Of a stretch of DNA of 64,000 bases, positions 1 to 64,000 are shown in pieces. Numbering within the stretch: position 1 is the first letter of the stretch; each line of letters starts with the position of its first letter. The DNA is from an uncultured archaeon (GTDB taxonomy: Archaea > Aenigmatarchaeota > Aenigmatarchaeia > QMZP01). Location of the stretch: the NCBI GenBank assembly GCA_964484305.1, contig CAZAEI010000001.1, positions 26,936-90,935 on the forward strand. Reading direction: 5' to 3'. A program made the position numbers and the translations under genes. Under the pieces are notes generated by a model. That model had not been told where the DNA came from. It saw only the letters and a list, made by a program, of their open reading frames with translations, and ran no database searches.

Positions 1-91
1 TCAACTATATTTCCGGTGGGATAAGACCATCTTTTGGCCAGAACCGAACCATTTGCCATATATATTTAAACCACGGGGAGAATGCCTTTTC

Positions 92-922
92 ATGGTCAGC
101 ACAAGGGTATTTTTGAGCGTTGTGGTGGTCTTTGCCGTGGTCACGGTGGGGCTGCTTGCAGGGCTGAATGAGCAGAGGAGCATGATATTCCTCAACCCGT
201 CTCCGGGTGCCAGGATATCGACAGCCTTCTCAGAGGGTTCAGCCATGTTCGGGGGAGTGCTCGCTGCTGAGCAGGTCGCTGACAACACCCTGTTCGTAAG
301 CGGCAGCGCGACTGCCAGCGACAACCCTGACCAGGTCACCATCATGTTCTCGGTTGAGACAGATGATACCAGCGCAAGGGTATCCCAGCAGGAAAACGCA
401 GGGATTACATCCGATGTGCGGGCTGCGCTGATTGCACAGGGCATCGACCCTGAGGATATCGAGACGACCGGTTACAGCCTCTCCCAGATAAGGGAGTATG
501 AACCCGAATCGAGGAAATATGTCGATAAGGGCTTCAGGACCACCCACTCCATGCAGGTTGAGATAAGCGATATCGACAGGGCCGGGGACATAATAGACGC
601 CGTCGTGCTGGCGGGGGCCAACAGGATAAACGGCGTGTACTTCGGTCTATCTGAAAGCAGGATGGAAGGGCTCCGGATGGCCGCGCTGAAGGCTGCCTCA
701 GAGAACGCAAGGGAAAGGGCCGATGCGATTGCTGACGGCCTGGACATCACGATAATCAGGGTAATGAGCGTATCCGAGGGATATAGCTACAGCCCGTCAG
801 TTAGGGCATTCGCAATGGAAGATTCGGCAGTGGGTGAGGGGTCACCGGCCCCCAGCACAGAGATTACCCCGGGCATGGTGCAGGTCTCCTCGAATGTCAA
901 TGTTGTGTTTGAGATTGCTTAA
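92..922 (+). CDS. SIMPL/DUF541-family secreted protein (YggE-like)
   Basis: The ORF-track entry 53..922 starts at a TTG; the first in-frame ATG is at 92, just downstream of a TATA-like atatttaaa at 59-70. The N-terminus is hydrophobic, the body is acidic, and the C-terminus (...VQVSSNVNVVFEIA) matches the conserved end of SIMPL/DUF541 proteins. Confidence 0.7.
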   Translation: MVSTRVFLSVVVVFAVVTVGLLAGLNEQRSMIFLNPSPGARISTAFSEGSAMFGGVLAAEQVADNTLFVSGSATASDNPDQVTIMFSVETDDTSARVSQQENAGITSDVRAALIAQGIDPEDIETTGYSLSQIREYEPESRKYVDKGFRTTHSMQVEISDIDRAGDIIDAVVLAGANRINGVYFGLSESRMEGLRMAALKAASENARERADAIADGLDITIIRVMSVSEGYSYSPSVRAFAMEDSAVGEGSPAPSTEITPGMVQVSSNVNVVFEIA

Positions 923-1022
923 TGCCCAAGCGGGCCTTTAATACATTTCCCCTTTTTTCCCGGCCCACCTTTCTGGATTAAGAATACCATGGCCCCGCAC
1001 GGGCCATCCCACTCCCCGGAGC

Positions 1023-1961
1023 CTATTCCTCAAACAGGTCTATGTCCCCGGGGGAGATTATCGGCTTCTTGAACAGCCTGGCATCCTCCCTTATCCTGGG
1101 GCAGGCCGTGTTGACCAGGGCCTCCACCTTTAGGCCCATGAGCTTGCTTGGGGTGAGCTGGTCTGCCACGAGAATCCAGGCCCTCCTGCCCAGGGCCTCC
1201 AGCTTCTCCCTGGCCTGCTCGGCCTGTTTGGGATGGGCCTGCCCCGGCTTGGTCGAGACCAGGATGGCAAAGCTCCTGGCCTCCGAGGCCTTGGCAATCT
1301 GGGCGTAGCGAATCCTCTGGAGGCTCCTCTTCTCCTGGGCCAGGTCAATCAGTCCCGTGCCCTCAAGGTCCAGGAAGAGGACGGGCTTCTCCACCTCCAG
1401 GGAGAGACCCAGGGGATGGAAGGTCCCTGTTCCCAGGAAGAGGAAGCAGTCCACAGAGGGCTCGATGGATTTTGCTGCGGAGTAGTCGCACCCCAGTATC
1501 TGGCCGGGGTATCTCGCCCTGGTGGGTGCCCCGAGCAAAACCTTCTTGCCATGCCTCTTCAGGAATCCGCTGGCCAGGGCAAGGCCCGGGAGGTACTGCA
1601 CGGTCGTTACAAGGCCAATCCTCCTGAAGGGCTTGAGGTCCGGCAGGCATACCCTCAGGAGCGGGACAGGGTCGAAGTCAATCCTGTACTCCTCATATAT
1701 GACCGGCAGGCAGGCCTTGAGGCCGTAGTCGCTGTGGCCCACGTGGAGCAGGGCGTCGCACCCCAGAAGCCTGGCCTCCCTGTCCCTGATATCGCAGGCC
1801 CCGAAGCAGGGCTCTATGGATATGAAGGTCCTGATACCTGCCTTCTCCAGCTTACTGGCGAAGTCCAGGGCCCTGGTCTTGAGGCCCTCGGGGACCTGGA
1901 TAAAGACACTCTTGGCTCTGAGCCTCTTCAGTTTCGGAAGAATCTTCTGAAGTTCGAGCAT
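1023..1961 (-). CDS. dph2: diphthamide biosynthesis enzyme Dph2 (2-(3-amino-3-carboxypropyl)histidine synthase)
   Basis: 312 aa with an ATG start at 1961. Conserved Cys-containing blocks (EPCFGACD, LGCDYSAAKS) and a size typical of archaeal Dph2. Confidence 0.8.
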   Translation of the reverse strand: MLELQKILPKLKRLRAKSVFIQVPEGLKTRALDFASKLEKAGIRTFISIEPCFGACDIRDREARLLGCDALLHVGHSDYGLKACLPVIYEEYRIDFDPVPLLRVCLPDLKPFRRIGLVTTVQYLPGLALASGFLKRHGKKVLLGAPTRARYPGQILGCDYSAAKSIEPSVDCFLFLGTGTFHPLGLSLEVEKPVLFLDLEGTGLIDLAQEKRSLQRIRYAQIAKASEARSFAILVSTKPGQAHPKQAEQAREKLEALGRRAWILVADQLTPSKLMGLKVEALVNTACPRIREDARLFKKPIISPGDIDLFEE

Positions 1962-1995
1962 ATCACTCCCTCCGGCGCTGTCGCCCCGGTGCGCG

Positions 1996-3228
1996 CTATC
2001 GCCTGACTATCCTTACCCTCTTCACTGTCCTGGAGCTTGCGTCCTCTATTACCATCCTTGCCTGCTTGAATCTCACAACCTCGCCCCTCCTGGGTATCCT
2101 GCCTGTCTTCTTGAGTATAAGGCCTGCAAGGGTTTCGAAGCTCCCCTTCTTCAGGCCCAGGTCAATGTATTCCTCCAGGGCATCTATCGGAGCCCTGCCA
2201 TCCACCAGGAGCTCTTTGGGGTTCAGAACCTTTATGTACATACTGGGCTTCTTGCTCTTGTCAAATATGTCGCCCACAACCTCCTCGAGGACATCATCCA
2301 TGGTGACAAGACCCATGACGTGGCCGTACTCATCAACAACTATTGCCATGGAAATCCCCTTCTCCTCAAAGTCATTTAGCAGGCCCACAATCTCCTTTTT
2401 CTCTGGCACAAAGAACGGCTTCTTGGCTATGGTGGACACCCTCTTCCTGATCTTCCCGGCCTTGACCATGGAGAGTATCTCATCCACATCGACTATGCCG
2501 ATTATGTTGTCCTTGTCTCCGCGGTAGACCGGATACCTTGAGTAGGGGGTCTTTACGACAAAGTCCAGGACGCTCTCGATGCTCTTGTTGGCCTCAAGGG
2601 TGAGCATGTCACTCTCGGGTGTCATTACCTCGTTCACCCGGGTCTTCTCGAACTCTATCAGGCTCTCCATCATGCCTGCCACCTGCTTTCTTATTATACC
2701 CTGCTCAACCCCCATGGTTACAATGGTCTTGAGCTCGTCCTCGGTCAGGGCCTCGGTCCCCTTTGAGCCGAATCGCCTCATCATGAAGCCTGTCAGGGCC
2801 TCGAGTGAGCGGACTACGGGGAAGAGTATCTTGCCCAGTATCTCAATCGGCCTCGCCACCTTCAGGGAAATGCTCACTGCATTCTGGGCGGCATAGGATT
2901 TTGGGGTTATCTCCCCGAAGACCAGAATTAGCAGGGTCATTACCCCTGTGGCTATGCCTATCCCCAGGTCGCCGAACATCCCGTAGGTTATCGATGTCGC
3001 CAGCGCGGCAGCCCCTATGTTTACCAGGTTGTTTCCCACCAGTATGGTTATGAGTAGCCTCTCTGGCCTGTTCTTGAGCCTCTGGAGGGCCTCGGCCCCC
3101 TTCTTCTTCTGTTTTACCAGGGACCTGACCTTGATACTATTCACTGATATCAGGGCAGTCTCGACGCTTGAGAAAAAGGCCGATAATACAAGGAGGGCTA
3201 TGAGAATCAGGATTTGTACTTCCAGCAT
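1996..3228 (-). CDS. CNNM/HlyC/CorC-family transporter (DUF21 TM domain + CBS pair + CorC_HlyC)
   Basis: 410 aa. The N-terminus (MLEVQILILIALLVLSAFFSSVETALISV) matches DUF21, followed by a CBS-pair region and a C-terminal CorC/HlyC transporter-associated domain. Confidence 0.8.
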   Translation of the reverse strand: MLEVQILILIALLVLSAFFSSVETALISVNSIKVRSLVKQKKKGAEALQRLKNRPERLLITILVGNNLVNIGAAALATSITYGMFGDLGIGIATGVMTLLILVFGEITPKSYAAQNAVSISLKVARPIEILGKILFPVVRSLEALTGFMMRRFGSKGTEALTEDELKTIVTMGVEQGIIRKQVAGMMESLIEFEKTRVNEVMTPESDMLTLEANKSIESVLDFVVKTPYSRYPVYRGDKDNIIGIVDVDEILSMVKAGKIRKRVSTIAKKPFFVPEKKEIVGLLNDFEEKGISMAIVVDEYGHVMGLVTMDDVLEEVVGDIFDKSKKPSMYIKVLNPKELLVDGRAPIDALEEYIDLGLKKGSFETLAGLILKKTGRIPRRGEVVRFKQARMVIEDASSRTVKRVRIVRR

Positions 3229-3299
3229 GATATATTATTGTTCACCATGGATTATATTAATGTGAACAACTAGAAAATCTGCATTGTTTCACAACTACA

Positions 3300-3522
3300 C
3301 TGTCCCCTTTGGGGACAGGCAGTACCTGCCAAAGGCGTGACAGCTTTGCTGTCACTACCTGCCAGCGAAGCTGGCAGAGGCAGAGCACTATCGAATCAAC
3401 TTCAGGTGCAGACTATTAAGTTGATTCAGTATAATTTGGCAATCATCGTTGCCAAGAAGGTCCATATTTAAAGGTATGCCTGCAAACCCTGTAAAGGGGT
3501 GCTTGCCTCCTCTTTGAGGAGG
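3300..3522. promoter_or_regulatory. array of six short perfect hairpins in the divergent hlyC-like/hmgA intergenic region
   Basis: Four hairpins with 7-8 bp perfect stems and 3-nt loops:
- 3300-3318 ctgtcccc/ttt/ggggacag
- 3337-3355 gtgacagc/ttt/gctgtcac
- 3359-3377 ctgccagc/gaa/gctggcag
- 3506-3522 cctcctc/ttt/gaggagg
Two further hairpins: 3393-3427 (9-bp stem gaatcaact/agttgattc, 17-nt loop) and 3436-3455 (ttggcaa/tcatcg/ttgccaa). A TATA-like atatttaaa sits at 3464-3472. Confidence 0.4.
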
Positions 3523-3533
3523 GATGTGATAGA

Positions 3534-4832
3534 GTGCCTGCCGTTGCATTGGCAATGGATGGTGAAAACATGGACAAGAGCTCAGAGCTTCCTGGTTTCC
3601 ACAAGCTCAGCCCAGGGGAGAGGCTGGATATTGTCAGGGACTTTGCCGACCTCGGGGAGGAGGACCTGCAGGCCCTGAAGAAGACCGGGAGGCTTGACCT
3701 TGACACAGCAGGCAGGATGATTGAGAACGTGATAGGGACCATGGAGATTCCCCTTGGCGTGGCCACCAATTTCAGGATAAACGGCAGGGATGTCCTCATC
3801 CCCATGGCCATCGAGGAGCCCTCTGTAGTGGCAGCCGCCTCCAACGCGGCAAAGCTTGCCAGGCCTGGCGGGGGCTTCGAGGCCAGCACAGACGAGCCTG
3901 TCATGATTGGCCAGATACAGCTTGTTGGTGTCCCTGACACCGGGGGGGCCAGCAAGGCCATCCTGGACAGGAAGGATGAGATTATCGAGCTCTGCAACAA
4001 GCAGGATGCCACCCTGGTGAGGTTCGGTGGGGGTGCCAGGGATGTCGAGGTGAGGGGCATTGAGACCGAGCAGGGCAGGATGCTTGTCGTCCATATCATG
4101 GTCGATGTGAGGGATGCCATGGGGGCCAATGCAATCAACACCATGGCTGAGAAGATAACCCCCCTCATTGAGGAGCTGTCAGGGGGTAGGGCAAAGCTCA
4201 GGATAATCTCCAACCTTGCGACAAGGAGGCTGGCCCGCGCAAGGGCGGTCTGGAAAAGGGATGTCATCGGCGAGGACACGGTCCAGGGAATCATGGAGGC
4301 CTATGCCTTTGCCTGTGCGGACCAGTACCGGTGCGCCACGCACAACAAGGGCATCATGAACGGCATCGATGCCGTGACCATAGCCACTGGAAACGATTTC
4401 AGGGCAGTGGAGGCAGGGGCGCACTCCTTCGCAGCATTTGAAAGGCCCTACACCTCCCTGACCCGGTACGAGAGGGATGGCGAGGGCAACCTCGTGGGAA
4501 GCATAGAGCTTCCCATCGCAGTGGGCACAGTGGGCGGGGCCACAAGGACCAACCCGGTCGCCAGGGTGGCCCTGAAGATTCTCGGGATAAAATCAGCCCA
4601 GGGGCTTGCCCAGGCAATGGCCTCGGTGGGCCTGGCCCAGAACCTTGCCGCCCTGAGGGCCCTTGCAACAGAGGGTATACAGATTGGTCACATGAAGCTG
4701 CATGCCAGGAACATAGCAGTGACCGCAGGGGCCACGGGAGAGGCCATAGACAGGGTCGCGGCCAGGATGGTCGAGGAGAGGGACATCTCTGTGGCAAGGG
4801 CTGAGCAGATTCTCAAGGAGCTGTCAGGGTAG
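3534..4832 (+). CDS. hmgA: 3-hydroxy-3-methylglutaryl-CoA reductase (class I, archaeal)
   Basis: HMG-CoA reductase catalytic-domain blocks are present (EIPLGVATNFRINGRDVLIPMA, DAMGANAINTMAE, GTVGGAT). The track start at 3534 is GTG; in-frame ATGs at 3555 and 3570 are alternative starts. Confidence 0.9.
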   Translation: MPAVALAMDGENMDKSSELPGFHKLSPGERLDIVRDFADLGEEDLQALKKTGRLDLDTAGRMIENVIGTMEIPLGVATNFRINGRDVLIPMAIEEPSVVAAASNAAKLARPGGGFEASTDEPVMIGQIQLVGVPDTGGASKAILDRKDEIIELCNKQDATLVRFGGGARDVEVRGIETEQGRMLVVHIMVDVRDAMGANAINTMAEKITPLIEELSGGRAKLRIISNLATRRLARARAVWKRDVIGEDTVQGIMEAYAFACADQYRCATHNKGIMNGIDAVTIATGNDFRAVEAGAHSFAAFERPYTSLTRYERDGEGNLVGSIELPIAVGTVGGATRTNPVARVALKILGIKSAQGLAQAMASVGLAQNLAALRALATEGIQIGHMKLHARNIAVTAGATGEAIDRVAARMVEERDISVARAEQILKELSG

Positions 4833-4933
4833 CCCGGACAGGTTTTTTATATTCCCAGTTACTATATATACTGAATCATATCAGCAACACGCCGGGGCTG
4901 ACCCGGCTGTTTCAATATAGTTCAGGTGTTTTC

Positions 4934-6295
4934 ATGCCAAGGGAGCCCGATTCCAGGAAGGTAGAGTCCATATTCAGGGCCTATGACATAAGGGGAATCT
5001 ATGGCAAAACCCTTACCGAGAAGGTCATGGAGGGAATCGGCCGGGCCTTCTCCGGCCTGATAGAGGGCAAGACAGTCATCCTGGCCAGGGACGGCAGGCT
5101 CTCTGGTGAGGGACTTGCCAGGGCCTTTGCAGAGGGGGTCACGTCCACGGGCAAGAACGTGACCGATATCGGAATGCTTCCCCTGGGCACGGGAATGTTC
5201 CATGCCTGGAGGCAGGGCATGACCTATGCCTATGTGACTGCCTCCCATCTCGGAAGCGAATGGAACGGAATCAAGTTCTTCAGGAGTCAGGGGATTGGCT
5301 TCATGGAGGAAGAGCTGGAGAGCCTCAGGAAGGCCTTTCTTGAGGGCAGGCCAGGGGAATCAGGGAGCGGGGAGCTGACCACTGTAAACAGCCGGGATGT
5401 GATAACGGGGTATATTGATTACCTGCTCTCGAAGATAAGGCCCGCCAGGAAGCTGAGGGTCGCCCTTGACACAGGAAACGGCGCGGCAGGCCTGGTCGCT
5501 CGGGAACTCTTCACCAGGGCCGGCTTCGATGTATATGTGGCCCTTGAGGAGGTTGACGGGAACTTCCCCGGCAGGCTACCTGACCCGGTATCAGACCCCC
5601 TCAGAACACTGAAGAGGAGATTGAAGGGCCGCGACCTGGGCATTGCCTATGACGGGGACGGGGACAGAATGGTAATCCTGGATGAGGGGGGTGGGAGGCT
5701 CACGCCCGAGCAGGTGTCCTATGTCATGCTCTCAGAGCTCCTCAGGGAGCAGTCCGGACCCATAGTAGTAAATGTCGAGTCAACCAGGACGATAGACATG
5801 GTTGCAGAGAGATTCAAAAGGCAGGTCCACAGGGTCAGGGTCGGTCACAATCATCTCGTGAAGGGGACACACGACAAAGGGGCATGCTTTGGCATGGAGC
5901 CCTCAGGCCACTACTCTGTCCCGTCGATATTCCCCTTTGACGACTCCCTGGCCATATCCTACTACTTTGCCTGCGCCCTGAGCAGGAGGCAAGAGAGGCT
6001 ATCGGAGCTTGCCGGGGAGATACCGAGCCTTCCCTTTGAGAGGATCAGCTTCGATGTCTCCGATGAGAGGAAGTTCGGGGTCATGGACAGCGTGCGCGAG
6101 GATTTAAGGAAGCGCTACCCCAACATGAACACCATGGACGGGGTCAGGGTGGACTTTGATAACGGCTGGGCCCTTGTGAGGCCCTCCAACACCCAGCCGC
6201 AGATAAGGCTCACGGTGGAGGCCAGGACAGGGGCGGACCTCGAGGCCCTGAAGGGGGAGTTCTCGGGCATAATTAAAAAATATATAAAGACATAG
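4934..6295 (+). CDS. phosphoglucosamine mutase / phosphomannomutase-phosphoglucomutase family protein
   Basis: 453 aa. The active-site serine loop TASHLGSEWNGIKF (TASHxP-like) and metal-binding DGDGDR block indicate an alpha-D-phosphohexomutase. Confidence 0.8.
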   Translation: MPREPDSRKVESIFRAYDIRGIYGKTLTEKVMEGIGRAFSGLIEGKTVILARDGRLSGEGLARAFAEGVTSTGKNVTDIGMLPLGTGMFHAWRQGMTYAYVTASHLGSEWNGIKFFRSQGIGFMEEELESLRKAFLEGRPGESGSGELTTVNSRDVITGYIDYLLSKIRPARKLRVALDTGNGAAGLVARELFTRAGFDVYVALEEVDGNFPGRLPDPVSDPLRTLKRRLKGRDLGIAYDGDGDRMVILDEGGGRLTPEQVSYVMLSELLREQSGPIVVNVESTRTIDMVAERFKRQVHRVRVGHNHLVKGTHDKGACFGMEPSGHYSVPSIFPFDDSLAISYYFACALSRRQERLSELAGEIPSLPFERISFDVSDERKFGVMDSVREDLRKRYPNMNTMDGVRVDFDNGWALVRPSNTQPQIRLTVEARTGADLEALKGEFSGIIKKYIKT

Positions 6296-6319
6296 GTTCA
6301 ACTTGTATAAGGCGATTTC

Positions 6320-6589
6320 ATGGAACTCACAGCAACTGAGAAGGACAAGGAAAAAATAAGGGTCGAGGTCAGGGGAGAGACCCACACCATGCTCAACCTC
6401 ATAAGGGAGAATGCCTGGAAGGCCGGGGCCAGGCAGGCATCCTATATCATCCAGCACCCCTACATATCCCAGCCCGAGATTATCATAAGGTCCAAGAAAC
6501 CGGCCAAGACCCTCCAGGACGCTTCACAGATAGCGATAGACGACAGCAGAGAGTTCTCAAGGGCATTCAAGAGGGCACTGAAGAAATGA
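6320..6589 (+). CDS. rpoL: DNA-directed RNA polymerase subunit L (Rpo11/RpoL)
   Basis: 89 aa. MELTATEKDKEKIRVEVRGETHTMLNLIRE...IQHPYISQPEIII matches the archaeal RpoL pattern (E.EDHTLGN...HP). Confidence 0.75.
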   Translation: MELTATEKDKEKIRVEVRGETHTMLNLIRENAWKAGARQASYIIQHPYISQPEIIIRSKKPAKTLQDASQIAIDDSREFSRAFKRALKK

Positions 6590-6643
6590 ATTTAAATAAG
6601 TTATTTAAACAAGTTTCTACCATAGAGTAACAACGGTGTTTGC

Positions 6644-9085
6644 ATGAAAAGGCTCAATCCCTTAGATGCTCTGAAGAGATACGCCCCCATTTTAATAGTC
6701 TTTGTTAAGAATGCTCTGAAGAGATACGCCCCCCTTATCATACTCCTTGTCATCTTTGCCTCTGCCCTCTGGCTGAGGTCATTTCCCGCAAGGTTCGGGG
6801 AGCTGCAGGCCCTTGACCCGTTCTTCTTCTACAGGATGGGCACGGAGGCCATGCAGAACAACTGGGAGCTCGGCATTGACGAGATGCGATACCACCCGAC
6901 CGGCGTGGATACTGCCCAGTATCACTACCTGCTGCCAATCTATCTGCCTGCCCTTGTCTACACCATCCTGAGCACGCTGGGCATGAACATGCACTACCTG
7001 AACTTTGCGATACTCTGGCCCGCAGTGCTCGGGGCCCTGGCAGTGGCGGTCGTTTACTTCCTTGGGAAGGAGATGTTCAGCAGCAGGAAGGCCGGCCTCT
7101 TTGCGGCATTCTTCCTGGCCACTGTCCCTGCCTTTATCACCAGGACCTCTGCAGGCTTCTTTGAGAAGGAGCCCATAGCCGGGGTATTCATCATAACCTC
7201 TGTGTACTTCTTTGTGAGGGCCTTCAGGAGGAGCTCCTGGCTCAGCGGAATCCTTGCAGGCATCTCGCTTGCAACCACAAGCCTTGCCTGGGGCGGCGTC
7301 CAGTACATCTACATGCTCTATGCAGGCTTCCTGGGACTGGTTTTCGTGGCCAACGGCCTGGTTGTGGTCCTGGACTACCTCTTCTCGGGTTTTGAAGGCT
7401 TCATGAAGACCCTGAACAGGTACATGGGCATCGACATGGTCAAGGCATACCTCCCCCTCATGCTCCTGGGGATATTCATACAGCAGCCCCTGTCCAGGCA
7501 TATAGCGCTGGATCACATCTCTGTAATTGCCTCACTTGCCATGCTCGGTATTCTCGTGGCCAGGTACGGAATCGAGAGGTTCAGCCTGGTAAGGAGGGAT
7601 TACATGCCCTATGTTGTTCCTGTAATCCTCGTGCTCCTGTTCTCCGGCTCCCTGATCGGTGCCATGTTCAGTGATTCCATGGCCAGCAAATTCTCTGCAG
7701 TGACAGGTCTCCTGACCTTCAGCAAGAGCGTGGTCGGCACCACAGTGGCTGAGAACGCCCCCGGGAACTGGGACAACATCGCATCCACAACAGGGACTGG
7801 TTTTGCCACTGCCCTGGTTCCCCAGCTAAGCTCTGTCTCTCCCTACCTTGCCCTCTGGATTTTCATGTTCCTGGGCATGGGCCTCCTCATCTACAGGTTC
7901 TACAGGACCCGTGACTGGATGATGCTCTTCCCTGTGATATGGCTGGCCTCTGGGATGTTCGGTGTGTTCTACTATGTCAGGCTGATATTCCTGGTCGGGC
8001 CGCCCGCTGCCCTTGCAGGCGGCTTCTTCATGGCCTGGGTCGTGGATAGGACCATGAGGCTCAAGCGGATGGAGAAGGTAAGGGAGGCCGGGAACCTCAG
8101 GGAGAGGATAAACATAATATCTGTCCTGCTCGTGGTCTTTGTCTCCCTTGTAGTGGTTGTGAACCTTGCCAGCGCCTATACATACTCACTGAATCTGGGG
8201 CCCTCGATATGCTTCCCCAGGTACAACAGCGACAACCCCTTTGATGTCCAGCCCTGCATCACCATAGACGAGAACGGGGAGGAGGTCCTTGCCCCGAACC
8301 AGCCCTGGTACGAGGCCTTCACCTTTCTGGCCAACGAGACCCCGGAGGGCTCGTCCATACTCTCCTGGTGGGATTTTGGCTACTGGTTCCAGGCCCGCGG
8401 GGAGAGACCCTCCATAGCAGACGGCGGCAACCTCGGCGGCGACTTCGGAAGGACCGACCGCGAGATAGCGAGGTGGTTCACGGATGATGCCGGGAACTGG
8501 GAGAACCACACCGAATGGCTCAGGGACGAGAGGGATACTGACTACATCCTCATGGACTACACCCTTCCGGGCAAGTACGGCGCAATCTCCAAGATATCCT
8601 CGGACGGGGAGCAGATAGTGGGCTTCCTCCAGTTCAGCCAGAAGGGTATCGAGCCCAAGGGTAATGAGAGCGTGTACATATTCAGCAACGGGCCCTATGA
8701 GATATGGCTCCCCCTGAGCCAGGACGGGAACCTTGCGGGCACACCCATGTTCCTGGTCCTCCAGAACGGCCAGTACTTCCAGAAGAGCTACATCAATGAT
8801 GTCTGCACGAGGTCCGGGATAATCAGGGCAGGTGACGAGAGCCCTGCCATACCGGGATGCGTCTCGATATCTGATCTGGGAATCTACTATGTCCCCCCGG
8901 AGGCCGAGCACACCATATTCACGGACCTCATGTTCATGGAGGGCACCGGCCTGCCCGTGGAGAAGGTCTTTGACAACCAGCTGGTCAAGATATACAAGGT
9001 AAGCCACGGGCCCGGGGCGGAAGGCGAAGGGTCAGGCGAAGAGATGTTTGATTTGGGGGACGCCTTTATCTCCGGGACGACCTAG
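6644..9085 (+). CDS. aglB: archaeal oligosaccharyltransferase AglB (STT3 family)
   Basis: 813 aa with a multi-TM N-terminal half. The WWDYG-type motif WWDFGYW is present, followed by a soluble C-terminal domain. ATG start at 6644. Confidence 0.85.
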   Translation: MKRLNPLDALKRYAPILIVFVKNALKRYAPLIILLVIFASALWLRSFPARFGELQALDPFFFYRMGTEAMQNNWELGIDEMRYHPTGVDTAQYHYLLPIYLPALVYTILSTLGMNMHYLNFAILWPAVLGALAVAVVYFLGKEMFSSRKAGLFAAFFLATVPAFITRTSAGFFEKEPIAGVFIITSVYFFVRAFRRSSWLSGILAGISLATTSLAWGGVQYIYMLYAGFLGLVFVANGLVVVLDYLFSGFEGFMKTLNRYMGIDMVKAYLPLMLLGIFIQQPLSRHIALDHISVIASLAMLGILVARYGIERFSLVRRDYMPYVVPVILVLLFSGSLIGAMFSDSMASKFSAVTGLLTFSKSVVGTTVAENAPGNWDNIASTTGTGFATALVPQLSSVSPYLALWIFMFLGMGLLIYRFYRTRDWMMLFPVIWLASGMFGVFYYVRLIFLVGPPAALAGGFFMAWVVDRTMRLKRMEKVREAGNLRERINIISVLLVVFVSLVVVVNLASAYTYSLNLGPSICFPRYNSDNPFDVQPCITIDENGEEVLAPNQPWYEAFTFLANETPEGSSILSWWDFGYWFQARGERPSIADGGNLGGDFGRTDREIARWFTDDAGNWENHTEWLRDERDTDYILMDYTLPGKYGAISKISSDGEQIVGFLQFSQKGIEPKGNESVYIFSNGPYEIWLPLSQDGNLAGTPMFLVLQNGQYFQKSYINDVCTRSGIIRAGDESPAIPGCVSISDLGIYYVPPEAEHTIFTDLMFMEGTGLPVEKVFDNQLVKIYKVSHGPGAEGEGSGEEMFDLGDAFISGTT

Positions 9086-9093
9086 GGCCTGCC

Positions 9094-9549
9094 CTACTGC
9101 TTGTTCCAGGTCTTGTATACAGAATACAGCACCAGCAGAATGACGATTATGCCCACGCCCGTGGCGAATTCCTCCATGGATATCCCGGGCACGTAGTCCT
9201 CCAGGAAGCCAATCCCGTAGTTGGTCAGGAAGAGCAGGAACAGGACAAGCACAATGGCTACGAGGACATAGTCCCTTTCCCCCTTCTCTCCTCCCTTGCC
9301 ACTGAAGAAGCTCAGGGCGAACCCCACAAAGAATATGGCTATGAAGGCCATGATGGCATAGGGGAGGATTCCCATTATGAACCCTGTGATGAATCCCGTG
9401 GTCATGGCCACCAGGGCAAAGCACAGGGAGATTATGAGCTTGACCTGGCTCCTCTTGAAGATGTCCGAGACCTCAAGTGCCCCGTACACCACGGCCAGGA
9501 CAAAGAGGAATGGTATCACAACACTAAGGAGGTCTGCCATGGGAATCAA
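9094..9549 (-). CDS. small integral membrane protein (4 predicted TM helices)
   Basis: 151 aa and hydrophobic. Its start overlaps the stop of the upstream minus-strand gene (an ATGA-type junction at 9546-9549). Confidence 0.4.
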   Translation of the reverse strand: MIPMADLLSVVIPFLFVLAVVYGALEVSDIFKRSQVKLIISLCFALVAMTTGFITGFIMGILPYAIMAFIAIFFVGFALSFFSGKGGEKGERDYVLVAIVLVLFLLFLTNYGIGFLEDYVPGISMEEFATGVGIIVILLVLYSVYKTWNKQ

Positions 9550-10289
9550 GCCGCCTGTTTGTATACTTTCTTGGTTATATCCTCAACTTTTTTATCCAGC
9601 TCCTTGAGCTTATCCTCGTATTCTTTCTCTAACTTCTCGATGTTCCAGTCTATACCAACCACGTTTGCCTTGCCCATTTCCGAAAGCTCATCGGTTAGGG
9701 TCAATATAAACTTTTTATGGTTGTGGTATTCTCCAATCATTTTTGTCATATCAGTGCCTGGGGATGGCTTTTCTAATTCTTTCTCCATGAGGTTGACAGA
9801 GCTTCTGAGGTTGGAAATCTCCTGCTCTATCTGGGTTCTCTTTTTTTTCTCACTTTCTTCCAATTTTCCCCTGACCTTTTTCCCAAAATATCCTAACGGT
9901 CCTGAACCTCCTCCAAATCCGGGCATCTTTCCGCCTGCTCCGCCGCCGCTACCCCCGCCACCGATGAGGTGGCGCATGAAGGCCCAGAGGCCCATCAGGA
10001 TGACCGCGAACAGCCACCAGAACCTGCTCAGGGATACAAACATGGTGTAGAGCCCCTCCATGACTATGAAGGCGTACAGGGTAACAGAGATTAGCAGGCG
10101 CAGGCCCCGGGGCGCGTTCCCGTCCCCCCTGAAGATGAAATTGGTCAGTATGTAGACCAGCAGGATTATGAACACCGTGGGAAAGAAGAACAGGTAGAAC
10201 AGGGCCTCGATCTCAGATGCGTAACCGGTGCACTGCACCACGCTGCAGTTTATCCTGAGGGTATCGATAATAATATCGAGGAGTGCCAT
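9546..10289 (-). CDS. membrane protein with Gly-rich linker and C-terminal coiled coil
   Basis: The track start at 10325 is TTG; the ATG at 10289 (MALLDIII...) leaves a 93-bp AT-rich divergent promoter region. The protein has N-terminal TM helices, a GGGGSGGGAGG...FGGGSG linker and a Lys/Glu-rich heptad-like C-terminus. Confidence 0.4.
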   Translation of the reverse strand: MALLDIIIDTLRINCSVVQCTGYASEIEALFYLFFFPTVFIILLVYILTNFIFRGDGNAPRGLRLLISVTLYAFIVMEGLYTMFVSLSRFWWLFAVILMGLWAFMRHLIGGGGSGGGAGGKMPGFGGGSGPLGYFGKKVRGKLEESEKKKRTQIEQEISNLRSSVNLMEKELEKPSPGTDMTKMIGEYHNHKKFILTLTDELSEMGKANVVGIDWNIEKLEKEYEDKLKELDKKVEDITKKVYKQAA

Positions 10290-10381
10290 GATTCTATTTA
10301 GGAATTCAACTTTAAATAAAAACAAGTGACTATAATATAATCATAGCAGGTTAATTGTAGCAGGCGTTAGTCGGGATTGTC

Positions 10382-13300
10382 ATGAAGGGAGGCCCTGGTG
10401 TTGGCGGAGTTAGGCTGGCGTCTTTAGGTGTTGTTCTCTTGCTGGCCGTGCTGATGGCGGGGTATGCCCTGGCCGGGGAGTTCACTTCTGAGCCATCACC
10501 CTCAACCTACGAGGCTCAGGTGGCACCCAACATAAGCTTCGATGTAACCAACACAGACTCGCTCTATAACATAACAAACATAACCGTAATCTTCCCCTCA
10601 ACCCTCGAATTCGTGACAGGCAGCAATTACACCAACATGTCTAACTCCAGCATATCAAACACGGCAACCTCTTTCATGTGGGGCAACGCCACCCTCTTAG
10701 GAATCCTTCCAAACGGCTCGAGCACCTATCTCAACCTGAGCTTCCATAACATGACCGCTCCGGGAAACTACAGCTTCGAGCTGAACATCACCTTCACTAA
10801 TGGCTCCTATGATAACGAAACTCATAACGTTACCATCCAGGACACAACACCCCCTACAGACATTGTACTCCTAAATCCAGATAATGATACCTGGATAACC
10901 GCCTCCAGCGTATGGATAAATATAAGCTTCACAGAGCTGAATCCCTACAATTGTATATATGAGAACAGCACAGGAGATAACACAACCAACACATCCTCAG
11001 AAAGCCCCTGTCTTATTCTCGTGACAGACTATAACGAAAGCACCTGGACCTACAGTGTCTGGGTGAATGACACATCTGGAAACATTGCCCAAAATGGGGT
11101 ATACTACCTGGGTTACGACATCAGTGACCCTGTAGGCAACTCCCTGGGGCTTTTCTATCAGGGAACCAATGTCTCCAATGGGAGCATAACCGAGCTTGGC
11201 GACGTTGTGATAAGCGTCAACGTGACGGATTCGCTCTCGGGAATCAACACCTCCCTGAATGGTTCGGTCTATGCGAACATAACAAATTCCTCGGGTTATG
11301 TAATGACCATAGTCAACCTGACCCACACCTCGGGTGACATATTCAACGGGACCTGGGATGCGGACCAGTACAGCGCAGGGGGCGACAACTACTCCGTGAA
11401 CGTCACCGCAACCGACATTGCGGGAAACACCAGGATTTCTGCAATATCAACCGCCCTGGAGATAGTGGGTGCTCCCGAGCTCTTCTTGGACTTCTCGGGC
11501 TGGACTTCGGACAATGCTGCCCCGGGGCATCCCCACTACGGCAACAACCTTACGCTCAATGTTACTATATTCAATGGCGGAGAGGAAGACTTTGATGGGT
11601 ATGTTAACGTCACGCTTTCAAGGTCAGGAGTAGGTGAGATAGTAAGAACAAATGTCTCAAACACATCGCTGCAATACGGGGAGAATTACACTGTGGAATT
11701 CACTGTTCTGAGTGGTAACTTTTCTGGCGGCAACGGATACTATCTGTTCACGGCAGAGGTGGATCCGGCCTCAGAGAATGCAGTAGAAGAGAGTTCGGAG
11801 AACAACAACACCGGCACCTTCGGCCTCACCCTGGGATACAATGTGAGCCTCAACAAAATAAACAACGGCTCAGTGAGTTCTGAGCCCCCTGATATTGCGA
11901 ACGCCTTCCCGGACCGGAACGTCACGTTCAACATATCTGTTACATACGCCAATGGGGACCCTGTCTCTGGGATCACAGCAGAGAACCTCACATTCACAAA
12001 CACACCGCATTCAGAGGGTCAAGAAGACAACAGCACCCTAGGTAACAGGAATGCCATAGATTTCATTGGATGTGGTAGCGGTTTTTGCGTATTCAACTTC
12101 ACCACACACCCTCCTACATATGAAGCAGTAAATGAAAACGGAACACGCGCTGATCCGGGACTCAGTACCATGAGTGTCAGCATCTCGGATGGTGGGAACT
12201 ACACTGGGTCAGGAGGTTTTGACTACAACCTCACCGCGCCTGACCTGACAGTCTTAATCTGGGGCAACGGTAGGGATAATGTAATAGGTGATATAGACCT
12301 GGCAGGCTCAAGTTCCAAATGGGTGGAATTCAACATCACAGTAACCAACAATGGGAATGCCCCCGCATATGACATCCTTATTGATGATCCTGATGACTGG
12401 CTTTATGATGAATCTGTTTTTGAAGACCTGGACTCGGATGGTGATATATCACTTTCTGCATTGAACCCAGACGAGTCCCATATCTTCCCTGGTGCAGGTA
12501 AGGACTTGGAGATTAAGGCCATTGGGTTAGCTTCTGGCAGTGATGAGAATCTATATGTGACAGTGCACTACAACGACTCGGTGGATAATGAATATGAAGG
12601 TTTCGACTATGACAAGGTGGGTGTTGGTGACACAGGAAGCGGTGAAGAAGAGGAAGAAAATGGCGGGACAACGGACGGCGGCGACCTGGAGCTCGAGCTC
12701 ACCCTGACGGACTGGGATGACGAGATAGACGGCTACCCTGGGGGCTCGAACACGACCAGGGTGAAGGTCAAGAACACCGGGGACGTTACAGTGGTGGCCA
12801 AGGTGTCCTTCACCTGCGATGTTGTTGAGGATGACCCCACCATAGGGCCAATCTCCAAGAGCCTGGCCGTTGGAACGAGCCAAGAGTTCATAATCGATTT
12901 CAACATCGAGGATGACGCCGAGATAGGTGAGTACGACTGCACGGCAAAGGCCTATGTCTCCTCCTCAGAGGATGACTATGACACAGGGACCATTGTCCTA
13001 AGGGTCCTGGCCACAGGGGAGGTGGCAGAGGAGATAAACCAGAGCTGTCAGAACCTCTCGGCCACCATAGATGGCCTATTTGACAGGTTCTCCCTGATTA
13101 ACAGGGCCCTGGTGAACGACACCAACCTGAGCAGGGTTGAGAACCTCCTCAATACCGCCAACATCACCCTCCAGGACATACTGGATGCCATCGGGGACGG
13201 GGACTACATAACCGCGCATGACCTGATTGAGAGCCTCAACACCTCCCTGGGCAGCATAGAGGATGGCCTGTATGACCTGGAGCTCGAGCAGAGCCTGGGC

Positions 13301-13717
13301 GGCGGTCTGGCCTTCTCGGGGCAATGGTTCTGGTTTTTTATAATAATAGTTGTCGTGATAGCCGTTGCCTTCGTTGCCTACCTCCTCTTCCCCCAGAAGG
13401 GCTACGGCCCCAGGAAGAGCATCACAGACACGCTCAAGGATACCATCAGGATAGGGGCTTCAAGGGCCGGTGAAATCAAGGAAAAGGGCAAGTCGCTCGG
13501 ATCTGGAAGGAAGGAGCCCTTCAGGCCCTCGGGCTATGCAGGGGGTTATGAGAAGCAGGCCCCACCAGCAGCATACGGCTACAGGAAGGGCCCGGCCGGG
13601 AAGATTAAGGGTGCCTTCAGCAGGCTCAAGGAAAAGCTGAAGAGGAGGAAGAAGCCCCAGAAGGAGGTCACCCAGTACTTCGCCAGCTCCTCGAGCAACA
13701 TAATTAACTATTCGTGA
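10382..13717 (+). CDS. cell-surface glycoprotein (putative S-layer protein) with signal peptide, very many N-x-S/T sequons, C-terminal TM anchor and basic tail
   Basis: 1111 aa. N-terminal signal MKGG...LLLAVLMAGYALAGEF. The body is acidic and Asn/Thr/Ser-rich with dozens of NxS/T sites. The C-terminus WFWFFIIIVVVIAVAFVAYLLF is followed by a Lys/Arg-rich tail. The gene lies next to aglB. Confidence 0.6.
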   Translation: MKGGPGVGGVRLASLGVVLLLAVLMAGYALAGEFTSEPSPSTYEAQVAPNISFDVTNTDSLYNITNITVIFPSTLEFVTGSNYTNMSNSSISNTATSFMWGNATLLGILPNGSSTYLNLSFHNMTAPGNYSFELNITFTNGSYDNETHNVTIQDTTPPTDIVLLNPDNDTWITASSVWINISFTELNPYNCIYENSTGDNTTNTSSESPCLILVTDYNESTWTYSVWVNDTSGNIAQNGVYYLGYDISDPVGNSLGLFYQGTNVSNGSITELGDVVISVNVTDSLSGINTSLNGSVYANITNSSGYVMTIVNLTHTSGDIFNGTWDADQYSAGGDNYSVNVTATDIAGNTRISAISTALEIVGAPELFLDFSGWTSDNAAPGHPHYGNNLTLNVTIFNGGEEDFDGYVNVTLSRSGVGEIVRTNVSNTSLQYGENYTVEFTVLSGNFSGGNGYYLFTAEVDPASENAVEESSENNNTGTFGLTLGYNVSLNKINNGSVSSEPPDIANAFPDRNVTFNISVTYANGDPVSGITAENLTFTNTPHSEGQEDNSTLGNRNAIDFIGCGSGFCVFNFTTHPPTYEAVNENGTRADPGLSTMSVSISDGGNYTGSGGFDYNLTAPDLTVLIWGNGRDNVIGDIDLAGSSSKWVEFNITVTNNGNAPAYDILIDDPDDWLYDESVFEDLDSDGDISLSALNPDESHIFPGAGKDLEIKAIGLASGSDENLYVTVHYNDSVDNEYEGFDYDKVGVGDTGSGEEEEENGGTTDGGDLELELTLTDWDDEIDGYPGGSNTTRVKVKNTGDVTVVAKVSFTCDVVEDDPTIGPISKSLAVGTSQEFIIDFNIEDDAEIGEYDCTAKAYVSSSEDDYDTGTIVLRVLATGEVAEEINQSCQNLSATIDGLFDRFSLINRALVNDTNLSRVENLLNTANITLQDILDAIGDGDYITAHDLIESLNTSLGSIEDGLYDLELEQSLGGGLAFSGQWFWFFIIIVVVIAVAFVAYLLFPQKGYGPRKSITDTLKDTIRIGASRAGEIKEKGKSLGSGRKEPFRPSGYAGGYEKQAPPAAYGYRKGPAGKIKGAFSRLKEKLKRRKKPQKEVTQYFASSSSNIINYS

Positions 13718-13781
13718 TCTAAGAAATCCTTATAAATAGTACATTTAACAAATATGTGAAAGGAGTTCATGCGGTGTCAAT

Positions 13782-14066
13782 ATGTCTATACATTTCACTA
13801 ACATCAGAGATGATGAAAAAATAATCCTTCTAGACGTTTTAGGATATGAGGTTGCTAAAGACGGGCTAATCTTATCGAAGGATACTAAGAAACCACATAT
13901 TTGTCCCATAACTCAAGAGAAAGTCCATTTTAAAAATGTCTCTATTCTGCCCTGGAACTCTAGTATAGTCATAAATACTTCAGCTTTAAGCATCTCTGAG
14001 TATTTGTCTAGATTATCAGAAAGGTGTGATCATCATGGGCGAAACTCAAGAGATCGAGCAACTTAA
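13782..14066 (+). CDS. hypothetical protein (AT-rich islet ORF 1)
   Basis: 94-aa ORF in an abruptly AT-rich stretch with no recognisable motifs. It overlaps the next ORF by about 40 nt. Confidence 0.3.
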   Translation: MSIHFTNIRDDEKIILLDVLGYEVAKDGLILSKDTKKPHICPITQEKVHFKNVSILPWNSSIVINTSALSISEYLSRLSERCDHHGRNSRDRAT

Positions 14067-14745
14067 AACACTTTTGGAATTGTACAAAATAGGTAAAGAT
14101 GTAAAAAGAAAGATAATTGGGATTCTTGACAAAAAGAAATACGGATTTGTCCCCAATACAACAGAAGCTAATTCTTTGCAGAGGATAAATGAAAGTCCAA
14201 TTTTCTGTAGACTTAAGGAATGTGCCGGGAATCATTGGTCACTAAATCTTGTAAAGGTTGGGATATATATTATGGAGTTGAATGATGAAGATGAAAGGAT
14301 ACTCGTTAGAGAAATACGTGATAGGATTCATAAACAACATGGTCCAAAGGGGATGAAGATATTAAATCTTGGTAGCACTGGTGTTATACTGGATGTAATT
14401 GAATACCTAGATGATTTGAAGACGAGGAAGGGTTATGGGGAAGAGCATATAGCTTCAGAATTCGATAGAATTCTCGAGAATTGGGAGCAAATATCAATAT
14501 TTGTCCGTTCAGAACATGATGAAAATGCTCTCTACGATGAAATATTAACACACATGTATAGAAAAATCCATATTTTCTTTGTTTTTGCTTATGGGACTGC
14601 ATGTAAGGTCGCAATGACAACGATTGCAGAGATGAATAATGAAGGTATGATTACTGAGAGATATGGCTACTTGTTCTGGGTTAAACCTGGGAAGGATAGA
14701 GCAGGAAAAATAAAATATACGTGGGAATTTGAACTTTGTACATAG
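14026..14745 (+). CDS. hypothetical protein (AT-rich islet ORF 2)
   Basis: 239-aa ORF, Lys/Glu/Ile-rich, with AT-rich codon usage unlike the surrounding genes. No family recognised. Confidence 0.4.
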   Translation: MIIMGETQEIEQLKTLLELYKIGKDVKRKIIGILDKKKYGFVPNTTEANSLQRINESPIFCRLKECAGNHWSLNLVKVGIYIMELNDEDERILVREIRDRIHKQHGPKGMKILNLGSTGVILDVIEYLDDLKTRKGYGEEHIASEFDRILENWEQISIFVRSEHDENALYDEILTHMYRKIHIFFVFAYGTACKVAMTTIAEMNNEGMITERYGYLFWVKPGKDRAGKIKYTWEFELCT

Positions 14746-14778
14746 GGTTGTCTCATCTTAACGAACTACAGGAATCAG

Positions 14779-16575
14779 TCAGTCTTTGTTCATGGCCTCC
14801 ACTATCCTGGCATAGGCCGGCCTCGTGATGAGGATGCCCACCAGGACACCCACTATCGTGGTTATTGCGAAGCCCCTCAGGAATCCGATGCCTATCGTCA
14901 TGAGGGGGACCATGGCCGCTATGCTAGTGGCAGCGGCCCCGAATATTATGAAGAAGGCCCTATTTATCTTCTCCTTCAGGGTATAGGAGCGCCTATCCTT
15001 CCTGCCTGTCAGGGTCTCGTCTGCGATGATTATCTGGTGGTCCACCCCTGTTCCTATGGCTGCTATTATCCCGCCTATTGCGGGCAGGTCTATTGTCCAT
15101 GAGGCCATGCCCAGGAGCGGAATCAGGAGCACGCCCGCCCATGCATAGAGGTCTATCTCGTGCTTCTTCCACCAGGCTGTGGCCACGAAGAGGAAGGCCA
15201 GGACCATAACGGTCCCCCATATCACGGAGTCGTTTATGGCAGCTATCCCGAGGATTACGACAACCTCGGAGAGGCCAATCAGGACCATGGGTATGGCCAC
15301 CTTGAGGGTCCTGTACCTGATGAATACTATCACTATCACCAGGGCGGCGGCAAAGATGGCGGCATACATAGTGGAATGGAGGAACTCCCCTCCCAGGGCC
15401 GGGGACATGATGTCCACGCTCACTGCCTCAAGTGAGGTTGGAAGCGCCCCTGACCTGAGTATGGTCTGGAGCCTGAGCTTCTCCTGAATCGCATCCTCCT
15501 GCTCTGTCCTGCTCCCTGTGACCTGGGGGTTCTGGACCAGGCGCCCACCAAGGTCAGAGGATATCCTCAGGTCAGAAACCAGCTGGTCATCCAGGTATAG
15601 GAAGAGCACGCTCTCCAGATATCGCTCCCCTGACTGGAGGTCCAGGTAGCTCAGTGATCCTGACGTGATGTCTGCAAACCTCTGGGCCCCATCTGTGGAC
15701 ACCAGCACGCCAAAGAAGAACTTGTAGCCCCCCTGTATGGGTATCACCCCGGAGCTCTGTGGGTCGGTATAGACCAACTCTATGTCATTGCTGTCATAGG
15801 CCTTGCCCATAAAGAGCAGGACATTCTCAGCTGTCTTGTTTACATACTCAAACTCAATGCCGCCCAGGGTGTGGTTGTCCCCGGTCCCCATGGCATGGCC
15901 ATCGAGCTCGATTGTATCGTTCCCAGTAAGCCTGACGGGGAAGGTCTCGTCCCCCAGCTGGAAGCTCCCATCTCCCACCACCAGGTGGACGTGCTTGGAT
16001 ATCTTGGCCTCAAAGTTCCCCTGAGTGGAGAGCAGGTCGTCCACGATGTCGCGGCTTATCCCCGCTACCTCTATCAGGACGTAGTATTCGCCCTGGGCAT
16101 CCCTGACCGGGATGAAGTTCATCTCCCTCAGGCCGTAGAGGTTGGCCCTGGTCTGGAGCGTGGATATCACCTGGTCTATGGTCTCCTTGGTGGCGTTGTC
16201 CTTGGGCTTGAGGACTATGCGGGTTCCTCCACGGAGGTCGAGGCCGAAGTTCAGGTTGCTCTTCTCTATATCGACAACATCGATGCCCAGGGTCTCATTA
16301 ACAGTGAATGTGTATTTCCTGCCATCTGCCACAAACTCTACCTCTCCTGTGAGCCCCTTGGTCAGCTCCTCCCATCCCGATAGGCCGTTCACAGTTTGGC
16401 CATTTACAGTGGATATGACCATGCCCTGCTCAAGGACCCCGCGCGCGGGGGATTCATCAGAGAAGTATACAATCTCCACTGCATTGCGGCCGTAGGGGTA
16501 TGTCTTGAAGCCTATGGCCAGGACTGAGCCGAACACGACCAGTACCAGCAGCCATATCCTCCAGTACTTGAGCAT
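14779..16575 (-). CDS. secD: protein-export membrane protein SecD
   Basis: SecD-type periplasmic domain followed by a 6-TM C-terminus (IIIADETLTGRK...ITRPAY). The track start at 16602 is GTG; the ATG at 16575 gives an ATGA overlap with the secF stop. Confidence 0.85.
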   Translation of the reverse strand: MLKYWRIWLLVLVVFGSVLAIGFKTYPYGRNAVEIVYFSDESPARGVLEQGMVISTVNGQTVNGLSGWEELTKGLTGEVEFVADGRKYTFTVNETLGIDVVDIEKSNLNFGLDLRGGTRIVLKPKDNATKETIDQVISTLQTRANLYGLREMNFIPVRDAQGEYYVLIEVAGISRDIVDDLLSTQGNFEAKISKHVHLVVGDGSFQLGDETFPVRLTGNDTIELDGHAMGTGDNHTLGGIEFEYVNKTAENVLLFMGKAYDSNDIELVYTDPQSSGVIPIQGGYKFFFGVLVSTDGAQRFADITSGSLSYLDLQSGERYLESVLFLYLDDQLVSDLRISSDLGGRLVQNPQVTGSRTEQEDAIQEKLRLQTILRSGALPTSLEAVSVDIMSPALGGEFLHSTMYAAIFAAALVIVIVFIRYRTLKVAIPMVLIGLSEVVVILGIAAINDSVIWGTVMVLAFLFVATAWWKKHEIDLYAWAGVLLIPLLGMASWTIDLPAIGGIIAAIGTGVDHQIIIADETLTGRKDRRSYTLKEKINRAFFIIFGAAATSIAAMVPLMTIGIGFLRGFAITTIVGVLVGILITRPAYARIVEAMNKD

Positions 16576-17432
16576 CACAATCCCTTCCTTTCCGCATACC
16601 ACCTTATTATCGTGGCGTTCATCAGCCAGGTGTTGATTATGTCTATCGCGAGGCCCAGTAACAGGACAGATGCTATTGCGAACAGAACCGGAGAGGTTGT
16701 TGTCAGGATGATGGCTGCCATCACACCAAGCGTCGTCAGTGTCATGGTCATGCCTGTCTTGAAGGCGCCCCGGGTCCTTGCGGCCACGGAGTCCTCCCGG
16801 GTCCTGATGACCCTGGTAGTCAGGAGTATGTCGGTGTCAATGGAATATCCTATAAGCATCAGCAGGGCAGCAAAGCTCGCCAGGGAGAGTTCTATTGAGA
16901 AGACTTGCATGAGTGCCAGGGTAACTATGATATCAAAGACAGCGGCAAGTATGACCGCTGTTGACGGGACGAATGTCCTGAATATCACAAACACTATGAT
17001 GCCCATGAGTATGAAGGCTACCACAAGGCTTATCTGGGCCTGTATCCAGAAGCTCTCCCCCAGGGAGGGCCCTATGGTCTCAACAGAGGTGTCGCTCGTG
17101 TCCACCCCCAGGGACTCCAGGCTTGACCTGACCTCATCAACATCAACCCCTGATTCCACCTGCACGCTGAGGCCGAACCCGGAGAAGCTCCTCAGTTCCC
17201 TGACAACGACCTGGCCGAACCGCTCTGAGAGGCCCTCCTCGATGAGGCCCAGGTCATGCGGTGAATCGGTCCTGATGGAGAGCAGGGTCCCGCCCTTCAG
17301 GTCAATAGACCTCTGGAACCACTCCCCTGTCTGGCTGTAGTTATAGGACAGCAGGCCTGCGGCCAGGACCAGCAGCAGGATAGGTACTGCAAGAAGGGGT
17401 TTGTAGGCTCCAATGCCCTTCTCCTCAGACAT
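16575..17432 (-). CDS. secF: protein-export membrane protein SecF
   Basis: SecF topology and motifs, immediately upstream of secD on the same strand. The track start at 17441 is GTG; the ATG at 17432 is used here. Confidence 0.85.
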   Translation of the reverse strand: MSEEKGIGAYKPLLAVPILLLVLAAGLLSYNYSQTGEWFQRSIDLKGGTLLSIRTDSPHDLGLIEEGLSERFGQVVVRELRSFSGFGLSVQVESGVDVDEVRSSLESLGVDTSDTSVETIGPSLGESFWIQAQISLVVAFILMGIIVFVIFRTFVPSTAVILAAVFDIIVTLALMQVFSIELSLASFAALLMLIGYSIDTDILLTTRVIRTREDSVAARTRGAFKTGMTMTLTTLGVMAAIILTTTSPVLFAIASVLLLGLAIDIINTWLMNATIIRWYAERKGL

Positions 17433-17534
17433 CACAATCACTCGGTTGCAGAATATACAAGCGTAATTATATACAATATGTTTTAGGTAATAAATAACGA
17501 GTATTGTTTATAAGCTTGGGGGGAAGATTTTATC

Positions 17535-18569
17535 ATGCACGACGTGGTTGTTGTGGGTGCCGGGCCTGCCGGACTGATGTGCGCGAGCCTGTGCGAGAAA
17601 TCGGGCCTGGACGTGCTTGTCCTAGAGAGGAAGCCCAAGATAGGACTGCCTGTCCAGTGCTCTGGCCTCATATCAAGGAATATTGACAGGCTTGTCAGGC
17701 CTCCAGGGAACTGCATAGAGCACAGGGTGAATGGGGCCATTGTCCACGGCCCTGGCGGAAGGGATATCAGGCTCGAGAAGCCCGGAACCGCTGCCTACGT
17801 AATAGACAGGGCTGCTTTTGATGTATTCCTGGCAGGGAGGGTGAAGTCAGAAATCCGCATGAAGACCGAGGTCAGGGGGCTCCAGTACAGCGGGGATGGC
17901 GTGAAGGTCTCCACCAGCAGGAGCGAGGTCATGGCCCGGGCTGTCCTGGGGTGCGATGGACCCTCGTCTGTTGTGGCCAGGCACTTCGGGCAAAGAAGAC
18001 CCAGGGAGATGCTCCAGGGCGTGATAATCCTCGAGAAGAAACCGGACAGGTCTGGTTTCGTGGAGCTCTGGCTGGACAGGAAGCTCTGCGACGGCTTCCT
18101 GTGGAGGATTCCCCGGGGGAAATCTGTCGAGTACGGCATGCTCGGGAGCAGGGCCGGCTTCAGGCAACTCGAGAAATTCTTTGGTGTTGGTGAGGGCCTG
18201 GAGAAGCGGGCCGGCCTGATTCCCATAGGCCCCGGCAAGACCTACTTTGACAGGACCCTGCTCGTGGGCGACGCAGCTGCCCAGACCAAGCCCTGGTCAG
18301 GGGGCGGGGTTGTCTACGGCCTGACAGCAGCGGGCCACGCAGCCAGGACCATCAGGCAGGCCCTTGCAAGAAATGATTTGTCAGAGAAGGCCCTGGCAGG
18401 CTATGAGCATGCCTGGAGGGCTGAGCTGGACAGGCCCATCCAGATGGGTATGATGGCCAGGGAGCTCTACAGGGAGATGGACAACAGGCAGCTCGGCGAG
18501 TTCCTTGACAGGCTAGCCGGGATTGATTTGAACAGCCTGGACATGGACTTCCCTGCCCTGGGGTTCTGA
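17535..18569 (+). CDS. FAD-dependent oxidoreductase, geranylgeranyl reductase family
   Basis: N-terminal Rossmann motif VVVVGAGPAGLMCAS..LERK together with a GD-type FAD motif (LLVGDAAAQTKPWSGGG). 344 aa. Confidence 0.7.
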   Translation: MHDVVVVGAGPAGLMCASLCEKSGLDVLVLERKPKIGLPVQCSGLISRNIDRLVRPPGNCIEHRVNGAIVHGPGGRDIRLEKPGTAAYVIDRAAFDVFLAGRVKSEIRMKTEVRGLQYSGDGVKVSTSRSEVMARAVLGCDGPSSVVARHFGQRRPREMLQGVIILEKKPDRSGFVELWLDRKLCDGFLWRIPRGKSVEYGMLGSRAGFRQLEKFFGVGEGLEKRAGLIPIGPGKTYFDRTLLVGDAAAQTKPWSGGGVVYGLTAAGHAARTIRQALARNDLSEKALAGYEHAWRAELDRPIQMGMMARELYREMDNRQLGEFLDRLAGIDLNSLDMDFPALGF

Positions 18570-18635
18570 ATCCCCAGGCAGCAATATTTAAGGGCTCAGG
18601 ACAACATCTTTCTGTCTATACATGGAGGTTGTTAA

Positions 18636-18965
18636 ATGCCAGAGCAGAAGGGGATTAACCTGAACCTGTCACCGAATGTCATGCCCATACACGCGGACGA
18701 GGCCATGATTCACACAAAGATAAGGGCCAAGAAGGATGGTGACGGCGTCAAAAAGATAGGCCACCTGAGAATATGGTTCATAGACACCCTCGCGAACAGG
18801 GTAGTTTCTGACATCGTGATTGACATGGGTCTCGCTGAATCATTATCAGGGCTTCTGAAAGGGAAGACCACCGAGCTGATAGAGGAACTGAAGAGCGACA
18901 AGCTGCCGGAACCGCAGAAGAAGCCGGCAACCACATCAGGCAGGGAAACAAGCTATATAGGGTGA
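18636..18965 (+). CDS. hypothetical protein (possibly DUF3467-like)
   Basis: 109 aa. Only weak resemblance to the small archaeal/bacterial DUF3467 family; no motif-level support. Confidence 0.3.
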   Translation: MPEQKGINLNLSPNVMPIHADEAMIHTKIRAKKDGDGVKKIGHLRIWFIDTLANRVVSDIVIDMGLAESLSGLLKGKTTELIEELKSDKLPEPQKKPATTSGRETSYIG

Positions 18966-19030
18966 ATGGCCAAAGTCTGTGGATTGTGGTTTCAAGATTA
19001 CTAATAAATATCTTGGCCATAATTTTAATC

Positions 19031-19399
19031 ATGGTCGGGATAAATGAGGGACTAAAGAAGCTGATTGAAGGGAATGCCTTGGCATTTGCGAGTATTGATG
19101 ATTCTGGAAACCCCCATTGCATTGCCGTTGCTGACGTGAAGGTTGCCTCCAAAAACCAAATTCTTATCGGAGATAATTACATTGTTGAGACACTAAAGAA
19201 TATCAAGCGAAACAAGAATGTTGCCTTGGCGGTCTGGAACAGAAACTGGGAAGAGGAGTGTGTAGGTTACGAATTAAAGGGAACTGCTGATTATTTCACA
19301 GGAGGCAGGTGGCACGAAATGGTCAAAGAACTTCATAAAGGATTTCCTGCAAAGGGCGCAATCCTAATAACAGTAAACAAAATTAAAAAATTGGCATAA
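19031..19399 (+). CDS. pyridoxamine 5'-phosphate oxidase-family FMN-binding protein
   Basis: The track ORF 18962..19399 starts at a GTG with a hydrophobic leader; the ATG at 19031 gives about 122 aa. Its pattern (LAFASIDDSGNPHCIAV...KNVALAVWN) is typical of PPOX-like split-barrel proteins. The gene is AT-rich relative to its neighbours. Confidence 0.5.
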   Translation: MVGINEGLKKLIEGNALAFASIDDSGNPHCIAVADVKVASKNQILIGDNYIVETLKNIKRNKNVALAVWNRNWEEECVGYELKGTADYFTGGRWHEMVKELHKGFPAKGAILITVNKIKKLA

Positions 19400-19417
19400 C
19401 TGCCACTGAGCCCTGCA

Positions 19418-20884
19418 CTATTTCTTGAGTGAAAAAACGATGGTATCGAGCTTGGTCATCTCGTCTATGGAGTGGCCGATGCCCTCGCGGCCAAGGCCGG
19501 AGTCCTTGTCGCCGCCGAAGGGGAAGTTCCCCAGGCCGTGGGCCGGGTGGCCGTTGATTGTCACAGTGCCGTCCTCGAGGGCCCTGGCCGTCTTTATGGC
19601 CTTGTCGATGTCCTGGGTGAACACGCTGGCGTCCAGGCCATACCTGGACTGGTTGGCCACCCTGATGGCCTCTGCCTGGTCCCTGACCCTCATAATCGTG
19701 ACAACAGGGCCAAAGGTCTCCTCCCAGGCAATCCTCATGTCAGTGGTGACATGGTCTAGAACAGTGGGCGGGTAGTAGAGACCCTTCAGGCGCTTACCTC
19801 CCAGGAGGACTCTTGCTCCCTTCTCCCTGGCATCCCCCACAAGGGATTCCACCTTTTCAAGGGCCCCCCTGTTAATCAGGGGGCCTATCATGGTCTTGGG
19901 GTTCGGGGTCGGGCCGACCCTCCAGGACTTGGCGCCCCTGACCAGGAGCCTGGTGAATTTATCGGCTATCTTCTTTTCCACGATTATCCTGGAGAGGGCG
20001 TCGCACCTCTGGCCAGAGTACTTGAGCGCGCCGCTGAGGCATTCCCTGGTTGCCAGGTCGAGGTCAGCGTCCGCAAATACCAGGGCAGGGCCCTTGCCCC
20101 CAAGCTCCAGGTGGAGCTTCTTCATCCCGGCCTTGGTGGCTATGCGCTTTCCTACCTGGGTGCTGCCTGTGAAGGATATCATGTTTACCCTGGGGTGGGT
20201 TACAAGGAAGTCCCCTATCTCGGAGCTGGAGCCTGTTATGACATTGAAGACCCCCTTGGGAACCCCGGCCAGCTCGGCCAGCCTTGCGAACATGAGCATG
20301 CATATGGGGTCATCTGAGGCTGCCTTGAGGACAACGGAATTCCCGGCTGCCAGGGCAGGGGCCACCTTGGATATGCTTATGAAGAGCGGGTAGTTGAAGG
20401 GTGATATTGCAAGGACCACCCCGAGGGGTTTTCTGGTAACAATGGCCATCCTGTGTGAGGTCCCTGGAACCAGGTCCCCGGGGATGAACTCTGTTGAGAA
20501 CTTCCTGGCCTCCTCAGCTGCCAGGTGGAGCCTCTCGGCCGTAGCCTTAACCTCGCCCTCTGCGTAGTGGACTGGCTTTCCGGCCTCCCTGGATATGGTC
20601 TTTACAAGGTCGTTCCTGTGCTCCCTGACGAGCTCTGATATCCTGTCAAGGAGCTCCACCCTCTCCACGGTGTCCATGCCAGCTATTGCGGGTCTCGCCC
20701 TGAAGGCCGCGTTTACTGCGGCATCGGCGTCCTTCTTGAGCGCAGAGGGAACCCTTCCCACAAGGGAGCTGTCAGAGGGGTCCCTTACCTCAAAACTCTG
20801 CCCCCCAGAGGCCCTGACCCACCGGCCGCCAATGAACATCTTGTAATCTTTTCCGGCCCTCACGGGCTTCCAGATGTCTGCCAT
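19418..20884 (-). CDS. NAD(P)-dependent aldehyde dehydrogenase (GAPN/lactaldehyde dehydrogenase-like)
   Basis: ALDH catalytic motifs ELGGKGPALVF and FNYPLFISISKVAPALAAGNSVVLK are present, along with the active-site Cys region. The track start at 20941 is TTG; the in-frame ATG at 20884 (MADIWKPV...) gives about 488 aa. Confidence 0.8.
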   Translation of the reverse strand: MADIWKPVRAGKDYKMFIGGRWVRASGGQSFEVRDPSDSSLVGRVPSALKKDADAAVNAAFRARPAIAGMDTVERVELLDRISELVREHRNDLVKTISREAGKPVHYAEGEVKATAERLHLAAEEARKFSTEFIPGDLVPGTSHRMAIVTRKPLGVVLAISPFNYPLFISISKVAPALAAGNSVVLKAASDDPICMLMFARLAELAGVPKGVFNVITGSSSEIGDFLVTHPRVNMISFTGSTQVGKRIATKAGMKKLHLELGGKGPALVFADADLDLATRECLSGALKYSGQRCDALSRIIVEKKIADKFTRLLVRGAKSWRVGPTPNPKTMIGPLINRGALEKVESLVGDAREKGARVLLGGKRLKGLYYPPTVLDHVTTDMRIAWEETFGPVVTIMRVRDQAEAIRVANQSRYGLDASVFTQDIDKAIKTARALEDGTVTINGHPAHGLGNFPFGGDKDSGLGREGIGHSIDEMTKLDTIVFSLKK

Positions 20885-20974
20885 ACCATCAGTTAATATT
20901 TGGATGGGGTCTGTTATAAGCTTTGGTTCCAGGGCTGCCAAAGATATATATATCTGCAGGGGGAATTATAACCC

Positions 20975-22084
20975 ATGGCAGAGAACAGGATTACTCTTTC
21001 TGTGGTGAAAGCTGACATTGGTTCAATAGGCGGCCATATCAAGCCGAGCCAGGAGCTAATCAATACTGTCAGGAAGCATGTCGAGGAGAGCGGGGCAGGC
21101 CTGCTCAGGGACTTCTGTGTGAGCTCAACGGGAGATGACATTGCAATACTCATGACCCATGACCATGGCAAGGCCAGCAAGGATGTGCATAAGCTGGCCT
21201 GGGACGCCTTCCTGGAAGGGACAGAGGTTGCCAAGGAGCAGGGCCTCTATGGAGCAGGCCAGGACCTGCTCAAGAGCTCGTTCTCTGGGAACGTAAAGGG
21301 TATGGGGCCTGCTGTGTGCGAGATGGAGATAAGGGAGAGGCCGAACGAGCCCTTCCTGTTCTTTGCAGCAGACAAGACCGACCCGGGGGCCTACAACCTT
21401 CCGCTCTTCCTGAGTTTCTCTGACCCAATGCACTGCGCAGGGCTCCTGCTTTCCCCGAAACTGAACAAGGGATTCACGTTCAATGTAATGGATGTAAACC
21501 ACACCAAAGGCGACAGGGTGATACCACTCAATACCCCGGAGGAGATATACGATCTCGCGGCCCTTTTACGGGATAATGAAAGGTTTGTAGTGGAGTCCAT
21601 CTTCACGAGGTCCTCGAATGAGCAGGCTGCTGTAGTGAGCACCACCAGATTGCACAACATCGCAGGCAAGTACACAGGAAAGGACGACCCTGTAATGCTT
21701 GTGAGAACCCAGAAGAACTTTCCTGCAACAGGGGAGGTCCTCTCACCGTACAACATAGGCCACCTTGTGGCGGGCTTCATGAGAGGCTCCCATGTAGGGC
21801 CGCTCATGCCAGTGAAGCTCAACTCGACAATATCGTACTTTGACGGCCCGCCCGTGGTGACATGCGCTGCGTTCTGCATGCACAATGGCAAGCTGACAGA
21901 GCCAGTGGATGCATTTGACCATCCCTACTGGGACTATGTAAGAGGGGAAGTCTCAAGGAAGGCCACTGATATCAGGAGGCAGGGATTCTCTGGCGCAGCC
22001 ATGCTCCCATACAGCGAGCTCGAGTACGGGGGGATAGTTGATATACTCAAGAGGCTTGACAAGAGGTTCAGCATAAAGAAGTAA
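20975..22084 (+). CDS. fbp: fructose-1,6-bisphosphate aldolase/phosphatase (class V FBPase)
   Basis: 369 aa. The N-terminus TLSVVKADIGSIGGH is the hallmark of the bifunctional archaeal FBP aldolase/phosphatase. Confidence 0.9.
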   Translation: MAENRITLSVVKADIGSIGGHIKPSQELINTVRKHVEESGAGLLRDFCVSSTGDDIAILMTHDHGKASKDVHKLAWDAFLEGTEVAKEQGLYGAGQDLLKSSFSGNVKGMGPAVCEMEIRERPNEPFLFFAADKTDPGAYNLPLFLSFSDPMHCAGLLLSPKLNKGFTFNVMDVNHTKGDRVIPLNTPEEIYDLAALLRDNERFVVESIFTRSSNEQAAVVSTTRLHNIAGKYTGKDDPVMLVRTQKNFPATGEVLSPYNIGHLVAGFMRGSHVGPLMPVKLNSTISYFDGPPVVTCAAFCMHNGKLTEPVDAFDHPYWDYVRGEVSRKATDIRRQGFSGAAMLPYSELEYGGIVDILKRLDKRFSIKK

Positions 22085-22132
22085 CGTGTTCTTACTGTCG
22101 TTTTTTAATATCCCTGGTTATAATTATTTACA

Positions 22133-24427
22133 ATGAAAACCAGGTTCGTTCTGTGGTTCGAGGAGATAGGCAGAGGGGATGTCAACCTTGTTGGCGGGAA
22201 GTGTGCCAGCCTCGGTGAGCTCTCCAGGAAGACAGGAGTGCCCACGCTTCCCGGGTTTGCAATAACAGCGGATGCCTACAGCCATTTTCTTGAGAAGGCC
22301 AGGCTCAGGGATTTCATAAGGAAGTCCCTGGAGGGCCTGGACACCCACAACCTCAGGGACCTTGCCAGGAGGGGCAAGGCCATAAGGAGAAGGATTTCGG
22401 CGGCGGCCATTCCGCCAGAGATTGACGGGGAGATAAAGAGGGCCTACCAGAGGCTCGGAGCAAGACTGGGAATAGCGAACCCCTATGTGGCAGTGAGGTC
22501 ATCTGCCACTGCCGAGGACCTTCCCGGTGCGAGCTTTGCAGGCCAGCAGGAGACCTATCTCAATGTGGAGGGGGAGGCAGACCTTATAAACAAGGTCAAG
22601 CTCTGCATAGCATCGCTCTTTACAGACAGGTCGATATCCTACAGGGTGGATAAGGGCTTCGACCACCTCAAGGTCAAGCTCTCTGTGGGGGTCCAGAAGA
22701 TGGGGAGAAGCGACATTGGCTCTGCAGGGGTGATGTTCACCATAGACCCTGACTCGGGTTTTGACAAGGTCGTGGTCATAAACGGCTCCTATGGACTGGG
22801 TGAATACCTTGTTCAGGGCAAGATCATTCCGGATGAGTTCATGGTATTCAAGCCCACAATGAAGCTCCTGGAAAGGATTCTGGGAAAAAAGAGGATAAAG
22901 CTGGTCAGGGGCGGACGGGGCAACATCGAGGAGAGGGTTAGCCCAGAGGACCAGGCCGAGTTCTGCCTCACTGACGAGCAGGTAGTGGAGCTTGCAAGAC
23001 ACGCTGTCAGCATAGAGAAGCACTACAAGTCCCCCATGGACATCGAGTGGGTGCTGGACGGGGAATCCGGTAAGATGTACATAGTCCAGGCCAGGCCTGA
23101 GACCGTCTACTCCCAGAAAAAAAAGAACATAATAAAGGATTATGTCCTCAAGGAGGAGGGCAAGCTCCTTCTGGCAGGCACGGCAATAGGGAGGAAGATA
23201 GGTGTGGGAAGGGTCAATGTCATTAAGAGCACCAGGCATATTAACAGGTTCAAGGTTGGTGAGGTCCTGGTCACTGACATGACTGACCCTGACTGGGAGC
23301 CCATCATGAAGATGGCCTCTGCAATAATAACCAATAAAGGGAGTAAGACCTCGCACGCAGCGATTGTATCCAGGGAGCTTGGGGTGCCCTGCATCGTAGG
23401 GACACTGAACGCAACAGATGTCCTGAAGAACGGCCAGGAGTTGACAGTGGACTGCTCAACAGGCCAGGGCAGGATATTCAGGGGCTTCATGAAGTTCGAG
23501 GTTCTGGAAAAGGATGTCAGCAGGATTCCCAGGACAAGGACCAGGGTGATGATTAACACAGGAGAGCCCAACAAGGCGTTCAGCCTTGCAAGGCTCCCTG
23601 TGGATGGGGTGGGCCTCGCAAGGGAGGAGTTCATAATATCCAGCTATGTTGGCGAGCATCCCCTTCACCTCCTCAATACAGGCCAGGGAGGGAGGTACAT
23701 AGACGCCCTGGCCAGGGGCATAGGCAAGATAGCGGCTGCATTCTATCCGAGGCCGGTGATAGTGAGGCTCTCGGACTTCAAGTCAGATGAGTATGCAAAC
23801 CTAAAGGGTGGGAGGGAATTCGAGCCCGAGGAGGCAAACCCCATGATAGGGTGGAGGGGGGCCTCCAGGTACACTGACAAGGTCTTCTACCTCGCATTCG
23901 AGCTGGAGTGCAGGGCCCTGAAGAGGGTGAGGGAGAAGATGGGTCTCAAGAATATTATAGTTATGGTTCCATTCTGCAGGACCCCTGAGGAGGGCAGGGA
24001 TGTCCTCAAGATGATGTCCAGGTTCGGCCTCACCAGGAAGGCTGGCTGGAGGTTCTATGTTATGGCAGAGATACCCAGCAACATCATCCTTGCGGAGGAG
24101 TATGCCAGGATATTCGACGGCTTCAGCATAGGGAGCAACGACCTCACCCAGCTCACCCTGGGTCTGGACAGGAACTCCCAGAGACTGCAGTACCTCTTTG
24201 ATGAGAGGCACCCGGCTGTAAAGAAGTCCATAAGTATGCTTATAGAGAAGGCGCATAAGAACAGGCCCCCCAGGCCAGTGGGGATATGCGGGGAGGCCCC
24301 GTCAAACTACCCTGACTTCACGGAGTTCCTGGTTAAGGAAGGCATAGACGCAATTTCAGTTGAGCCTGACATGGCCCTGAAGACCATCCTCCTGGTGAAC
24401 AGGGTGGAGAAGAGGCTCAGGAAGTAG
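22133..24427 (+). CDS. ppsA: phosphoenolpyruvate synthase (pyruvate, water dikinase)
   Basis: 764 aa with the PEP-utilising enzyme domain order. It contains the ATP-grasp N-terminus GGKCASLGEL and a central phospho-His region. Confidence 0.9.
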   Translation: MKTRFVLWFEEIGRGDVNLVGGKCASLGELSRKTGVPTLPGFAITADAYSHFLEKARLRDFIRKSLEGLDTHNLRDLARRGKAIRRRISAAAIPPEIDGEIKRAYQRLGARLGIANPYVAVRSSATAEDLPGASFAGQQETYLNVEGEADLINKVKLCIASLFTDRSISYRVDKGFDHLKVKLSVGVQKMGRSDIGSAGVMFTIDPDSGFDKVVVINGSYGLGEYLVQGKIIPDEFMVFKPTMKLLERILGKKRIKLVRGGRGNIEERVSPEDQAEFCLTDEQVVELARHAVSIEKHYKSPMDIEWVLDGESGKMYIVQARPETVYSQKKKNIIKDYVLKEEGKLLLAGTAIGRKIGVGRVNVIKSTRHINRFKVGEVLVTDMTDPDWEPIMKMASAIITNKGSKTSHAAIVSRELGVPCIVGTLNATDVLKNGQELTVDCSTGQGRIFRGFMKFEVLEKDVSRIPRTRTRVMINTGEPNKAFSLARLPVDGVGLAREEFIISSYVGEHPLHLLNTGQGGRYIDALARGIGKIAAAFYPRPVIVRLSDFKSDEYANLKGGREFEPEEANPMIGWRGASRYTDKVFYLAFELECRALKRVREKMGLKNIIVMVPFCRTPEEGRDVLKMMSRFGLTRKAGWRFYVMAEIPSNIILAEEYARIFDGFSIGSNDLTQLTLGLDRNSQRLQYLFDERHPAVKKSISMLIEKAHKNRPPRPVGICGEAPSNYPDFTEFLVKEGIDAISVEPDMALKTILLVNRVEKRLRK

Positions 24428-24824
24428 GATAAAGGGACAGAACCTTATCTCTGATGATATCTCTTATCTCCCTGATTTTACGGATATCCTTATTATGCGG
24501 GTCCTCTATGTCCCAAAAAGTAACCTTTTCGGATTCCTTCATGTATTCGGGGCAGACATCCCTCCTGGCCATGAAAAGGCATCTGTCGCAATCGTCAAAC
24601 ATATCCCTTGTCAGGAGTTTGGGTCTCTGGCCTGAAATGTCTATCCCGGCCTCAGACATGAGCTTGATTAACCCGTCCGGCAGGATTTTGTATCTTTCTG
24701 CTGCATGCGGATTCAATCCTGCGCTGGATGCAGAGCTAAAACCACTATAAAACTTGTTATGGAAACCCTCTGCCATCTGGCTCCTGCCTACATTCCCGCT
24801 GCATATATAAAGAACCCTTTCCAT
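24417..24824 (-). CDS. low-molecular-weight protein-tyrosine phosphatase / ArsC-type arsenate reductase family protein
   Basis: 135 aa with a CX5R P-loop (ICSGNVGRSQM) at the N-terminus. Confidence 0.7.
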   Translation of the reverse strand: MERVLYICSGNVGRSQMAEGFHNKFYSGFSSASSAGLNPHAAERYKILPDGLIKLMSEAGIDISGQRPKLLTRDMFDDCDRCLFMARRDVCPEYMKESEKVTFWDIEDPHNKDIRKIREIRDIIRDKVLSLYPTS

Positions 24825-24857
24825 GCAAAAACAATGACCATAAAGAATAAAAGCAGA

Positions 24858-25352
24858 TTATTTCTTGAGTATATCTGCGTGCCTCATTATCCTCTTATAG
24901 GTCTGGTCAAGGGTCTCGGGCATGACCTTGGTACCCATCAGGGATTCCATGAAGCCGGCCTCCTTTGCATACCTCGGGACTATCTGGAAGTGCAGGTGGG
25001 TTATTGACTGTCCGGAGGAGCTTCCAAGGTTCATGCCTGCATTGAATCCCACCGGGCTGAGGGCCTTCCTGAGGAGCCTGATTGTTCTCTTAATCATGTC
25101 ACAGAAATGGGTGAACTCCTCTTCAGTGAGCTGCTCAGGCCACTCAACGTGGCGGAGAGGCACGACCTGGAGGTGGCCCACATTGTAGGGAAAGATGTTC
25201 ATGATGACCATGAGCAGACTGTCCCTGTATATAACCTTCTTGGGAACCCTGGGGTCGTCCCTGGCAATGCCGCAGAAGACACAGCCCTTGTAGGGCTTCC
25301 TCTTTCCGACCCACTTCATCCTGCCTGGTGACCAGAGATAGTCCCTGTACAT
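24858..25352 (-). CDS. HIT-superfamily protein (ATP adenylyltransferase/GalT-like HxHxQ variant)
   Basis: The THLHFQIVPR motif is present, with a Cys-rich N-terminal segment. The track start at 25361 is TTG; the ATG at 25352 abuts the tpiA stop. Confidence 0.55.
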   Translation of the reverse strand: MYRDYLWSPGRMKWVGKRKPYKGCVFCGIARDDPRVPKKVIYRDSLLMVIMNIFPYNVGHLQVVPLRHVEWPEQLTEEEFTHFCDMIKRTIRLLRKALSPVGFNAGMNLGSSSGQSITHLHFQIVPRYAKEAGFMESLMGTKVMPETLDQTYKRIMRHADILKK

Positions 25353-25353
25353 G

Positions 25354-26019
25354 CTAACCAAACCCCTTTAACAATTCCTTGACTGCACGCTCCGGCCTGG
25401 GTGACTTGATCACAGAGGAGGCGACCAAAACCCCACATGTCCCGAGCTCCAGGGCCCTGGAAACATCCTCACCTGTTGATATGCCTGCGCCGCACAGCAC
25501 CCTGTTTCTGGGGTTGGCCCTGCGGGCAATCTCCACTGACCTGCCTATCACATGGGGCTTGGCCTGGGAGACCGAAACCCCTGTCCCTATTAGCTCAGGG
25601 GGCTCGACTGCAATGTAGTCTGGCTTCATGGCCGCTATCCTGCTCACCATGACTGTATAGGGAGCACAGCACACTGTTGTTAACTTATTCTCCCTGGCCC
25701 TTTTTATCCGTTCCCCTATCTCATGGAGGTTCAGGCGCCTCTCAGAGTGGTTTATCAGGGTCCCGCTTGCTCCGGCCGCCTTCACGGCTTCTGGGAGTAT
25801 ATGCCCTGTATGGGCACCGGGCCTGACTGCATCGATATGCTGGGCAAATGTGGGGGTTATTTTGGAAACTGGTGCTATGTCCGGGGGCTGGACAGAAAGG
25901 ATAATCTCTGCCATGGATGTTCTGGAGAGCCTCCTGCATATTTGTGCAAGCCTGAGGGCATGCCTGCCGATGCCCTGCCCGTAGGCCTTGGTGTTGATAA
26001 GAAGGATGTACTTCTTCAT
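25354..26019 (-). CDS. tpiA: triosephosphate isomerase (archaeal short form)
   Basis: 221 aa. N-terminus MKKYILLINTKAY..., catalytic region AVEPPELIGTG. The short length is typical of archaeal TIM. Confidence 0.85.
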   Translation of the reverse strand: MKKYILLINTKAYGQGIGRHALRLAQICRRLSRTSMAEIILSVQPPDIAPVSKITPTFAQHIDAVRPGAHTGHILPEAVKAAGASGTLINHSERRLNLHEIGERIKRARENKLTTVCCAPYTVMVSRIAAMKPDYIAVEPPELIGTGVSVSQAKPHVIGRSVEIARRANPRNRVLCGAGISTGEDVSRALELGTCGVLVASSVIKSPRPERAVKELLKGFG

Positions 26020-26079
26020 TGTTATATTAATATCCCAGCTGCTTAATAAAACCCCGTGGATTGCCCTGCCCTGGGAATC

Positions 26080-26286
26080 CTATTTCTTAAGTTTCTCCAG
26101 AAGCCTTCGTTTCACAAGGGGCCCGCGCTCTTTCCTGGCGCGCTCGCCGGCAAGCTTTATCAGTCCCAGACCTATAACCATGGAGCCAAACAAGAGGTTG
26201 AAGGTAGTTGCCTCCTCGAAGATAAGCAGCAGGGCAAGCATTGCGGTAATGACAAACCACAACCAGAAGAGTTTGTCCCACATCAT
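26080..26286 (-). CDS. small membrane protein (2 TM)
   Basis: 68 aa and hydrophobic. It overlaps the upstream small ORF by 4 nt. Confidence 0.3.
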   Translation of the reverse strand: MMWDKLFWLWFVITAMLALLLIFEEATTFNLLFGSMVIGLGLIKLAGERARKERGPLVKRRLLEKLKK

Positions 26287-26468
26287 TTCCCCCCCAGAAC
26301 CTTCAAAACAGACTTATCCATCTTGATGCCGCTCTGCCTGGCGGCCTTGAGCGATGCAAGCTCCCTCTCAAGTCGCCTGATGGCCCCTTCATGCTCTTTA
26401 AGGCGCCTGTTCAGGGCAGTCACCAGCTCGTCCAGAAACGCCTCGAGGTCTATTTTCTCGTCTGACAT
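26283..26468 (-). CDS. small coiled-coil protein
   Basis: 61 aa, charged and helical with a heptad pattern. It is followed by the 2-TM ORF with a 4-nt overlap. Confidence 0.3.
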   Translation of the reverse strand: MSDEKIDLEAFLDELVTALNRRLKEHEGAIRRLERELASLKAARQSGIKMDKSVLKVLGGK

Positions 26469-26539
26469 AGCATTTCTTTTAGTAAATAGAGGAAAGCTTT
26501 TTTAGCCTACCAGGCCCCTCCAGGCTTAAGGGGGAGCCA

Positions 26540-26743
26540 TCAGATGAGCTCGAACTTGCCCTTCACTGACTTCGGGTTGATGGGCCGGACCTTTCCCTCC
26601 CTGGCCAGCCAGCCGAGCCCCATGCTGACCTCCTTCAGGGTCAGACCAGTAGTCTTCTGGAGCTGGGTCAGGGTGTTGCTGCCCTTGCTGAGGGCCTCCC
26701 AGACCCTTCCGGCATTGACCCCAAAGTATTCATTAGCCTCCAT
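26540..26743 (-). CDS. small winged-helix DNA-binding protein, candidate ParA partner (SegB/centromere-binding-like)
   Basis: The track ORF 26540..26857 overlaps parA. The internal ATG at 26743 lies 1 nt after the parA stop (tga at 26745-26747). The resulting 68-aa product carries a wHTH-like helix (TLTQLQKTTGLTLKEVSMGLGWLAREGKV). Confidence 0.45.
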   Translation of the reverse strand: MEANEYFGVNAGRVWEALSKGSNTLTQLQKTTGLTLKEVSMGLGWLAREGKVRPINPKSVKGKFELI

Positions 26744-26744
26744 G

Positions 26745-27488
26745 TCAACCTCCAAGAAATTCCTCAGTAAGCCGCTGGTAGGCATAAGCCCCCCGGCTCT
26801 CCTTGTTGTAGAGCATAATGGGCATGTTGCTTCTCGGTGCCTCGGCAAGGTCCACATTTATGGGTATCACTGTATCAAAGACTCCCCTTCCATAGACCTT
26901 CCTAATCTCCCCCTCCATCCTGGCTGTGAGGTTGTTTCTCCTGTCGTGCATGGTGAGGACGTAGCCCCTCACCGACAGCCCGGGGTTTATCTCCCTCTTC
27001 ACCATATTCACGGTGTTCATGAGCTGCTCCACACCCCTGGTGGCCAGGTGGTGGACCTGCACAGGAACGAGAACAGAGTCAGATGCAGTAAGCGCATTCA
27101 CAGTAAGCATGCCCAGGGAGGGTGGGGTGTCTATCAGAACATAGTCATATGCATGGCTCTTGAGCTTCCTCTTGAGCTTGAACTGCATGCCGGGGTCGTT
27201 CATAATCTCGACCTGGGCGGCGCTCAGTTTCTGGCTGGCTGGCACAAGGTGGAGGTTCTTTATGCTGGTTGGAACAGCCACGTCCCTTAGCCTGGTCCTG
27301 TCATCGGCCAGGAGCATACTGGAATCCCTTTTGTGCGGCCTGCCTGAGAGATACTCCGTGGTATTGGCCTGGGGATCGAGGTCAAGAACCAGAACCTTCT
27401 TGCCTCTCTGGGCAAGACTGGATGCAAGATTGACGCACAAATCTGTTTTTCCGACACCGCCCTTCTGATTTGCAACAGTGATTATCAT
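26745..27488 (-). CDS. parA: ParA/MinD-family partition ATPase
   Basis: Deviant Walker A KGGVGKT near the N-terminus (ITVANQKGGVGKTDLCVNLA). 247 aa. Confidence 0.8.
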   Translation of the reverse strand: MIITVANQKGGVGKTDLCVNLASSLAQRGKKVLVLDLDPQANTTEYLSGRPHKRDSSMLLADDRTRLRDVAVPTSIKNLHLVPASQKLSAAQVEIMNDPGMQFKLKRKLKSHAYDYVLIDTPPSLGMLTVNALTASDSVLVPVQVHHLATRGVEQLMNTVNMVKREINPGLSVRGYVLTMHDRRNNLTARMEGEIRKVYGRGVFDTVIPINVDLAEAPRSNMPIMLYNKESRGAYAYQRLTEEFLGG

Positions 27489-27638
27489 GTTTTATATTAT
27501 TATACGGCCTGGCTTAAATGTTTTCACTGGAATTGAGCACAAATCGCTGTTTTTGTTTAAACAAAGCTTTATCTTGGCCGGGGGGTATAATATAACTATA
27601 CATGATCAGCGTCGGGTGCGGATTAGATGGAGTAGGAA

Positions 27639-28838
27639 ATGAAGGTATTGATGTTGGGGTGGGAATTCCCCCCCTTTAGTTCTGGCGGTCTGGGCACGCA
27701 TTGCTATAACATCACAAGGGCCCTGAGCAAGAGGGGTGTGGATGTAACCTTTGTCATGCCCGGCTCCTCTGATGACGTGCACTCTGATTTTGTCAGGATA
27801 ATCAGTGCAGGAAAACAGAAGCTGATAAAGGTCGGGGTCTCCCTCAAGCCCTACCTGCCGAGCCTTCCGATAACAGCGGCCAGGAATTCCAGGGTTAGCA
27901 ACGACAAGGTTTACGGGTATGGGTTCTTTGAGGACGTCCGCAGGTATACAGAGATGGCCTCCCAGGCAGTCAGGGATGTGGATTGCGATGTGATTCACTG
28001 CCATGACTGGATGACCTTCCCTGCGGGGATAAGGGCAAAGGAGGAGAAGGAGAAACCACTTGTTGTCACCGTACACTCCACTGAATTCGACAGGAGCGGC
28101 TCGCTGTGCCCCAACCCATGGATATCGGATATCGAGTGGAAGGGGATGTACCACGCTGACAGGGTTATTACTGTCAGCAGATACATGAAGAACCAGATTA
28201 TGGAGAGGTATGGTGTGCCCGGGGACAAGATAGAGGTTGTCCACAATTCAATCGATATGGGGCGCTACTCAAAAAGGAAAATCCGGTTCGGTCTTGACGA
28301 GAAGATTGTGCTCTTCCTGGGAAGGCTGACCCTCCAGAAGGGACCCGACTACTTCCTCCGGGCAGCCAAGAGGGTCCTGGATAATTATAAGAGCGTCAGG
28401 TTCATTGTGGTGGGAACAGGGGATATGCTTCCCCAGCTTATTGATTCAAGTATAAATATGGGCATAAGCAACAGGGTTATATTCACCGGTTTCCAGGAAG
28501 AGATAGATGATTACTACAGAATGGCTGACCTCTATGTGATGCCCTCGGTATCAGAGCCCTTTGGCATAACCGCCCTGGAGGCCATGGCCTCGGAAACACC
28601 CGTCATAGTTTCCAGGCAGTCCGGGGTCTCAGAGGTTGTAAACCACAAGCTCTCTGTTGATTTCTGGGATGTAGACGAACTCGCGAGCAAGATGCTGGGA
28701 ACCCTCAGGTATGAATGCGTCAGGAGGGAGATGGGCAGCAACGGCCACAGGGAGGTCAGCAGGATGAGCTGGCTTGACGTGGCAGACAGGACCATGGAGG
28801 TCTATTCAGAAACCATGAAGTGCCACCCAGCAGGTTGA
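27639..28838 (+). CDS. GT-B glycosyltransferase (GT4/GT5), archaeal glycogen synthase-like
   Basis: N-terminus MKVLMLGWEFPPFSSGGLG. Near the C-terminus is an E-x7-E block, EPFGITALEAMASETPVIVS. The gene heads a glycogen-metabolism cluster. Confidence 0.7.
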   Translation: MKVLMLGWEFPPFSSGGLGTHCYNITRALSKRGVDVTFVMPGSSDDVHSDFVRIISAGKQKLIKVGVSLKPYLPSLPITAARNSRVSNDKVYGYGFFEDVRRYTEMASQAVRDVDCDVIHCHDWMTFPAGIRAKEEKEKPLVVTVHSTEFDRSGSLCPNPWISDIEWKGMYHADRVITVSRYMKNQIMERYGVPGDKIEVVHNSIDMGRYSKRKIRFGLDEKIVLFLGRLTLQKGPDYFLRAAKRVLDNYKSVRFIVVGTGDMLPQLIDSSINMGISNRVIFTGFQEEIDDYYRMADLYVMPSVSEPFGITALEAMASETPVIVSRQSGVSEVVNHKLSVDFWDVDELASKMLGTLRYECVRREMGSNGHREVSRMSWLDVADRTMEVYSETMKCHPAG

Positions 28839-28894
28839 GTGTCTTCGGCTCGGTCAAGTATAAATTGAGCCAAGATAATATTTTAGTGGATTCA

Positions 28895-30115
28895 ATGCCA
28901 TCAATTTGCATATATTTCCAGGTCCACCAGCCCATGAGGCTCAGGGGATTCAGCGCCTTTGATATAGGAAAATCCAGGGAATACTTTGACAGTGATAAGA
29001 ACCGGTTCTATCTCGAGAGGGTGTCCAGGAAGTGCTATCTTCCCACCAACAGAAGGATTCTTGAGCTGATAAGCAAGACTGATGGGAGATTCAGGTTCTC
29101 ATTCAGCATCACAGGCATCCTCCTGGAAGAGCTCGAGAGGGGGTTTCCCAAGGTCCTGGACTCCTTCAGGAGGCTTGTCGATACCGGCTCGGTGGAGCTG
29201 TTCAATGAGACCTACTACCACAGCCTGGCCTACCTTGTTTCAGAGAGGGAGTTCAGGGAACAGGTAAAACTTCACAGGGAGAAGCTGTGGGACATCTTTG
29301 GTGTGAAGCCCAGGATTTTCAGGAATACCGAGGCCATGTACGGGAACGATGTCGCAAGGCTGGCCCGGAGGATGGGCTTCAGGGGCATCGTGGCTGAGGG
29401 CCTCTCCCATGTCCTTGGGTGGAGGTCTCCAAACTACCTCTATACCCCGCCCGACTCTGACATCAGGGTATTCCTCAGGAACTACAAGCTGAGCGATGAC
29501 ATAGGCTTCAGGTTCTCGTGCAGGGAGTGGCCTGAGTGGCCGCTGACAGCGGACAAATATGCCAACTGGCTGAGCAGGGCCGGCGGGGATGTTGTAAACA
29601 TCTTCATAGACTACGAGACCTTTGGGGAACACCAGTGGCAGGAAACCGGTATCTTTGATTTCCTGATGCACCTTCCCCAGGAGGTTCTCGAGCACGAGGG
29701 CCTGCAGTTCATGACCCCGAGTGAGATACTGAAGGCAAAGACGCCCGTGGGTGTCTATGACGTGCCCTATCTGACATCTTGGGCCGACGTCCACAGGGAC
29801 CTCAGCGCCTGGCTTGAGAACTCCATGCAGCAGCAGGCCTTCAGCGAGGTGAAGGCCCTCGAGCCCCTGGTGAGAAGGAGGAAGCATCTTCTGGATGCCT
29901 GGAGGAAGCTCCAGACCAGTGACCATTTCTACTACATGTGCACAAAGTGGTTCGCTGACGGGGATGTGCACAAGTACTTCAACTACTATGAGACCCCTTA
30001 TGATGCATTCCTGAACTTCATGAACATCCTGACCGATTTAAAGAGCAGGGTGCAGAAAAAACCCAAACCATCCTATAGTGCTCCAAATAATAAACCTGGC
30101 TATTATAGTACCTGA
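28895..30115 (+). CDS. glycoside hydrolase family 57 protein (alpha-amylase/alpha-glucan-processing)
   Basis: The ATG at 28895 gives MPSICIYFQVHQPMRL, the characteristic GH57 N-terminus. The track ORF starts upstream at 28820. Confidence 0.75.
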   Translation: MPSICIYFQVHQPMRLRGFSAFDIGKSREYFDSDKNRFYLERVSRKCYLPTNRRILELISKTDGRFRFSFSITGILLEELERGFPKVLDSFRRLVDTGSVELFNETYYHSLAYLVSEREFREQVKLHREKLWDIFGVKPRIFRNTEAMYGNDVARLARRMGFRGIVAEGLSHVLGWRSPNYLYTPPDSDIRVFLRNYKLSDDIGFRFSCREWPEWPLTADKYANWLSRAGGDVVNIFIDYETFGEHQWQETGIFDFLMHLPQEVLEHEGLQFMTPSEILKAKTPVGVYDVPYLTSWADVHRDLSAWLENSMQQQAFSEVKALEPLVRRRKHLLDAWRKLQTSDHFYYMCTKWFADGDVHKYFNYYETPYDAFLNFMNILTDLKSRVQKKPKPSYSAPNNKPGYYST

Positions 30116-30140
30116 CATAACTTTTTGGAATAATGTCAGG
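30111..30140. terminator. hairpin with T5 run between convergent GH57 and GT3 genes
   Basis: cctgacat / aactttttggaataa / atgtcagg. The 8-bp stem encloses the GH57 stop codon, and an oligo-T run sits in the loop. Confidence 0.3.
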
Positions 30141-30276
30141 TACAACTAGCAAAGGACACTTTCCAATTTATTATGCCCTTTACTATAATTGTTGAGAGCA
30201 CAACCAGCAAACCAAATCCAAGCAGAGATTATTTATTTGGTTTACTACAGTGTTCCAAGGGAACAGTGCACTCAAA

Positions 30277-32133
30277 CTACGAAAGGTTGTCGGAAGGGAT
30301 TATTTCCTTGTTTGGCTGTCTGGACAGTGCCATGTCATAGACCTTGATGTAGTTCTTTATGAGGTTTCCCCAGTCAGCAAGCATGGAGAGCTGCTTGGCC
30401 CTTATCTTGAACTGCCCCCTCTGCCTCTTGCTCATGTTGTATATACTGAGGAGCTGCTCCTCAAGGCAGGACACGCTCTGTTCATAGGTCTTGCCCTCCC
30501 TGGGAACAACCACTATGCTGCAGTCATCCTTTCTCAGATGAGGCTTGATGAACCTTCCGTATCCTGCAAGGTCGGTGGTGATGCTCTGGCATCCTAGGGC
30601 GGCTGCCTCGAGGGGGGTGTATCCCCAGGGCTCATAGTAGGAGGGGAAAACCCCTGCATGGCAGCCTATAATGGCATTGTAGTAGTTCAGTCCAAGGATG
30701 CCGTCTGTTGAGGAGAGGTAGGTTGGATAGTATATGACCTTCACCCTGTCCTTGGGGTGGTTAAGGAGGTTGTTTCTCTCCAGGCTGTGTGTTATTTCAT
30801 TGGGCTCGACCTCGAAGGGTGAGATTGGGGGCTGTCCCTTCTTCCAGAGATAGAGACCTGTTTTCTTGAGCTCGTGAACAAAGGGCTCATCGATTATATT
30901 GGAGTACTTCACCGATTTTCTCTGGGCAAAGGCGCTCATTATATTTTCCCCTATCTTCTTGGATTCCTTCTTGATGGCTTCTTCAAGGTCCTCAAAGAGG
31001 GCGAGGTTCTCCATGATGTCCGGGAGCCTGCCTCTGACATGGCAGGGAACCCAGATAAAGGCAACCACTGTCTTCTTGGATTTAGTCTTCATGAGCCTTT
31101 TGTTAAGCCTGCCCAGGGCATCCAGAAAGAGGTCGATGCCCTTGTTGTGGAATTCGAACCTTCCTGAGATAAAGTATAGTATTGTGTTCTTGGTGTCTAT
31201 GGGATAGTAGGGGGAGAAAAAGGCTGTCACGAATTTCCTTATGTGGTCGCGGTGGGTGATATGCAGGCTCGAGAGGTCTTCCATGGCATGGAACTTGGTC
31301 ATGTCAAGGCCGTTGTGTATGATTAGGTCGGGCTTCCTGCCCAGGATGAACTCACACTCCCTGCCAAGGATGTCCGAGACTGTGGTGAATACATCGGAGT
31401 TCTGGGCAGAGGCGCGCTCCATGCTGTGCTTGTCCATGAGCTGGTACTCCCTGGCCTTGTCGTCAGAGACTGTCTGTTTCTCGGAGAGGCCCGAGTTTAT
31501 CAGGGTATAGATATCCTCCCTGCCGGTCCCTGCAATGGACCTTCCCAGCATGGTCGCATGGGTCGTGAAGACCGTCTTCACCGGGACCTTCTTCTCCTTG
31601 ATATAGAGGAGGCCGGCCCCTGAAAGCCACTCATGGAAGTGGGCAACCACCCTGCCCCCTATTGCGCTGCTCCTCAGTAGCTCCTCTACCAGAAAGCCCG
31701 TTGTCCGTGACCATGGAAGGGGCTCGTCATAGAACCAGGAGGTGTTGAGAGAATCCACCCCCGCAAAATCCCAGAGCTCTTCCTTGATTTTGTTGATGCT
31801 CGCCCTGTAGCCTGCGGGGTCTATAAGTATGGTCAGTGGCCTCTCCCTGAGAAGCTTATGGCCCCTGATAAGCCACCGGCCGTAATAGCAGTTGATTCCG
31901 TACTTCTTGTGAAGCGCGTTGAAGGCCTTCTGGAACTTCAGGGGCGGCTTCTCCTGCTCGAATTCCAGAGAGGCCTGTTTCTCATAATAAGGGCCCACTG
32001 CAATGTAGTTCTGGATGCTTTCCATCATCCTGGACATCTTGGATGTTATGACGGTGTAGATGCCCCCTGCCTTGTTGCACACCTCGTAGCTTACTTCAAG
32101 AACCGTGATGTCCTTCTTTGCATTGTCTGGCAT
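30277..32133 (-). CDS. glycogen synthase, eukaryote-like GT3 family
   Basis: The N-terminus VLEVSYEVCNKAGGIYTVITSK matches the GT3 glycogen synthase signature (EV.WEV.NKVGGIYTV). 618 aa. Confidence 0.75.
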   Translation of the reverse strand: MPDNAKKDITVLEVSYEVCNKAGGIYTVITSKMSRMMESIQNYIAVGPYYEKQASLEFEQEKPPLKFQKAFNALHKKYGINCYYGRWLIRGHKLLRERPLTILIDPAGYRASINKIKEELWDFAGVDSLNTSWFYDEPLPWSRTTGFLVEELLRSSAIGGRVVAHFHEWLSGAGLLYIKEKKVPVKTVFTTHATMLGRSIAGTGREDIYTLINSGLSEKQTVSDDKAREYQLMDKHSMERASAQNSDVFTTVSDILGRECEFILGRKPDLIIHNGLDMTKFHAMEDLSSLHITHRDHIRKFVTAFFSPYYPIDTKNTILYFISGRFEFHNKGIDLFLDALGRLNKRLMKTKSKKTVVAFIWVPCHVRGRLPDIMENLALFEDLEEAIKKESKKIGENIMSAFAQRKSVKYSNIIDEPFVHELKKTGLYLWKKGQPPISPFEVEPNEITHSLERNNLLNHPKDRVKVIYYPTYLSSTDGILGLNYYNAIIGCHAGVFPSYYEPWGYTPLEAAALGCQSITTDLAGYGRFIKPHLRKDDCSIVVVPREGKTYEQSVSCLEEQLLSIYNMSKRQRGQFKIRAKQLSMLADWGNLIKNYIKVYDMALSRQPNKEIIPSDNLS

Positions 32134-32196
32134 GCTTAATATTTGGCTCGGCTGGCTAATAAATCAGACTGACACGCGGTCTCATAAAGCCTGCAG

Positions 32197-32633
32197 GTGT
32201 CTATAGGGAAGGTTTATTATGCAAATAAGCCCTATCTTAACACGAGGGTTGCTGTTCGTGGGATGGGCGAGGCCAGGAGTAATGTAATACTGCTTTCTGT
32301 TTTCAGTTTCCTGCTCTGGGCCTCTCTTGGGGCACTGGCGCCGATAGAGTTCCTTTTCCTGGGTTCCCTGGTCGAAAATGTTGCCATAAGGGGCCTGATA
32401 TTGGGCATACCAGGTCTGGTCATCATGGTCTTTGCTCCATGTGCAATAAAAAATCTGTATACTTTGGCTATTCCTCCAGCCTGGGCTCACTGGGCGGCAT
32501 CATTGGCGCAGTCATATCCGGCTTTCTGGTATATTTTTTCGGGGTCGAGATGACCGTCCTGATGCTTGGCCTGTTTGTTCTGTTGCCGCCGATTCCCTTT
32601 CTGGCTGCCTACCTGCTGAAAGGGTTGCCCTGA
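32197..32633 (+). pseudogene. possible MFS-type transporter gene remnant split over two frames
   Basis: Two adjacent or overlapping ORFs in different frames (32197..32553 and 32439..32633) encode hydrophobic TM-like segments (..LGSLGGIIGAVISGFLVYFFGVEMTVLMLGLFVLLPP..). No full-length partner is present. Confidence 0.3.
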
Positions 32634-32648
32634 CTGTATATTGGACAG

Positions 32649-34583
32649 TCACTTCCTGATTATCCTGAATCTCCTGTCAGAACAGGAGACCCTGACTGAT
32701 TTGCCTGACTTTCTGAAGCCGAGTCTGAGCAGGCCATGGCCTGTCCTTCGGAGGCGCTCTATCCTGTTTATCCCGGGAGGGAGCCTAGGGGAGACTGTTA
32801 TGGTCCTTTTCAGGGAGTTGATTTCGATGCCGAGCATGAACTCGTCAACAAGCCTTGGGATGAAACCAGAGCCCCAGAGCTGCAGGGGGCATCCCGACAG
32901 GGTGAGGTTCGAGGAGTTCCAGCACTCCCCTATGCAGCCCAGGGAGTCCCTATCCATGTCTTCAAGAAGAATCTTGAGGTATTTCCAGCCCCCCGCAGGC
33001 CTGCCTGAAAGGAACTCTGCCGCGCAGGCCCAGGCAGTGGTCAGGGACCATGCCGCCCCTGTGTGGTAGCCACCGGGGTCGAATTCTGCCTCGCCACCTG
33101 CCCTGCTCCTGACCCCCCTCCTGGTTGTGAAGGGCTCGGACTCGATTGCCTCCAGAACCTCCCTTGCATGCCTCCGGAAGCCGCAAAGCAGCGGGACCAG
33201 GGCGTTGGCTGTTCTGATTGCAACGGCCTGCTTCCAGAAGAGCCTGTCCGCAAAGAAGCCGTTGTGGAAGAAGTCCCTCTCGAGGTTCTCCCTCAGAATG
33301 CCTGCCGTGGAGGATACCTCTTCAACAAGGCCATTCCTGTCAGGGAGCAGGGAGAGCATGTGCCGGGCAGAGAGCAGGGCCCTGTAATAGAGGGCCTGGA
33401 TATCCACCGCCCTGGAATCCCTCTTCAGGGTGTCCATCCATGTCTCTGGGAAATCCAGGTCGTGCTCTATATAGCCGTCACCGTCGGTGTCGTGTGAAAG
33501 GAGAAAGCGCGTGCTGGTCTCCAGGTAAGGCCTCATCCTCCTAAGAAAGGCGAGGTCTCCTGAGTTCATGACATAATTTTCGAGGGAGATTATCCAGAGG
33601 GGTGTGGGGTCAAGGGCGTTCATGTGCCTCCCCTCGGTCTCTGATACCTGGTTTGGGATCCTTCCCTTCTCAGAGGATGCGGCAAAGAATTCCAGGGTTT
33701 TCCTGACATCCTCGAAGTATCCCAGGGCTGTCAGGGAGGGGATTACCCAGAAGGTGTCGCGGGCCCAGAAATGCTGGAACCAGGGGAGGCCTGCATACCA
33801 GCCAGCCTGGCCGGGGCCCTCCTTTCTGCAGAGCTCAGTGGCCAGGATGCTCCATGAGAATCCCCTCTTTAGGAGTTTGTTATCGGTTTTTATGATTCCC
33901 TGAAGGGCAGAAAGGCGACGCTGCCTCTCAAGGAGGGATTTTGACAGGTTCCCCGGGGGTGGCAACCGCTCTGGATTTAATGAGGGTGTGAATACAAGGG
34001 TAAGTCTCTTGCCAGAAGCGGCTATCCTGCCCGGGGTGAAGTAGTTCTGTGGCTCCCCTGAGGGGCAGTGCTCCCTGTAGGTTGGGCCTTCCTCGAATAT
34101 CAGGCCGGGAACCCCCGAGGCCCTGAGGGAGCCAAGGCTATTGTAGACCGTGACAGTGTTCCCTGACTTCCTTACAGAATATGGCCTGTCTGTCCTGTTC
34201 TCTGAGCGCCTCCTTATGTTGACAGCGAGCTCGAGCTCGAATTCCGCCGGTTTCCTGGCAGACAGCTCCATGACCAGGTGGCCTGTCTCTGGAAGGAACA
34301 ATGCCTGTGTTATCAGGTTGCCATGGCTCTTGAAGGTATGGGTTGCCTTTAAACCATCATAGACTAGGCCCCTACAGTTTCTTTCAGAGAGCCACTCCCC
34401 GCCGGCCTTCAGGGCAAGGAACTCCAAGAATTTGGTCTCCCTGTGCCAGAGGCCTGTCCACTTGTTCCTAAACCCCGAGTCTGCAAAGCGGTGGAAGAAG
34501 CAGGATTTGTTCGAGAGGAAATAGGAATTCTTCCAGAGGCCCGACCTTCTCACAAACTCCATATATAAGAAATGGTTTCCCAC
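32649..34583 (-). CDS. glycogen debranching enzyme (amylo-alpha-1,6-glucosidase, GDE_C six-hairpin domain)
   Basis: The FWARDTFW motif and a large (alpha/alpha)6-type C-terminal domain are present. The track start at 34583 is GTG; the ATG at 34562 is an alternative start. Confidence 0.75.
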   Translation of the reverse strand: MGNHFLYMEFVRRSGLWKNSYFLSNKSCFFHRFADSGFRNKWTGLWHRETKFLEFLALKAGGEWLSERNCRGLVYDGLKATHTFKSHGNLITQALFLPETGHLVMELSARKPAEFELELAVNIRRRSENRTDRPYSVRKSGNTVTVYNSLGSLRASGVPGLIFEEGPTYREHCPSGEPQNYFTPGRIAASGKRLTLVFTPSLNPERLPPPGNLSKSLLERQRRLSALQGIIKTDNKLLKRGFSWSILATELCRKEGPGQAGWYAGLPWFQHFWARDTFWVIPSLTALGYFEDVRKTLEFFAASSEKGRIPNQVSETEGRHMNALDPTPLWIISLENYVMNSGDLAFLRRMRPYLETSTRFLLSHDTDGDGYIEHDLDFPETWMDTLKRDSRAVDIQALYYRALLSARHMLSLLPDRNGLVEEVSSTAGILRENLERDFFHNGFFADRLFWKQAVAIRTANALVPLLCGFRRHAREVLEAIESEPFTTRRGVRSRAGGEAEFDPGGYHTGAAWSLTTAWACAAEFLSGRPAGGWKYLKILLEDMDRDSLGCIGECWNSSNLTLSGCPLQLWGSGFIPRLVDEFMLGIEINSLKRTITVSPRLPPGINRIERLRRTGHGLLRLGFRKSGKSVRVSCSDRRFRIIRK

Positions 34584-34602
34584 ATTATATTAGTGGTGCC
34601 TG

Positions 34603-35514
34603 ATGGGAAGGGTATTTGTTCTGGGGGACCTCAACGTGGACATGCTCTGCCATGTTAAAGCCATGCCTGCTAGGGGGGGTGAGGTCCATGCTGATTCCAT
34701 CAGGTTCTCCATAGGCGGGAACGCGGCCAACTTCGCGGTTGCTCTGGGCAGGCTCGGTGTCCGGCCCGAGTTCTATTCCTGCATAGGTGATGACTTCTCA
34801 TCGGATTTCCTGAGAAGGGAGCTTAAATCCTCGGGTGTGAAGCCAGTGCTCAGGGAGGTTCCCGGGAGCAGCGGCTACACAGTTGCATTTGTTCTCAGGA
34901 GCGGTAACAGAAGGTTCGTGTCCAATAAGGGTGCGTCAGGGCTGCTGAAGGCGCAGGATTTGAAGCCCATCCTGGAGGGGGTAAGGCCCGGGGACATTGT
35001 CTACACGGGTGGGCTGTTCCACCTTCCGGGCCTGGCCAGGGGCTTTGCGGGATTTGCGAGGGCTGCCAGGAAGAGGGGAGCGACCCTGATGCTTGACTTC
35101 AGCTTTGATGAGACCGGATGCTTCAGTGGGTTTGAGGGCCTTGCCAGGCACCTGGACATGGTATTCATGAACGAGAGCGAGCTCAAGCGATTCGGCAGGG
35201 GTGACCTCAGAAAGTCCCTCGGGGGGGTCTCGGGCCTCGGAATCAGGGATGTCATAGTCAAGCTGGGAAGCAGGGGCTCCCTGTTCTATACAAACGGCAT
35301 GCTGAAGAAAGAGCCTGCGAGAAGGGTGAAGGTTTTGGATACCACCGGTGCGGGGGATGTCTTCAATGCCGCCTTTGTCTACGGGTTCATGAGCGGCCTC
35401 CTGCCGGAGCAGTGCCTTAGGCTTGGCAACTGGGTGGCTGCATGGAAGGTGGCCCGTACAGGAATAACCGTGCCGCCAAGGGAAGGTATTTCTGACTTTC
35501 TGAGGAAGCTGTAG
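34603..35514 (+). CDS. PfkB-family carbohydrate kinase
   Basis: An N-terminal GG-type motif (VLGDLNVDM) and a C-terminal DTTGAGDVFNAAF motif mark a ribokinase/PfkB kinase. Confidence 0.8.
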   Translation: MGRVFVLGDLNVDMLCHVKAMPARGGEVHADSIRFSIGGNAANFAVALGRLGVRPEFYSCIGDDFSSDFLRRELKSSGVKPVLREVPGSSGYTVAFVLRSGNRRFVSNKGASGLLKAQDLKPILEGVRPGDIVYTGGLFHLPGLARGFAGFARAARKRGATLMLDFSFDETGCFSGFEGLARHLDMVFMNESELKRFGRGDLRKSLGGVSGLGIRDVIVKLGSRGSLFYTNGMLKKEPARRVKVLDTTGAGDVFNAAFVYGFMSGLLPEQCLRLGNWVAAWKVARTGITVPPREGISDFLRKL

Positions 35515-35526
35515 TGCTCCTCTGCT

Positions 35527-36417
35527 TTAGAATGAGAAGATTGTCTTGTTTCTCTCCTCCGATTCTGCCCTTTCCCTCACCATCTGTGAGAACCTTTCTA
35601 CTATCCATTCATAGTATTCGGGGGGCATGGCCTTCTTCTGGACCTCGGGGAGGTCATTGAAGGCGTCTATCAAAAAGGGGTTTCCGTCGATGTCTATTGA
35701 CCATTCCAAGGCATTGAAGTCAAGGTCCAGGCTGGAGTTCAGTTTTATGGTCCACTTGGAAAGCTTGTCCACAAGGCCCTCTATCGGCTTCAGGTCAGAC
35801 CATATATATTCCCCCCCACACCCGGGTCTCGGGTTGTACTTAACAAAAAGAACCTCTCCTTTGCCAACACAGAATACTCGATAGTAATCCTTGTGCTCGA
35901 TTTTTTCCTGGACCAGGAGCACGTGCTTGCTCTTCAGGGAGTCATAGAGATTCCTGAGCTCGTTCATGCTGTTCACGAAGTAGACATTCTCCCATGCAAA
36001 GCCGTTGTGGGGCTTGAGGACGCACGGGAACCCTATCTCCTTCCCTACATGCCCCAGGTTCGGCTCCCTGACGCTGTCGCCTACATCCCACTCATCGTTA
36101 ATGAGGGGCAGCACCATGGTCCTGGGGTGCGGTATGCCGAGGGCACTGCATATCCTGGTGTCCACTATCTTGTTGGTGGCGGTGAAAGAGAACGGGTTGT
36201 TTATCACATAGGCCCCGCCAAGGGAAAGGCTCTTCACGGCCTCCAAGAGAAAGGGGTGGTTGTAGCTCATCCTGTCAACCACAACGCTATAATCCAGATT
36301 AGGGGGTATGCTGACCTCCCGGAGGGAGATGAAGTCTGTCTCCAGGTCAGAGAGTTTCGATACAATGTCTTTTATGAACTCATCGTCCCTGAGCTCCAGG
36401 ATTCCTACACTGGCCAT
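35527..36417 (-). CDS. ATP-grasp domain protein
   Basis: 296 aa. An FPCVLKPHNGFAWENVYFV-type ATP-grasp core is present. The substrate is unknown. Confidence 0.5.
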   Translation of the reverse strand: MASVGILELRDDEFIKDIVSKLSDLETDFISLREVSIPPNLDYSVVVDRMSYNHPFLLEAVKSLSLGGAYVINNPFSFTATNKIVDTRICSALGIPHPRTMVLPLINDEWDVGDSVREPNLGHVGKEIGFPCVLKPHNGFAWENVYFVNSMNELRNLYDSLKSKHVLLVQEKIEHKDYYRVFCVGKGEVLFVKYNPRPGCGGEYIWSDLKPIEGLVDKLSKWTIKLNSSLDLDFNALEWSIDIDGNPFLIDAFNDLPEVQKKAMPPEYYEWIVERFSQMVRERAESEERNKTIFSF

Positions 36418-36616
36418 TGGCGCACCGGATTCTTCTATATTTGATTATGGTTGAGGTCTATTAAAAGTGCAGGGGGTTAATGCTATCAGAATGCTAAGTG
36501 GAATAGCCATGCCGCCTGTGGAGAAGGTCTCGGGCTTTCTGAAGGGGTTTTAGGCCTGTTTCTCTTTACCTTTAATTGGTTAACTGTTCGAATTGCTTAG
36601 TTAACAGAAGCGTTAG

Positions 36617-36660
36617 TTTTATATGGGGGCTCTGACTAATCATTAATAATCATCATTAAT
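36617..36660 (+). promoter_or_regulatory. TATA-like box plus 9-bp direct repeats (ATCATTAAT x2) upstream of the wHTH/giant-gene pair
   Basis: ttttatatg at 36617-36625. atcattaat occurs at 36639-36647 and again at 36652-36660, a 13-bp period, between the TATA box and the ATG at 36670. Confidence 0.35.
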
Positions 36661-36669
36661 GCTGATTAA

Positions 36670-36897
36670 ATGAAGCGGCAGGATGGCGACATAAAGGGAA
36701 GAATTCTTAAGCTTATCTCTAGGAAGCCATATGGTCTGAGCATTGAGGAGATTTCGAGAGAGCTGAAAATAAACAGGGCCACTACTGTAAAATATCTTGC
36801 GTTTCTGGAAGGCCAGGGGCGGATTCTTGTGAGGGAGCTGGGCAAGGCCAAGCTACACTATCCAAGGACGAGGAGGGTTGAGGCATGGCTGCTCTAG
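36670..36897 (+). CDS. small winged-helix transcriptional regulator
   Basis: 75 aa. Its pattern (GRILKLISRKPYGLSIEEISRELKINRATTVKYLAFLEGQGRIL) is a typical ArsR/TrmB-like wHTH. Its 3' end overlaps the giant ORF's start by 13 nt. Confidence 0.6.
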   Translation: MKRQDGDIKGRILKLISRKPYGLSIEEISRELKINRATTVKYLAFLEGQGRILVRELGKAKLHYPRTRRVEAWLL

Positions 36898-39800
36898 AGC
36901 TTTCCCCCGGAACGGCAACGCCAGGCAGGAGAATGAAGAGCAGCCTCAAGAGCTCAGCCGGCATTATAGGTCTGTTATCGCTGATTCTGGCCGTGGGGTG
37001 TGTCTGGCTGCTGGTGGTCAATACGGCAGTTTCCCAGAAGGGTGTCGAGATTGTCACCGATAAGGAGGCATATAAGCAGGGGGAAGTTGTATCTGCCTTC
37101 ATATCAGGCCCTGCCAACATCAGCTTCAGCCTGGATATATTCGAGCCGGACAACCAGAGCATATTCCAGCTAAGGAACGAGAGCCTCAATGAAGAGGGTG
37201 AATTCAATCTCTACATCATGGCATATGAGAAACCGGGCATGTATGAAATCATTGTCTGGAACGAGAACCTTGCATTATCATGCACATTCGATGTGCTGAG
37301 ACCGGAGGGTATGTGGGGAGTAAATGGCTCTGGGAACCAGACCCCTGAGAATAAGACTTCAGGAGAGATTAACATCACCCTGGATATGGGTAACCAGACT
37401 GATAATGAGACCGGGCAGGAGAACCAGGGTGTTGTGGACATAATTAAACAGGTTCTTGAGATTCCGGAGAACAGGAGCCTGACTGCTGGAATTCAGGAGA
37501 CAGTTAACCTCTCTGAAACAGACTCCAATGAGAGTCTTTCTGAGTGTTTCAGGGAAAACGTAACAGGACCTGTCGATAACGCCTCCCTCGAAGTTAACCT
37601 GACCCTGGATGAGTCTGTTGTTCTGAGATCTGAGTCGCTGGAGGAGCTTGTACAGGGCGAGGCTTTTGTGGGCAGGCCTGTGAGATGGGTGAAGAAGATA
37701 ATGATGCCTGTACCAAGCAACATAAAGGTAGAGATTCCTGAACATGCATTTAATGTGAGTGTCTCTAGGGTTGCTGGGGGGATGAGGCAGAGAATTGAGG
37801 AGCAGGGACTGAAGAGAGTCCATGATACCCTAGAGCTAGACAATGCCACAGAGGTGGAGGTTGAATACTTCACAGAGCCGCCACAAGTCATGGAAGACGT
37901 CATCTCACAATACAGGAAGAGGATAACAGTCTATTCTGACATGCACTATGAAAACGTCCTGGCCTGGACAGAGATAGAGGAATTCCCTGAGGACAGTATC
38001 AGCCTTTACTGGTTCAGAGACGGGGAGAGGGAGCTTGTCGGAAGTGTCGATTACATCGACAGCAACGGAAACGGTATGATAGACAGGCTGGAATGGGTTG
38101 TTCCGCACCTGAGCAACCAGACATATGAGGTGGATATAGCCATACTCAACGTCCAGAGCTATCCTTCACTCTACGGCAACTGGACCGTGATGTTCAGCAC
38201 GACCGGGCAAGCGAACCTGACCATCACTGCTGTTAACGGGACGTCATGGAGCGATTCAGTTGGGGATAATGAGATGATGTTCCTTGAAATCAGGTGTGGT
38301 GATGAGGTTCTCGAATATGAGTGGATAGACAACGGCCCCTACAACTCATCCGTATTCATCGAGGATTATTCCTGCAATGAAACGGGCCATGAAACCAGCA
38401 TGGTCCTAGATGCAGGCAAGCACATGCTAGAGTTCAGGTTCGGAAACCTTGTTGGATATGCCTACAACTCCCTGGGAAGCCCCGTGTTCGAGACATATTC
38501 GGAGGCAGGATCGCCCGGCAATGTGTATTCGGTTGACGTCGACCCGCCATCCGGGACAGAAGGGGGTGACCTGCTTCTGGCTGTCTTCACCCACGACAGC
38601 ACATCAGGAACGCTCAGCTCTCCTGGCGACTGGACTGACCTCATGAGCAGCACCAGCACAGACGGCAGCACCTTCCTCATATCATACAAGGTAGCAGGCA
38701 GCGACGAAACCGGACCCTACACGTTCTCGAGCACTGACACCGACCAGCTTGCAGTTGGTGTGGCAAGGTTCAGCAACGTCGATCCCAGCAACCCCATAAA
38801 CTGCCAGTCCAGCGTAAGCATAGGGAACAGCAATGCCCCGCAGGCCCTGGCATGCACGACTAACATGGACGAAACCCTCGTTGTCAGGATGATGGCCGCG
38901 GACGATGACGACTACGGCACCCCGGGCAACTATCCCGGGGGGCACACGGGCGCGTTCACCGTGCAGTCGACAGGGAGTTCTGGTGAAACCCACTGCGCAA
39001 TGGCATATACGGATCAGGCCCTGGCCGGCTCGACAGGGACAGCATCATTCAGCATGAGCGCAAGAGAGCAGTGGGGAACGCTCACCGTCGCCCTGACTCC
39101 CATAGACGTAACGCCGCCGAACATAACAGACGCCCGGTTCGAGCAGACCCTGGTCATCATGAACGATGCGATCCTGTTCAACGTCAGCGTGGATGACAAC
39201 AAGTCAAGCGTGGACAAGGTCATCGCAACCTTCAGATATCCCAACGACACAAGGGTTAACGTGACCATGAATCATGACAGCGGGCCCCAGCCCCCCTGGG
39301 ATTCCACTGACATGGAAAGCAAGGAGCGTCAGGCAAAGGCAATGGATTCCACCATGGCCGAGGCCAACTACGATTTCAGCACGGGTGGGGGAACCGACAA
39401 GTTCGGCTGGAGCCACAACAACGTCGATGCAGGAGAGAGCGTGCCTCCCTTCCAGTCAATAAGCCCATGGAACTACGTCTACACCCAGATGTACAGCGAG
39501 GCAGGCTATGCCGCCCTTGGTAGCATGGACCAGAGCTTTTATGCCTGCATTGACCCAGGCTTCGGGGATTATTCTGTTCTTGCGCTCGACTTCATTGGCA
39601 TTGCAGAAGACCCCTCGGACATCAATGAAATCAACATCTCGTGGATTGGATACAGGCAGACATCGAACTACATGAAGGTGATGCTCAGAAACCAGACAGA
39701 GGGGAGCTGGGATTACACGGAATGGGATATAACCTCAACCTCCTCGCCAGGAGAGTACCATGAATGGGTTCTGAGCGGTGAGGATTTCGAGAAGTATGTC

Positions 39801-42800
39801 GTGGATGGAAGGCTTCTCATGATGCTCACTGTTGATGACGAGACCAACCAGCAGTTCTGGACGGATTTCGTGAACCTCAATGTAAGCTACGGGAAGCCCG
39901 GGGTGGATGATGACGGCAACTCCTCGTGGAGGGAATATTCGTTCACGAGCGCGGACGATTTTGACAAGATTACCGCAATCGAAATCCAGACCGAGGTGAG
40001 CTACTATGACCCGAGGGGCTCATACACCGGGGGAAGCAGCCTCCCTGACCTGGAGGTGCAGGCATGGGACGGAGACAGCTATGAGCCGGTGTTTCTCTAT
40101 GACATCAGCAGCTTGATGGGGGACGAGACCTACAACACCACAGATACCAATTTCACGGAGAACATCACGGATTCTGCCATAATGGATGCCTGGGAAACTG
40201 CAGACAACAGGAGGATAAGAATCAGGGGAGTCTACATGGACATGAACGGCGGCTACAACGACACCATGAACTGGACAGGTGTGTGGGCAACGATACACTA
40301 CGAGAACACGAGCGGCTACTTCCTCTACAACTGGGCTGATACAGCATCACTCGGGATATACAACGTCACGGACATCTATGCCAATGACACCTACAACAAC
40401 GTAAACCACACGACCTACACTGACCTATATTTCGAGGTCGTGACTGCGCCACCAATATGGAGAAACCAGGGAACTAGTGAAATCGAGGATACCATAGAAC
40501 TCGGTGATTCAATGACACTGTATGCGCAGGGAAGCGATGACTTCGGCCTCTGGGAGGCCATCCTGGCAACGGATGAGAGCGGGGAGTGGGTAAACCACTC
40601 TGGCGTCTACGGCTCGCCAATGAATCTGGGCAATGTCACTGACTGGGTCTGGTCAAACTTCACCTGGAATAACGCATCCTTCCCGACAGGAGCAACGATT
40701 TCATGGAGGATATGGTACAAGGACAACACCTCGAACTGGAACGCCACCAACATCCTGACCTTCGACATTGTTGATACGACCCCGCCTGGCTATCAGTATG
40801 ACTCGGACAACTCATCCGGCGCTGCATCAGAGAAGGATACTGTATCGGCATCGGCTTACTGGAGCGATGTGGGTGATTTGGACTATGCAATTTTGAGGAG
40901 CAATGAGAGTGGAGGCTGGGTTAACACGAGCTATTACGGGTTTGGCGAAAATCCGGAGTATTCCAACTTCAGCATTGACACTACAGGGCATCCTGATGAA
41001 ACCATATGCTGGGTTATCTGGGCCAATGACACGAGTGGGAATTTGAATGATTCGATGAGTCAGCACTGCTTTGATGTGAGGGACACTGCTCCGCCGGAAT
41101 ATGAATGTGATTCGGATGATTCGGGCGGGAGCGTGGATGAGGAAGTGAATGTAAAGGCATCTGCATACTGGGATGACAGCCTGGATCTGGATTATGCGAT
41201 ATTGAGGAGCAACGAGACAAGTAGCTGGTTGAACACGAGCGAGTATGATTTCTTTTTGACGCCTGATTATTCCAACTTCACTATCGGCACTTCAGGTCAT
41301 CCCGGGGAAACTATATGCTGGGTTATCTGGGCCAACGACACTTCGGGGAACCTGAATGATTCAATGAGTCAGCATTGCTTTGATGTCAATGATGTAAGTC
41401 CGCCTACTTATATGTATGACCAGGATGACTCTGGTGGGGCAGTGGATGACGGGGAAACCGTTGGGGTATCTGCATACTGGGATGACAACCTCGAGCTGGA
41501 AACTGCCATGTTGAGGAGCAACGAGACCGGGGGCTGGGTGAACACTAGCGGGTATGAGTTCACGGGGACCCCTCAGTATTCGAACTTCAGCATTGACAGC
41601 AGCGATCATCCTGGGGAGACAATCTGCTGGGTTATCTGGGCCAATGACACCAGCGGGAATTTGAATGAGAGCATGGAGCAGCACTGTTTCTTTGTTAATG
41701 ATATCACGCCGCCTTCCTATCTGTATGATTTGGATAATTCGAGCGGGTCGGTTGATGATGGTGAGACTGTCCAGGCTTCGGCGTATTGGGATGATGACGT
41801 TGAATTGGACAGCGCTGTGCTGAGGAGTAATGAAACGGGTAGCTGGGTTAACACGAGTTATTATGGATTTGGTTCAACGCCTGGGTATTCGAACTTCAGT
41901 ATTGACAACAGTGGTCATCCTGGGGAGACAATCTGCTGGGTTATCTGGGCCAATGATACTTCGAGTAATTTGAATGTGAGTATGGGTCAGCACTGTTTCG
42001 ATGTCAGGGATGTGACGCCGCCTACGTATCTCTATGACCAGGATGACAGCGGGGGTCTGGCGACTGAGGGTCAGGTCGTGCAGGTTTCTGCTTACTGGGA
42101 TGATGACCTTGAACTGGAGAGTGCTGTGTTGAGGAGTAATGAAACCGGGGGCTGGTTGAACACGAGCTACTATGGGTTCACTGGTAAGCCTCAGTATTCG
42201 AACTTCTCGATTGACAGCAGTGGTCATCCTGGGGAGACAATATGTTGGATCATCTGGGCCAATGATACTTCGGGTAATTTGAATGGGAGTATGGGTCAGC
42301 ATTGCTTCTACGTAAACAAGCCGCCACAGATAAATTCTGCAGAGTTCAATCAGACCACGATAAACCAGTACGAGAGCGTGCTGCTCACCGTGAACGTGAC
42401 TGACCCGGATGGTGTGAGTATGGTCATAGCAACCTTCCAGTACCCTGATTTGAGCACGGTCAATACCACCCTTAGCCAAGATGCAGGGGACAACTATACA
42501 TACGAGTGGATCGACACGTCGCTTGCAGGGAACTACAACGTCACCATAGTGTATGCGAACGATGGCTTTGATAGCTGGAATTCCACCATATACACAACTC
42601 TGGGATTCGATGTAGTTGGTGATGCACCACCCACTTCCACGCTTAATGTGCCTGATAATGGGAATATAACCAGGACCACCACAACGGTTGTGTTCAACTG
42701 CAGCGGATACGATGAAGTCAACCTGATAAACGTGACGCTGTGGGGAGACTGGCTCGGCTGGCACGCAAACGAGACCAACACCTCAGGCTATGATGATGCT

Positions 42801-45800
42801 GACTACATGTTCACCAAGACCATACCCGATGGCGACTATGTGTGGAACTGCTATGTTTGTGACTCTTTGGACCAGTGCTCTTTCGCTCCTGAGAACTACA
42901 CCTTCAGTGTGAACAGGTATCCCTACTATGAGAACGATGTTGACAACTCGAGTGGGGCAGTGGATGACGGAGAGGCTGTGGGGGCTTCGGCGTACTGGTA
43001 TGACCCCTACGGTGACCTGGATACCGCTATATTGAGGAGTAATGAAACGGGTTCGTGGGTTAACAGCAGCTATTACGGGTTCAGTTCGACGCCTGAGTAT
43101 TCCAACTTCACCATTGACACCACAGGGAATCCGAATGAAACCATCTGCTGGGTCATCTGGGTCAATGACACGGTCGGTAACCTGAACTCGAGCATGGGTC
43201 AGCACTGCTTCTTTGTTAACGATGTGAATTCACCGCAGTTCAGCAGTGCACAGACCAACCACACCTCTGTCACAAAGGGGGCCGTCCTGCTGGAGATGAC
43301 GGTTAATGATGATGTGAGTGTTAACAGCGTGTTGTTCGATATCAATTCAACGAATTACAGCTATTCCGGGGTGAGTGGTGATGTCTATGAGTATTACTTT
43401 GACTGCCAGGTGTTCGGCTCAGGAACGTGGCACTGGAACGCCACTTGGGCTATTGACGGCTCCGGTAACCAGAACTACACCATGGGTGAGGGCCTTCCCC
43501 AGTGGTTTGAATGCGATGCCGATGCCCCATCAGTAGGTGGGGAACAGGTCGATGTGGGCGCCAGCAACAGCGTGGTAAGGCTCAACCTGACTGTCACTGA
43601 CAACTTCGGAGTAGACACCGTGGTTTTTGAATTGGATGAGACAGGCGCTGGGTTAGGAGTGAACAACTACACCCAGACTGGCAGTTCCGGGGATGAGTGG
43701 TATCTTGTTTATGACTGCACCTCTACGGGAACGGTCTACTGGAACGGGGTTTATGCCAATGACACTGCAGGGAATTATGACTCAAACCTGAGCGTGGGGC
43801 TTTCCTTCTACTGCGACCTGGATGAGCCCGGGTGGTCCGGGCAGGGCCAGAACAGCAGCAACCCGGTTGCAGGGGAGGATGTCAGCGTGCATGCGTACTG
43901 GACAGATAACTATCTGCTGGGAAGCGCCCTGCTCGAGACCAACAGGAGCGGCTCACGGGTGAACGAGTCGTATCTGAGTCTGAGCGGGGCTGGGGACTGG
44001 AGCAACTTCACCGTGGACACCACAGGGCATGACGGGAAAACCGTTGCATGGAGAATATATGCAAACGACACCTTCGGGAACCTTAATGCCACGGATGACA
44101 TGAGCTTTGATGTCAGGCACGCATCGACATCGGGGATTCTCTACCAGAACGAGTCCGCGGACGTGACCGGGATAACCCAGACCGATTACAAGCATTACAA
44201 CATCACGCTGGAATTCAACAACACCGGGAACGAGTTTGCATATTCAGCCAGCCTCTCCCTAAGCCTGCCAGGCGGCTGGAGCGCCTACCCGGCCGTGCAC
44301 GAGTGCAGCGATGTCGGGAGCGGCCAGGCCTGCGGGCAGGATTTCAACGTGACCGTGCCTGCAGGAACAGGGCCTGGTGATTATTACGTGTATGGCTATG
44401 CCAACTGGAGCAACCCTGACTCCTCCAAAGGCTCGGCAGAGAACGATACTGTTTTCTCGGTTGAGTCCAACCCGGTTCTTGAGGTTCCAGAGACCGGGCT
44501 GTCAGACACTGTCAGTCACAACAACGAGGAGGTTGTTGGCTCGTTCACTGCCAACTCCACAGGCAATGACAACGTTGTTGGTATAGAGTTCAACTGCACT
44601 GGCGGGAACCTGAGCTATGACTGGGTTGAGTATGACCCCGTTAACATAACCAATCTCGCTGCTGGATATGAGCAGTCTGTAGAGGTAAGCGTGACCGTGC
44701 CTGCAGGCCAGGCTCCCGGGGAATACGGCTGCGTGATAAACGTATCTTCAGCGAACGGCGGACAGGACAGCCTGAACCTCAACACAACAGTTCCCGTTGA
44801 CGACTCGTGGACGAGGAGTCCGGCAACGTGCTCGAAGTCTGCTGCAGTAAATTCGACAGGAACGGTCTGCCAGGTCGTGATACAAAATACGGGCAACGTA
44901 CTGCTCAACGTCACGATAGAGCCTGTTGGCATGACCAACTACACCAATGCAAGCAAGAGTATGTTCCTCGTGGATGCACAGGGTTCGGACTCATTCAACA
45001 TAAACTACAACACCACCGGAGGGGTTGTAGGGTATGAGAACGTGACCACGTACAACATATCCGTCAACGGGACGCCCTACTACCAGCTGACCGAGGTTAC
45101 CCTGATTATAACCCAGGTCCCCTGGTGGAACTCGGAGTGGACCCACAGGAAGCAGATTCTCATATCCGAAAGCATGAACGTCGAAAGGGTGAATGACGTC
45201 ATAATGGTCAACGTGACAGACCTTGACGGGAAAATCAGCAGCTGCGAGAACGAGATAAGGGTTATCTCGATAGAGACCGGTGAGAACGTGGAGGTAACGA
45301 GGCAGATACTTGACGGTGATGATTCGAGCTGGTGTTATGTTGTCTTCCTGGGCAACGTCTCGGCCAGCGCGAGTGATGAGAAGCAATATTATGTTTATTA
45401 TAATAACTCCCAGGCCAGCGCACCCAGCTATGCAGACCCAATGGATTCTTACACTGACTCCGGCGGTTGGTATATGTTCAGCGGCCTGATAGAGTGGAAC
45501 TATTCCTGGTCAGGCGGCAGGGGCGGCGGGCCGATGAGGTCAAGGATAACCACCCCTGAGGGGCAGGAGGTGCTGAGTTCAACCACCTATGACGATGACA
45601 GCTTCCAGAACACGGACACCTTCATATCATTCACCACGGATGTGGACGGGCCCGTGTTCAAGCAGTTCACCCTCACGTCAAGCCTGAGGGGCACCCAGGT
45701 CATGAAGGTTTACGCATACCAGAACTGGTATGAGATAAACAACACGTACACATGCGCATCGGGCTGCGGTGATTACCACATTGTCGGCATAGGTGGGACA

Positions 45801-48800
45801 GACACCACGGGGAGGGGCTGGTATGATTTCTCTTCAACGACCGGGACTGGAGAGCAGACGGCAACGAACTTCTTCTTCGTGGATGACGGGGCGAACAACT
45901 GGGGTGTCGGCGTTGCAGTGAGCGGTGTGCCTGACCAGCCGTTTGACTCGGGAACTGCAAGCGACCTGGATTTCCACACATCAGTGGACGGCTGGTACAT
46001 AAACAACGACCCCTACACCGGCGGCTATCCCTTCTGGATTTTCACCACGGATTACGGAACCACGGGCTCGAACACCACGGCTACCAAGGTGAAGAACCCG
46101 CCCTCTGCATCAGAGGGTGGTGAGGAAAGGCTCATCATCCCTGAGATAGAATCGATAAGGGTGTACAACGTGACCGGACTGGGTGACACTCATTCAGGAG
46201 GGAGTCTGGTGGTGTCTGGCCTGAACGAGAGCTACAACGTAACCCTCAACGAGACCGGGCACGGCTATTACAGGGTCGAGATAAACGTGAGCGTGAGCGC
46301 TGACTGGAACATATCGGTCCTGACAAGGGCATACCATGAGGGCCTTGATTCGGGCTGGCAGGTGGCTTCGAATGACATATGGTACAGCATGGGCGCAGGG
46401 GACTACACCGGCGGCACGCTCTCCGCAGGGAAGGTTACCTGGGACACGGTCCAGGACGGCTCTGTTGAGGCAGGCGGGCACGTCACCTTCTATTACGTGC
46501 TCAACGCGAGCGGTGTGCCTGGCCAGGCAGGGGTACACTTCGTCATAAACGAGACCAATTATGAGAGGGCGAACGGCCTCTCAGTGGATGGGGATTGCTC
46601 TACCTTCATGGTGGAAGACGTGAACTCGCCCCTGTGGAGATACCAGGGCTCGAACGCGACCGTACTGGAGGCAGGCAGCTCGATACTCCTCTATGCCCAG
46701 GCCAGGGACTATGTGGGTCTGGACTACGCTGTCCTGGTAACAAACGAGAGCGGGTCTTGGGTCAACCAATCCGGTGTATACGACTCGCCCATGGATATGC
46801 AGGATGCAGTTGCCTGGGTCTGGTCGAACTTCACCTGGCAGAACTCCTCTGTTGCCGACGGCACCGTGGTGGGCTGGAAGGTGTGGTATAATGATACATC
46901 AGGGAACCTGAACTCAACAGACGAGTCAACCTTCCTGGTAATCTCCCCGCCGAAGTGGTCTGATAACAGGACCTATCCTTTGTCGCCGGCAACCTATGCC
47001 CCCGGACAGGCCTACATGTTCAACATCACCTGGACTGGATACGGAATTGATGACGTAACATTTGAATTCGATGGGGTGAACTATACCTACAAGTCCGGGC
47101 AGGTATCCAAGGATGGGGATGAGTACTACATAACCCTTACTGACTTATCTGTCGGTTCCTACAGCTACAGGTGGTATGCCAACAACACTGCAGCACAGTG
47201 GAACTCCACTGACCAGTCAACCTATTATGTTGAGAAGTCCTCCACATCGATTGGCCTGCTCCTGAACGGGAGCAGTGACAGGACATACCATTACGGAGAG
47301 ACAGCAAACCTCACGGCTGACCTGGACGTCAGCGGCAAGGACATCGATATATGGACGAATCTCTCCGGAAGCTATGAACTCTGGGACTCCGGGCCCGGGC
47401 CACTGGAGAACATCACCGTACTGGGATATGGGCTGGGCTACTACAACGTCACGGCCAACTTCTCCGGTGACGACAACTACACGGCATCGTATGATTCGCA
47501 CACCCTTACCCTGATTGGATGGTCCAGCATCTCCTGGGATTCGCCTGACGGGGGGACAGGCACCCCTGGTGACGTGATTGAACTGGGCTGCCTGGTCAGT
47601 GATGCTAACACGTCATCCCTCATAGGGAACTACCCTGTCACGTTCTACAACGTCACGGGTTCTGGTGAGAGTGAGATAGGGGTTAACTACACCAACTCCT
47701 CTGGCCAGGCTGTCTGGTACTGGGACACATCCGGGCTTCCTGCCGGGGCCTACTATCCGAAGTGTAACATAACGGACAACGAGACCCTGCTCTACAACGA
47801 GACTGACGAGAACGAGGGCAACACGACCTATTACCTGGTTACCCTAGGAACTCCGGTTCTGACCGTGGAGACCCCTGACCTTCTCATAGGTAAGGGCAAC
47901 CCAGGAGACAATGCAACCGTGAGCTGCAGCATCGACTGCTCCGGCGGGAGCTGCCTGGGACTGCAGCTCGGCCTGCAGTACGAGAACGCATCCGGATGGC
48001 ACTGGATAGGCAATGACGGCAACCTGGAGATAAACCACACCAACCCAAAGGACTGTGGGGACGCCCCCTCGTGCTCGGATACCTGGGACATATTCGGCAA
48101 GGTCAATGGAAGCTTTAACCTGAGGTGCAATGCCACTGCCTCGACACCCCTGGAGAGCAACATCAATTCAGGCAGCAACGTCCTGGAGATATACACTGGT
48201 TCCCTGTCCATAGAGTCATGGACGCCTGCGAGCAGTCCATATGACCTCTCCATCTATGACGCCTTTGATATAGACCCTGTGATAAGGTGCACTGCACCCG
48301 AGGGGACAAGGGCAGGATGTGGTGATGTCTTGATGTATGCGAGGACCAACCAGACCGGCTCCCCTGCCACTGACCCCATATCTGGCTCGACTGACATCAG
48401 ACTCGAGAGCGGAAGTGTGGAGCAGTACTACGGCTCGCAATATCCAGGAAGTGATGGGGGATACTACGAGATTCCATTCTCTGCAATAACGGTCAACATG
48501 ACTGTGGGGGGCGATGCAGGGGGCACGGCAAGGCTTTATGACGTCAAGGTAAACTCAAGTGATGCTGACGTTGACGAGGTTGACCCGTCCGACAGGGTGG
48601 CCGTAGGCCATACAGGCCAGATAACCATTGAGATGTACGATGTATCCAGCACCATTGACGAGGGCTTTGACATCATATACAACATATCATGTTCTGGCTA
48701 CAGGTGCCTGGACGTGGAGCTCTGGGCCAGGTATAACGCCACAGGTTCTGATGCAGACACCCTAGCTCCTGTATCACCGAGCCCGGCTGTGTTCAACGTC

Positions 48801-51800
48801 TCCCAGCAGCCAGTAAGGACCCTGAGCATGAGTGCTGGGGAGAGCCAGATTGCGATGACCATATCCGCAGGTGCGGGCTCCAGCCCTGGGGAGTGGAAGA
48901 TTGATTTGTTCGGGAACTCGAGTTATGCAGAAACTGCTGATGAGGACCCCACAGACGGTGTACTAAAGCTCACATCTGTTTCCATAACTGCAGACCTGGC
49001 TTCCCTTTCACCATCCAACATAATGGAGGGTGGGAACTCTGCTGCAAGCGGCTACTGTGAATGCGCTGGCGCGTGCACGAACACCGTGATTTACGTGCAG
49101 TTCAGCGACGGGGACTGGAAGAACATACCCACGGACATCAGTGAGGAGTTGAGCTCCAACGTGACAAGCTACTTCATAGGTTCGCTGAGCGGGACGTCTG
49201 GAACATATGAGTTCAATCTCACTGGACTGGTTGGTGGGAACTACTCTGTCAGGGTGAGGTGTGATTCAACCGATGATGCTGACAACTCATACAACATCAC
49301 CCTTGAGTTGGATGACTATCCAGACTTCTCAGGGTTTGCAGTGAACTCATCTCTGCTCTACAGTGGTCAGGCTGCCAGGTTCAACGTCTCCATACAGGAT
49401 GAAGCTGGGGTGACGTATGCAAACTTCACCATAAACGGCGTGACGTATGACGCAGTCCAGGGCTCTGGAAACGAGTGGTACTATGACTGGGTGTGCTCTG
49501 CATCTGATGCTGACGTGGACTGGACATATGCAGGGGCGAATGACACAGAAGGATACTGGAACGATACATCAGTTATATCCGTATCAACAGAGTGTGATGC
49601 CCAGGCGCCAACAATAACCGGTCCTGTCATCAACGACAGCTCTACAGTAAACCTGGGTACCTGGGTCAGGGTCAATGCTTCCATATCAGACCCAGAGGGC
49701 CACCTGAACACCGTACTGCTCATGGTTGACAGGCCAACATCCTCTGACTACAACATCACGCCAAACGTCAACGGTGATGAATACTACTATGAGTTCGAGT
49801 TGGATGAGACCGGGCAGTGGAGGTTTGAGTTCTTTGCAAACGACACTGGAAACCAGGTCTCCACTGACTATGCAGAGGATGGTCTGAGCAACGAGTACAT
49901 AGATGTCCAGGATATCGAGAGTCCTGTCATCTCTGGCGAGCAGGTCAACACGAGTGTGAGCAACGGGTGGGTTAGGCTCAACGTGACTGCCACTGACAAC
50001 GTCGGGGTAGACACCGTGGTCTTTGAGCTGGACGAAACAGGTGTTGGGTTGGGAGTGAACAACTACACACAGACCGGCAGCTCAGGGGATGAGTGGTACT
50101 ATGAATACCAGTGCACTGCCTCTGGGACGGCCTACTGGAACGAGGTCTATGCCAATGACTCTGCAGGGAATTATGACTCAAACATGAGCGTAGGGCTTTC
50201 CTTCTATTGCGACATGGATGAACCAGAGTGGTCCGGGCAGGGCCAGAACGAGAGCAACCCGGTTTCAGGGGATGCCGTGAGTGTCTACTCCTACTGGACA
50301 GATAACAATGAGCTTGAGAGCGCAGTGCTCAAGACAAATAGTAGCGGTTCCTGGGTGAACGAGTCGTATCTGGGTTTGAGCGGGGCTTCGGGCTGGAGCA
50401 ACTTTACCGTGGACGCCACAGGGCACGACAGCGAGACCATTGCATGGAGGATATACGTTAATGACACTGCAGGCAACCTCAACGTGACTGCTGATATGAG
50501 CTTCAATGTCAGGTATGCCTCTACCTCAGGCATCCTGTACCAGAATGAGAGCGTTGACGTGAGCGGAATAACCCAGTCTGCTTCAATGGACTACAACATC
50601 ACTCTGGAGTTCAACAACACAGGCAACGAGGTTGCATACTCAACAGAGCTCTCCCTGAGCCTGCCATCGGGCTGGAGCGCATACCCCTCGTTGTACGCGT
50701 GCGGTGATGTGGAGAGCGGCCAGTCATGTAAGCAGGATTTCAACGTCACAGTGCCTGCTGGCACGTCTCCTGGTGATTACTACGTGTATGGATATGCAAA
50801 TTGGACCAATCCTGACTCATCGCTGGGTTCAGCAGAGAACCAGACCACCTTCTCGGTGGAGTCCAGCCCGATTCTCGATGTTCCGGAGACCGGTCTGGCA
50901 GACACAGTGAGCCACGGCACTGAAGAGACTGTGGGTACCTTTACGGCAAACTCCACAGGTAACGATGACGTTACTGGGATAGAATTCAACTGCACGGACG
51001 GGAACCTGAGCTATGAGTGGGTAGAGTATGAGCCAGTGAACATAACTACGCTTGGTGCTGGCTCTGAGCAGGCTGTACAGGTTAACGTGACTGTGCCTGC
51101 AGGCCAGGTTCCAGGAGAATACAGTTGTGTGATAAACGTGTCTTCAGCCAACGGGGGACAGGACGGCCTGAACCTCAACGTGACCGTGCCTGTTGATGAC
51201 TCATGGACCAGGAGTCCGGCAACCTGCTCCAAATCAGTGACCGTGAACGAAACCGGTTTGGTCTGCCAGGTCGTGACAGAGAATACGGGCAACGTGCTGC
51301 TCAACGCCACGATAGAGCCAGTGGGCATGACCAACTACACCAATGCCAGCGAGACAATGCTCCTGATTGGTGCACAGGGCTCGGATTCCTTCAACATCAA
51401 CTACAACACCACCGGAGGGTTTGTTGGATACGAGAACGTGACTACGTACAATATATCTGTCAACGGGACGCCATACTACCAGACAGTTGAGGTGACGCTG
51501 AGGATTGTGAAACCCATATGGTGGAATTCATACTGGAATTACAAGCAGAGGCTGAACATCACGAACAGTAATGACACCGACACCCTGATAGAGAATTATA
51601 CAATCAATCTGGCCCTGGACACGGCATCGCTTGTCTCGCTGGGCAAGCTGATGGTAAACGGCTCTGACCTTAGGATAGTCTACTACAATGGCTCTGAATA
51701 CACCGAGCTGGACAGGATAAACACCACTCCATTCAACACGGCAAGCACCACCATACTGTTCAGGCTGCAGAAGAACGTATCTGCTGGTGATTCTGATACA

Positions 51801-54800
51801 AGCTACTATGTATACTACGGAAACCCAGCTGCCTCTGATCCACCAACAGAGGAGAGCAACATATACGCCCTCTGGAGGGATTTCGACAGCGATACTGTTG
51901 ACCAGCAGCCTCCTGGGTGGAGCCTGGCAGAAGACGTGACAGCCCTGAACGTGAGGGACGAGGGATGCTACAGCCCGTCGCAAAGCCTTGATATCGATGC
52001 ATCTGCAAACACATATGCCTGGATTACTTCTCCCGGTCTTTACGGGAATGACTACATAATGGAGGCAAGGGTGAACTACACAGCATCCAACACAAGGCAC
52101 GGCATTGCTGGAAGGGCTTCATCATCAGGAACATATGCCCTGATTCTCTACACGGGTGGTGTGCCTGCACCAGGACTGAGGCTTTCGAGAATAAGCTACA
52201 CGGGCGGCGAGAACGTCATTGTAACCGACACCACTACGAGTCCCTATGACAACATCTGGTATAACGTGAAGTTGCTCATGTATGGAACGAGTATAAAGGG
52301 TAAGTTCTGGAACGTGACAGAATCCGAGCCATCGGGGTGGCAGGTTGATGAGACGGACAGCAACATAGCATCGGGTAGCGTCGGTGTGTACTCGTACTCG
52401 AACGATGACGGATACATAGATGACCTCTCTGTAAGGTACTATCTCGAGCCAGAGCCCACAGCATCCTTCCTGGGTGAGGAAAGGCTCATCATCCCTGAGA
52501 TAGAATCGATAAGGGTGTACAACGTGACCGGACTGGGTGACACTCATTCAGGAGGGAGTCTGGTGGTGTCTGGCCTGAACGAGAGCTACAACGTAACCCT
52601 CAACGAGACCGGGCACGGCTATTATAGGATCGAGATAAACATTAGCGTAAGTGCTGACTGGAACCTGTCTGTCCTGACAAAGGCATATCATGAGGGCCTT
52701 GATTCGGGCTGGGAAGTGGACACTACCAATGACGTCTGGTACAGCATGGGCGCAGGAGACTACACAGGCGGCACGCTCTCTGCTGGGAAGGTTACCTGGG
52801 ACACGGTCCAGGATGGGTCTGTTGATGCAGGGGGTCACGTCACCTTCTATTACGTGCTCAATGCCACTGGAGTGCCTGGGGAAGAGGGGGTTCACTTCGT
52901 TATCAATGAGGCCAACTACGAGAGGGCCAATGGGCTCTCTGTGGATGATGACTACTCCACAATCAGGGTCGATGACGTTACTCCACCAACTTATCTGTAT
53001 GATGGTGACAACTCAAGCGGTTCTGTCAATGATGGCGAGACCGTGGAGGCGTCTGCGTACTGGGACGATGGGGTTGGGCTTGATTATGCAACATTGAGTA
53101 GTAATGAGACAGGGAGTTGGGTTAACAGCAGTTATTATGATTTCGTTGGGACACCCGGTTATTCGAACTTCTCAATTGATAGCAGTGGTCATCCTGGGGA
53201 GACCATATGCTGGGTCATCTGGGCTAATGACACCAGCGGGAATTTGAATGGGAGTATGGGTCAGCACTGCTTTGATGTGAATGATGTCACACCGCCCTAT
53301 TACCAGTATGACCAGGATGACTTGAGCGGGGCAGTTGATGACGGTGAGACTGTTGATGTGTCTGCCTATTGGGATGATGCAACATCTTCACTGTCAACTG
53401 CTGTGATGAGGAGCAACGAAACGGGTAGCTGGGTGAACACCAGTTATTTCCAGTTCACGGGTAAGCCTCAGTACTCAAACTTCTCGGTTGACAGTTCAGG
53501 GCATCCTGGAGAGACCATATGTTGGGTCATCTGGGCTAATGACACATCAGGTAATTTGAATGGGTGTATGGGTCAGCACTGTTTTGATGTTAGTGATGTG
53601 ACACCGCCTTACTATATATATGACCAGGATGACTCTAGTGGGGTAGTGGATGATGGAGATACTGTGCAGGTTTCTGCTTACTGGGATGATGCTATCTCTT
53701 CTCTGGACAGCGCTGTGTTGAGGAGTAATGAGACAGGGAGTTGGGTTAACAGCAGTTATTATGATTTCGTTGGGACACCCGGTTATTCGAACTTCTCAAT
53801 TGATAGCAGTGGTCATCCTGGGGAGACCATATGCTGGGTCATCTGGGCTAATGACACCAGCGGGAATTTGAATGGGAGTATGGGTCAGCACTGCTTTGAT
53901 GTGAATGATGTCACGCCACCTAGTTATCTGTATGACCAGGATAATTCGAGTGGAGCAGTTGATGATGGGGGGACTGTTGAAGTGTCTGCTTACTGGAACG
54001 ATGATGTTGAATTGGAGAGTGCAGTATTGAGGAGCAATGAAACAGGTAGTTGGGTTAACACGAGCTATTATGACTTCGTTGGAACACCTGAGTATTCGAA
54101 CTTCTCGATTGACACTACAGGGCATCCGAACGAGACAATATGCTGGGTTATATGGGCTAATGATACTTCAGGTAACCTGAATTCGAGTATGGGGCAGCAT
54201 TGCTTTGACGTCAGGGATGATACTCCCCCACAGTTCATGGATGCACAAACAAACTACACGAGTATAACAAACCAGGCATTGGAGCTCAACATCACGGTCA
54301 CTGATGACATTGGAGTTAGTGGTGTGTGGTTTGACATAAACGGTACGAACTACAGCTATGACAGCAGCTCTGGTGATTACTACTACTATTACTTCGACTG
54401 CCAGGTGTTCGGTTCAGGGATGTGGCACTGGAACGCTACATGGACAGATGATGTTTCAGGCAACCTTAACTACACCATGGGTGAGGGTCTGCCGCAGTGG
54501 TTCGAATGCGACGTGGACTACCCATACTACAGCCAGGATGTTGACAACAGTTCTGGATCCGTTCAAATCGGAGAGATAGTCAACATGAGCGCATACTGGC
54601 AGGATGGGTATGGCAGCCTTGACACGGCATTGTTGAGAACCAACCAGACAGGGAGCTGGACAGATGAGCAGGATTACTCCTTTGCTTCAACTCCTGAGCA
54701 GGTAATGTTCATGTTTGACACAACAGGACACCTTGATGAGACCATATGCTGGGTCATATGGTCTAACGATACTGTTGGGAACCTCAACAACTCAATGGGA

Positions 54801-57800
54801 CAGCACTGCTTTGACGTGGGGGACTCTATACCGCCCACATATATGTATGACCAGGATAACAGCAGCGGGCTTTTAACAGAGGGTTATTCCGTGGAGGCCT
54901 CTGCATACTGGAACGACAACCTGGAGCTTGAAACTGCGGTGCTGAGGAGTAATGAAACAGGGAGTTGGGTTAACAGCAGCTACTATGATTTCGTTGGTAC
55001 ACCAGGTTATTCGAACTTCTCAGTTGATAGCACAGAGCATGCTGGTCAGACAGTCTGTTGGGTTATCTGGGCGAATGATACCTCAGGGAACTTGAATTCG
55101 AGTATGGGACAGCACTGCTTTGATGTAAACAAGCCGCCACAGATAAATTCTGCAGAGTTCAACCAGACTACGATAAACCAATATGAGAGCGTTCTGCTCA
55201 CAGTGAACGTGACTGATTCGGACGGGGTTAGTATGGTTATAGCGACGTTCCAGTATCCTGATTTGGGCACATTAAATGTCACGCTAAGTCATGATGTTGG
55301 GGATAACTACACCTATGAATGGACAGACACCTCAGTGGCAGGCACTTACAACGTCACTGTTGTATATGCGAATGATACGTTTGATCGCTGGAATTCCAGC
55401 ATATATACATCATTGAGTTTCGAAGTAGTTGGTGATGCACCGCCCACATCCACACTGAATGCGCCTGCGAATGGGAACATCACAAGGACCACCACAACGG
55501 TTGTGTTCAACTGCAGCGGTTATGATGAGGTGGATTTGGTAAATGTATCGCTATATGGTAACTGGTCGGGTGGATGGCACGAGAACGAGACCAACACCTC
55601 GGGTTATGATGCCTCTGACTACATGTTCACCAAGACAATTCCGGATGGTGACTATGTCTGGAACTGCTACGTATGTGATTCCATAGGACAGTGCTCGTTC
55701 GCTCCAGAGAACTACACCTTCAGTGTGAACAGGTATCCTTACTATGAGAACGATGCTGATAACTCGAGCGGAGCTGTGAATGATGGAGAGACCGTGGAGG
55801 CGTCTGCATATTGGGATGACCCACATGGGGACCTGGATACTGCTATATTGAGGAGCAATGAAACAGGCTCGTGGGTGAACACCAGCTACTATGGGTTTGG
55901 TTCGACTCCAGAGTATTCGAACTTCACGATTGATACCACGGGGCACCCGAACGAGACAATATGCTGGGTCATCTGGGTGAATGACACTATTGGGAACTTC
56001 AACAGCTCAATGGGTCAGCATTGCTTTGACGTGAGCGATGTGAGCCCGCCTTACTATGTGTATGATGAAGATAATAGCAGCGGGGCAGTAGATGATGGAG
56101 AGACCGTGGAGGCGTCTGCCTACTGGGATGATGACGTTGAGTTGGAGAGCGCTGTGTTGAGGAGCAATGAGACAGGTTCGTGGGTGAACAGCAGCTACTT
56201 CGATTTCACGGGTAAGCCTCAGTACTCAAACTTCTCGGTTGACAGTTCAGGGCATCCTGGAGAGACCATATGTTGGGTCATCTGGGCTAATGACACATCG
56301 GGGAATTTGAATGGTTCGATGGAACAGCACTGTTTTGATGTAGGGGATGTTAGTCCGCCTAGTTATCTGTATGACCAGGACAACTCGAGCGGGGCAGTAG
56401 ATGATGGAGAGACCGTGGAGGCGTCTGCCTACTGGGATGATGACGTTGAGTTGGAGAGCGCTGTGTTGAGGAGCAATGAAACAGGGAGTTGGGTTAATAC
56501 AAGCTACTATGGATTTGGTTCAACGCCCGATTATTCCAACTTTAGCATTGACAGCACAGACCACCCTGGGGAGACTATATGCTGGGTTATCTGGGCGAAT
56601 GATACATCGGGGAATTTGAATAGCAGCATAGGCCAGCACTGCTTCGATGTTAGTGATGTTACGCCGCCTGCATATCTATATGACCAGGATGATTCTGGTG
56701 GGGCAGTGGATGATGGAGATACTATGCAGGTTTCTGCCTACTGGAATGATGACCTTGAGTTGGACAGCGCTGTGTTGAGGAGCAATGAGACAGGTTCATG
56801 GGTGAACAGCAGCTACTTCCAGTTCGCTGGTGCTCCGCAGTATTCGAACTTCTCAGTTGATAGCACAGGGCATTTTGGTGAAACTGTTTGTTGGGTTATA
56901 TGGGCGAATGATACATCGGGGAATTTGAATAGCAGCATGGGTCAGCACTGCTTTGACGTTGTTGATAACACACCACCGGTTTACCAGTACGATGGTGATG
57001 ACAGTTCGGGGGAGATTGAATCAGGCGATGCTGTGGAGGTATCTGCCTACTGGAATGATACAGCATCCGGCCTTGGCACGGCCGCGTTGAGAACGAACGA
57101 GAGCGGCTCATGGGCAGCCAGGGATTATCACCCGTTCTCGGCAGCCCCCGAATACTCCAACTTTACCATGCAGATAACAGACCATGTTGATGAAACCATA
57201 TGCTGGGTTATATGGGCTAATGACACGGTTGGAAACCTTAATGATTCAATGGGCCAGCACTGCTTTGACGTTGCTGACACAACGCCCCCGGTGTGGTCCC
57301 AGAACTCGACCGACTCGACTGTGGCTGATTCCCTTGTTGAGCACAGGCTGTACTGGGAGGATGCCGGCGGCCTGGCAGGATATATATTCTCCTTTGACAA
57401 CTGCATAGGCAGCTTTGTTAATGACAGCTGGATTCCGATGACAGGGCCTGCAAACTGGAGCAATGTGACAAAATACATCAGTGATACAGTGGGGTGCACG
57501 GTAAGGTGGAGGGTCTATGCAAATGATACCAAGGGCCAGTGGAACGATACGGGCATCATAAGTTATCAGACAACAGAGGACAATCCCCCCTACTGGTATG
57601 ACAATTCAACGAATTCGTCCCTGGCTGGAAGGGCTATACAGCACAGCGTGAAGTGGACCGAGGACAGCGAGCTGTCGGGGTATATATTCTCCTGGCACAA
57701 CGGGGCGAACTGGACTCTGGAGAGTGATAAGGAAGTTGGGACAGGGACGATTCAGATAAGGTTAAATGTAACAGAGAATGTCGATGTTCCAACCAGCTGC

Positions 57801-60800
57801 AGGGACGGGAGCTATGGCAGCGGCCAGAACTATGAGCTCTACAGTAGATGGACCACCCCGGATTCCGGTGAGGTCACGGTCTCGGGCCTGAGATTCTATG
57901 ATTCAGAGGCAAGCCTGTCGAGTAGCGAGAGCATAGAGGTTGCGCTTTACAATGAAAGCGGGGACAGAATAACTGAAATCGTTATCATAACAGGAACCGG
58001 TTCACAGGAATGGCTGACAGGGAAGCTGTCAACCACGGTGAATATCACGCTTGGTGAGAACTACACCATAGGTGTGGGGCCATCAGGCGGTTCAAGCTAT
58101 GCCATTGGCAGGGACACGAGTGCTGACTGCTCCAACTATCCCCCGACAGGGGCAGGAAGCCTGTACGAATCAGCGAGCGGTGGACTGAATGACCAGGTTC
58201 CCGGGAGCCAGCACTCCGATAAATTCAGTTTCTGGGGCATAGAGTACGAGGTCCCGGAAAAGGATGGAAACACGACATATTCCACATACCAGGATGTGGA
58301 TTCGGACCATGAAAGGGTGCTTAACATAACGGTTAAAATCGAGATTGACTCCTACAACCCGGAGGCCTCTGTAAACCAGTCAACAGGCGACCCTGACCTG
58401 GAAGTGGAGTTCTATGATGGAACCGGTTTCGTGAGCATAGGGGTGCTGAACCTGAACGAGAGCTATACAGGAGACACCCTGAACACCACCAATGCCAACT
58501 TCACCCTGACCACGACCGATTCCTCAATCATGGAGGCTTGGGAAACCGCGGATAACCAGGACCTCAGGATAAGGGGTATCTACATGGATTCTGTGAATTC
58601 CACACTTTACGATGAGATTAATTACACGAACGTGTGGGTCACCATCTACCATGAGCAGGAATTCCTTAACGATTCCTGGATGGAGATGACAGGGCAGGTC
58701 AACTGGAGCAATGTAACAAAGGTCGTGAACTCAACAGTCGGGGCAACGATTAAGTGGATTGTGTATGCCAACGACACCACTGACAACTGGAATGCTACGG
58801 ATGTCTTTGTTTATATAACGATAGAGGATACGGAGCCGCCCTACTACCTCTATGACCAGGACAACTCCTCGGGTTCGGTGGTGGTTGGGGACACCGTGCT
58901 GGCGTCCACCCTCTGGAACGACTCTATAAATGAGAATTCCCTCTCAACAGCCATATTGAGGACCAATAAAACAGGCTCCTTCGTCAATGAATCCTATTAC
59001 TCGTTCTCCACAAAGCCCGAATATTCGAACTTCAGCATTAACAGCACTGGGCATTTTGGCGAGACCATATGCTGGGTTATATGGGCAAATGACACTTCAG
59101 GGAATTTGAATTCAAGTATGGTTGAGCGCTGCTTTAATGTCGTTGACATCGAGGCCCCTGCATGGTACCAGAACCAGACCAGCATCGTATCAGTATACTC
59201 CCCGTCACAGCTGTCACTCTTCAACATAACCTGGGTTGATGAGGCAACATCGGTCCACACGGTTTATATAGAGGGGAATTGGTCTGGCTCTCCAGGGAAC
59301 TACACCATGTACATGGAGGGGGACGGGGTATACCAGCACAATCTTACCCTGCATGCTGGCAGCTTCTACTGGAGGTCCTGGGCGAACGACTCCGCAGGCA
59401 ACCTCAATGTCTCGGACACCTGGGAGTTCACTGTGTCCAAGGCAGACATCCTGGTCTGGTTGTTCCTGAACGGCACAGAAGGTGACTTCGGCATGACGTA
59501 CGGGGAGACATCCAATGCCAGCACCTATTCCTCGGCAGGCACGGTGCAGCTCTGGAGGAACGGGTCCCAGGTCGGGAACCCCGAGGTTGAGGTCTTGGGT
59601 GCTGGCTACTGGGAGTATCATGCCAATGCGACAGGTGACCAGAATTATACTGATAACTCCAGCGGGGTGACGTACTACCTGACAGTGGACCAGGCTGCCT
59701 CGTCAGCGGAACTCTATGTGAACGGCTCCAGGGACAACATGGCCCAGGGATATGGGGACAGTGTGAACGTGTCGGGTTACTGCGATTACGGCTCTGTGAG
59801 CCTGTGGAGGAATGAAAGCAGTGTGGCTAACCCGTACAGGGATGTGCTGGGCGCGGGATACTGGAACTTCACCGCGTACTGCTCAGGGGACGGCAACCAC
59901 ACCGGGAGCACGGAGCAGTGGTTCGTGACCGTGAACAGGGCATCCATGCCATTGTATCTGTATATAAACGACTCTGCAGACAACGTGACGCTCACCTATG
60001 GGAACACAACCAATGTGAGCGGGTACAAGGAATATGTAGAGGGTTCACTGGAGCTCCTGCTCAATGGCTCGGCAGGGAGCAATCCTGATATAGACAACCT
60101 GGGTACGGGTTACTGGAACTACACCCTGGTTTTTGACAAGACCCAGAACTACACTGCGAATTCAACAAGCCTGTTCATAACAATGAAGAAGAGGGCATCC
60201 CAAGCAACGCTCACGCTCCTGCCTGAGTCCCCTGTGGCTTATGACACATCCACCACTGCAACATGTGAAGTCACCAACCCCGAGGCAGCAGGCATTCTGT
60301 GGAGGAACGGCACGGACGTGAGCGGGGAGAATGGAACTGCAGTTACACTTGGAGCAGGATACTGGGAGTATGTTTGCAATGTCTCAGAGACAGGGAACTA
60401 CACATCTGCAGAGGACAGCTCGGGCTATACAGTGAACACGGCATCCTGCGGGATAGAACTCTACCTGAATTCAGGGGCTGTTAATCAGGACAACACAATA
60501 ATCTACGGGACCGATGCAAACGCAACAGCATACATCAATTTCACGCAATCTGTCTGGCATCTCGAGAGGAACGGAAGTGTCGTGGATTCAGGAACAGGCA
60601 GCATGCTTCAGGAGATAGAAGGTCTCGGGACCGGCTACTGGAACTACACCGCATTCTGGGACGGTAACGAGAACTGCACTAGCTGCCTTGAGATGTCCTT
60701 CCTCACCGTCCAGAAGGCGGTTTCGGGTACAGAGGTATACATAAACGGGTCAAGGGACAACCTCACCCAGACCTATGGGGAGAGTGTCAATGTTACTGCT

Positions 60801-63800
60801 TACTGTGACTATGGCTCAATAAGCCTGTGGAGGAACGATACTGAGATTGGGAGCCCTTACGGGGATGTGCTGGGCGCGGGATACTGGAACTTCACCGCGT
60901 ACTGCTCAGGGGACGGCAACCACACCGGGAGCACGGAGCAGTGGTTCGTGACCGTGGAGAAGGGGACCACATGGATAGGGCTTGAGGTGAGTCCCGAGGG
61001 GCCGGTAACCTATGAGACCCAGAGCACGGCTACCTGCCAGGTGAACAACACCGAGGTCTCTGCAGTGCTGTGGAGGAACGGCACGGACGTGAGCGGGGAG
61101 AACGGCAGCGCCGTGACGCTGGGTGCGGGGGGATGGGAGTACGTGTGCAACTGCTCGGAAACCCAGAACTACACCGCGGCGAGCAACACGAGTTATTACG
61201 TGGTTGATAAGTACCAGAAGGCTGTCGGGTTCTACCTGAATGGGAGCCAGGACAACCTGAGCATTGACTATCCGGATTCGGTCAATGCATCTGCCTACAC
61301 GGACAGGGGCTCGGTCACCCTCCTCATGAACGGCTCCTCTGTCGGAAATCCATACGAGGAGGTCATGACAGCAGGCTACACCTACAACTTCACTGCTGTA
61401 TCAGACGGGGACGACAATTACACAGTGGACACGGAGACCTTCTTTCTGGATGTCAACCAGGCTAGTTCGGAGATTGTCCTGATGCTGAATGGCTCTTCAG
61501 ATGACATCTATATAATAGGGGACGAGACCGTCAACCACACCGCCTACCTGAACGCTTCAGGGACGATATACATGTACATGAACGACAGCCTGATGCAATC
61601 GGGCTCGTCACCGCTCGTCAATATATCTGATTACCCGGATGTGGGGACATTCAATATTTCAGTCAACTATTCAGGGGATGTTAACCATACCGGGGCGTTT
61701 GATTTTCATCTTGTGAATGTTGTGTCAGGGGATGTTAAGCCCCCTGAAATTGAGATTGAGTCGCCGCTCAACGGCTCTTATCACAACATCACGTCTGTAT
61801 ATGCGAACGTTACAACGGATGAAACAGTAGACTGGTGCGGCTACTCCCTGGACGGGCAGGACGATGTGAGCATGAACAATGATTATGGAGACCACTGGAC
61901 TGACCTGCTCACAAGCCTTTCAGATGGGGAGCACAACCTGACCTTCTGGTGCAACGATACTGTAGGGAACATGAACTGGACTGAATCGATATTCTTCGTG
62001 GATTTGACAGAACCCTTTGTTGAGGTTCTCTATCCTGAGAATGTGAGCTATCCAGAGGACATGGGTGTGATAAACTACAGCTTCTCGGACAGTCTGGGAG
62101 GTTGCGGATGGTCTGCTTACTCCCTGAACAGTGGGAGCAACGTTTCCCTGGGCTGCGGGAATTATTCGGGTTCTGCCCTGGGTTCACAGCAGGGCCTGAA
62201 CAACCTTACTGTCTGGGCAAGGGACGAGGCATGGAACCTGAACCATTCCCTGGTCTTTTATACCTATGACAGCGTGCCTCCGCAGTATTCGGGCCTGAAG
62301 GAAAATGTTTCCAACCAGTCCAAGTATGCGCCGGTCAGGACCTACCAGTTCAACGTTACCTGGAGTGATGCTGTTTCATGGGTGGACACTGTCCTTATTA
62401 ACTGGGACGGGGTCAACTATACCAGCTCGTACAACACCTCCACGAAGTGGGTATTCGAGATAGACAGCCTCGCTGCAGGGGAGCATTCCTACTACTGGTT
62501 CGCAAACGACAGCCTGGGGAATGCGAACCAGACCGGGACCTTCACCTATGATGTGGTGAAGGCTGACAATGCGATATGGCTCTACCTGAACGGGTCTGGC
62601 CAGAACATCACGGCTGTCTACGGGGAGTCGGTCAATGCGAGCGCCTATGCGGAGCAGGGTTTGGTGGAGCTGTACAGGAACGACACCCCTGTGAGCAATC
62701 CTGAGGAGGAGGTCCTGCATGTGGGGGTGCACATATACAGGGCCTATGCACCGGGGAACCAGAACTACTCAAGCAATGAGACTGTTTTGAATGTAACTGT
62801 GGAGAAGGCCACCACAGAGATTGACCTTGTCCTAAGCCCCGGTTCCCCGGTGACATATGGGGTTCAGAGCACTGCCACCTGCCAGGTGAACAACACAGAG
62901 GTCTCTGCGGTGCTGTGGAGGAACGGAACAGATGTGAGCGGGGAGAACGGGACAGGGGTGACGCTGGGTGCGGGGGGATGGGAGTACGTGTGCAACTGCT
63001 CGGAAACCCAGAACTACACCGCGGCGAGCAACACGAGCTATTATGCGGTCAGCCAGGCAGACATACTGGTCTGGCTGTTCCTTAACGGGAGCGAAGGGAA
63101 TTTCGGGATTGGTTATGGGGAAACCTCGAATGCGAGCGCCTATACTGACTTCGGGACGGTTGAATTGTGGAGGAACGGGACGCAGGTGGGCAATCCCGAG
63201 GTAGAGACCCTAGGGGCAGGCCTCTGGGTCTACATTGCAAACACCACGGGGGATGACAATCACACGGCAAACGAGAGTGTCTGGAACCTTACTGTGTCAA
63301 AGATTGCATCCGCGATGACCCTGCTGCTGAACGGCACGGACGGGGATTTCAATGCCTACACATATGATTTCATCAACATCACCGTCTACATGAACCATGA
63401 CGGAAGCATCAGCCTCTACAGCAACAGGAGCCTTGCGGATTCCGGGCAGAGCCCGCTTGTGAACATAAGCAGATATACAGATGCAGGGAAGCTGAACATA
63501 ACGGCCAACTACTCCGGTGACGGCAACCACACACCTGCAGAGGCATGGCATATCCTCAATATCTCTTCTGAGACGGTGGCCCCCCTGTGGTATGACCAGA
63601 ACCAGACATCGGGGGGCGTCTATGTTAGCGTGCTCTTCAGGGGGGAATCCGCGAACCTCTCTGCATCATGGAGCAATGCCGCCCTTGACACGGCCTGGCT
63701 CGAGACAAACGAGACCGGGACCTGGGAGAACAAGTCAGCATACGGCTCGCCTAAGGAGATTACAGGCGAGGTTAATGAGAGTGTCTTCCAGTGGTCCAAC

Positions 63801-64000
63801 TACTCTGTTAATCCCGGCGTTAGCATGGCCTGGAGGATATATGCGAACGACACGTCAGGCAACCTCAACGCCACGGATATCATGAGCCTCGATGTGTGGG
63901 GATATGCCAATGTAAGCATAGGTTTGGATGCGGGGAGCGTCCTGAAGAACGACCCTCTTGCTGTCTCTTGCCTTGTCAGGGATTCGAACACAAGCCAGGA
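36885..64000 (+). CDS. giant secreted/surface repeat glycoprotein, 5' part only (>9,000 codons, open to window end)
   Basis: - **Open frame.** Frame 0 opens after the tga at 36879-36881 and is then free of stops to position 64000. It was checked codon by codon from 36885 to about 41010, and the remainder was read in triplets with conserved motifs recurring in frame.
- **Start.** The ATG at 36885 has an AGGAGG 7 nt upstream. The ATG at 36933 begins a classic signal peptide, MKSSLKSSAGIIGLLSLILAVGCVWLLVVNTAVSQ.
- **ORF track.** The supplied track contains no plus-strand ORF in this frame anywhere in 37-64 kb, and all minus-strand entries there are short antisense fragments.
- **Product.** An acidic, Asn/Ser/Thr/Trp/Tyr-rich, sequon-dense protein built from repeated modules. 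Confidence 0.85.
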   Translation, partial: MAALELSPGTATPGRRMKSSLKSSAGIIGLLSLILAVGCVWLLVVNTAVSQKGVEIVTDKEAYKQGEVVSAFISGPANISFSLDIFEPDNQSIFQLRNESLNEEGEFNLYIMAYEKPGMYEIIVWNENLALSCTFDVLRPEGMWGVNGSGNQTPENKTSGEINITLDMGNQTDNETGQENQGVVDIIKQVLEIPENRSLTAGIQETVNLSETDSNESLSECFRENVTGPVDNASLEVNLTLDESVVLRSESLEELVQGEAFVGRPVRWVKKIMMPVPSNIKVEIPEHAFNVSVSRVAGGMRQRIEEQGLKRVHDTLELDNATEVEVEYFTEPPQVMEDVISQYRKRITVYSDMHYENVLAWTEIEEFPEDSISLYWFRDGERELVGSVDYIDSNGNGMIDRLEWVVPHLSNQTYEVDIAILNVQSYPSLYGNWTVMFSTTGQANLTITAVNGTSWSDSVGDNEMMFLEIRCGDEVLEYEWIDNGPYNSSVFIEDYSCNETGHETSMVLDAGKHMLEFRFGNLVGYAYNSLGSPVFETYSEAGSPGNVYSVDVDPPSGTEGGDLLLAVFTHDSTSGTLSSPGDWTDLMSSTSTDGSTFLISYKVAGSDETGPYTFSSTDTDQLAVGVARFSNVDPSNPINCQSSVSIGNSNAPQALACTTNMDETLVVRMMAADDDDYGTPGNYPGGHTGAFTVQSTGSSGETHCAMAYTDQALAGSTGTASFSMSAREQWGTLTVALTPIDVTPPNITDARFEQTLVIMNDAILFNVSVDDNKSSVDKVIATFRYPNDTRVNVTMNHDSGPQPPWDSTDMESKERQAKAMDSTMAEANYDFSTGGGTDKFGWSHNNVDAGESVPPFQSISPWNYVYTQMYSEAGYAALGSMDQSFYACIDPGFGDYSVLALDFIGIAEDPSDINEINISWIGYRQTSNYMKVMLRNQTEGSWDYTEWDITSTSSPGEYHEWVLSGEDFEKYVVDGRLLMMLTVDDETNQQFWTDFVNLNVSYGKPGVDDDGNSSWREYSFTSADDFDKITAIEIQTEVSYYDPRGSYTGGSSLPDLEVQAWDGDSYEPVFLYDISSLMGDETYNTTDTNFTENITDSAIMDAWETADNRRIRIRGVYMDMNGGYNDTMNWTGVWATIHYENTSGYFLYNWADTASLGIYNVTDIYANDTYNNVNHTTYTDLYFEVVTAPPIWRNQGTSEIEDTIELGDSMTLYAQGSDDFGLWEAILATDESGEWVNHSGVYGSPMNLGNVTDWVWSNFTWNNASFPTGATISWRIWYKDNTSNWNATNILTFDIVDTTPPGYQYDSDNSSGAASEKDTVSASAYWSDVGDLDYAILRSNESGGWVNTSYYGFGENPEYSNFSIDTTGHPDETICWVIWANDTSGNLNDSMSQHCFDVRDTAPPEYECDSDDSGGSVDEEVNVKASAYWDDSLDLDYAILRSNETSSWLNTSEYDFFLTPDYSNFTIGTSGHPGETICWVIWANDTSGNLNDSMSQHCFDVNDVSPPTYMYDQDDSGGAVDDGETVGVSAYWDDNLELETAMLRSNETGGWVNTSGYEFTGTPQYSNFSIDSSDHPGETICWVIWANDTSGNLNESMEQHCFFVNDITPPSYLYDLDNSSGSVDDGETVQASAYWDDDVELDSAVLRSNETGSWVNTSYYGFGSTPGYSNFSIDNSGHPGETICWVIWANDTSSNLNVSMGQHCFDVRDVTPPTYLYDQDDSGGLATEGQVVQVSAYWDDDLELESAVLRSNETGGWLNTSYYGFTGKPQYSNFSIDSSGHPGETICWIIWANDTSGNLNGSMGQHCFYVNKPPQINSAEFNQTTINQYESVLLTVNVTDPDGVSMVIATFQYPDLSTVNTTLSQDAGDNYTYEWIDTSLAGNYNVTIVYANDGFDSWNSTIYTTLGFDVVGDAPPTSTLNVPDNGNITRTTTTVVFNCSGYDEVNLINVTLWGDWLGWHANETNTSGYDDADYMFTKTIPDGDYVWNCYVCDSLDQCSFAPENYTFSVNRYPYYENDVDNSSGAVDDGEAVGASAYWYDPYGDLDTAILRSNETGSWVNSSYYGFSSTPEYSNFTIDTTGNPNETICWVIWVNDTVGNLNSSMGQHCFFVNDVNSPQFSSAQTNHTSVTKGAVLLEMTVNDDVSVNSVLFDINSTNYSYSGVSGDVYEYYFDCQVFGSGTWHWNATWAIDGSGNQNYTMGEGLPQWFECDADAPSVGGEQVDVGASNSVVRLNLTVTDNFGVDTVVFELDETGAGLGVNNYTQTGSSGDEWYLVYDCTSTGTVYWNGVYANDTAGNYDSNLSVGLSFYCDLDEPGWSGQGQNSSNPVAGEDVSVHAYWTDNYLLGSALLETNRSGSRVNESYLSLSGAGDWSNFTVDTTGHDGKTVAWRIYANDTFGNLNATDDMSFDVRHASTSGILYQNESADVTGITQTDYKHYNITLEFNNTGNEFAYSASLSLSLPGGWSAYPAVHECSDVGSGQACGQDFNVTVPAGTGPGDYYVYGYANWSNPDSSKGSAENDTVFSVESNPVLEVPETGLSDTVSHNNEEVVGSFTANSTGNDNVVGIEFNCTGGNLSYDWVEYDPVNITNLAAGYEQSVEVSVTVPAGQAPGEYGCVINVSSANGGQDSLNLNTTVPVDDSWTRSPATCSKSAAVNSTGTVCQVVIQNTGNVLLNVTIEPVGMTNYTNASKSMFLVDAQGSDSFNINYNTTGGVVGYENVTTYNISVNGTPYYQLTEVTLIITQVPWWNSEWTHRKQILISESMNVERVNDVIMVNVTDLDGKISSCENEIRVISIETGENVEVTRQILDGDDSSWCYVVFLGNVSASASDEKQYYVYYNNSQASAPSYADPMDSYTDSGGWYMFSGLIEWNYSWSGGRGGGPMRSRITTPEGQEVLSSTTYDDDSFQNTDTFISFTTDVDGPVFKQFTLTSSLRGTQVMKVYAYQNWYEINNTYTCASGCGDYHIVGIGGTDTTGRGWYDFSSTTGTGEQTATNFFFVDDGANNWGVGVAVSGVPDQPFDSGTASDLDFHTSVDGWYINNDPYTGGYPFWIFTTDYGTTGSNTTATKVKNPPSASEGGEERLIIPEIESIRVYNVTGLGDTHSGGSLVVSGLNESYNVTLNETGHGYYRVEINVSVSADWNISVLTRAYHEGLDSGWQVASNDIWYSMGAGDYTGGTLSAGKVTWDTVQDGSVEAGGHVTFYYVLNASGVPGQAGVHFVINETNYERANGLSVDGDCSTFMVEDVNSPLWRYQGSNATVLEAGSSILLYAQARDYVGLDYAVLVTNESGSWVNQSGVYDSPMDMQDAVAWVWSNFTWQNSSVADGTVVGWKVWYNDTSGNLNSTDESTFLVISPPKWSDNRTYPLSPATYAPGQAYMFNITWTGYGIDDVTFEFDGVNYTYKSGQVSKDGDEYYITLTDLSVGSYSYRWYANNTAAQWNSTDQSTYYVEKSSTSIGLLLNGSSDRTYHYGETANLTADLDVSGKDIDIWTNLSGSYELWDSGPGPLENITVLGYGLGYYNVTANFSGDDNYTASYDSHTLTLIGWSSISWDSPDGGTGTPGDVIELGCLVSDANTSSLIGNYPVTFYNVTGSGESEIGVNYTNSSGQAVWYWDTSGLPAGAYYPKCNITDNETLLYNETDENEGNTTYYLVTLGTPVLTVETPDLLIGKGNPGDNATVSCSIDCSGGSCLGLQLGLQYENASGWHWIGNDGNLEINHTNPKDCGDAPSCSDTWDIFGKVNGSFNLRCNATASTPLESNINSGSNVLEIYTGSLSIESWTPASSPYDLSIYDAFDIDPVIRCTAPEGTRAGCGDVLMYARTNQTGSPATDPISGSTDIRLESGSVEQYYGSQYPGSDGGYYEIPFSAITVNMTVGGDAGGTARLYDVKVNSSDADVDEVDPSDRVAVGHTGQITIEMYDVSSTIDEGFDIIYNISCSGYRCLDVELWARYNATGSDADTLAPVSPSPAVFNVSQQPVRTLSMSAGESQIAMTISAGAGSSPGEWKIDLFGNSSYAETADEDPTDGVLKLTSVSITADLASLSPSNIMEGGNSAASGYCECAGACTNTVIYVQFSDGDWKNIPTDISEELSSNVTSYFIGSLSGTSGTYEFNLTGLVGGNYSVRVRCDSTDDADNSYNITLELDDYPDFSGFAVNSSLLYSGQAARFNVSIQDEAGVTYANFTINGVTYDAVQGSGNEWYYDWVCSASDADVDWTYAGANDTEGYWNDTSVISVSTECDAQAPTITGPVINDSSTVNLGTWVRVNASISDPEGHLNTVLLMVDRPTSSDYNITPNVNGDEYYYEFELDETGQWRFEFFANDTGNQVSTDYAEDGLSNEYIDVQDIESPVISGEQVNTSVSNGWVRLNVTATDNVGVDTVVFELDETGVGLGVNNYTQTGSSGDEWYYEYQCTASGTAYWNEVYANDSAGNYDSNMSVGLSFYCDMDEPEWSGQGQNESNPVSGDAVSVYSYWTDNNELESAVLKTNSSGSWVNESYLGLSGASGWSNFTVDATGHDSETIAWRIYVNDTAGNLNVTADMSFNVRYASTSGILYQNESVDVSGITQSASMDYNITLEFNNTGNEVAYSTELSLSLPSGWSAYPSLYACGDVESGQSCKQDFNVTVPAGTSPGDYYVYGYANWTNPDSSLGSAENQTTFSVESSPILDVPETGLADTVSHGTEETVGTFTANSTGNDDVTGIEFNCTDGNLSYEWVEYEPVNITTLGAGSEQAVQVNVTVPAGQVPGEYSCVINVSSANGGQDGLNLNVTVPVDDSWTRSPATCSKSVTVNETGLVCQVVTENTGNVLLNATIEPVGMTNYTNASETMLLIGAQGSDSFNINYNTTGGFVGYENVTTYNISVNGTPYYQTVEVTLRIVKPIWWNSYWNYKQRLNITNSNDTDTLIENYTINLALDTASLVSLGKLMVNGSDLRIVYYNGSEYTELDRINTTPFNTASTTILFRLQKNVSAGDSDTSYYVYYGNPAASDPPTEESNIYALWRDFDSDTVDQQPPGWSLAEDVTALNVRDEGCYSPSQSLDIDASANTYAWITSPGLYGNDYIMEARVNYTASNTRHGIAGRASSSGTYALILYTGGVPAPGLRLSRISYTGGENVIVTDTTTSPYDNIWYNVKLLMYGTSIKGKFWNVTESEPSGWQVDETDSNIASGSVGVYSYSNDDGYIDDLSVRYYLEPEPTASFLGEERLIIPEIESIRVYNVTGLGDTHSGGSLVVSGLNESYNVTLNETGHGYYRIEINISVSADWNLSVLTKAYHEGLDSGWEVDTTNDVWYSMGAGDYTGGTLSAGKVTWDTVQDGSVDAGGHVTFYYVLNATGVPGEEGVHFVINEANYERANGLSVDDDYSTIRVDDVTPPTYLYDGDNSSGSVNDGETVEASAYWDDGVGLDYATLSSNETGSWVNSSYYDFVGTPGYSNFSIDSSGHPGETICWVIWANDTSGNLNGSMGQHCFDVNDVTPPYYQYDQDDLSGAVDDGETVDVSAYWDDATSSLSTAVMRSNETGSWVNTSYFQFTGKPQYSNFSVDSSGHPGETICWVIWANDTSGNLNGCMGQHCFDVSDVTPPYYIYDQDDSSGVVDDGDTVQVSAYWDDAISSLDSAVLRSNETGSWVNSSYYDFVGTPGYSNFSIDSSGHPGETICWVIWANDTSGNLNGSMGQHCFDVNDVTPPSYLYDQDNSSGAVDDGGTVEVSAYWNDDVELESAVLRSNETGSWVNTSYYDFVGTPEYSNFSIDTTGHPNETICWVIWANDTSGNLNSSMGQHCFDVRDDTPPQFMDAQTNYTSITNQALELNITVTDDIGVSGVWFDINGTNYSYDSSSGDYYYYYFDCQVFGSGMWHWNATWTDDVSGNLNYTMGEGLPQWFECDVDYPYYSQDVDNSSGSVQIGEIVNMSAYWQDGYGSLDTALLRTNQTGSWTDEQDYSFASTPEQVMFMFDTTGHLDETICWVIWSNDTVGNLNNSMGQHCFDVGDSIPPTYMYDQDNSSGLLTEGYSVEASAYWNDNLELETAVLRSNETGSWVNSSYYDFVGTPGYSNFSVDSTEHAGQTVCWVIWANDTSGNLNSSMGQHCFDVNKPPQINSAEFNQTTINQYESVLLTVNVTDSDGVSMVIATFQYPDLGTLNVTLSHDVGDNYTYEWTDTSVAGTYNVTVVYANDTFDRWNSSIYTSLSFEVVGDAPPTSTLNAPANGNITRTTTTVVFNCSGYDEVDLVNVSLYGNWSGGWHENETNTSGYDASDYMFTKTIPDGDYVWNCYVCDSIGQCSFAPENYTFSVNRYPYYENDADNSSGAVNDGETVEASAYWDDPHGDLDTAILRSNETGSWVNTSYYGFGSTPEYSNFTIDTTGHPNETICWVIWVNDTIGNFNSSMGQHCFDVSDVSPPYYVYDEDNSSGAVDDGETVEASAYWDDDVELESAVLRSNETGSWVNSSYFDFTGKPQYSNFSVDSSGHPGETICWVIWANDTSGNLNGSMEQHCFDVGDVSPPSYLYDQDNSSGAVDDGETVEASAYWDDDVELESAVLRSNETGSWVNTSYYGFGSTPDYSNFSIDSTDHPGETICWVIWANDTSGNLNSSIGQHCFDVSDVTPPAYLYDQDDSGGAVDDGDTMQVSAYWNDDLELDSAVLRSNETGSWVNSSYFQFAGAPQYSNFSVDSTGHFGETVCWVIWANDTSGNLNSSMGQHCFDVVDNTPPVYQYDGDDSSGEIESGDAVEVSAYWNDTASGLGTAALRTNESGSWAARDYHPFSAAPEYSNFTMQITDHVDETICWVIWANDTVGNLNDSMGQHCFDVADTTPPVWSQNSTDSTVADSLVEHRLYWEDAGGLAGYIFSFDNCIGSFVNDSWIPMTGPANWSNVTKYISDTVGCTVRWRVYANDTKGQWNDTGIISYQTTEDNPPYWYDNSTNSSLAGRAIQHSVKWTEDSELSGYIFSWHNGANWTLESDKEVGTGTIQIRLNVTENVDVPTSCRDGSYGSGQNYELYSRWTTPDSGEVTVSGLRFYDSEASLSSSESIEVALYNESGDRITEIVIITGTGSQEWLTGKLSTTVNITLGENYTIGVGPSGGSSYAIGRDTSADCSNYPPTGAGSLYESASGGLNDQVPGSQHSDKFSFWGIEYEVPEKDGNTTYSTYQDVDSDHERVLNITVKIEIDSYNPEASVNQSTGDPDLEVEFYDGTGFVSIGVLNLNESYTGDTLNTTNANFTLTTTDSSIMEAWETADNQDLRIRGIYMDSVNSTLYDEINYTNVWVTIYHEQEFLNDSWMEMTGQVNWSNVTKVVNSTVGATIKWIVYANDTTDNWNATDVFVYITIEDTEPPYYLYDQDNSSGSVVVGDTVLASTLWNDSINENSLSTAILRTNKTGSFVNESYYSFSTKPEYSNFSINSTGHFGETICWVIWANDTSGNLNSSMVERCFNVVDIEAPAWYQNQTSIVSVYSPSQLSLFNITWVDEATSVHTVYIEGNWSGSPGNYTMYMEGDGVYQHNLTLHAGSFYWRSWANDSAGNLNVSDTWEFTVSKADILVWLFLNGTEGDFGMTYGETSNASTYSSAGTVQLWRNGSQVGNPEVEVLGAGYWEYHANATGDQNYTDNSSGVTYYLTVDQAASSAELYVNGSRDNMAQGYGDSVNVSGYCDYGSVSLWRNESSVANPYRDVLGAGYWNFTAYCSGDGNHTGSTEQWFVTVNRASMPLYLYINDSADNVTLTYGNTTNVSGYKEYVEGSLELLLNGSAGSNPDIDNLGTGYWNYTLVFDKTQNYTANSTSLFITMKKRASQATLTLLPESPVAYDTSTTATCEVTNPEAAGILWRNGTDVSGENGTAVTLGAGYWEYVCNVSETGNYTSAEDSSGYTVNTASCGIELYLNSGAVNQDNTIIYGTDANATAYINFTQSVWHLERNGSVVDSGTGSMLQEIEGLGTGYWNYTAFWDGNENCTSCLEMSFLTVQKAVSGTEVYINGSRDNLTQTYGESVNVTAYCDYGSISLWRNDTEIGSPYGDVLGAGYWNFTAYCSGDGNHTGSTEQWFVTVEKGTTWIGLEVSPEGPVTYETQSTATCQVNNTEVSAVLWRNGTDVSGENGSAVTLGAGGWEYVCNCSETQNYTAASNTSYYVVDKYQKAVGFYLNGSQDNLSIDYPDSVNASAYTDRGSVTLLMNGSSVGNPYEEVMTAGYTYNFTAVSDGDDNYTVDTETFFLDVNQASSEIVLMLNGSSDDIYIIGDETVNHTAYLNASGTIYMYMNDSLMQSGSSPLVNISDYPDVGTFNISVNYSGDVNHTGAFDFHLVNVVSGDVKPPEIEIESPLNGSYHNITSVYANVTTDETVDWCGYSLDGQDDVSMNNDYGDHWTDLLTSLSDGEHNLTFWCNDTVGNMNWTESIFFVDLTEPFVEVLYPENVSYPEDMGVINYSFSDSLGGCGWSAYSLNSGSNVSLGCGNYSGSALGSQQGLNNLTVWARDEAWNLNHSLVFYTYDSVPPQYSGLKENVSNQSKYAPVRTYQFNVTWSDAVSWVDTVLINWDGVNYTSSYNTSTKWVFEIDSLAAGEHSYYWFANDSLGNANQTGTFTYDVVKADNAIWLYLNGSGQNITAVYGESVNASAYAEQGLVELYRNDTPVSNPEEEVLHVGVHIYRAYAPGNQNYSSNETVLNVTVEKATTEIDLVLSPGSPVTYGVQSTATCQVNNTEVSAVLWRNGTDVSGENGTGVTLGAGGWEYVCNCSETQNYTAASNTSYYAVSQADILVWLFLNGSEGNFGIGYGETSNASAYTDFGTVELWRNGTQVGNPEVETLGAGLWVYIANTTGDDNHTANESVWNLTVSKIASAMTLLLNGTDGDFNAYTYDFINITVYMNHDGSISLYSNRSLADSGQSPLVNISRYTDAGKLNITANYSGDGNHTPAEAWHILNISSETVAPLWYDQNQTSGGVYVSVLFRGESANLSASWSNAALDTAWLETNETGTWENKSAYGSPKEITGEVNESVFQWSNYSVNPGVSMAWRIYANDTSGNLNATDIMSLDVWGYANVSIGLDAGSVLKNDPLAVSCLVRDSNTSQ
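40776..42320 (+). repeat. tandem array A1: five 309-bp (103-aa) coding repeats inside the giant ORF
   Basis: The unit is xPPxYxYDxDxSSGxVDDGETVxASAYWDDxLELxSAxLRSNETGSWVNTSYYxFxxTPxYSNFSIDSxGHPGETICWVIWANDTSGNLNxSMxQHCFDVxD. TGC/TGT codons of the CWVIW motif sit at 41007, 41316, 41625, 41934 and 42243. Copies are roughly 75-85 % identical. A sixth copy lies at about 42900-43210. Confidence 0.8.
46120..46600 (+). repeat. ~480-bp near-identical intragenic duplicate (partner at 52483-52960)
   Basis: The first ~170 nt are identical, starting gaggaaaggctcatcatccctgagatagaatcgataagggtgtacaacgtgaccggactgggtgacactcattcaggagggagtctggtggtgtctggcctgaacgag. Identity then drops to about 90 %. The offset of 6363 nt is a multiple of 3. 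Confidence 0.85.
52483..52960 (+). repeat. partner copy of the 46120-46600 near-identical duplicate
   Basis: See the 46120-46600 feature. It encodes GEERLIIPEIESIRVYNVTGLGDTHSGGSLVVSGLNESYNVTLNETGHGYY... Confidence 0.85.
52975..54215 (+). repeat. tandem array A2: four 309-312-bp copies of the 103-aa module
   Basis: CWVIW codons sit at 53208, 53520, 53832 and 54141. Two more copies follow at about 54500-55130. Confidence 0.8.
55740..57275 (+). repeat. tandem array A3: five further copies of the 103-aa module
   Basis: CWVIW codons sit at 55962, 56271, 56580, 56889 and 57201. Divergent relatives of the module follow up to about 57.8 kb, and one more canonical copy lies at about 58840-59150. 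Confidence 0.8.
59400..63500 (+). repeat. second repeat family (~75-85-aa 'LxLNGS...YGESVNxSAY...LWRNG...NP...LGAGYWNYTA...GDxNYT' modules) in the C-terminal-ward part of the giant ORF
   Basis: Near-identical pairs are visible:
- 59780-59940 with 60800-60960
- 60990-61200 with 62840-63050
- 59440-59600 with 63055-63210 (about 80 % identity). Confidence 0.7.

Follow-up and report, generated by a model that had tools for sequence, protein, structure and literature searches.

How did about 1 kb of AT-rich DNA with two overlapping orphan ORFs come to lie between a gene for an S-layer-like protein and secD in an archaeal genome, and what may the two ORFs encode? DPANN archaea have tiny genomes, and their lineage-specific genes are mostly unexplained. 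The source genome of the locus belongs to Candidatus Aenigmatarchaeota (DPANN), and the window analysed here is the whole stretch of 64 kb around it. An earlier note on this DNA had proposed that the ORFs form a foreign two-gene cassette with toxin-antitoxin (TA), abortive-infection or other defence-type cargo.

An acquired insert between two convergent host genes

The AT-rich islet described in the earlier note is borne out by the composition of the region. Positions 13720-14760 have a GC content of 34.9% (0.349), as opposed to a mean of 53.0% (0.530) over the 64-kb window, and with a standard deviation of 0.036 for the GC of 1-kb windows the islet lies about 5 SD low. Against windows of the same length elsewhere in the 64 kb its z-score is -5.7, beyond local variance, and the lowest 500-bp and 1-kb GC windows all fall within it, making it the unique minimum of the stretch. 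The drop extends from the stop codon that ends the S-layer-like gene (13717) to that of secD (14779). The claim of foreign codon usage likewise held, GC3 being 0.32 in both ORF1 and ORF2 as opposed to 0.63 and 0.73 in the flanking S-layer-like gene and secD, respectively. Composition and codon usage of the islet thus deviate significantly from those of the host.

The islet might have been an artefact, either a chimera created during assembly or AT-rich DNA that codes for nothing and contains ORFs by chance, and automatic gene callers did skip ORF1 in all eight population contigs. However, sequence and context agree across independent JGI, Logan and NCBI assemblies, the islet being 100% identical, with its context unchanged, in 8 contigs from independent samples (8 of 23 on record), and both ORFs have homologs under purifying selection. 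An artefact is effectively refuted.

The left flank is a host gene for an S-layer-like surface glycoprotein of 1111 aa (10382..13717, plus strand), recognised by its C-terminus, by 61 N-x-S/T sequons vs 18 expected, and by a C-terminal transmembrane segment at residues 982-999. Its C-terminus, ...KKPQKEVTQYFASSSSNIINYS, matches ...KKPQKEVTQYFVNSSSKLINYS of the closest informative relative (L008, with 76% SecD identity). As this C-terminus is intact, the insert lies wholly inside the intergenic spacer. On the right the host gene secD (14779..16602, minus strand; Pfam SecD_SecF_C and Sec_GG) is convergent with the cassette and is followed by secF; 80 DPANN genomes yielded orthologs of secD.

The S-layer-like gene and secD are convergent neighbours in 23 relatives, mostly 1-230 bp apart, and comparison of these syntenic genomes found the site empty of the cassette in all 23. 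Nineteen of them leave no more than 230 bp between the two genes (159 bp in L008), while four more distant relatives carry unrelated genes in the spacer (an OMT gene with MazG, a NUDIX gene, a cupin gene and a 142-aa ORF). Homologs of ORF1 and ORF2 are absent from 80 related secD loci, about 1.1 Mb from Aenigmatarchaeota to Woesearchaeota. Since the ORFs are missing from 80/80 secD loci and the gaps in relatives are tight, the 1,061-bp spacer of the window holds an insertion. The islet forms a discrete piece of about 1.03-1.06 kb, acquired horizontally and sitting where the 3' ends of two convergent host genes face each other.

Both ends of the insert were read from the sequence. The left end is a 64-nt AT-rich leader (13718..13781, plus strand) with archaeal-type TATA-like boxes at 13730-13738 (TTATAAATA) and 13750-13756 (AAATATG) and an SD-like GGTG (13773-13776) 5 nt upstream of the ORF1 ATG. 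The block AAATATG...GGT...ATG can be aligned with the DNA 5' of ORF1 in L116 and L001, the two closest cassettes, and similarity to both is lost further upstream. A TATA-like box lies 25-50 nt 5' of ORF1 in every cassette examined, and from these motifs we infer that the leader may act as a promoter. The right end is a 33-nt spacer (14746..14778, plus strand) from the ORF2 stop to the convergent secD stop; the equivalent spacer after the ORF2 stop in L116 is 3 nt only. Nucleotide similarity with the closest cassettes stops at the ORF2 stop codon, and between cassettes in general it is confined to the stretch from promoter to ORF2 stop. No terminal inverted or direct repeats and no target duplications were found at the islet, and the window contains no Rfam families.

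Products of the two genes

ORF1 (13782..14066, plus strand) encodes a small partner protein of 94 aa, recognised as a gene by homologs, pairing and dN/dS. Eight homologous proteins were found at E-values of 1e-26 to 6e-34, with dN/dS of 0.10-0.36. The family is acidic (median pI 5.0) and about 85 aa long; the copy in the window is atypical, with a 12-aa C-terminal extension and a pI of 7.8. ORF1 has no match in Pfam, NCBIfam or PADLOC and no PDB profile match, its AF2 model (pLDDT 66) gave no significant fold match in Foldseek against PDB, and no RHH, HTH, AbrB or Phd-type DNA-binding domain was detected. PHROG 4681, labelled 'antitoxin', matches 4 of 19 ORF1 relatives at a sub-threshold E of 0.04-0.05, which is the sole sequence hint of a TA system and the one recurrent match when these 19 were scanned member by member.

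ORF2 (14035..14745, plus strand) encodes 236 aa and overlaps ORF1 by 32 nt. The start is more likely ATG 14035, preceded by an SD-like GGTG at 14023-14026, than the alternative GTG at 14026, and the 236-aa form is 100% identical to a database protein (P0001). The ORF2 family comprises 264 clusters at 50% identity (E<=1e-3) and is annotated just as 'hypothetical' in Woese-, Nano- and Micrarchaeota. Among the 150 matches listed most are about 220-290 aa, the rest being shorter and likely fragments. The family is basic (median pI 9.0), the copy in the window being atypical here too (pI 6.2), and its dN/dS is 0.06-0.42. With dN/dS of about 0.06-0.4, homologs and constant pairing, both ORFs are real genes.

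As the earlier note had stated, neither product belongs to a recognised family, nothing significant being found in Pfam, NCBIfam, PADLOC or PHROGs. Over 105 ORF2 members there was no consistent Pfam, PADLOC or NCBIfam match, with scattered single PADLOC hits. Sequence-profile searches of PDB with four family alignments (A1, A2, A3, A6) gave no credible match, the similarities to aIF2-beta and eS31 having E-values of at least 0.3, and the AF2 model of ORF2 matched nothing at E <= 1e-3 in Foldseek against PDB and BFVD. Nucleotidyltransferase, HEPN, AbiE-like and RelE-like folds, which the note had named as candidates, were searched for in the products and not found; the proteins of the window had no PADLOC, AbiE or MNT-HEPN match. 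More broadly, no known toxin, antitoxin or defence domain reached significance in Pfam, NCBIfam, PADLOC or PHROGs, or in Foldseek against PDB and BFVD.

The AF2 model of ORF2 (pLDDT 67.5) shows a helical N-terminal domain (about residues 1-150) and a C-terminal beta-alpha-beta-alpha-beta-beta domain (about 150-236) with elements E154-156, H163-175, E181-183, H188-202, E212-220 and E226-234. The top Foldseek matches, on the C-terminal part and non-significant, are SpoVS and Alba (2eh1 and 1nfh, with a target-normalised TM of 0.52, probability 0.69 and E 2.2). Pfam Alba is also the most recurrent match in the family, with 4 of 105 members as opposed to 1 of 105 for SpoVS. The best Alba score, 22.0 bits (P0053, E 1.4e-4; residues 171-222 against profile positions 2-55 of 66), is under the cutoff of 25; no member reaches the gathering score of PF01918 or PF04232, and the ORF2 of the window itself has no Alba or SpoVS profile match. 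An hhalign comparison of the family with Alba gave P = 0.013 in the same register as the Pfam match, the Alba alignment used being crenarchaeal and of low diversity. From this weak but concordant evidence, the C-terminal third of ORF2 is probably Alba/SpoVS-like. The Alba assignment is sub-threshold by every measure, and the AF2 confidence of the models is moderate (pLDDT 66-68).

Apart from Y212, which two members replace with Phe, every conserved column in the 105 ORF2 members holds a hydrophobic residue, Gly or Ala; a near-invariant Tyr that can be replaced in this way is unlikely to be a catalytic nucleophile. No conserved polar residue was found across the 105 members, and ORF2 is therefore probably non-enzymatic. 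It may instead bind nucleic acid, for which the basic character of the family (median pI 9.0) is the one indirect pointer.

Distribution, origin and possible role of the pair

Wherever an ORF2 homolog had enough DNA upstream of it, hmmsearch placed an ORF1 homolog directly 5', even at ORF2 identities as low as 30-35%, the two genes overlapping by 8-32 nt or leaving a gap of 2-9 nt. The cassette measures 1.03-1.09 kb and occupies 10 or more different contexts among genomes that bear the labels Woese-, Micr- and Nanoarchaeota; a metagenome scan with a narrower family alignment gave 7 loci. The closest cassettes (72-74% amino acid identity) occupy three sites, between the S-layer-like gene and secD, between HisRS and Pelota, and after a thermosome gene. 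Others lie between L11 and L1, after S11, after GCD14, before Sua5 and beside a DDE transposase. Orphan ORFs next to the pair in five loci (L001, L002, L006, L106 and L108) had no informative domains, and relatives of the pair were absent from IMG/VR (two pattern sets), INPHARED phages and PLSDB plasmids. The pair is an undescribed two-gene family, patchily distributed through DPANN.

The part of the earlier proposal that concerned origin stands: the cassette is acquired and foreign, as indicated by the empty site in 23 relatives, the GC3 mismatch and the homologs in unrelated contexts. A TA, abortive-infection or defence function is no more than a candidate role. Horizontal acquisition is well supported. 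The family keeps to AT-rich, low-GC3 DNA whichever host carries it, and where the host is GC-richer each cassette forms a sharp AT-rich islet. AT-richness may not mean recent transfer, as it persists where the cassette is perhaps long resident (L113) and the nearest known relative is just 74% identical.

Our best explanation, which we favour tentatively and hold at a little under an even chance, is an acquired operon that forms a TA-like addiction or conflict module around a putative Alba-like binder. The cassette itself is a self-contained operon with its own TATA- and SD-bearing leader and two overlapping genes. ORF2 would be a non-enzymatic basic protein, putatively binding RNA or DNA via its helical and Alba/SpoVS-like domains, and the acidic ORF1, made from the same message, would bind ORF2 and neutralise or regulate it. 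The module would spread by horizontal transfer and recombination, without a recombinase of its own. At the level of architecture, several features fit a TA system: a small acidic upstream gene and a larger basic downstream gene, their tight coupling, a distribution that is patchy and mobile, and a nonsense mutation in ORF2 of one strain. The last is a CGA-to-TGA change in one of two 99.5%-identical genomes, with ORF1 intact. The copies in the window are atypical in charge (pI 7.8 for ORF1 and 6.2 for ORF2), which weakens this explanation.

The neighbours of the pair bear on a different reading, by which it is a cellular accessory factor acquired laterally by the Aenigmatarchaeon, with an Alba-like RNA-binding ORF2 and ORF1 as its small subunit or chaperone, acting in translation, tRNA modification or ribosome biology. 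Translation or tRNA genes adjoin the pair on the same strand in several genomes: Sua5 in four (L100, L102, L113, L115), the tRNA methyltransferase GCD14 in L105, with TGT nearby, S13-S4-S11 in L106, L11 and L1 on either side in L110, and HisRS and Pelota in L116. The weak Alba-like signals and the absence of catalytic residues would also suit such a factor, and DPANN-specific dark-matter families, including a TA-like MNT-HEPN protein, are likewise typically found in housekeeping context (Makarova et al. 2019, PMC6393860). However, a genome of about 1 Mb should often supply housekeeping neighbours, a rough estimate finding the enrichment non-significant, and in the window, L001, L002 and L108 the surroundings have no link with translation. 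The Sua5-adjoining cassettes of L100 and L113 are 30% identical and not mutual closest relatives, the family is patchy (absent from the 80 secD loci) with a nonsense allele in one strain, and a long-resident cellular gene would be expected to have host-like GC3. We therefore consider a cellular factor unlikely, though a serious candidate. Composition matters again for the view that the cassette has long been resident, or belongs to a variable spot, and was lost by the relatives, its AT-richness being intrinsic and selected, for instance to keep expression low or to preserve a structure of AT-rich DNA or RNA. In agreement with this, cassette GC follows host GC weakly (slope 0.23, 11 loci), the cassette remains AT-rich beside Sua5 across lineages with Sua5 proteins of about 50% identity, the islet is fixed in the population and does not differ between its contigs, and the spacer carries other, unrelated genes in four of the more distant relatives. 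Nevertheless, the nearest relatives of the cassette occupy different sites in different hosts, and 19 of the 23 relatives, L008 included, have no room at the site, so that a single gain is favoured by parsimony; old residence is distinctly improbable.

The uniform size of 1.03-1.09 kb and the precise bounds, from about 50-90 nt past the upstream stop codon to the ORF2 stop, could instead reflect a new type of autonomous mobile element, one whose ORF1 and ORF2 bring about its insertion into intergenic spacers, directly past housekeeping stop codons, through novel DNA-binding or recombination machinery or in a homing-like manner. Insertion inside conserved pairs such as L11/L1, the absence of an accompanying mobility gene and a composition unameliorated in all hosts would agree with such an element, but its products show no nuclease, recombinase or transposase signature and no conserved polar residue. 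Neither terminal repeats, target duplications, hairpins or attC-like sites nor a conserved target sequence were seen, and each variant has one locus per population. This reading, too, is distinctly improbable. A bolder conjecture is that the pair represents a new class of minimal selfish cassette in DPANN, about 1.05 kb long with its own promoter, placed time and again after the stop codons of highly expressed housekeeping genes, even splitting the L11-L1 ribosomal operon, AT-rich in every host, and persisting either through a non-enzymatic Alba-like 'toxin' that sequesters nucleic acid and is neutralised by its acidic partner or through self-promoted insertion; we regard it as rather unlikely.

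Whatever its role, the pair is a concrete unit among such unexplained genes, a strictly paired and widely spread family missing from Pfam, NCBIfam and PADLOC. It behaves as a mobile insert, a marker of gene flow that links low-GC with high-GC DPANN lineages, and its persistent AT-richness and precise placement inside housekeeping operons are unusual. Should the pair prove to be a TA-like or conflict module with an Alba-like binder at its core, archaeal conflict systems would gain a new effector type; if it were a translation-linked RNA-binding factor, it would point to DPANN-specific RNA biology.

Comparison with known systems

As a compact AT-rich insert of about 1 kb amid housekeeping genes, without inverted terminal repeats or target duplications, the cassette resembles homing-endonuclease gene islets and IS200/IS605 elements. 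It differs from them in having no nuclease or HUH-Tyr transposase motifs, no subterminal hairpins and a single copy, and since related cassettes lie at different sites there is no homing to a cognate site. Two other readings of the insert were rejected: a multi-copy IS, as each variant has a single locus, and an integron cassette, as the 3' spacer (3-33 nt) is too short for attC.

The C-terminal domain of ORF2 shares with Alba and SpoVS (PF01918, PF04232; 1h0x, 1nfh, 2eh1) a predicted beta-alpha-beta-alpha-beta-beta order, and its motif FFVFAYGSAxxVAMxTIAEMN aligns with an Alba segment. Unlike these proteins, ORF2 has a helical domain of about 150 aa, missing in canonical Alba and SpoVS, and an obligatory small partner gene. 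Moreover, all its matches to them are below significance, and the basic residues of Alba (K/R-x-R-G-R) are unconserved at the aligned positions.

Like the DPANN dark-matter families (PMC6393860), the pair is uncharacterised, confined to DPANN and found beside housekeeping genes, and one of those families is TA-like by domain content. Two of them, cls.004259 (MNT-HEPN/NEQ050) and cls.004340 (alpha-helical/NEQ484), are widely conserved and were recorded from 35-36 of 67 genomes (Makarova, Wolf and Koonin 2019, PMC6393860), whereas the pair looks patchy. ORF2 lacks the MNT (GSx10DxD) and HEPN (Rx4-6H) motifs. HEPN and MNT readings of ORF2 were rejected, no conserved R/H or GS..DxD motif being present; R59-x7-H67 lies outside HEPN spacing and is unconserved in the family.

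From type II TA operons (RelBE, VapBC and HicAB classes) the pair differs in that both proteins fall outside the known toxin and antitoxin superfamilies. ORF2, the putative toxin, lacks conserved catalytic residues and with its length of about 240 aa is larger than most toxins, and no RHH, HTH, AbrB or Phd-type domain was detected in ORF1. The likeness lies in the organisation. Two co-directional genes overlap or abut under one promoter, with a small acidic protein encoded upstream and a larger basic one downstream in the family, and the ORF1 relatives give the weak PHROG 'antitoxin' match. As in these systems, the distribution is patchy, laterally mobile and single-copy, with the larger gene inactivated in some strains, and the two genes are tightly coupled and strictly co-inherited at every locus with upstream DNA.

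An AT-rich gene pair between a surface-protein gene and secD

The region at 13720-14760 has a GC content of 34.9%, against 53.0% over the whole window (z = -5.7 relative to same-length windows elsewhere in it; standard deviation of 1-kb windows, 3.6 points). In a sliding-window GC analysis of the 64 kb, the lowest windows of 500 bp and of 1 kb all fall inside this islet. The drop runs from the TGA of the upstream gene (13715-13717) to the stop codon of secD (14779-14781, minus strand) and covers two plus-strand ORFs. ORF1 (13782-14066) encodes 94 aa. ORF2 most likely starts at the ATG at 14035, preceded by a Shine-Dalgarno-like GGTG 8 nt upstream, which would give a 32-nt overlap with ORF1 and a product of 236 aa identical to the database protein P0001. 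The shift in composition sits at synonymous sites, with GC3 of 0.32 in both ORFs, whereas the S-layer-like gene has 0.63 and secD 0.73. Neither protein has a meaningful match in Pfam, NCBIfam, PADLOC or PHROGs. Thus, the sharp compositional drop, the foreign codon usage and the lack of a recognised family pointed out in an earlier note were all borne out. An assembly artefact is ruled out, since eight fetched contigs from independent samples, among 23 on record, carry the islet 100% identical and in the same context.

The flanks are also as the earlier note had described them, a surface-protein gene upstream and secD downstream, the latter followed by secF on the strand opposite to the pair. 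The 1111-aa surface protein has a C-terminal transmembrane anchor and 61 N-x-S/T sequons versus 18 expected from composition, and two genes further upstream (6644-9085) is the gene for an oligosaccharyltransferase, AglB/STT3. This fits a heavily N-glycosylated protein of the S-layer type whose gene is close to that of its glycosylation enzyme. Comparison of 12.7 kb with the population contig L087 revealed a local polymorphism hotspot spanning the AglB/STT3 3' end and the start of the next ORF, where 10 of 11 SNPs fall within about 570 bp (8620-9192); the islet is invariant between the two. Milder low-GC patches (0.41-0.46) at 9450-9900 and 18600-19400 lie over orphan ORFs (9094-9549 and 9546-10325, minus strand; 18636-18965, plus strand) with no significant Pfam match, which may be other foreign or fast-evolving genes. 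No Rfam family reached its gathering score over all 64 kb, and therefore neither tRNA and rRNA genes nor any other known RNA genes were detected.

Judging from its SecD relatives, the host is a Candidatus Aenigmatarchaeota (DPANN) archaeon. In 23 related genomes the S-layer-like gene lies next to secD in convergent orientation, and in 19 of these no more than 230 bp separate the two stop codons (159 bp in L008, the closest informative relative, with 76% SecD identity), as opposed to 1,061 bp in the window. Neither tblastn nor an HMM search of six-frame ORFs found a homolog of ORF1 or ORF2 in 80 secD loci (about 1.1 Mb). The S-layer-like protein keeps an intact C-terminus that aligns with that of L008; therefore, the insert lies wholly within the intergenic spacer. 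The islet is a two-gene operon of foreign origin, complete in itself, that was inserted between two convergent host genes, and its horizontal acquisition, proposed in the earlier note, is strongly supported by the empty sites, the GC3 mismatch and the differing contexts elsewhere. In the closest SecD relative (L007, DAOVFN010000101.1; 83% identity), a 3.4-kb contig breaks off within the secD 3' end, at the very point where a change in composition would fall. In four more distant Aenigmatarchaeota (L031:8118-9092, L025:3491-3895, L024:9833-10177 and L021:9848-10341) the spacer holds unrelated genes of host-like GC, namely an O-methyltransferase with a MazG-like gene, a NUDIX gene, a cupin gene and a 142-aa orphan ORF. 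This spacer is a variable spot that tolerates gene flux.

A DPANN-wide family of paired genes

The cassette belongs to an undescribed, laterally mobile family spread across DPANN archaea. ORF2 has ten close clusters (36-100% identity), and a profile search of 1.84 billion representatives retrieved 264 clusters at E <= 1e-3; among the 150 of these that were listed, lengths are mostly about 220-290 aa, the shorter members being likely fragments. Eight close relatives of ORF1 were found. At every locus with enough upstream sequence (L001, L002-4, L006, L095, L097, L100-102, L105-108, L110-113 and L116) an ORF1-family gene lies directly upstream of the ORF2-family gene, overlapping it by 8-32 nt or separated by 2-9 nt; the pairing persists even at 30-35% ORF2 identity. 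In pairwise comparisons, dN/dS ranges over 0.10-0.36 in ORF1 and 0.06-0.42 in ORF2. ORF1 and ORF2 are real genes and form an obligate pair. Source labels, where given, read 'hypothetical protein' from Woesearchaeota, Nanoarchaeota or Micrarchaeota, and one 1.8-kb contig with a family member was binned as Lokiarchaeota.

The cassette behaves as a discrete mobile unit, and the neighbours of the pair differ widely. In the closest relative (L116, 74% identity) it lies between the genes for HisRS and Pelota; elsewhere it follows genes for the thermosome (L001), S13-S4-S11 (L106) or GCD14 (L105), or lies beside type IV pilus genes (L002). In L110:3391-5714, and also in L111 and L112, it interrupts the otherwise conserved ribosomal L11-L1-L10-L12 cluster after L11, the GC content passing from 0.53 to 0.36 in the pair and then to 0.54. 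In four genomes of two lineages (L100, L102, L113 and L115) Sua5/YrdC, for t6A synthesis, lies just downstream on the same strand, and the Sua5 proteins of the two lineages share about 50% identity. Just one copy (L108:208-5849) was seen in overtly mobile or variable surroundings, between a DDE_5 transposase gene and genes for an N6-adenine methyltransferase and an MJECL33-family protein. In L106:7600-10100 the AT-rich islet extends over about 2.5 kb, with two extra low-GC3 ORFs after the pair that may be additional cargo travelling with it; one encodes 130 aa, the other 206 aa with a weak signal for a treble clef or zinc ribbon.

In every GC-richer host the pair forms an equally sharp islet, with pair versus host GC of 0.34 and about 0.57 (L116), 0.353 and 0.538 (L106), 0.356 and 0.531 (L110), 0.300 and 0.449 (L105), 0.347 and 0.474 (L113) and 0.383 and 0.468 (L001), and GC3 of 0.15-0.39 versus 0.48-0.77 in flanking genes. 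In the low-GC hosts L006 and L100 the surroundings match the pair. Cassette GC increases only slightly with host GC (slope 0.23 over 11 loci). This persistent AT-richness is the least explained feature of the cassette, and means either that cassettes are constantly renewed from a low-GC reservoir or that selection keeps them AT-rich.

Measured to the ORF2 stop, the unit is 1.03-1.09 kb long, with ORF1 starting 52-91 nt past the stop of a co-directional upstream gene. In the three closest cassettes nucleotide similarity sets in at a TATA-like AAATATG box with a Shine-Dalgarno-like GGT, about 50 nt ahead of ORF1, and ceases at the ORF2 stop. IMG/VR and phage and plasmid collections yielded no relatives.

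Predicted properties of the two proteins

In its AF2 model (pLDDT 67.5), ORF2 begins with an all-helical domain, about 150 residues long, and ends in a C-terminal beta-alpha-beta-alpha-beta-beta unit. Foldseek returned nothing significant for the model, the top matches, to the C-terminal unit, being SpoVS (2eh1) and Alba (1nfh), with a target-normalised TM of 0.52. When 105 family members were scanned singly, Alba (PF01918) was the most recurrent Pfam match (four members; the best one places residues 171-222 on profile positions 2-55 of 66, with 22 bits against a cutoff of 25), and SpoVS matched one. In hhalign, the C-terminal sub-alignment matched the Alba alignment with P = 0.013, with FFVFAYGTACKVAMTTIAEMNNE aligned to an Alba stretch. 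These signals are individually weak and concordant in register and topology, and an Alba/SpoVS-like C-terminal domain is probable, not established. In the 105-member alignment, columns conserved at 55% or more are all hydrophobic, Gly, Ala, Pro, Thr or Lys, and only G76 and Y212 (Phe in two members) exceed 90%. No candidate catalytic residue was found there, so ORF2 would most likely be a binder rather than an enzyme. The HEPN, nucleotidyltransferase, AbiE-like and RelE-like folds suggested earlier were looked for with PADLOC, motif checks and the family scan, and are unsupported.

For ORF1 (AF2 model, pLDDT 66) there was no fold or PDB match; a PHROG annotated as 'antitoxin' recurs in 4 of 19 family members (E about 0.04). 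The median pI is 5.0 (acidic) in the ORF1 family and 9.0 (basic) in the ORF2 family, the window's own copies being atypical (7.8 and 6.2). Two contigs of about 1.1 Mb share 99.5% identity over the 1.1-kb cassette region (L113:7745-8768 and L115:7334-8357), with four differences in the cassette. Two of these are nonsynonymous, and another, CGA to TGA, turns codon 90 of ORF2 into a stop in L115; ORF1 is intact and unchanged. L115 is a natural ORF2 knockout strain, and ORF2 is therefore dispensable.

Possible roles of the cassette

We tentatively favour a toxin-antitoxin-like addiction or conflict module, in which ORF2, a basic, non-enzymatic, Alba-like putative nucleic-acid binder, would be neutralised by its co-translated acidic partner ORF1. 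Regarding the earlier proposal of horizontally acquired toxin-antitoxin or defence cargo, the acquisition stands, but the function is plausible and unproven. That the pair repeatedly lies next to Sua5 and to other genes of translation and tRNA function suggests instead a genuine cellular RNA-binding accessory, the main rival, which we consider rather doubtful: housekeeping neighbours are expected anyway in 1-Mb genomes and were also noted for other DPANN dark-matter families (Makarova et al. 2019, PMC6393860), and the two Sua5-linked cassette lineages are only 30% identical and not sisters.

The pair might also be an old resident, its AT-richness being intrinsic rather than a mark of recent transfer. 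No near-identical donor was found, the best match being 74% identical; this reading, which partly overlaps the others, seems unlikely beside the empty sites and differing contexts. A self-mobilising element of a new kind is improbable: the cassettes lack terminal inverted repeats, target duplications and attC-like sequences, the pair comes with no gene for a transposase, integrase or nuclease, and every variant is confined to a single locus in its population. Small, laterally mobile two-gene accessory operons are a known kind of object; what is new here is the two protein families, together with the probable Alba-like architecture and the way the islet recurs.

Follow-up and report, generated by a model that had tools for sequence, protein, structure and literature searches.

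The window analysed here, a stretch of DNA 64,000 nt long, ends inside a plus-strand reading frame that remains open over more than 27 kb. Such a frame raises the question of whether it is a single gene, how long its product is and what the product does on the cell. Taken together, the features of the sequence indicate that it is very probably one real gene for a giant exported protein built of beta-sandwich repeats.

Open reading frame and coding status

According to the computational translation of the window, the frame of the ATG at position 36885 contains zero stop codons from 36882 to 64000 (27,122 nt; 9,038 codons from the ATG), in agreement with the initial annotation, which had read this frame as open to the window edge. 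The nearest upstream stop in the frame is TGA at 36879–36881. The other two plus frames of the same DNA contain 471 and 652 stops (0.052–0.072 per codon), the probability of an equally long opening by chance is approximately e^-480, and no other frame of the window stays open for more than 3,357 nt. A GGAGG motif lies 8 nt upstream of the ATG, as expected for the proposed Shine–Dalgarno-preceded start, and the JGI and Logan gene calls likewise place the start at this codon. An alternative ATG at 36933 is located directly ahead of the sole hydrophobic segment of the protein. The positions of all features are given in Table 1.

The relative synonymous codon usage of the giant ORF correlates with that of the neighbouring genes (r = 0.90; GC3 0.64), and shifted frames give r of ~0. 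Comparison of internal paralogues showed dN/dS of 0.11–0.35 with saturated dS of ~1–2, indicating that the internal repeats are old and under selection; together with the codon usage, these dN/dS values indicate that the frame is translated. The ORF is indeed absent from the ORF list supplied with the sequence. This is a listing artefact with no biological meaning, because such lists leave out ORFs running past the window end, and lists that drop edge-crossing frames conceal precisely genes of this kind. Only three ORFs of at least 150 aa were found in other frames between 37.3 and 64 kb, the longest being a 296-aa antisense ORF with no Pfam match. The antisense ORFs across the giant gene were dismissed as shadows, as had been supposed, on the basis of codon usage, the ORF listing and a Pfam scan. 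No RNA genes were detected in the window by Rfam and tRNA scans.

Table 1. Features of the giant gene and of its upstream neighbour (nucleotide positions refer to the window, aa positions to the giant protein).
Feature	Position	Strand	Evidence and remarks
75-aa winged-HTH gene	36670..36897	+	Pfam HTH_11, HTH_5, HTH_IclR, HTH_24
Start region	36872..36887	+	GGAGG 36872–36876, 8 nt upstream of ATG 36885
Giant ORF, first 9,038 codons	36885..64000, past window end	+	No stops, codon usage, dN/dS; 2,519 more codons inferred via P0195
Hydrophobic segment, aa 24–46, R/K residues before it	36954..37022	+	Kyte–Doolittle; signal-anchor or signal peptide
Weak MG2-like beta-sandwich (aa 56–135), then N/S/T/E-rich, sequon-dense linker (aa 136–252)	37050..37640	+	Pfam MG2 E = 0.015, sub-threshold
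Conserved juxtamembrane module, aa 253–528, 2–3 beta-sandwiches	37641..38468	+	No Pfam or NCBIfam model
Lineage-specific region, aa 540–1181	38502..40427	+	3 homologues in 5.8 billion proteins; no Pfam match
Array 1 of repeat A, 12 copies, aa 1182–2408	40428..44108	+	
NEW3 (NPCBM-associated) beta-sandwich pair, aa 2409–2700	44109..44984	+	PF10633, 59–62 bits vs 24.4 cut-off, 2 stretches
DUF2341-like start, WWNSEW at aa 2748, then ~240 aa with no Pfam match	45102..46154	+	Paralogue of aa 4870–5000
Two A copies and one B (Big_3_5-like) copy, aa 3241–3548	46605..47528	+	Big_3_5 E = 2e-5, sub-threshold
Cys-rich unique region, aa 3549–4137	47529..49295	+	No internal repeats, external homologues or Pfam match
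Four A-type copies, aa 4138–4540	49296..50504	+	
Second NEW3 pair, aa 4541–4870	50505..51494	+	PF10633, 63.2 bits, 2 stretches; self-BLAST
DUF2341-like module, aa 4877–5012, and probable ConA-like/DUF1080 jelly-roll, aa 5013–5200	51513..52484	+	
Array 2 of repeat A, 15 copies, aa 5360–6894	52962..57566	+	Holds longest exact DNA repeat (191 nt)
DUF4082-containing region, aa 6950–7220	57732..58544	+	PF13313, 29.6 bits vs 28.4 cut-off
Three A-type copies, aa 7218–7515	58536..59429	+	
Array 1 of repeat B, 9 copies, aa 7489–8244, Ig-like, Big_3_5/Big_13-type	59349..61616	+	Homologues carry PF19077
A-like copies (aa 8279–8555, 8893–9002) either side of B array 2 (4 copies, aa 8529–8858)	61719..63890	+	

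Contiguity and full length of the gene

Other assemblies reproduce most of the gene, which bears out its initial description as a single contiguous ORF. Four contigs from different samples match it at 99.97–99.99%. One of them covers aa 1–5468 and ends exactly at a 191-nt repeat, and a JGI protein of 4,980 aa (P0195) reproduces aa 6578–9038 with one substitution and then continues for 2,519 aa past the window. From this overlap we infer a full protein of 11,557 aa (~1.26 MDa), the extension and its stop codon being known from the protein record and not from DNA. The contig of P0195 runs ~5.8 kb further past the gene, and the final 250 aa of P0195 have homologous counterparts at the very C-terminal ends of two relatives; on these two grounds P0195 is presumed to be complete at its 3' end, which would give a C-terminus ...STLYIEGVEEGEGA with no hydrophobic segment. 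An exact 60-mer from 63941–64000 had no match in genome or metagenome contig sets, and a protein-pattern scan of metagenome contigs with the last 600 aa as a query found only distant relatives (30–48% identity), two loci of which carry ordinary genes of ~800 aa. The homologous-protein search never returned the giant protein itself and gave no match longer than ~1,900 aa.

The repeats require an assembly artefact to be considered, that is, a chimera or collapse fusing two or more shorter paralogous genes via the repeat arrays. Short-read contigs do end within repeats, at 41036, 53290 and 56616, beside repeated k-mers. The longest exact DNA repeats in the gene measure 191, 152 and 95 nt, the first of them occurring at 53100 and 53724 in array 2 of repeat A, and aa 5469–6577, in the same array, come from the present contig with no second assembly. 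However, collapse is unlikely for repeat copies that are only 50–84% identical to one another and saturated at synonymous sites, and both copies of the 152-nt repeat are crossed colinearly by an independent contig. An upstream fragment with no stop and a downstream fragment with no start, both ending in the same array, are what is expected from the fragmentation of one gene, and a mis-join at the 191-nt repeat would merely shift the copy number by two in-frame units. A fusion of separate genes therefore seems highly improbable.

N-terminus, topology and surface charge

Kyte–Doolittle scans of the 9,038 aa in the window and of the 11,557-aa protein revealed aa 24–46 as the only hydrophobic segment. 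This stretch is 23 residues long. The canonical signal peptide proposed earlier is plausible, but homologues use the segment as a signal-anchor: the equivalent transmembrane (TM) segment sits behind a cytoplasmic domain of 40–270 aa in 41 of the 109 complete relatives, and a later TM segment is present in only 15 of them. If the N-terminal segment were cleaved, the protein would be released, as no other anchor exists. The initial annotation had expected a C-terminal TM or archaeosortase-type anchor; the C-terminal PGF motif, TM helix and basic tail of an archaeosortase (PGF-CTERM) substrate are absent from the inferred 11,557-aa protein, and the topology of the relatives makes anchoring by the N-terminal segment more likely than C-terminal anchoring.

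The acidic, sequon-saturated character ascribed to the sequence was confirmed, with 1,230 D+E residues vs 271 K+R (pI ≤ 4.05) and 477 NxS/T sequons vs 146 ± 9 in shuffled sequences (3.3-fold enrichment). The cytoplasmic neighbours have pI values of 5–10 and less than one sequon per 100 aa. A halophilic cause of the acidity was ruled out on the basis of these pI values; the lack of acidity in the neighbouring proteins shows that the organism is no salt-in halophile.

Modular structure

The two repeat types named in the initial annotation were both recovered. The 103-aa two-Cys repeat A is present in 37 well-defined copies (~42 HMM matches), and its model (pLDDT 90.8) has an Ig/FN3/PKD-like fold. 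Repeat B, carrying the LWRNG/YWNYTA motifs, is an 84-aa Big_3_5-like unit with 14 good copies. Its consensus resembles Big_3_5 (PF16640), for which the best score in the giant ORF is 25.5 bits vs the cut-off of 35.5, and its homologues are annotated as Big_13 (PF19077); 3,805 representative proteins match the region of B array 1. Sequence searches against solved structures with the whole protein and with the profiles A1, A2 and A3 gave no significant match, the best being a Kit Ig domain (E = 0.007). The 275-aa juxtamembrane beta-sandwich module is common to >120 DPANN-type proteins among the homologues retrieved and is absent from Pfam. Both this module and the 103-aa repeat are missing from curated domain libraries, and adding them would help to annotate thousands of metagenomic proteins.

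The second NEW3 pair is a paralogue of aa 2409–2740 (70–80% identity, dN/dS 0.22). As for the proposed DUF2341/LamG-like modules, in the window DUF2341 (PF10102) reaches 20.1 bits (E = 9e-4, aa 4925–5012), below the 23.4 gathering cut-off, and Laminin_G_3 has no Pfam match in the window part of the ORF. WWNxxW motifs are found at aa 2748 and 4879, and both families become Pfam-significant past the window end, DUF2341 with 48.4 bits and Laminin_G_3 (PF13385) with 70.1 bits vs the 27.6 cut-off (aa 9461–9613). The in-window DUF2341-like module is 50% identical to tail aa 9990–10123, and the copies in the tail and in the window are connected transitively by BLAST matches. The probable ConA-like domain (aa 5013–5200) shows 25% identity over 200 aa to a tail segment with the Pfam domain 3keto-disac_hyd. 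Part of the lineage-specific region at aa 540–1181 is duplicated near the C-terminus (aa 10712–11199, 49–66% identity).

No catalytic domain was detected in Pfam/NCBIfam scans of all 11,557 aa; peptidase, restriction and helicase domains were likewise not found in these scans, and the NCBIfam scan of the giant protein gave nothing meaningful. An activity could be concealed in the ~2,000 aa with no fold or family match (aa 540–1181, 2850–3090 and 3549–4137).

Organism and genomic context

The window contains archaeal markers, namely, AglB/STT3, diphthamide synthase, RNA polymerase subunit L and class V FBPase. The organism is probably an uncultured DPANN-related archaeon, although this affiliation is indirect: the PEP synthase of the window is only 54–56% identical to its closest named counterparts, bacterial ones among them. 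The window also encodes SecD/F and the oligosaccharyltransferase AglB, along with HMG-CoA reductase, a geranylgeranyl-reductase-like flavoprotein (lipid reductase) and enzymes of gluconeogenesis and glycogen metabolism; the lipid, gluconeogenesis and glycogen genes suggest that the organism may not be an obligate episymbiont. With an assumed, DPANN-typical genome of ~1 Mb, the single giant gene would account for a few percent of the total. A better S-layer candidate than the giant protein is encoded at 10382–13717, with a signal peptide, a C-terminal TM segment and a basic tail.

Proposed role and alternatives

The product is probably a membrane-anchored chain of ~100 Ig-like and lectin-like modules, which is probably also heavily glycosylated. 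The full reading, a giant N-terminally anchored, glycosylated adhesin or lectin fibril with an adhesive, glycan-binding role, is reasonably likely. The protein would be exported through Sec, SecD/F being encoded in the window, and tethered by its single hydrophobic segment in an N-in, C-out orientation, judging from the homologues with a preceding cytoplasmic domain. The 3.3-fold sequon enrichment and the presence of AglB in the window point to heavy N-glycosylation. Next to the membrane, homology and a confident model show a conserved pilin/adhesin-like beta-sandwich module, beyond which ~100 sandwiches, shown to have an Ig/FN3-like fold, would act as an extender with an estimated extended length of ~0.3–0.45 µm. 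Lectin-type modules (NEW3, DUF2341 with LamG/ConA-like domains, DUF4082), interspersed along the chain and denser distally, would bind carbohydrates. Most likely, the protein would attach the cell by binding glycans carried on particles or on another cell, possibly a host. As a concrete and well-defined candidate, it may explain how small archaea make contact with partners or substrates and keep hold of them.

The extreme size, acidity and sequon density, the lack of a C-terminal anchor and a possible cleavage site between AVS and Q behind the hydrophobic segment would also fit a halomucin-like protective or structural glycoprotein coat, i.e., a released or loosely held, hydrated, acidic and glycosylated matrix and not a specific adhesin; halomucin itself (9,159 aa) is secreted and surrounds the cells (PMC4378361). 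Such a coat is nevertheless unlikely, since in relatives the N-terminal segment serves as a signal-anchor following cytoplasmic domains, the chain consists of ordered Ig-like and lectin modules and not of low-complexity mucin-like sequence, and the non-acidic neighbour proteins speak against a haloarchaeal desiccation or salt setting. A different use of the same lectin modules would be a polysaccharide-capturing scaffold that binds polymeric carbohydrates or docks enzymes in a cellulosome-like manner, for nutrients and not for cell binding. This reading is favoured by the NEW3 domains, a type usual in glycosidases, by ConA-like and 3-keto-disaccharide-hydrolase-like domains and by nearby genes of glycogen and sugar metabolism. 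However, Pfam/NCBIfam scans found no glycoside hydrolase, lyase, dockerin or cohesin family, the cohesin matches represent generic beta-sandwich similarity (6–13% identity), and the adjacent sugar genes encode cytoplasmic enzymes of glycogen metabolism and gluconeogenesis, making the scaffold very unlikely.

Upstream winged-HTH gene

The 75-aa winged-HTH (wHTH) gene overlaps the giant-gene ATG by 13 nt in a different frame, as it also does in the JGI and Logan gene calls, and is kept as a separate overlapping ORF with an identical sequence in four assemblies. It is probably co-transcribed with the giant gene and may regulate it or work alongside its protein. Over its full length, the wHTH protein shows 37–39% identity to the N-termini of P0124 and P0136, in which a cytoplasmic N-terminal HTH is fused to a giant-type protein; the cytoplasmic heads of ~40 relatives consist of other small domains. 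A ToxR/CadC-like single polypeptide uniting wHTH, TM segment and extracytoplasmic domain is not encoded here, the HTH being a separate ORF. A programmed frameshift joining both ORFs was rejected, as the 16-nt overlap has no slippery heptamer.

The giant protein and the 75-aa wHTH protein might represent a split form of a membrane-tethered ToxR-like system widespread in DPANN-type archaea, with the order cytoplasmic head, single TM segment, juxtamembrane module and variable extracellular adhesin, in which contact of the fibril outside would be coupled to gene regulation inside. This idea is speculative and quite unlikely; if true, the 275-aa module would be a new domain family marking that system.

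Comparison with known giant proteins

Giant repeat adhesins of bacteria (RTX adhesin MpIBP, LapA, SiiE, Ebh) have an anchor at one end, a long extender of Ig-like domains and ligand-binding modules at the distal end. The giant protein resembles them in its probably anchored end, its extender of tens of tandem Ig-like domains and the sugar-binding modules along and toward the far end. In contrast to them, it has no RTX repeats (no HemolysinCabind match), type I secretion signal, LPXTG motif or bacterial retention module, its repeats are diverged (50–84% identity) and not near-identical, and its export would be archaeal Sec. Archaeal S-layer glycoproteins, which are of moderate size and have a signal peptide and often a C-terminal TM anchor, differ from it in size and topology.

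Among DPANN archaea, large sequon-rich LamG/ConA proteins have been proposed as host-attachment systems (PMC7443923, PMC5498576, PMC6642349). Those of Ca. Nanohalobium (PMC7443923) and Ca. Mancarchaeum Mia14 (PMC5498576) share with the giant protein lectin-like domains, many N-glycosylation sites, organism-specific sequence and a genome with glycogen metabolism and gluconeogenesis. The giant protein is much larger, and its organism, unlike theirs, appears to retain lipid-synthesis genes (HMG-CoA reductase, geranylgeranyl-reductase-like flavoprotein). The SPEARE proteins of Nanohaloarchaeota, which reach 8,553 aa (PMC6642349), are likewise giant, mostly extracellular chains of a DPANN context with at least one LamG domain, several adhesion domains and a single TM segment. 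However, Pfam/NCBIfam scans of the 11,557 aa found neither a serine protease nor a toxin or type III restriction-enzyme domain, and the TM segment is N-terminal (aa 24–46) and not near the C-terminus, with no cytoplasmic C-terminal region. Halomucin of Haloquadratum walsbyi (9,159 aa; PMC4378361), compared by its published description, has the size class assigned initially to the giant protein, an N-terminal export signal and an extracellular glycoprotein-like nature. The giant protein differs in being modular, with Ig and lectin units instead of mucin-like sequence, and in its organism, which is not a salt-in halophile; halomucin was not among the named homologue matches.

The module make-up had initially been regarded as impossible to place in a described family. 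This does not hold: huge archaeal proteins (at least 5,000 aa) in which Laminin_G_3 and Big_3_5 domains predominate have been described as a class (PMC11573180, 'The neglected giants'), archaeal proteins of >10,000 aa, mostly from Asgard archaea, have already been reported (bioRxiv 10.1101/2023.11.21.568195), and relatives with A- and B-type units reach 7,289 aa, one of the relatives (P0214) also having the N-terminal module. Two DPANN relatives, from Nanoarchaeota (MFC1768800.1, 5,701 aa) and Woesearchaeota (MBW3015441.1, 4,095 aa), are annotated only as 'Ig-like domain-containing' or hypothetical. Like the huge class, the giant protein is archaeal and probably extracellular and has LamG/ConA-like domains, and it shares its A- and B-type units with the relatives named above. 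It belongs to the class by length (9,038 aa in the window, 11,557 aa inferred) and by the Laminin_G_3 domain beyond the window end. It is ~1.6–2 times as long as the largest relatives retrieved, its LamG domain is near aa 9,460 and not N-terminal as in that class, and, unlike the class, it has lineage-specific regions with almost no homologues. The giant protein is thus a new representative, unusual in its size, of the known class of huge LamG/Ig surface proteins in archaea; its inferred 11,557 aa exceed the lengths of halomucin (9,159 aa) and of the largest SPEARE protein (8,553 aa) and place it among the few archaeal proteins of >10,000 aa.

Coding status of the giant reading frame

Frame translation confirmed the claim of the initial annotation that one plus-strand frame is free of stop codons from 36882 to the window edge at 64000 (27,122 nt; 9,038 codons from the ATG at 36885), the last stop being a TGA at 36879–36881. 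The remaining two plus-strand frames of the same DNA contain 471 and 652 stops, the runner-up open stretch in the whole window is 3,357 nt, and the chance odds of an opening this long are ~e^-480; the giant opening cannot be a product of chance. It is indeed missing from the ORF track, as had been pointed out, because lists of this type leave out frames running past the window end. Only three ORFs of at least 150 aa were found in other frames at 37.3–64 kb, and a family search with the longest of them gave no match.

The RSCU of the giant gene correlated with that of twelve neighbouring genes (r = 0.90, compared with ~0 for shifted frames), and its GC3 was 0.64 versus a GC2 of 0.45. In nine pairs of internal paralogous segments, dN/dS was 0.11–0.35 and dS was about 1–2, which is near saturation. 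Therefore, the repeats are old, have been under protein-level selection in the giant frame, and are far too divergent for collapsed copies. The giant ORF is coding and constitutes one gene.

Contiguity and deduced full length

The locus was recovered in contigs of four other samples (JGI 3300031355, 3300031356, and 3300031551; Logan SRR9707468) with 99.97–99.99% identity. The longest exact DNA repeats in the giant gene are 191, 152, and 95 nt. One of these four contigs, Ga0315548_1000870, carries an open gene call of 5,468 residues ending at position 53290, the final base of the first 191-nt repeat copy. In addition, 1.84 billion representative proteins were searched without a profile, which recovered P0195, a 4,980-aa 5'-truncated JGI protein whose first part is identical to aa 6578–9038 except for Q6885R. 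Independent assemblies thus reproduce aa 1–5468 and 6578–9038, and aa 5469–6577, within the second repeat array, are supported by the present contig only. P0195 runs 2,519 residues past the window-encoded part (an extension known as protein, not DNA), ~5.8 kb of its 20,729-nt contig remain past the gene, and its final 250 residues have homologues at the very C-terminal ends of two relatives. We therefore infer that the complete protein comprises 11,557 aa, about 1.26 MDa.

Two independent JGI contigs (L001 and L002) terminate at exactly 45818, inside the giant gene; no repeated 17-mer was found within 120 nt of this position, and strain variation or a coverage drop are possible causes. The exact 152-nt repeat (46119–46270 and 52473–52624), lying within segmental duplicates otherwise 65–80% identical (aa 2200–3350 and 4340–5460), may be a local gene-conversion tract.

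Domain architecture

Features of the giant protein (aa, from the ATG at 36885) and members of the glycogen/sugar cluster (nt of the window)
Feature	Coordinates	Remarks
Hydrophobic segment	aa 24–46	sole one in 11,557 aa; R/K before it
Weak MG2-like sandwich, then sequon-dense linker	aa 56–252	
Conserved juxtamembrane module	aa 253–528	
Lineage-specific region	aa 540–1181	part duplicated at aa 10712–11199; 5.8 billion proteins searched, 3 homologues
Repeat A, 103 aa, two Cys	aa 1182–2408, 5360–6894, and scattered	TPP...AND(T/S)GN
Two NEW3 domain pairs	aa 2409–2700, 4541–4870	well over Pfam cut-off
DUF2341-like modules	from aa 2748 and aa 4877	second followed by probable ConA-like domain
Unassigned Cys-rich region	aa 3549–4137	
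DUF4082	aa 6978–7073	
Repeat B, 84 aa, Big_3_5/Big_13-like	aa 7489–8244, 8529–8858, 3421–3548	LGAGYWNYTA...LWRNGS; 14 good copies
Glycogen/sugar cluster	nt 26544–36417	GT4 or starch-synthase-like, GH57, eukaryote-type glycogen synthase (PF05693)
Glycogen/sugar cluster, further members	nt 26544–36417	amylo-alpha-1,6-glucosidase-like GDE_C protein, PfkB kinase, ATP-grasp-like ORF

Both repeats proposed earlier were recovered, the two-Cys unit as repeat A (37 good copies within the window-encoded part; 49 HMM hits over the full protein) and the LWRNG/YWNYTA unit as repeat B. The model of repeat A is a seven-strand sandwich (pLDDT 90.8), closest to bacterial Ig, FN3-like, and PKD modules. The proposed DUF2341/LamG-like modules stood in part: DUF2341-like modules are present in the window, and Pfam-significant DUF2341 and Laminin_G_3 occur only in the tail past it, together with 3keto-disac_hyd (ConA-like) and further copies of repeat A. 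The juxtamembrane module is common to >120 proteins with 35–55% identity, and searches against Pfam, NCBIfam, and PDB sequences gave no match; curated family models are lacking for this module and for repeat A, both abundant. Pfam/NCBIfam scans, the C-terminus included, detected no catalytic, protease, nuclease, RTX, dockerin, or PGF-CTERM features anywhere in the giant protein.

Predicted topology and glycosylation

A C-terminal anchor had been expected, and the deduced C-terminus contains no hydrophobic segment. Among 109 complete relatives with the juxtamembrane module, 68 have a TM segment within the first 40 residues, as in the giant protein, and 41 have it behind a cytoplasmic region of 40–270 aa with a recurrent MVYKKYIKRGGKxYGPYYY motif, coiled coils, or HTH; any later TM segment was found in only 15. 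Since the segment can follow cytoplasmic regions and later ones are rare, it acts as a signal-anchor in this family. The giant protein would likewise be signal-anchored, N-in and C-out, with an N-terminal tether; cleavage of aa 24–46, read initially as a signal peptide, is a possible alternative.

Many module-bearing DPANN proteins share a conserved ~35-aa cytoplasmic start (MVYKKYIKRGGKxYGPYYYESYR...YLG) before the TM segment, and other relatives open with a coiled-coil "KKYK...EYE...QW..YY" domain of 90–130 aa. Such cytoplasmic starts occur in P0086, P0098, P0099, P0104, P0140, P0153, P0166, and other relatives.

The description of the sequence as sequon-saturated was justified: it contains 477 NxS/T sequons versus 146 ± 9 in composition-preserving shuffles, at 5.3 per 100 aa compared with <1 in cytoplasmic neighbours. 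AglB (oligosaccharyltransferase) is encoded in the same window, and the giant protein is predicted to be heavily N-glycosylated.

The adjacent wHTH gene

The plus-strand gene at 36670–36897, encoding a wHTH protein of 75 aa, overlaps the ATG of the giant gene by 13 nt in a different frame. Over its whole length, the protein shows 37–39% identity to the N-terminal domain of relatives P0124 and P0136, in which HTH, basic linker, TM segment, and conserved module form a single polypeptide of ToxR-like topology. The overlap contains no slippery site and belongs to the locus reproduced in the four other assemblies; therefore, the split is real in the lineage. This points to gene fission, with the ToxR-like topology probably ancestral, and on this homology the regulator and the surface protein are linked evolutionarily. 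An outside-in signalling role for the pair has low probability.

Organism and genomic neighbourhood

Among the products encoded in the window, AglB/STT3, diphthamide synthase, RNA polymerase subunit L, class V FBP aldolase/phosphatase, and HMG-CoA reductase are archaeal markers; SecD/F, PEP synthase, TIM, and a set of glycogen genes are present as well. The nearest PEP synthases belong to "uncultured archaeon" MAGs (81% and 69% identity), followed by those of Woesearchaeota, Iainarchaeum, and Altiarchaeales (54–56%), with bacterial sequences similar. The great majority of named homologues of the giant's modules come from DPANN archaea (Nanoarchaeota, Woese-, Pace-, Aenigmat-, Micr-, and Altiarchaeota). 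From these two lines, DPANN affiliation of the source archaeon is probable. The acidity of the giant protein is not a halophile proteome trait, since its cytoplasmic neighbours have pI 5–10.

Across the matching loci (L019–L093), PEP synthases of CPR/Patescibacteria and other bacteria are about as similar (52–56%) to the enzyme of this archaeon as those of DPANN archaea, which hints that the gene moved between domains among small-celled lineages. A plus-strand ORF (10382–13717; 1,111 aa), about 1.3 kb downstream of AglB (6644–9085) and unrelated to the giant gene, probably encodes a surface glycoprotein of the S-layer type. Its product has a signal peptide and, near the C-terminus, a TM segment (aa 972–1008) with a basic tail; the pI does not exceed 4.05, sequons occur at 5.5 per 100 aa, and a Pfam search gave no hit. 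The glycogen/sugar cluster is compact, lies close to the PEP synthase, class V FBPase, and TIM genes, and resembles nanohaloarchaeal storage-carbohydrate metabolism (PMC7443923).

Proposed role and comparison with known giant proteins

The best-supported reading of the giant protein is an N-terminally anchored glycosylated fibril. The conserved adhesin-like module would form its base at the membrane and about 100 Ig-like sandwiches its shaft, which, at about 3.5–4.5 nm per sandwich, may extend over roughly 0.3–0.45 µm; binding to glycans of partner cells or particles would fall to the lectin-type modules (NEW3, DUF2341 with LamG/ConA, DUF4082). A protective coat like that of halomucin is unlikely, a polysaccharide-capturing scaffold less likely still, and an assembly chimera quite improbable: a wrong join at the 191-nt repeat would add or drop two in-frame copies and leave the conclusion unaffected.

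The module make-up, initially regarded as not placeable in a described family, fits the known class of huge archaeal proteins dominated by Laminin_G_3 and Big_3_5, whose function is unexplained (PMC11573180), and the giant protein is an unusually large new addition to this LamG/Ig surface-protein class. This is a real gene of striking size; proteins of its kind are already known, and its function is inferred. The suggested size class of halomucin was appropriate, with 11,557 aa deduced here versus 9,159 aa (PMC4378361); halomucin and the SPEARE proteins of Nanohaloarchaeota (up to 8,553 aa; PMC6642349) were for a long time quoted as the largest, and archaeal proteins >10,000 aa are reported but rare, mostly from Asgard archaea (bioRxiv 10.1101/2023.11.21.568195). 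Identification as a SPEARE protein was ruled out because tests for protease, nuclease, and C-terminal TM features found none, as were an RTX adhesin and a PGF-CTERM substrate by the absence of their features.

The fibril role agrees with published proposals that the large, sequon-rich LamG proteins of DPANN archaea act in host attachment (PMC7443923, PMC5498576) and with the similar proposal for the SPEARE extracellular part (PMC6642349). Bacterial giant adhesins are a parallel in logic, not the same family.

Follow-up and report, generated by a model that had tools for sequence, protein, structure and literature searches.

Fibrillar adhesins are defined by an anchor, stalk repeats and an adhesive region (PMC9210967). 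In bacteria their stalks (Big, Rib, SasG-type; PMC8286594, PMC9210967) belong to very long surface proteins in which beta-sandwiches of ~100 aa are arranged head to tail alongside modules resembling lectins and an anchor to the membrane or cell, and the stalk projects the binding regions off the cell. The giant adhesin of Mobiluncus mulieris has 7,651 aa and 51 cross-linked Ig-like domains, each repeated domain having a covalent internal cross-link and a cross-strand disulfide between adjacent strands of one sheet (PMC10619420). Giant Ig-rich surface proteins of the DPANN nanohaloarchaea have been proposed to bind hosts, and these SPEARE proteins reach 9,409 aa (SVXNc_0300) and 8,880 aa (BNXNv_0298) (PMC10266531).

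The window analysed here is a 64,000 nt stretch of DNA from an uncultured archaeon. A six-frame scan showed a frame without a stop from 36882 to 63998, and all module copies of the window lie within this single open frame, read from 36885, the start chosen by the gene caller in other assemblies. The 3' part of the gene was taken from another assembly, whose protein P0003 matches residues 6579-9039 at 99.96% and then continues for an extra 2,519 aa to the real stop, giving a full product of 11,557 aa and 1.26 MDa. The preliminary description of this DNA was written without a statement that the arrays share one giant gene. An AglB gene is also present, whose homologues carry the name dolichyl-diphosphooligosaccharide-protein glycosyltransferase and which places the source in DPANN, nearest Aenigmatarchaeota. 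The features are as follows, all on the + strand.

6644-9085, AglB/STT3 oligosaccharyltransferase (Pfam STT3, 1.1e-18)
36885-64000, 5' 27.1 kb of the giant gene, open at the window end (six-frame scan)
36939-37037, N-terminal signal or membrane-anchor segment, reading MKSSLKSSAGIIGLLSLILAVGCVWLLVV
40446-40775, close divergent relative with neither canonical Cys (alignment; 67-101 bits over six close relatives)
43824-44120, 46626-46943, 50220-50513, 57282-57575 and 63579-63899, similar close relatives (67-101 bits)
40779-42320, array 1, five canonical modules starting at 40779, 41088, 41397, 41706 and 42015
42318-42917, two distant family members (alignment; 37-64 bits over the distant members)
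42918-43226, single canonical two-Cys module, best DNA match unit 55734 (80%)
43230-43817, 46944-47237, 49320-50213 and 54222-54491, further distant members (37-64 bits)
52980-54221, array 2a, four canonical modules starting at 52980, 53289, 53601 and 53913
54519-55133, array 2b, two canonical modules starting at 54519 and 54828
55131-55733, 58533-58820, 59154-59441 and 62274-62561, further distant members (37-64 bits)
55734-57281, array 3, five canonical modules starting at 55734, 56043, 56352, 56661 and 56970
58833-59150, single canonical two-Cys module between modules without Cys

A Kyte-Doolittle scan of the full 11,557-aa product gave residues 19-51 as the sole hydrophobic stretch above 1.6, and no C-terminal anchor or hydrophobic segment was found past residue 51. 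The protein is probably held at the cell by this single N-terminal segment, which could be a cleaved signal or a lasting anchor, with the remainder outside. Pfam assigned four NEW3 domains together with DUF2341, Laminin_G_3 and DUF4082; of these, the window encodes NEW3 and DUF4082, and Laminin_G_3 (2.4e-18) and DUF2341 are found in the distal quarter of the protein. At 11,557 aa, and with a window part that comprises 42 family modules (18 canonical, mostly in tandem), the protein has the great length and the rod-like repeat region of a fibrillar adhesin, and a projection of binding regions off the cell is likewise proposed for it. However, its putative anchor is an N-terminal hydrophobic segment rather than the sortase or T1SS anchor of the bacterial proteins and, unlike their stalks, its unit has five conserved sequons and matches no Pfam stalk family. 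The M. mulieris adhesin is similar in far exceeding every other protein of its proteome in size and in having Ig-like repeats with an internal cross-link, which is only a candidate here. That adhesin uses mainly ester, isopeptide and thioester bonds, whereas no motif for any of these is evident in the archaeal unit, where the only candidate cross-link is a putative bond of the F-G Cys pair. The SPEARE proteins also come from DPANN and have a signal peptide followed by a giant ectodomain with tandem Ig-like/Fn3-like domains, and host contact has been proposed for them. They are shorter than the present protein and nanohaloarchaeal, whereas its lineage is Aenigmatarchaeota-like as judged by AglB, and they contain a VirB4/TraG-type ATPase and a C-terminal membrane region, neither of which was found by Pfam and hydrophobicity scans of the window part and the tail. 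Membership of the SPEARE type was rejected given the lack of an ATPase domain in the window part and P0003 and of any hydrophobic segment past residue 51.

A profile self-search of the translated frame was used to count the modules. Eighteen of the 42 matches scored 112-144 bits (i-Evalues of 6e-37 to 1e-46 for the individual copies) and contained both Cys, and a 19th canonical two-Cys unit sits past the window end. At least 18 canonical copies in three arrays plus two single copies had been claimed previously, and exactly 18 were recovered at the positions claimed. Tandem Repeats Finder detected repeat periods of 309-312 nt, the copies agreeing with the consensus at 74-77%. When the 18 units are aligned, mean column identity is 77% and 27 columns are invariant, among them C77, W78, W81, C97 and F98. 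The consensus of this alignment agrees with that proposed in the preliminary description, as does the invariance of the Cys and Trp residues (C77, C97, W78 and W81). The same self-search gave at least 24 divergent relatives besides the canonical units. Six of these had been listed before (40446, 43824, 46626, 50220, 57282 and 63579) and their positions are correct, but they lack both Cys rather than only the second, and the list was incomplete as there are ~18 further distant matches.

The AlphaFold2 model of the unit (pLDDT 94.8, pTM 0.85) has eight strands, in keeping with the earlier suggestion of a beta-sandwich, and the 103-aa unit is, by this prediction, an immunoglobulin-like (Fn3/PKD-type) beta-sandwich module. 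The Greek-key sandwich with seven to nine strands, ~100 aa and termini at opposite ends is that of an Ig-/Fn3-like (E-set type) domain. Both folds were kept in a di-module model (pLDDT 84.7) with a pTM of 0.58, so no fixed inter-module interface is predicted. Foldseek returned no PDB match at E<=0.001 for the unit model; structurally it comes closest to PKD and Fn3-like modules of the spacer type rather than to CBMs or lectins, and the sequence identity to 4xed, 2c4x and 3pdd (PKD and Fn3-like X1 spacers) is 9-14%. The statement that the unit belongs to no named family also held up: none of the 18 canonical units matched Pfam even at E<=10, no NCBIfam family was found by scanning the window part of the protein, and a profile run against PDB sequences produced nothing beyond a weak and implausible match to the Kit Ig domain (E=0.002). 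A Pfam scan of the whole translated protein gave only NPCBM_assoc, elsewhere than in the canonical units.

Several named families were considered and rejected. There was no significant match to the PKD profiles (PF00801 / PF18911; WDFGDG-type motif), and neither PKD nor fn3 of Pfam matched the canonical units. A classical Ig domain (V, C1 or I set) does not fit as Cys is missing from strand B; the pair occupies strand F (77) and the beginning of strand G (97). Big_7, DUF4625 and other curated Ig-like repeat families matched 0 of the 18 canonical units. Summed sub-threshold matches of Big_7 (PF17957), DUF4625 (PF15418) and GlgE_dom_N_S (PF11896) to distant family members (P0004, P0002) were seen, and these families share with such members the F-G turn motif A-x-D-x-x-G-N, although no single module passes alone (0 stretches). 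The two-Cys module is an uncurated addition to the already known Ig-like stalk-type repeats.

As an alternative, the arrays could be an assembly artefact of collapsed or stuttered repeats, or the gene a decaying pseudogene. Short-read assemblies of the same organism do break within the arrays, one contig ending at ~53289 and another starting at ~56616, so that 53.3-56.6 kb is seen only in this window. However, no stop interrupts the frame over more than 27 kb, and the canonical copies differ at 15-49% of DNA positions with a dN of 0.24, a dS of 1.87 and a dN/dS of 0.13. Their pairwise DNA identity of 51-85% (median 69%) is lower than the 75-85% claimed previously; unit 54519 is the most divergent (51-63%). 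Adjacent canonical units are 51-78% identical in DNA and are thus not the near-identical tandem DNA repeats of Periscope proteins. Neighbouring units are not more similar than distant ones, and the best DNA pairs across arrays were reported as 52980 with 53601 (85%) and 41706 with 56352 (81%), a pattern which fits old block duplications. Independent assemblies L006-L008 reproduce all of array 1, and a fourth, L009, which ends at window position 41036, most of its first unit, the identity being 99.97-99.99%. P0003 reproduces 56.6-64.0 kb at 99.96%, including the last one and a half units of array 3, and tandem two-Cys modules are also present in other archaeal MAGs. The open frame, the low dN/dS and the recurrence of array 1 effectively refute an artefact or pseudogene, which is scarcely credible. 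The dS of ~1.9, the dN/dS of ~0.13 and the four independent assemblies over array 1 bear out the earlier view that the arrays are old and maintained, and indicate that they are under selection.

The reading preferred here, with a probability of roughly 0.6, is that the unit, coated with glycans and stapled by a disulfide, is a stalk module of a giant adhesin-like fibre on the archaeal surface. An adhesin-type role can reasonably be inferred from a giant, N-terminally anchored, sequon-rich protein with lectin-like modules. The modules would act as stalk or spacer segments placed head to tail through short D-V-T-P-P linkers, each stapled by one cross-strand disulfide from Cys77 on strand F to Cys97 at the start of strand G and each bearing about five N-glycans, at N42, N49, N63, N83 and N90, added by the AglB of the same window. 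The arrays would thereby confer length and resistance to proteases and mechanical force, and would keep the lectin-like modules that lie between and distal to them (NEW3, DUF2341, LamG, DUF4082) off the cell, where these may attach to a host cell or surface. Counting against a stalk adhesin, there is no recognised adhesive domain at the extreme C-terminus of the giant protein.

The disulfide in this reading depends upon the Cys pair. Among 1,198 modules of other proteins, 15 had the pair, 2 had a single one of the two Cys and 1,181 lacked both; the two are gained or lost together across archaeal homologues, although this co-occurrence is partly due to shared ancestry and not to many independent events. 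Two-Cys modules of more than 12 proteins, aligned at 33-61% identity, share only seven invariant residues, C77 and C97 among them, and the loop before C97 varies from five to eight residues between N90 and C97. In the models strand F spans 75-84 and strand G 96-101, with C77 on F and C97 at the start of G. The claim of one disulfide per unit therefore stands as regards paired Cys on neighbouring strands, with the bond itself putative. The modules adjoining the 58833 copy, at 58533-58820 and 59154-59441, have no Cys, and the fact that lone canonical copies beside Cys-free modules keep both argues for a bond within the module. As an alternative to this bond, the two Cys might serve as a metal or redox site in which H71 and H96 could take part, or might link modules or molecules, but this is very improbable. 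H71, H96 and M93 hardly vary among the 18 copies of the window, and the strand limits alone would also allow a register in which C77 and C97 are far apart at opposite ends of the module, near its neighbours. Nevertheless, homologues with both Cys do not conserve H71 and H96 (at 96 they have S, Q, N, T, Y or W), isolated modules flanked by Cys-free ones retain the pair, and residue periodicity suggests that both Cys face outwards on adjacent antiparallel strands. A disulfide-stapled stalk would itself be less favoured if the habitat is reducing, where exposed disulfides could be unstable.

Sequons were previously put at four to six per unit; the count is 4-8. Those at positions 42, 49, 63, 83 and 90 are each conserved in 16-18 of the 18 units and that at position 11 in 11. 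The window part of the giant protein contains 477 sequons against 145 +/- 10.6 in composition shuffles (3.3x), whereas its cytoplasmic neighbours have 0-0.8 per 100 aa, and the full protein contains 615. An extracytoplasmic location, N-x-S/T sequons and a genome that encodes AglB are as expected for an AglB substrate; the AglB at 6644-9085 would be the enzyme that glycosylates these conserved, putative sites. The number of sequons, the five fixed glycosites per unit and a very acidic composition (pI 4.05) would also suit a mucin-like envelope or glycocalyx, in which the repeats scaffold hundreds of N-glycans for hydration, protection from viruses and proteases, or a matrix. Halomucin of Haloquadratum walsbyi, of ~9,159 aa, has a proposed mucin-like role. 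Such a function is distinctly unlikely here given that the protein comprises folded beta-sandwiches and lectin-like modules rather than low-complexity mucin repeats, and that a candidate S-layer glycoprotein of ordinary size (a 1,111-aa ORF at 10382-13717) adjoins AglB. The giant protein was likewise rejected as an archaeal S-layer glycoprotein, having a mass of 1.26 MDa and no C-terminal hydrophobic segment where a better candidate exists in this ORF.

The stalk reading must also account for the F-G segment. Positions 74-100 (ETICWVIWANDTSGNLNxSMGQHCFDV) have a mean majority frequency of 0.92 against ~0.73-0.79 elsewhere in the unit (92% against ~75%), which would seem more than a passive spacer needs. 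Distant archaeal homologues all share W78, N90 and F98, and the boundary between stalk and adhesive domain is not sharp (PMC9210967). The canonical modules themselves might bind, as a multivalent lectin-like or self-associating Ig array whose almost invariant F-G face would grip glycans of a host or, in the manner of cadherins, zip onto copies on another cell. This is possible but doubtful, since the structural neighbours are spacer-type modules and glycans at N83 and N90, if present, would mask much of the face. That a glycan-framed F-G face binds self or host, making the arrays a cadherin-like tether between DPANN cell and host and the modules a new archaea-wide adhesion family, is unlikely.

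Beyond this organism, a broader module profile matched 10,287 cluster representatives. Its top matches are giants, the best of them several thousand residues long, and nearly every one whose source is named comes from an archaeon. The two-Cys subtype is found again in several lineages of archaea. A homologue in the cultured Thermococcus siculi provides a tractable relative. As no curated model matched the module in the Pfam and NCBIfam scans, a curated one would annotate much archaeal surface sequence now labelled hypothetical. Five fixed sequons and one Cys pair per unit make the module a clean natural case for the study of stabilisation by N-glycans and disulfides. At 11,557 aa, the protein exceeds the largest one described from cultivated archaea, which has 9,409 aa (PMC10266531), and it is a concrete candidate for the structure with which an Aenigmatarchaeota-like DPANN cell may reach its host or substrate.

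The tandem repeats, the arrays, the single copies and the divergent relatives all belong to one gene. A six-frame scan gave an uninterrupted frame on the + strand from 36882 to the end of the window (>9,039 codons), and when this frame was searched iteratively with a profile started from the consensus of the preliminary description, 42 matches to the 103-residue module were returned. Two cysteines were present at fixed positions, C77 and C97 of the unit, in 18 of the 42 matches, with scores of 112–144 bits. The search reproduced the claimed arrangement: three arrays, a block of two units and two singles.

Canonical two-cysteine units located by profile search (unit starts)
40779, 41088, 41397, 41706, 42015 (+): array 1
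42918 (+): single canonical unit
52980, 53289, 53601, 53913 (+): array 2a
54519, 54828 (+): array 2b, a two-unit block
55734, 56043, 56352, 56661, 56970 (+): array 3
58833 (+): single canonical unit

Tandem Repeats Finder, which is independent of the profile search, gave repeat periods of 309–312 nt. The alignment of the 18 units agreed with the earlier consensus and contained a conserved core, with a mean column identity of 77% and 27 invariant columns including C77, W78, W81, N83-D84-T85, C97 and F98. The six divergent relatives were found where they had been placed; they lack the second cysteine, as described, but the first canonical cysteine is absent as well. A further ~18 more distant family members were visible to the profile search in the same frame. 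An antisense ORF of 296 aa within array 1, 41874-42764 (-), lies inside the strongly constrained sense frame; it was treated as spurious and is most likely a by-product of that constrained, repeated frame.

The canonical copies are more diverged than had been thought, pairwise DNA identity being 51–85% with a median of 69% rather than the 75–85% claimed. Between copies dN was 0.24 and dS 1.87, which is near saturation, giving a dN/dS of 0.13. Periscope-type length variation was ruled out because the DNA identity between units is too low. Neighbouring units were not more alike than distant ones. The closest pairs by DNA, reported as examples from different arrays, include 52980/53601 (85%), 53289/56043 (81%), 41706/56352 (81%) and 42918/55734 (80%). 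This pattern agrees with the large internal block duplications seen when the protein was compared with itself.

Internal duplications found by protein self-comparison
40548-44285 and 53391-57119 (+): aa 1223-2468 duplicated at aa 5504-6746
43221-45425 and 49596-51842 (+): aa 2114-2848 duplicated at aa 4239-4987
46089-46952 and 52443-53297 (+): aa 3070-3357 duplicated at aa 5188-5472

The duplicated segments share 56–67% protein identity and are whole blocks of mixed module types, among them two NEW3 domains and a domain similar to DUF2341.

Four independent assemblies, three from JGI metagenomes and one from an SRA run, matched the window at 99.97–99.99% from 25.5 kb onwards. Three of these reach 45.8–46.4 kb and thus cover array 1 completely, as well as the single unit at 42918; the fourth, locus L009, stops at 41036, inside the first unit of array 1. 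The source samples are JGI 3300031355, 3300031356 and 3300031551. A fifth fragment, the protein P0003 from another assembly, corresponds to residues 6579–9039 of the giant protein at 99.96%. Public short-read contigs of the same organism break inside arrays 2 and 3, at ~53289 and ~56616, so the stretch from 53.3 to 56.6 kb is supported by the window alone, and in the short-read data sets the giant gene appears only as fragments of 1,384, 2,978, 5,468 and 4,980 aa. Given the dS and dN/dS values and the presence of array 1 in independent assemblies, the view that the arrays are old and maintained rather than an assembly stutter is upheld, and their being an assembly artefact is extremely improbable.

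The absence of a named domain family was also borne out. Pfam searches with all 18 units returned nothing beyond two chance matches at E<=10, and NCBIfam gave no family for the window part of the giant protein. The distant relatives gave only summed, sub-threshold matches to Big_7, DUF4625 and GlgE_dom_N_S. An AlphaFold2 model of one unit, built on an alignment of 40 module sequences, was all-beta with eight strands (pLDDT 94.8, pTM 0.85), in keeping with the beta-sandwich first suggested. Foldseek found nothing in the PDB at E<=0.001 with this model, and a profile search of PDB sequences gave one weak match, to the Kit Ig domain (E=0.002). Because the Pfam and NCBIfam searches were negative and the distant relatives gave sub-threshold matches to Ig-like models, the module falls into the Ig-like fold class but has no curated family. 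In a two-unit model both folds were kept (pLDDT 84.7), and the pTM of 0.58 on a shallow alignment of 12 rows does not support a fixed rigid interface between modules.

An exhaustive profile search returned 10,287 cluster representatives at E<=1e-3, of which 643 reached E<=1e-30. The best matches were proteins of 2,000–7,700 aa with up to 47 copies of the module. Those with source names are labelled 'hypothetical protein' or 'Ig-like domain-containing protein' and their sources are Micrarchaeota, Woesearchaeota, Aenigmatarchaeota, Altiarchaeota, Hydrothermarchaeales and Thermococcus siculi, a cultured species whose protein WP_198300141.1 has homologous modules; for one cluster member the label names a candidate division KSB1 bacterium. 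The two-cysteine subtype occurred in 10 of the best 150 representatives, and two-cysteine units in tandem were found in two other unclassified archaeal MAGs at 56–67% identity. A word-indexed protein search with the canonical alignment gave two matches, a 122-aa fragment (59% identity) and one distant protein, while a broader two-cysteine alignment gave nothing at E<=1e-10, probably owing to limitations of the word index. Giant surface proteins with tandem Ig-like modules are well known, also from DPANN archaea. What is new is a module family of archaea, uncurated and apparently widespread, its conserved subtype with two cysteines and five sequons, and the unusual length of the protein carrying it.

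Of 1,198 modules taken from other proteins, 15 had both cysteines, 2 had a single one and 1,181 had neither (Fisher p = 2e-32, a value inflated by shared ancestry). In two-cysteine modules from >12 proteins at 33–61% identity no more than seven residues never vary, namely P3, W28, C77, W78, N90, C97 and F98, and the loop ahead of C97 varies in length, with five to eight residues from N90 to C97. The AlphaFold2 models place C77 early in strand F (75–84) and C97 where strand G (96–101) begins, these strands being adjacent and antiparallel, and residue periodicity in the alignment suggests that both cysteines face outward. A predicted bond within one module is favoured because isolated two-cysteine modules among cysteine-free neighbours retain both cysteines; the same observation makes an inter-module disulfide unlikely. 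A His/Cys metal site was rejected since homologues having both cysteines do not conserve His71 and His96, and a role for the pair other than a disulfide is very unlikely. There is a precedent in a giant adhesin with a cross-strand disulfide in every repeated Ig-like domain (PMC10619420). Some two-cysteine modules of other archaea (proteins P0029, P0037, P0073, P0129 and P0133) have a second cysteine pair in the C'-E region (...VSTCSLSG..WCNKT...), which suggests that a variant with two disulfides exists.

P0003 extends 2,519 aa beyond the window end, and the contig holding the stop codon, L010, was found with a back-translated DNA pattern of its C-terminus. The full product has 11,557 aa, 1.26 MDa, a pI of 4.05, 615 sequons, 145 cysteines and one hydrophobic segment, residues 19–51; it exceeds in length a protein of 9,409 aa that has been called the largest of any cultivated archaeon (PMC10266531). 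A 19th canonical module is located in the tail. In the window part, Pfam recognised four NEW3/NPCBM_assoc domains, DUF4082 and a weak DUF2341 and nothing else, and in the tail DUF2341 and Laminin_G_3; no enzyme or ATPase domain was found in either. A second repeat family, unrelated to the module, occupies 59400-63500 (+) with copies of ~85–100 aa that are 29–51% identical, a weak Big_3_5 match only, and the motif L-N-G-S...Y-G-x-x-x-N-x-S-A-Y...L-W-R-N-G...L-G-A-G-x-W-x-Y...G-D-x-N-Y-T.

A 75-aa gene at 36670-36897 (+), which matches HTH_11 weakly, shares 13 nt with the start of the giant gene and may be a co-transcribed regulator. Beyond the window, in L010 (128-2217), the stop codon of the giant gene overlaps the ATG of the next gene, for a secreted protein of 237 aa that has a membrane anchor at its C-terminus; this gene in turn overlaps the start of one for a 458-aa protein with two membrane segments. 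Because of these overlaps the three genes may be an operon that encodes partner or anchor proteins. Next, on the opposite strand, are two coiled-coil proteins of 1,467 and 839 aa.

The window is archaeal by gene content, its other genes including diphthamide synthase, class V FBP aldolase/phosphatase, HMG-CoA reductase, a short TIM and the oligosaccharyltransferase AglB/STT3; tRNA and Rfam scans of the 64 kb gave no match. The named AglB relatives at 45–55% identity are all Candidatus Aenigmatarchaeota, those at 40–44% also including Micrarchaeota and Nanoarchaeota, and on this single marker the organism is most likely a DPANN archaeon near Aenigmatarchaeota. An ORF 1.3 kb downstream of AglB, 10382-13717 (+), encodes 1,111 aa with a signal peptide, a C-terminal membrane segment, a basic tail, 61 sequons (5.5 per 100 aa) and no Pfam match, and is likely an S-layer or envelope glycoprotein.

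The AglB gene lies 28 kb upstream of the giant gene. The window part of the giant protein contains 477 sequons against 145 ± 10.6 expected from composition-preserving shuffles, a density of 5.3 per 100 aa compared with 0–0.8 in cytoplasmic neighbours. Units carry 4–8 sequons rather than the four to six first counted, those at positions 42 and 83 being present in 18/18 units, 63 and 90 in 17/18, 49 in 16/18 and 11 in 11/18. A mucin-like coat is an improbable reading of the protein. The leading alternative is binding by the modules themselves, for which the exceptional conservation of positions 74–100 speaks (0.92 against ~0.75 in the rest of the unit); it is unlikely, and the mucin-like coat, a non-disulfide role for the cysteines and an assembly artefact are each less likely still. 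We prefer, with a probability of roughly 0.6, that the canonical units would be stalk or spacer segments of a giant surface fibre, held by its N-terminal anchor, coated with glycans and bearing lectin-like modules. With about 110 modules at about 4 nm apiece, its expected length would be about 0.4 µm, and it would bridge a small cell to a host. Bacterial fibrillar adhesins (PMC9210967) and the giant proteins rich in Ig domains from other DPANN archaea (PMC10266531) suggest by analogy that such a fibre would serve in attachment.
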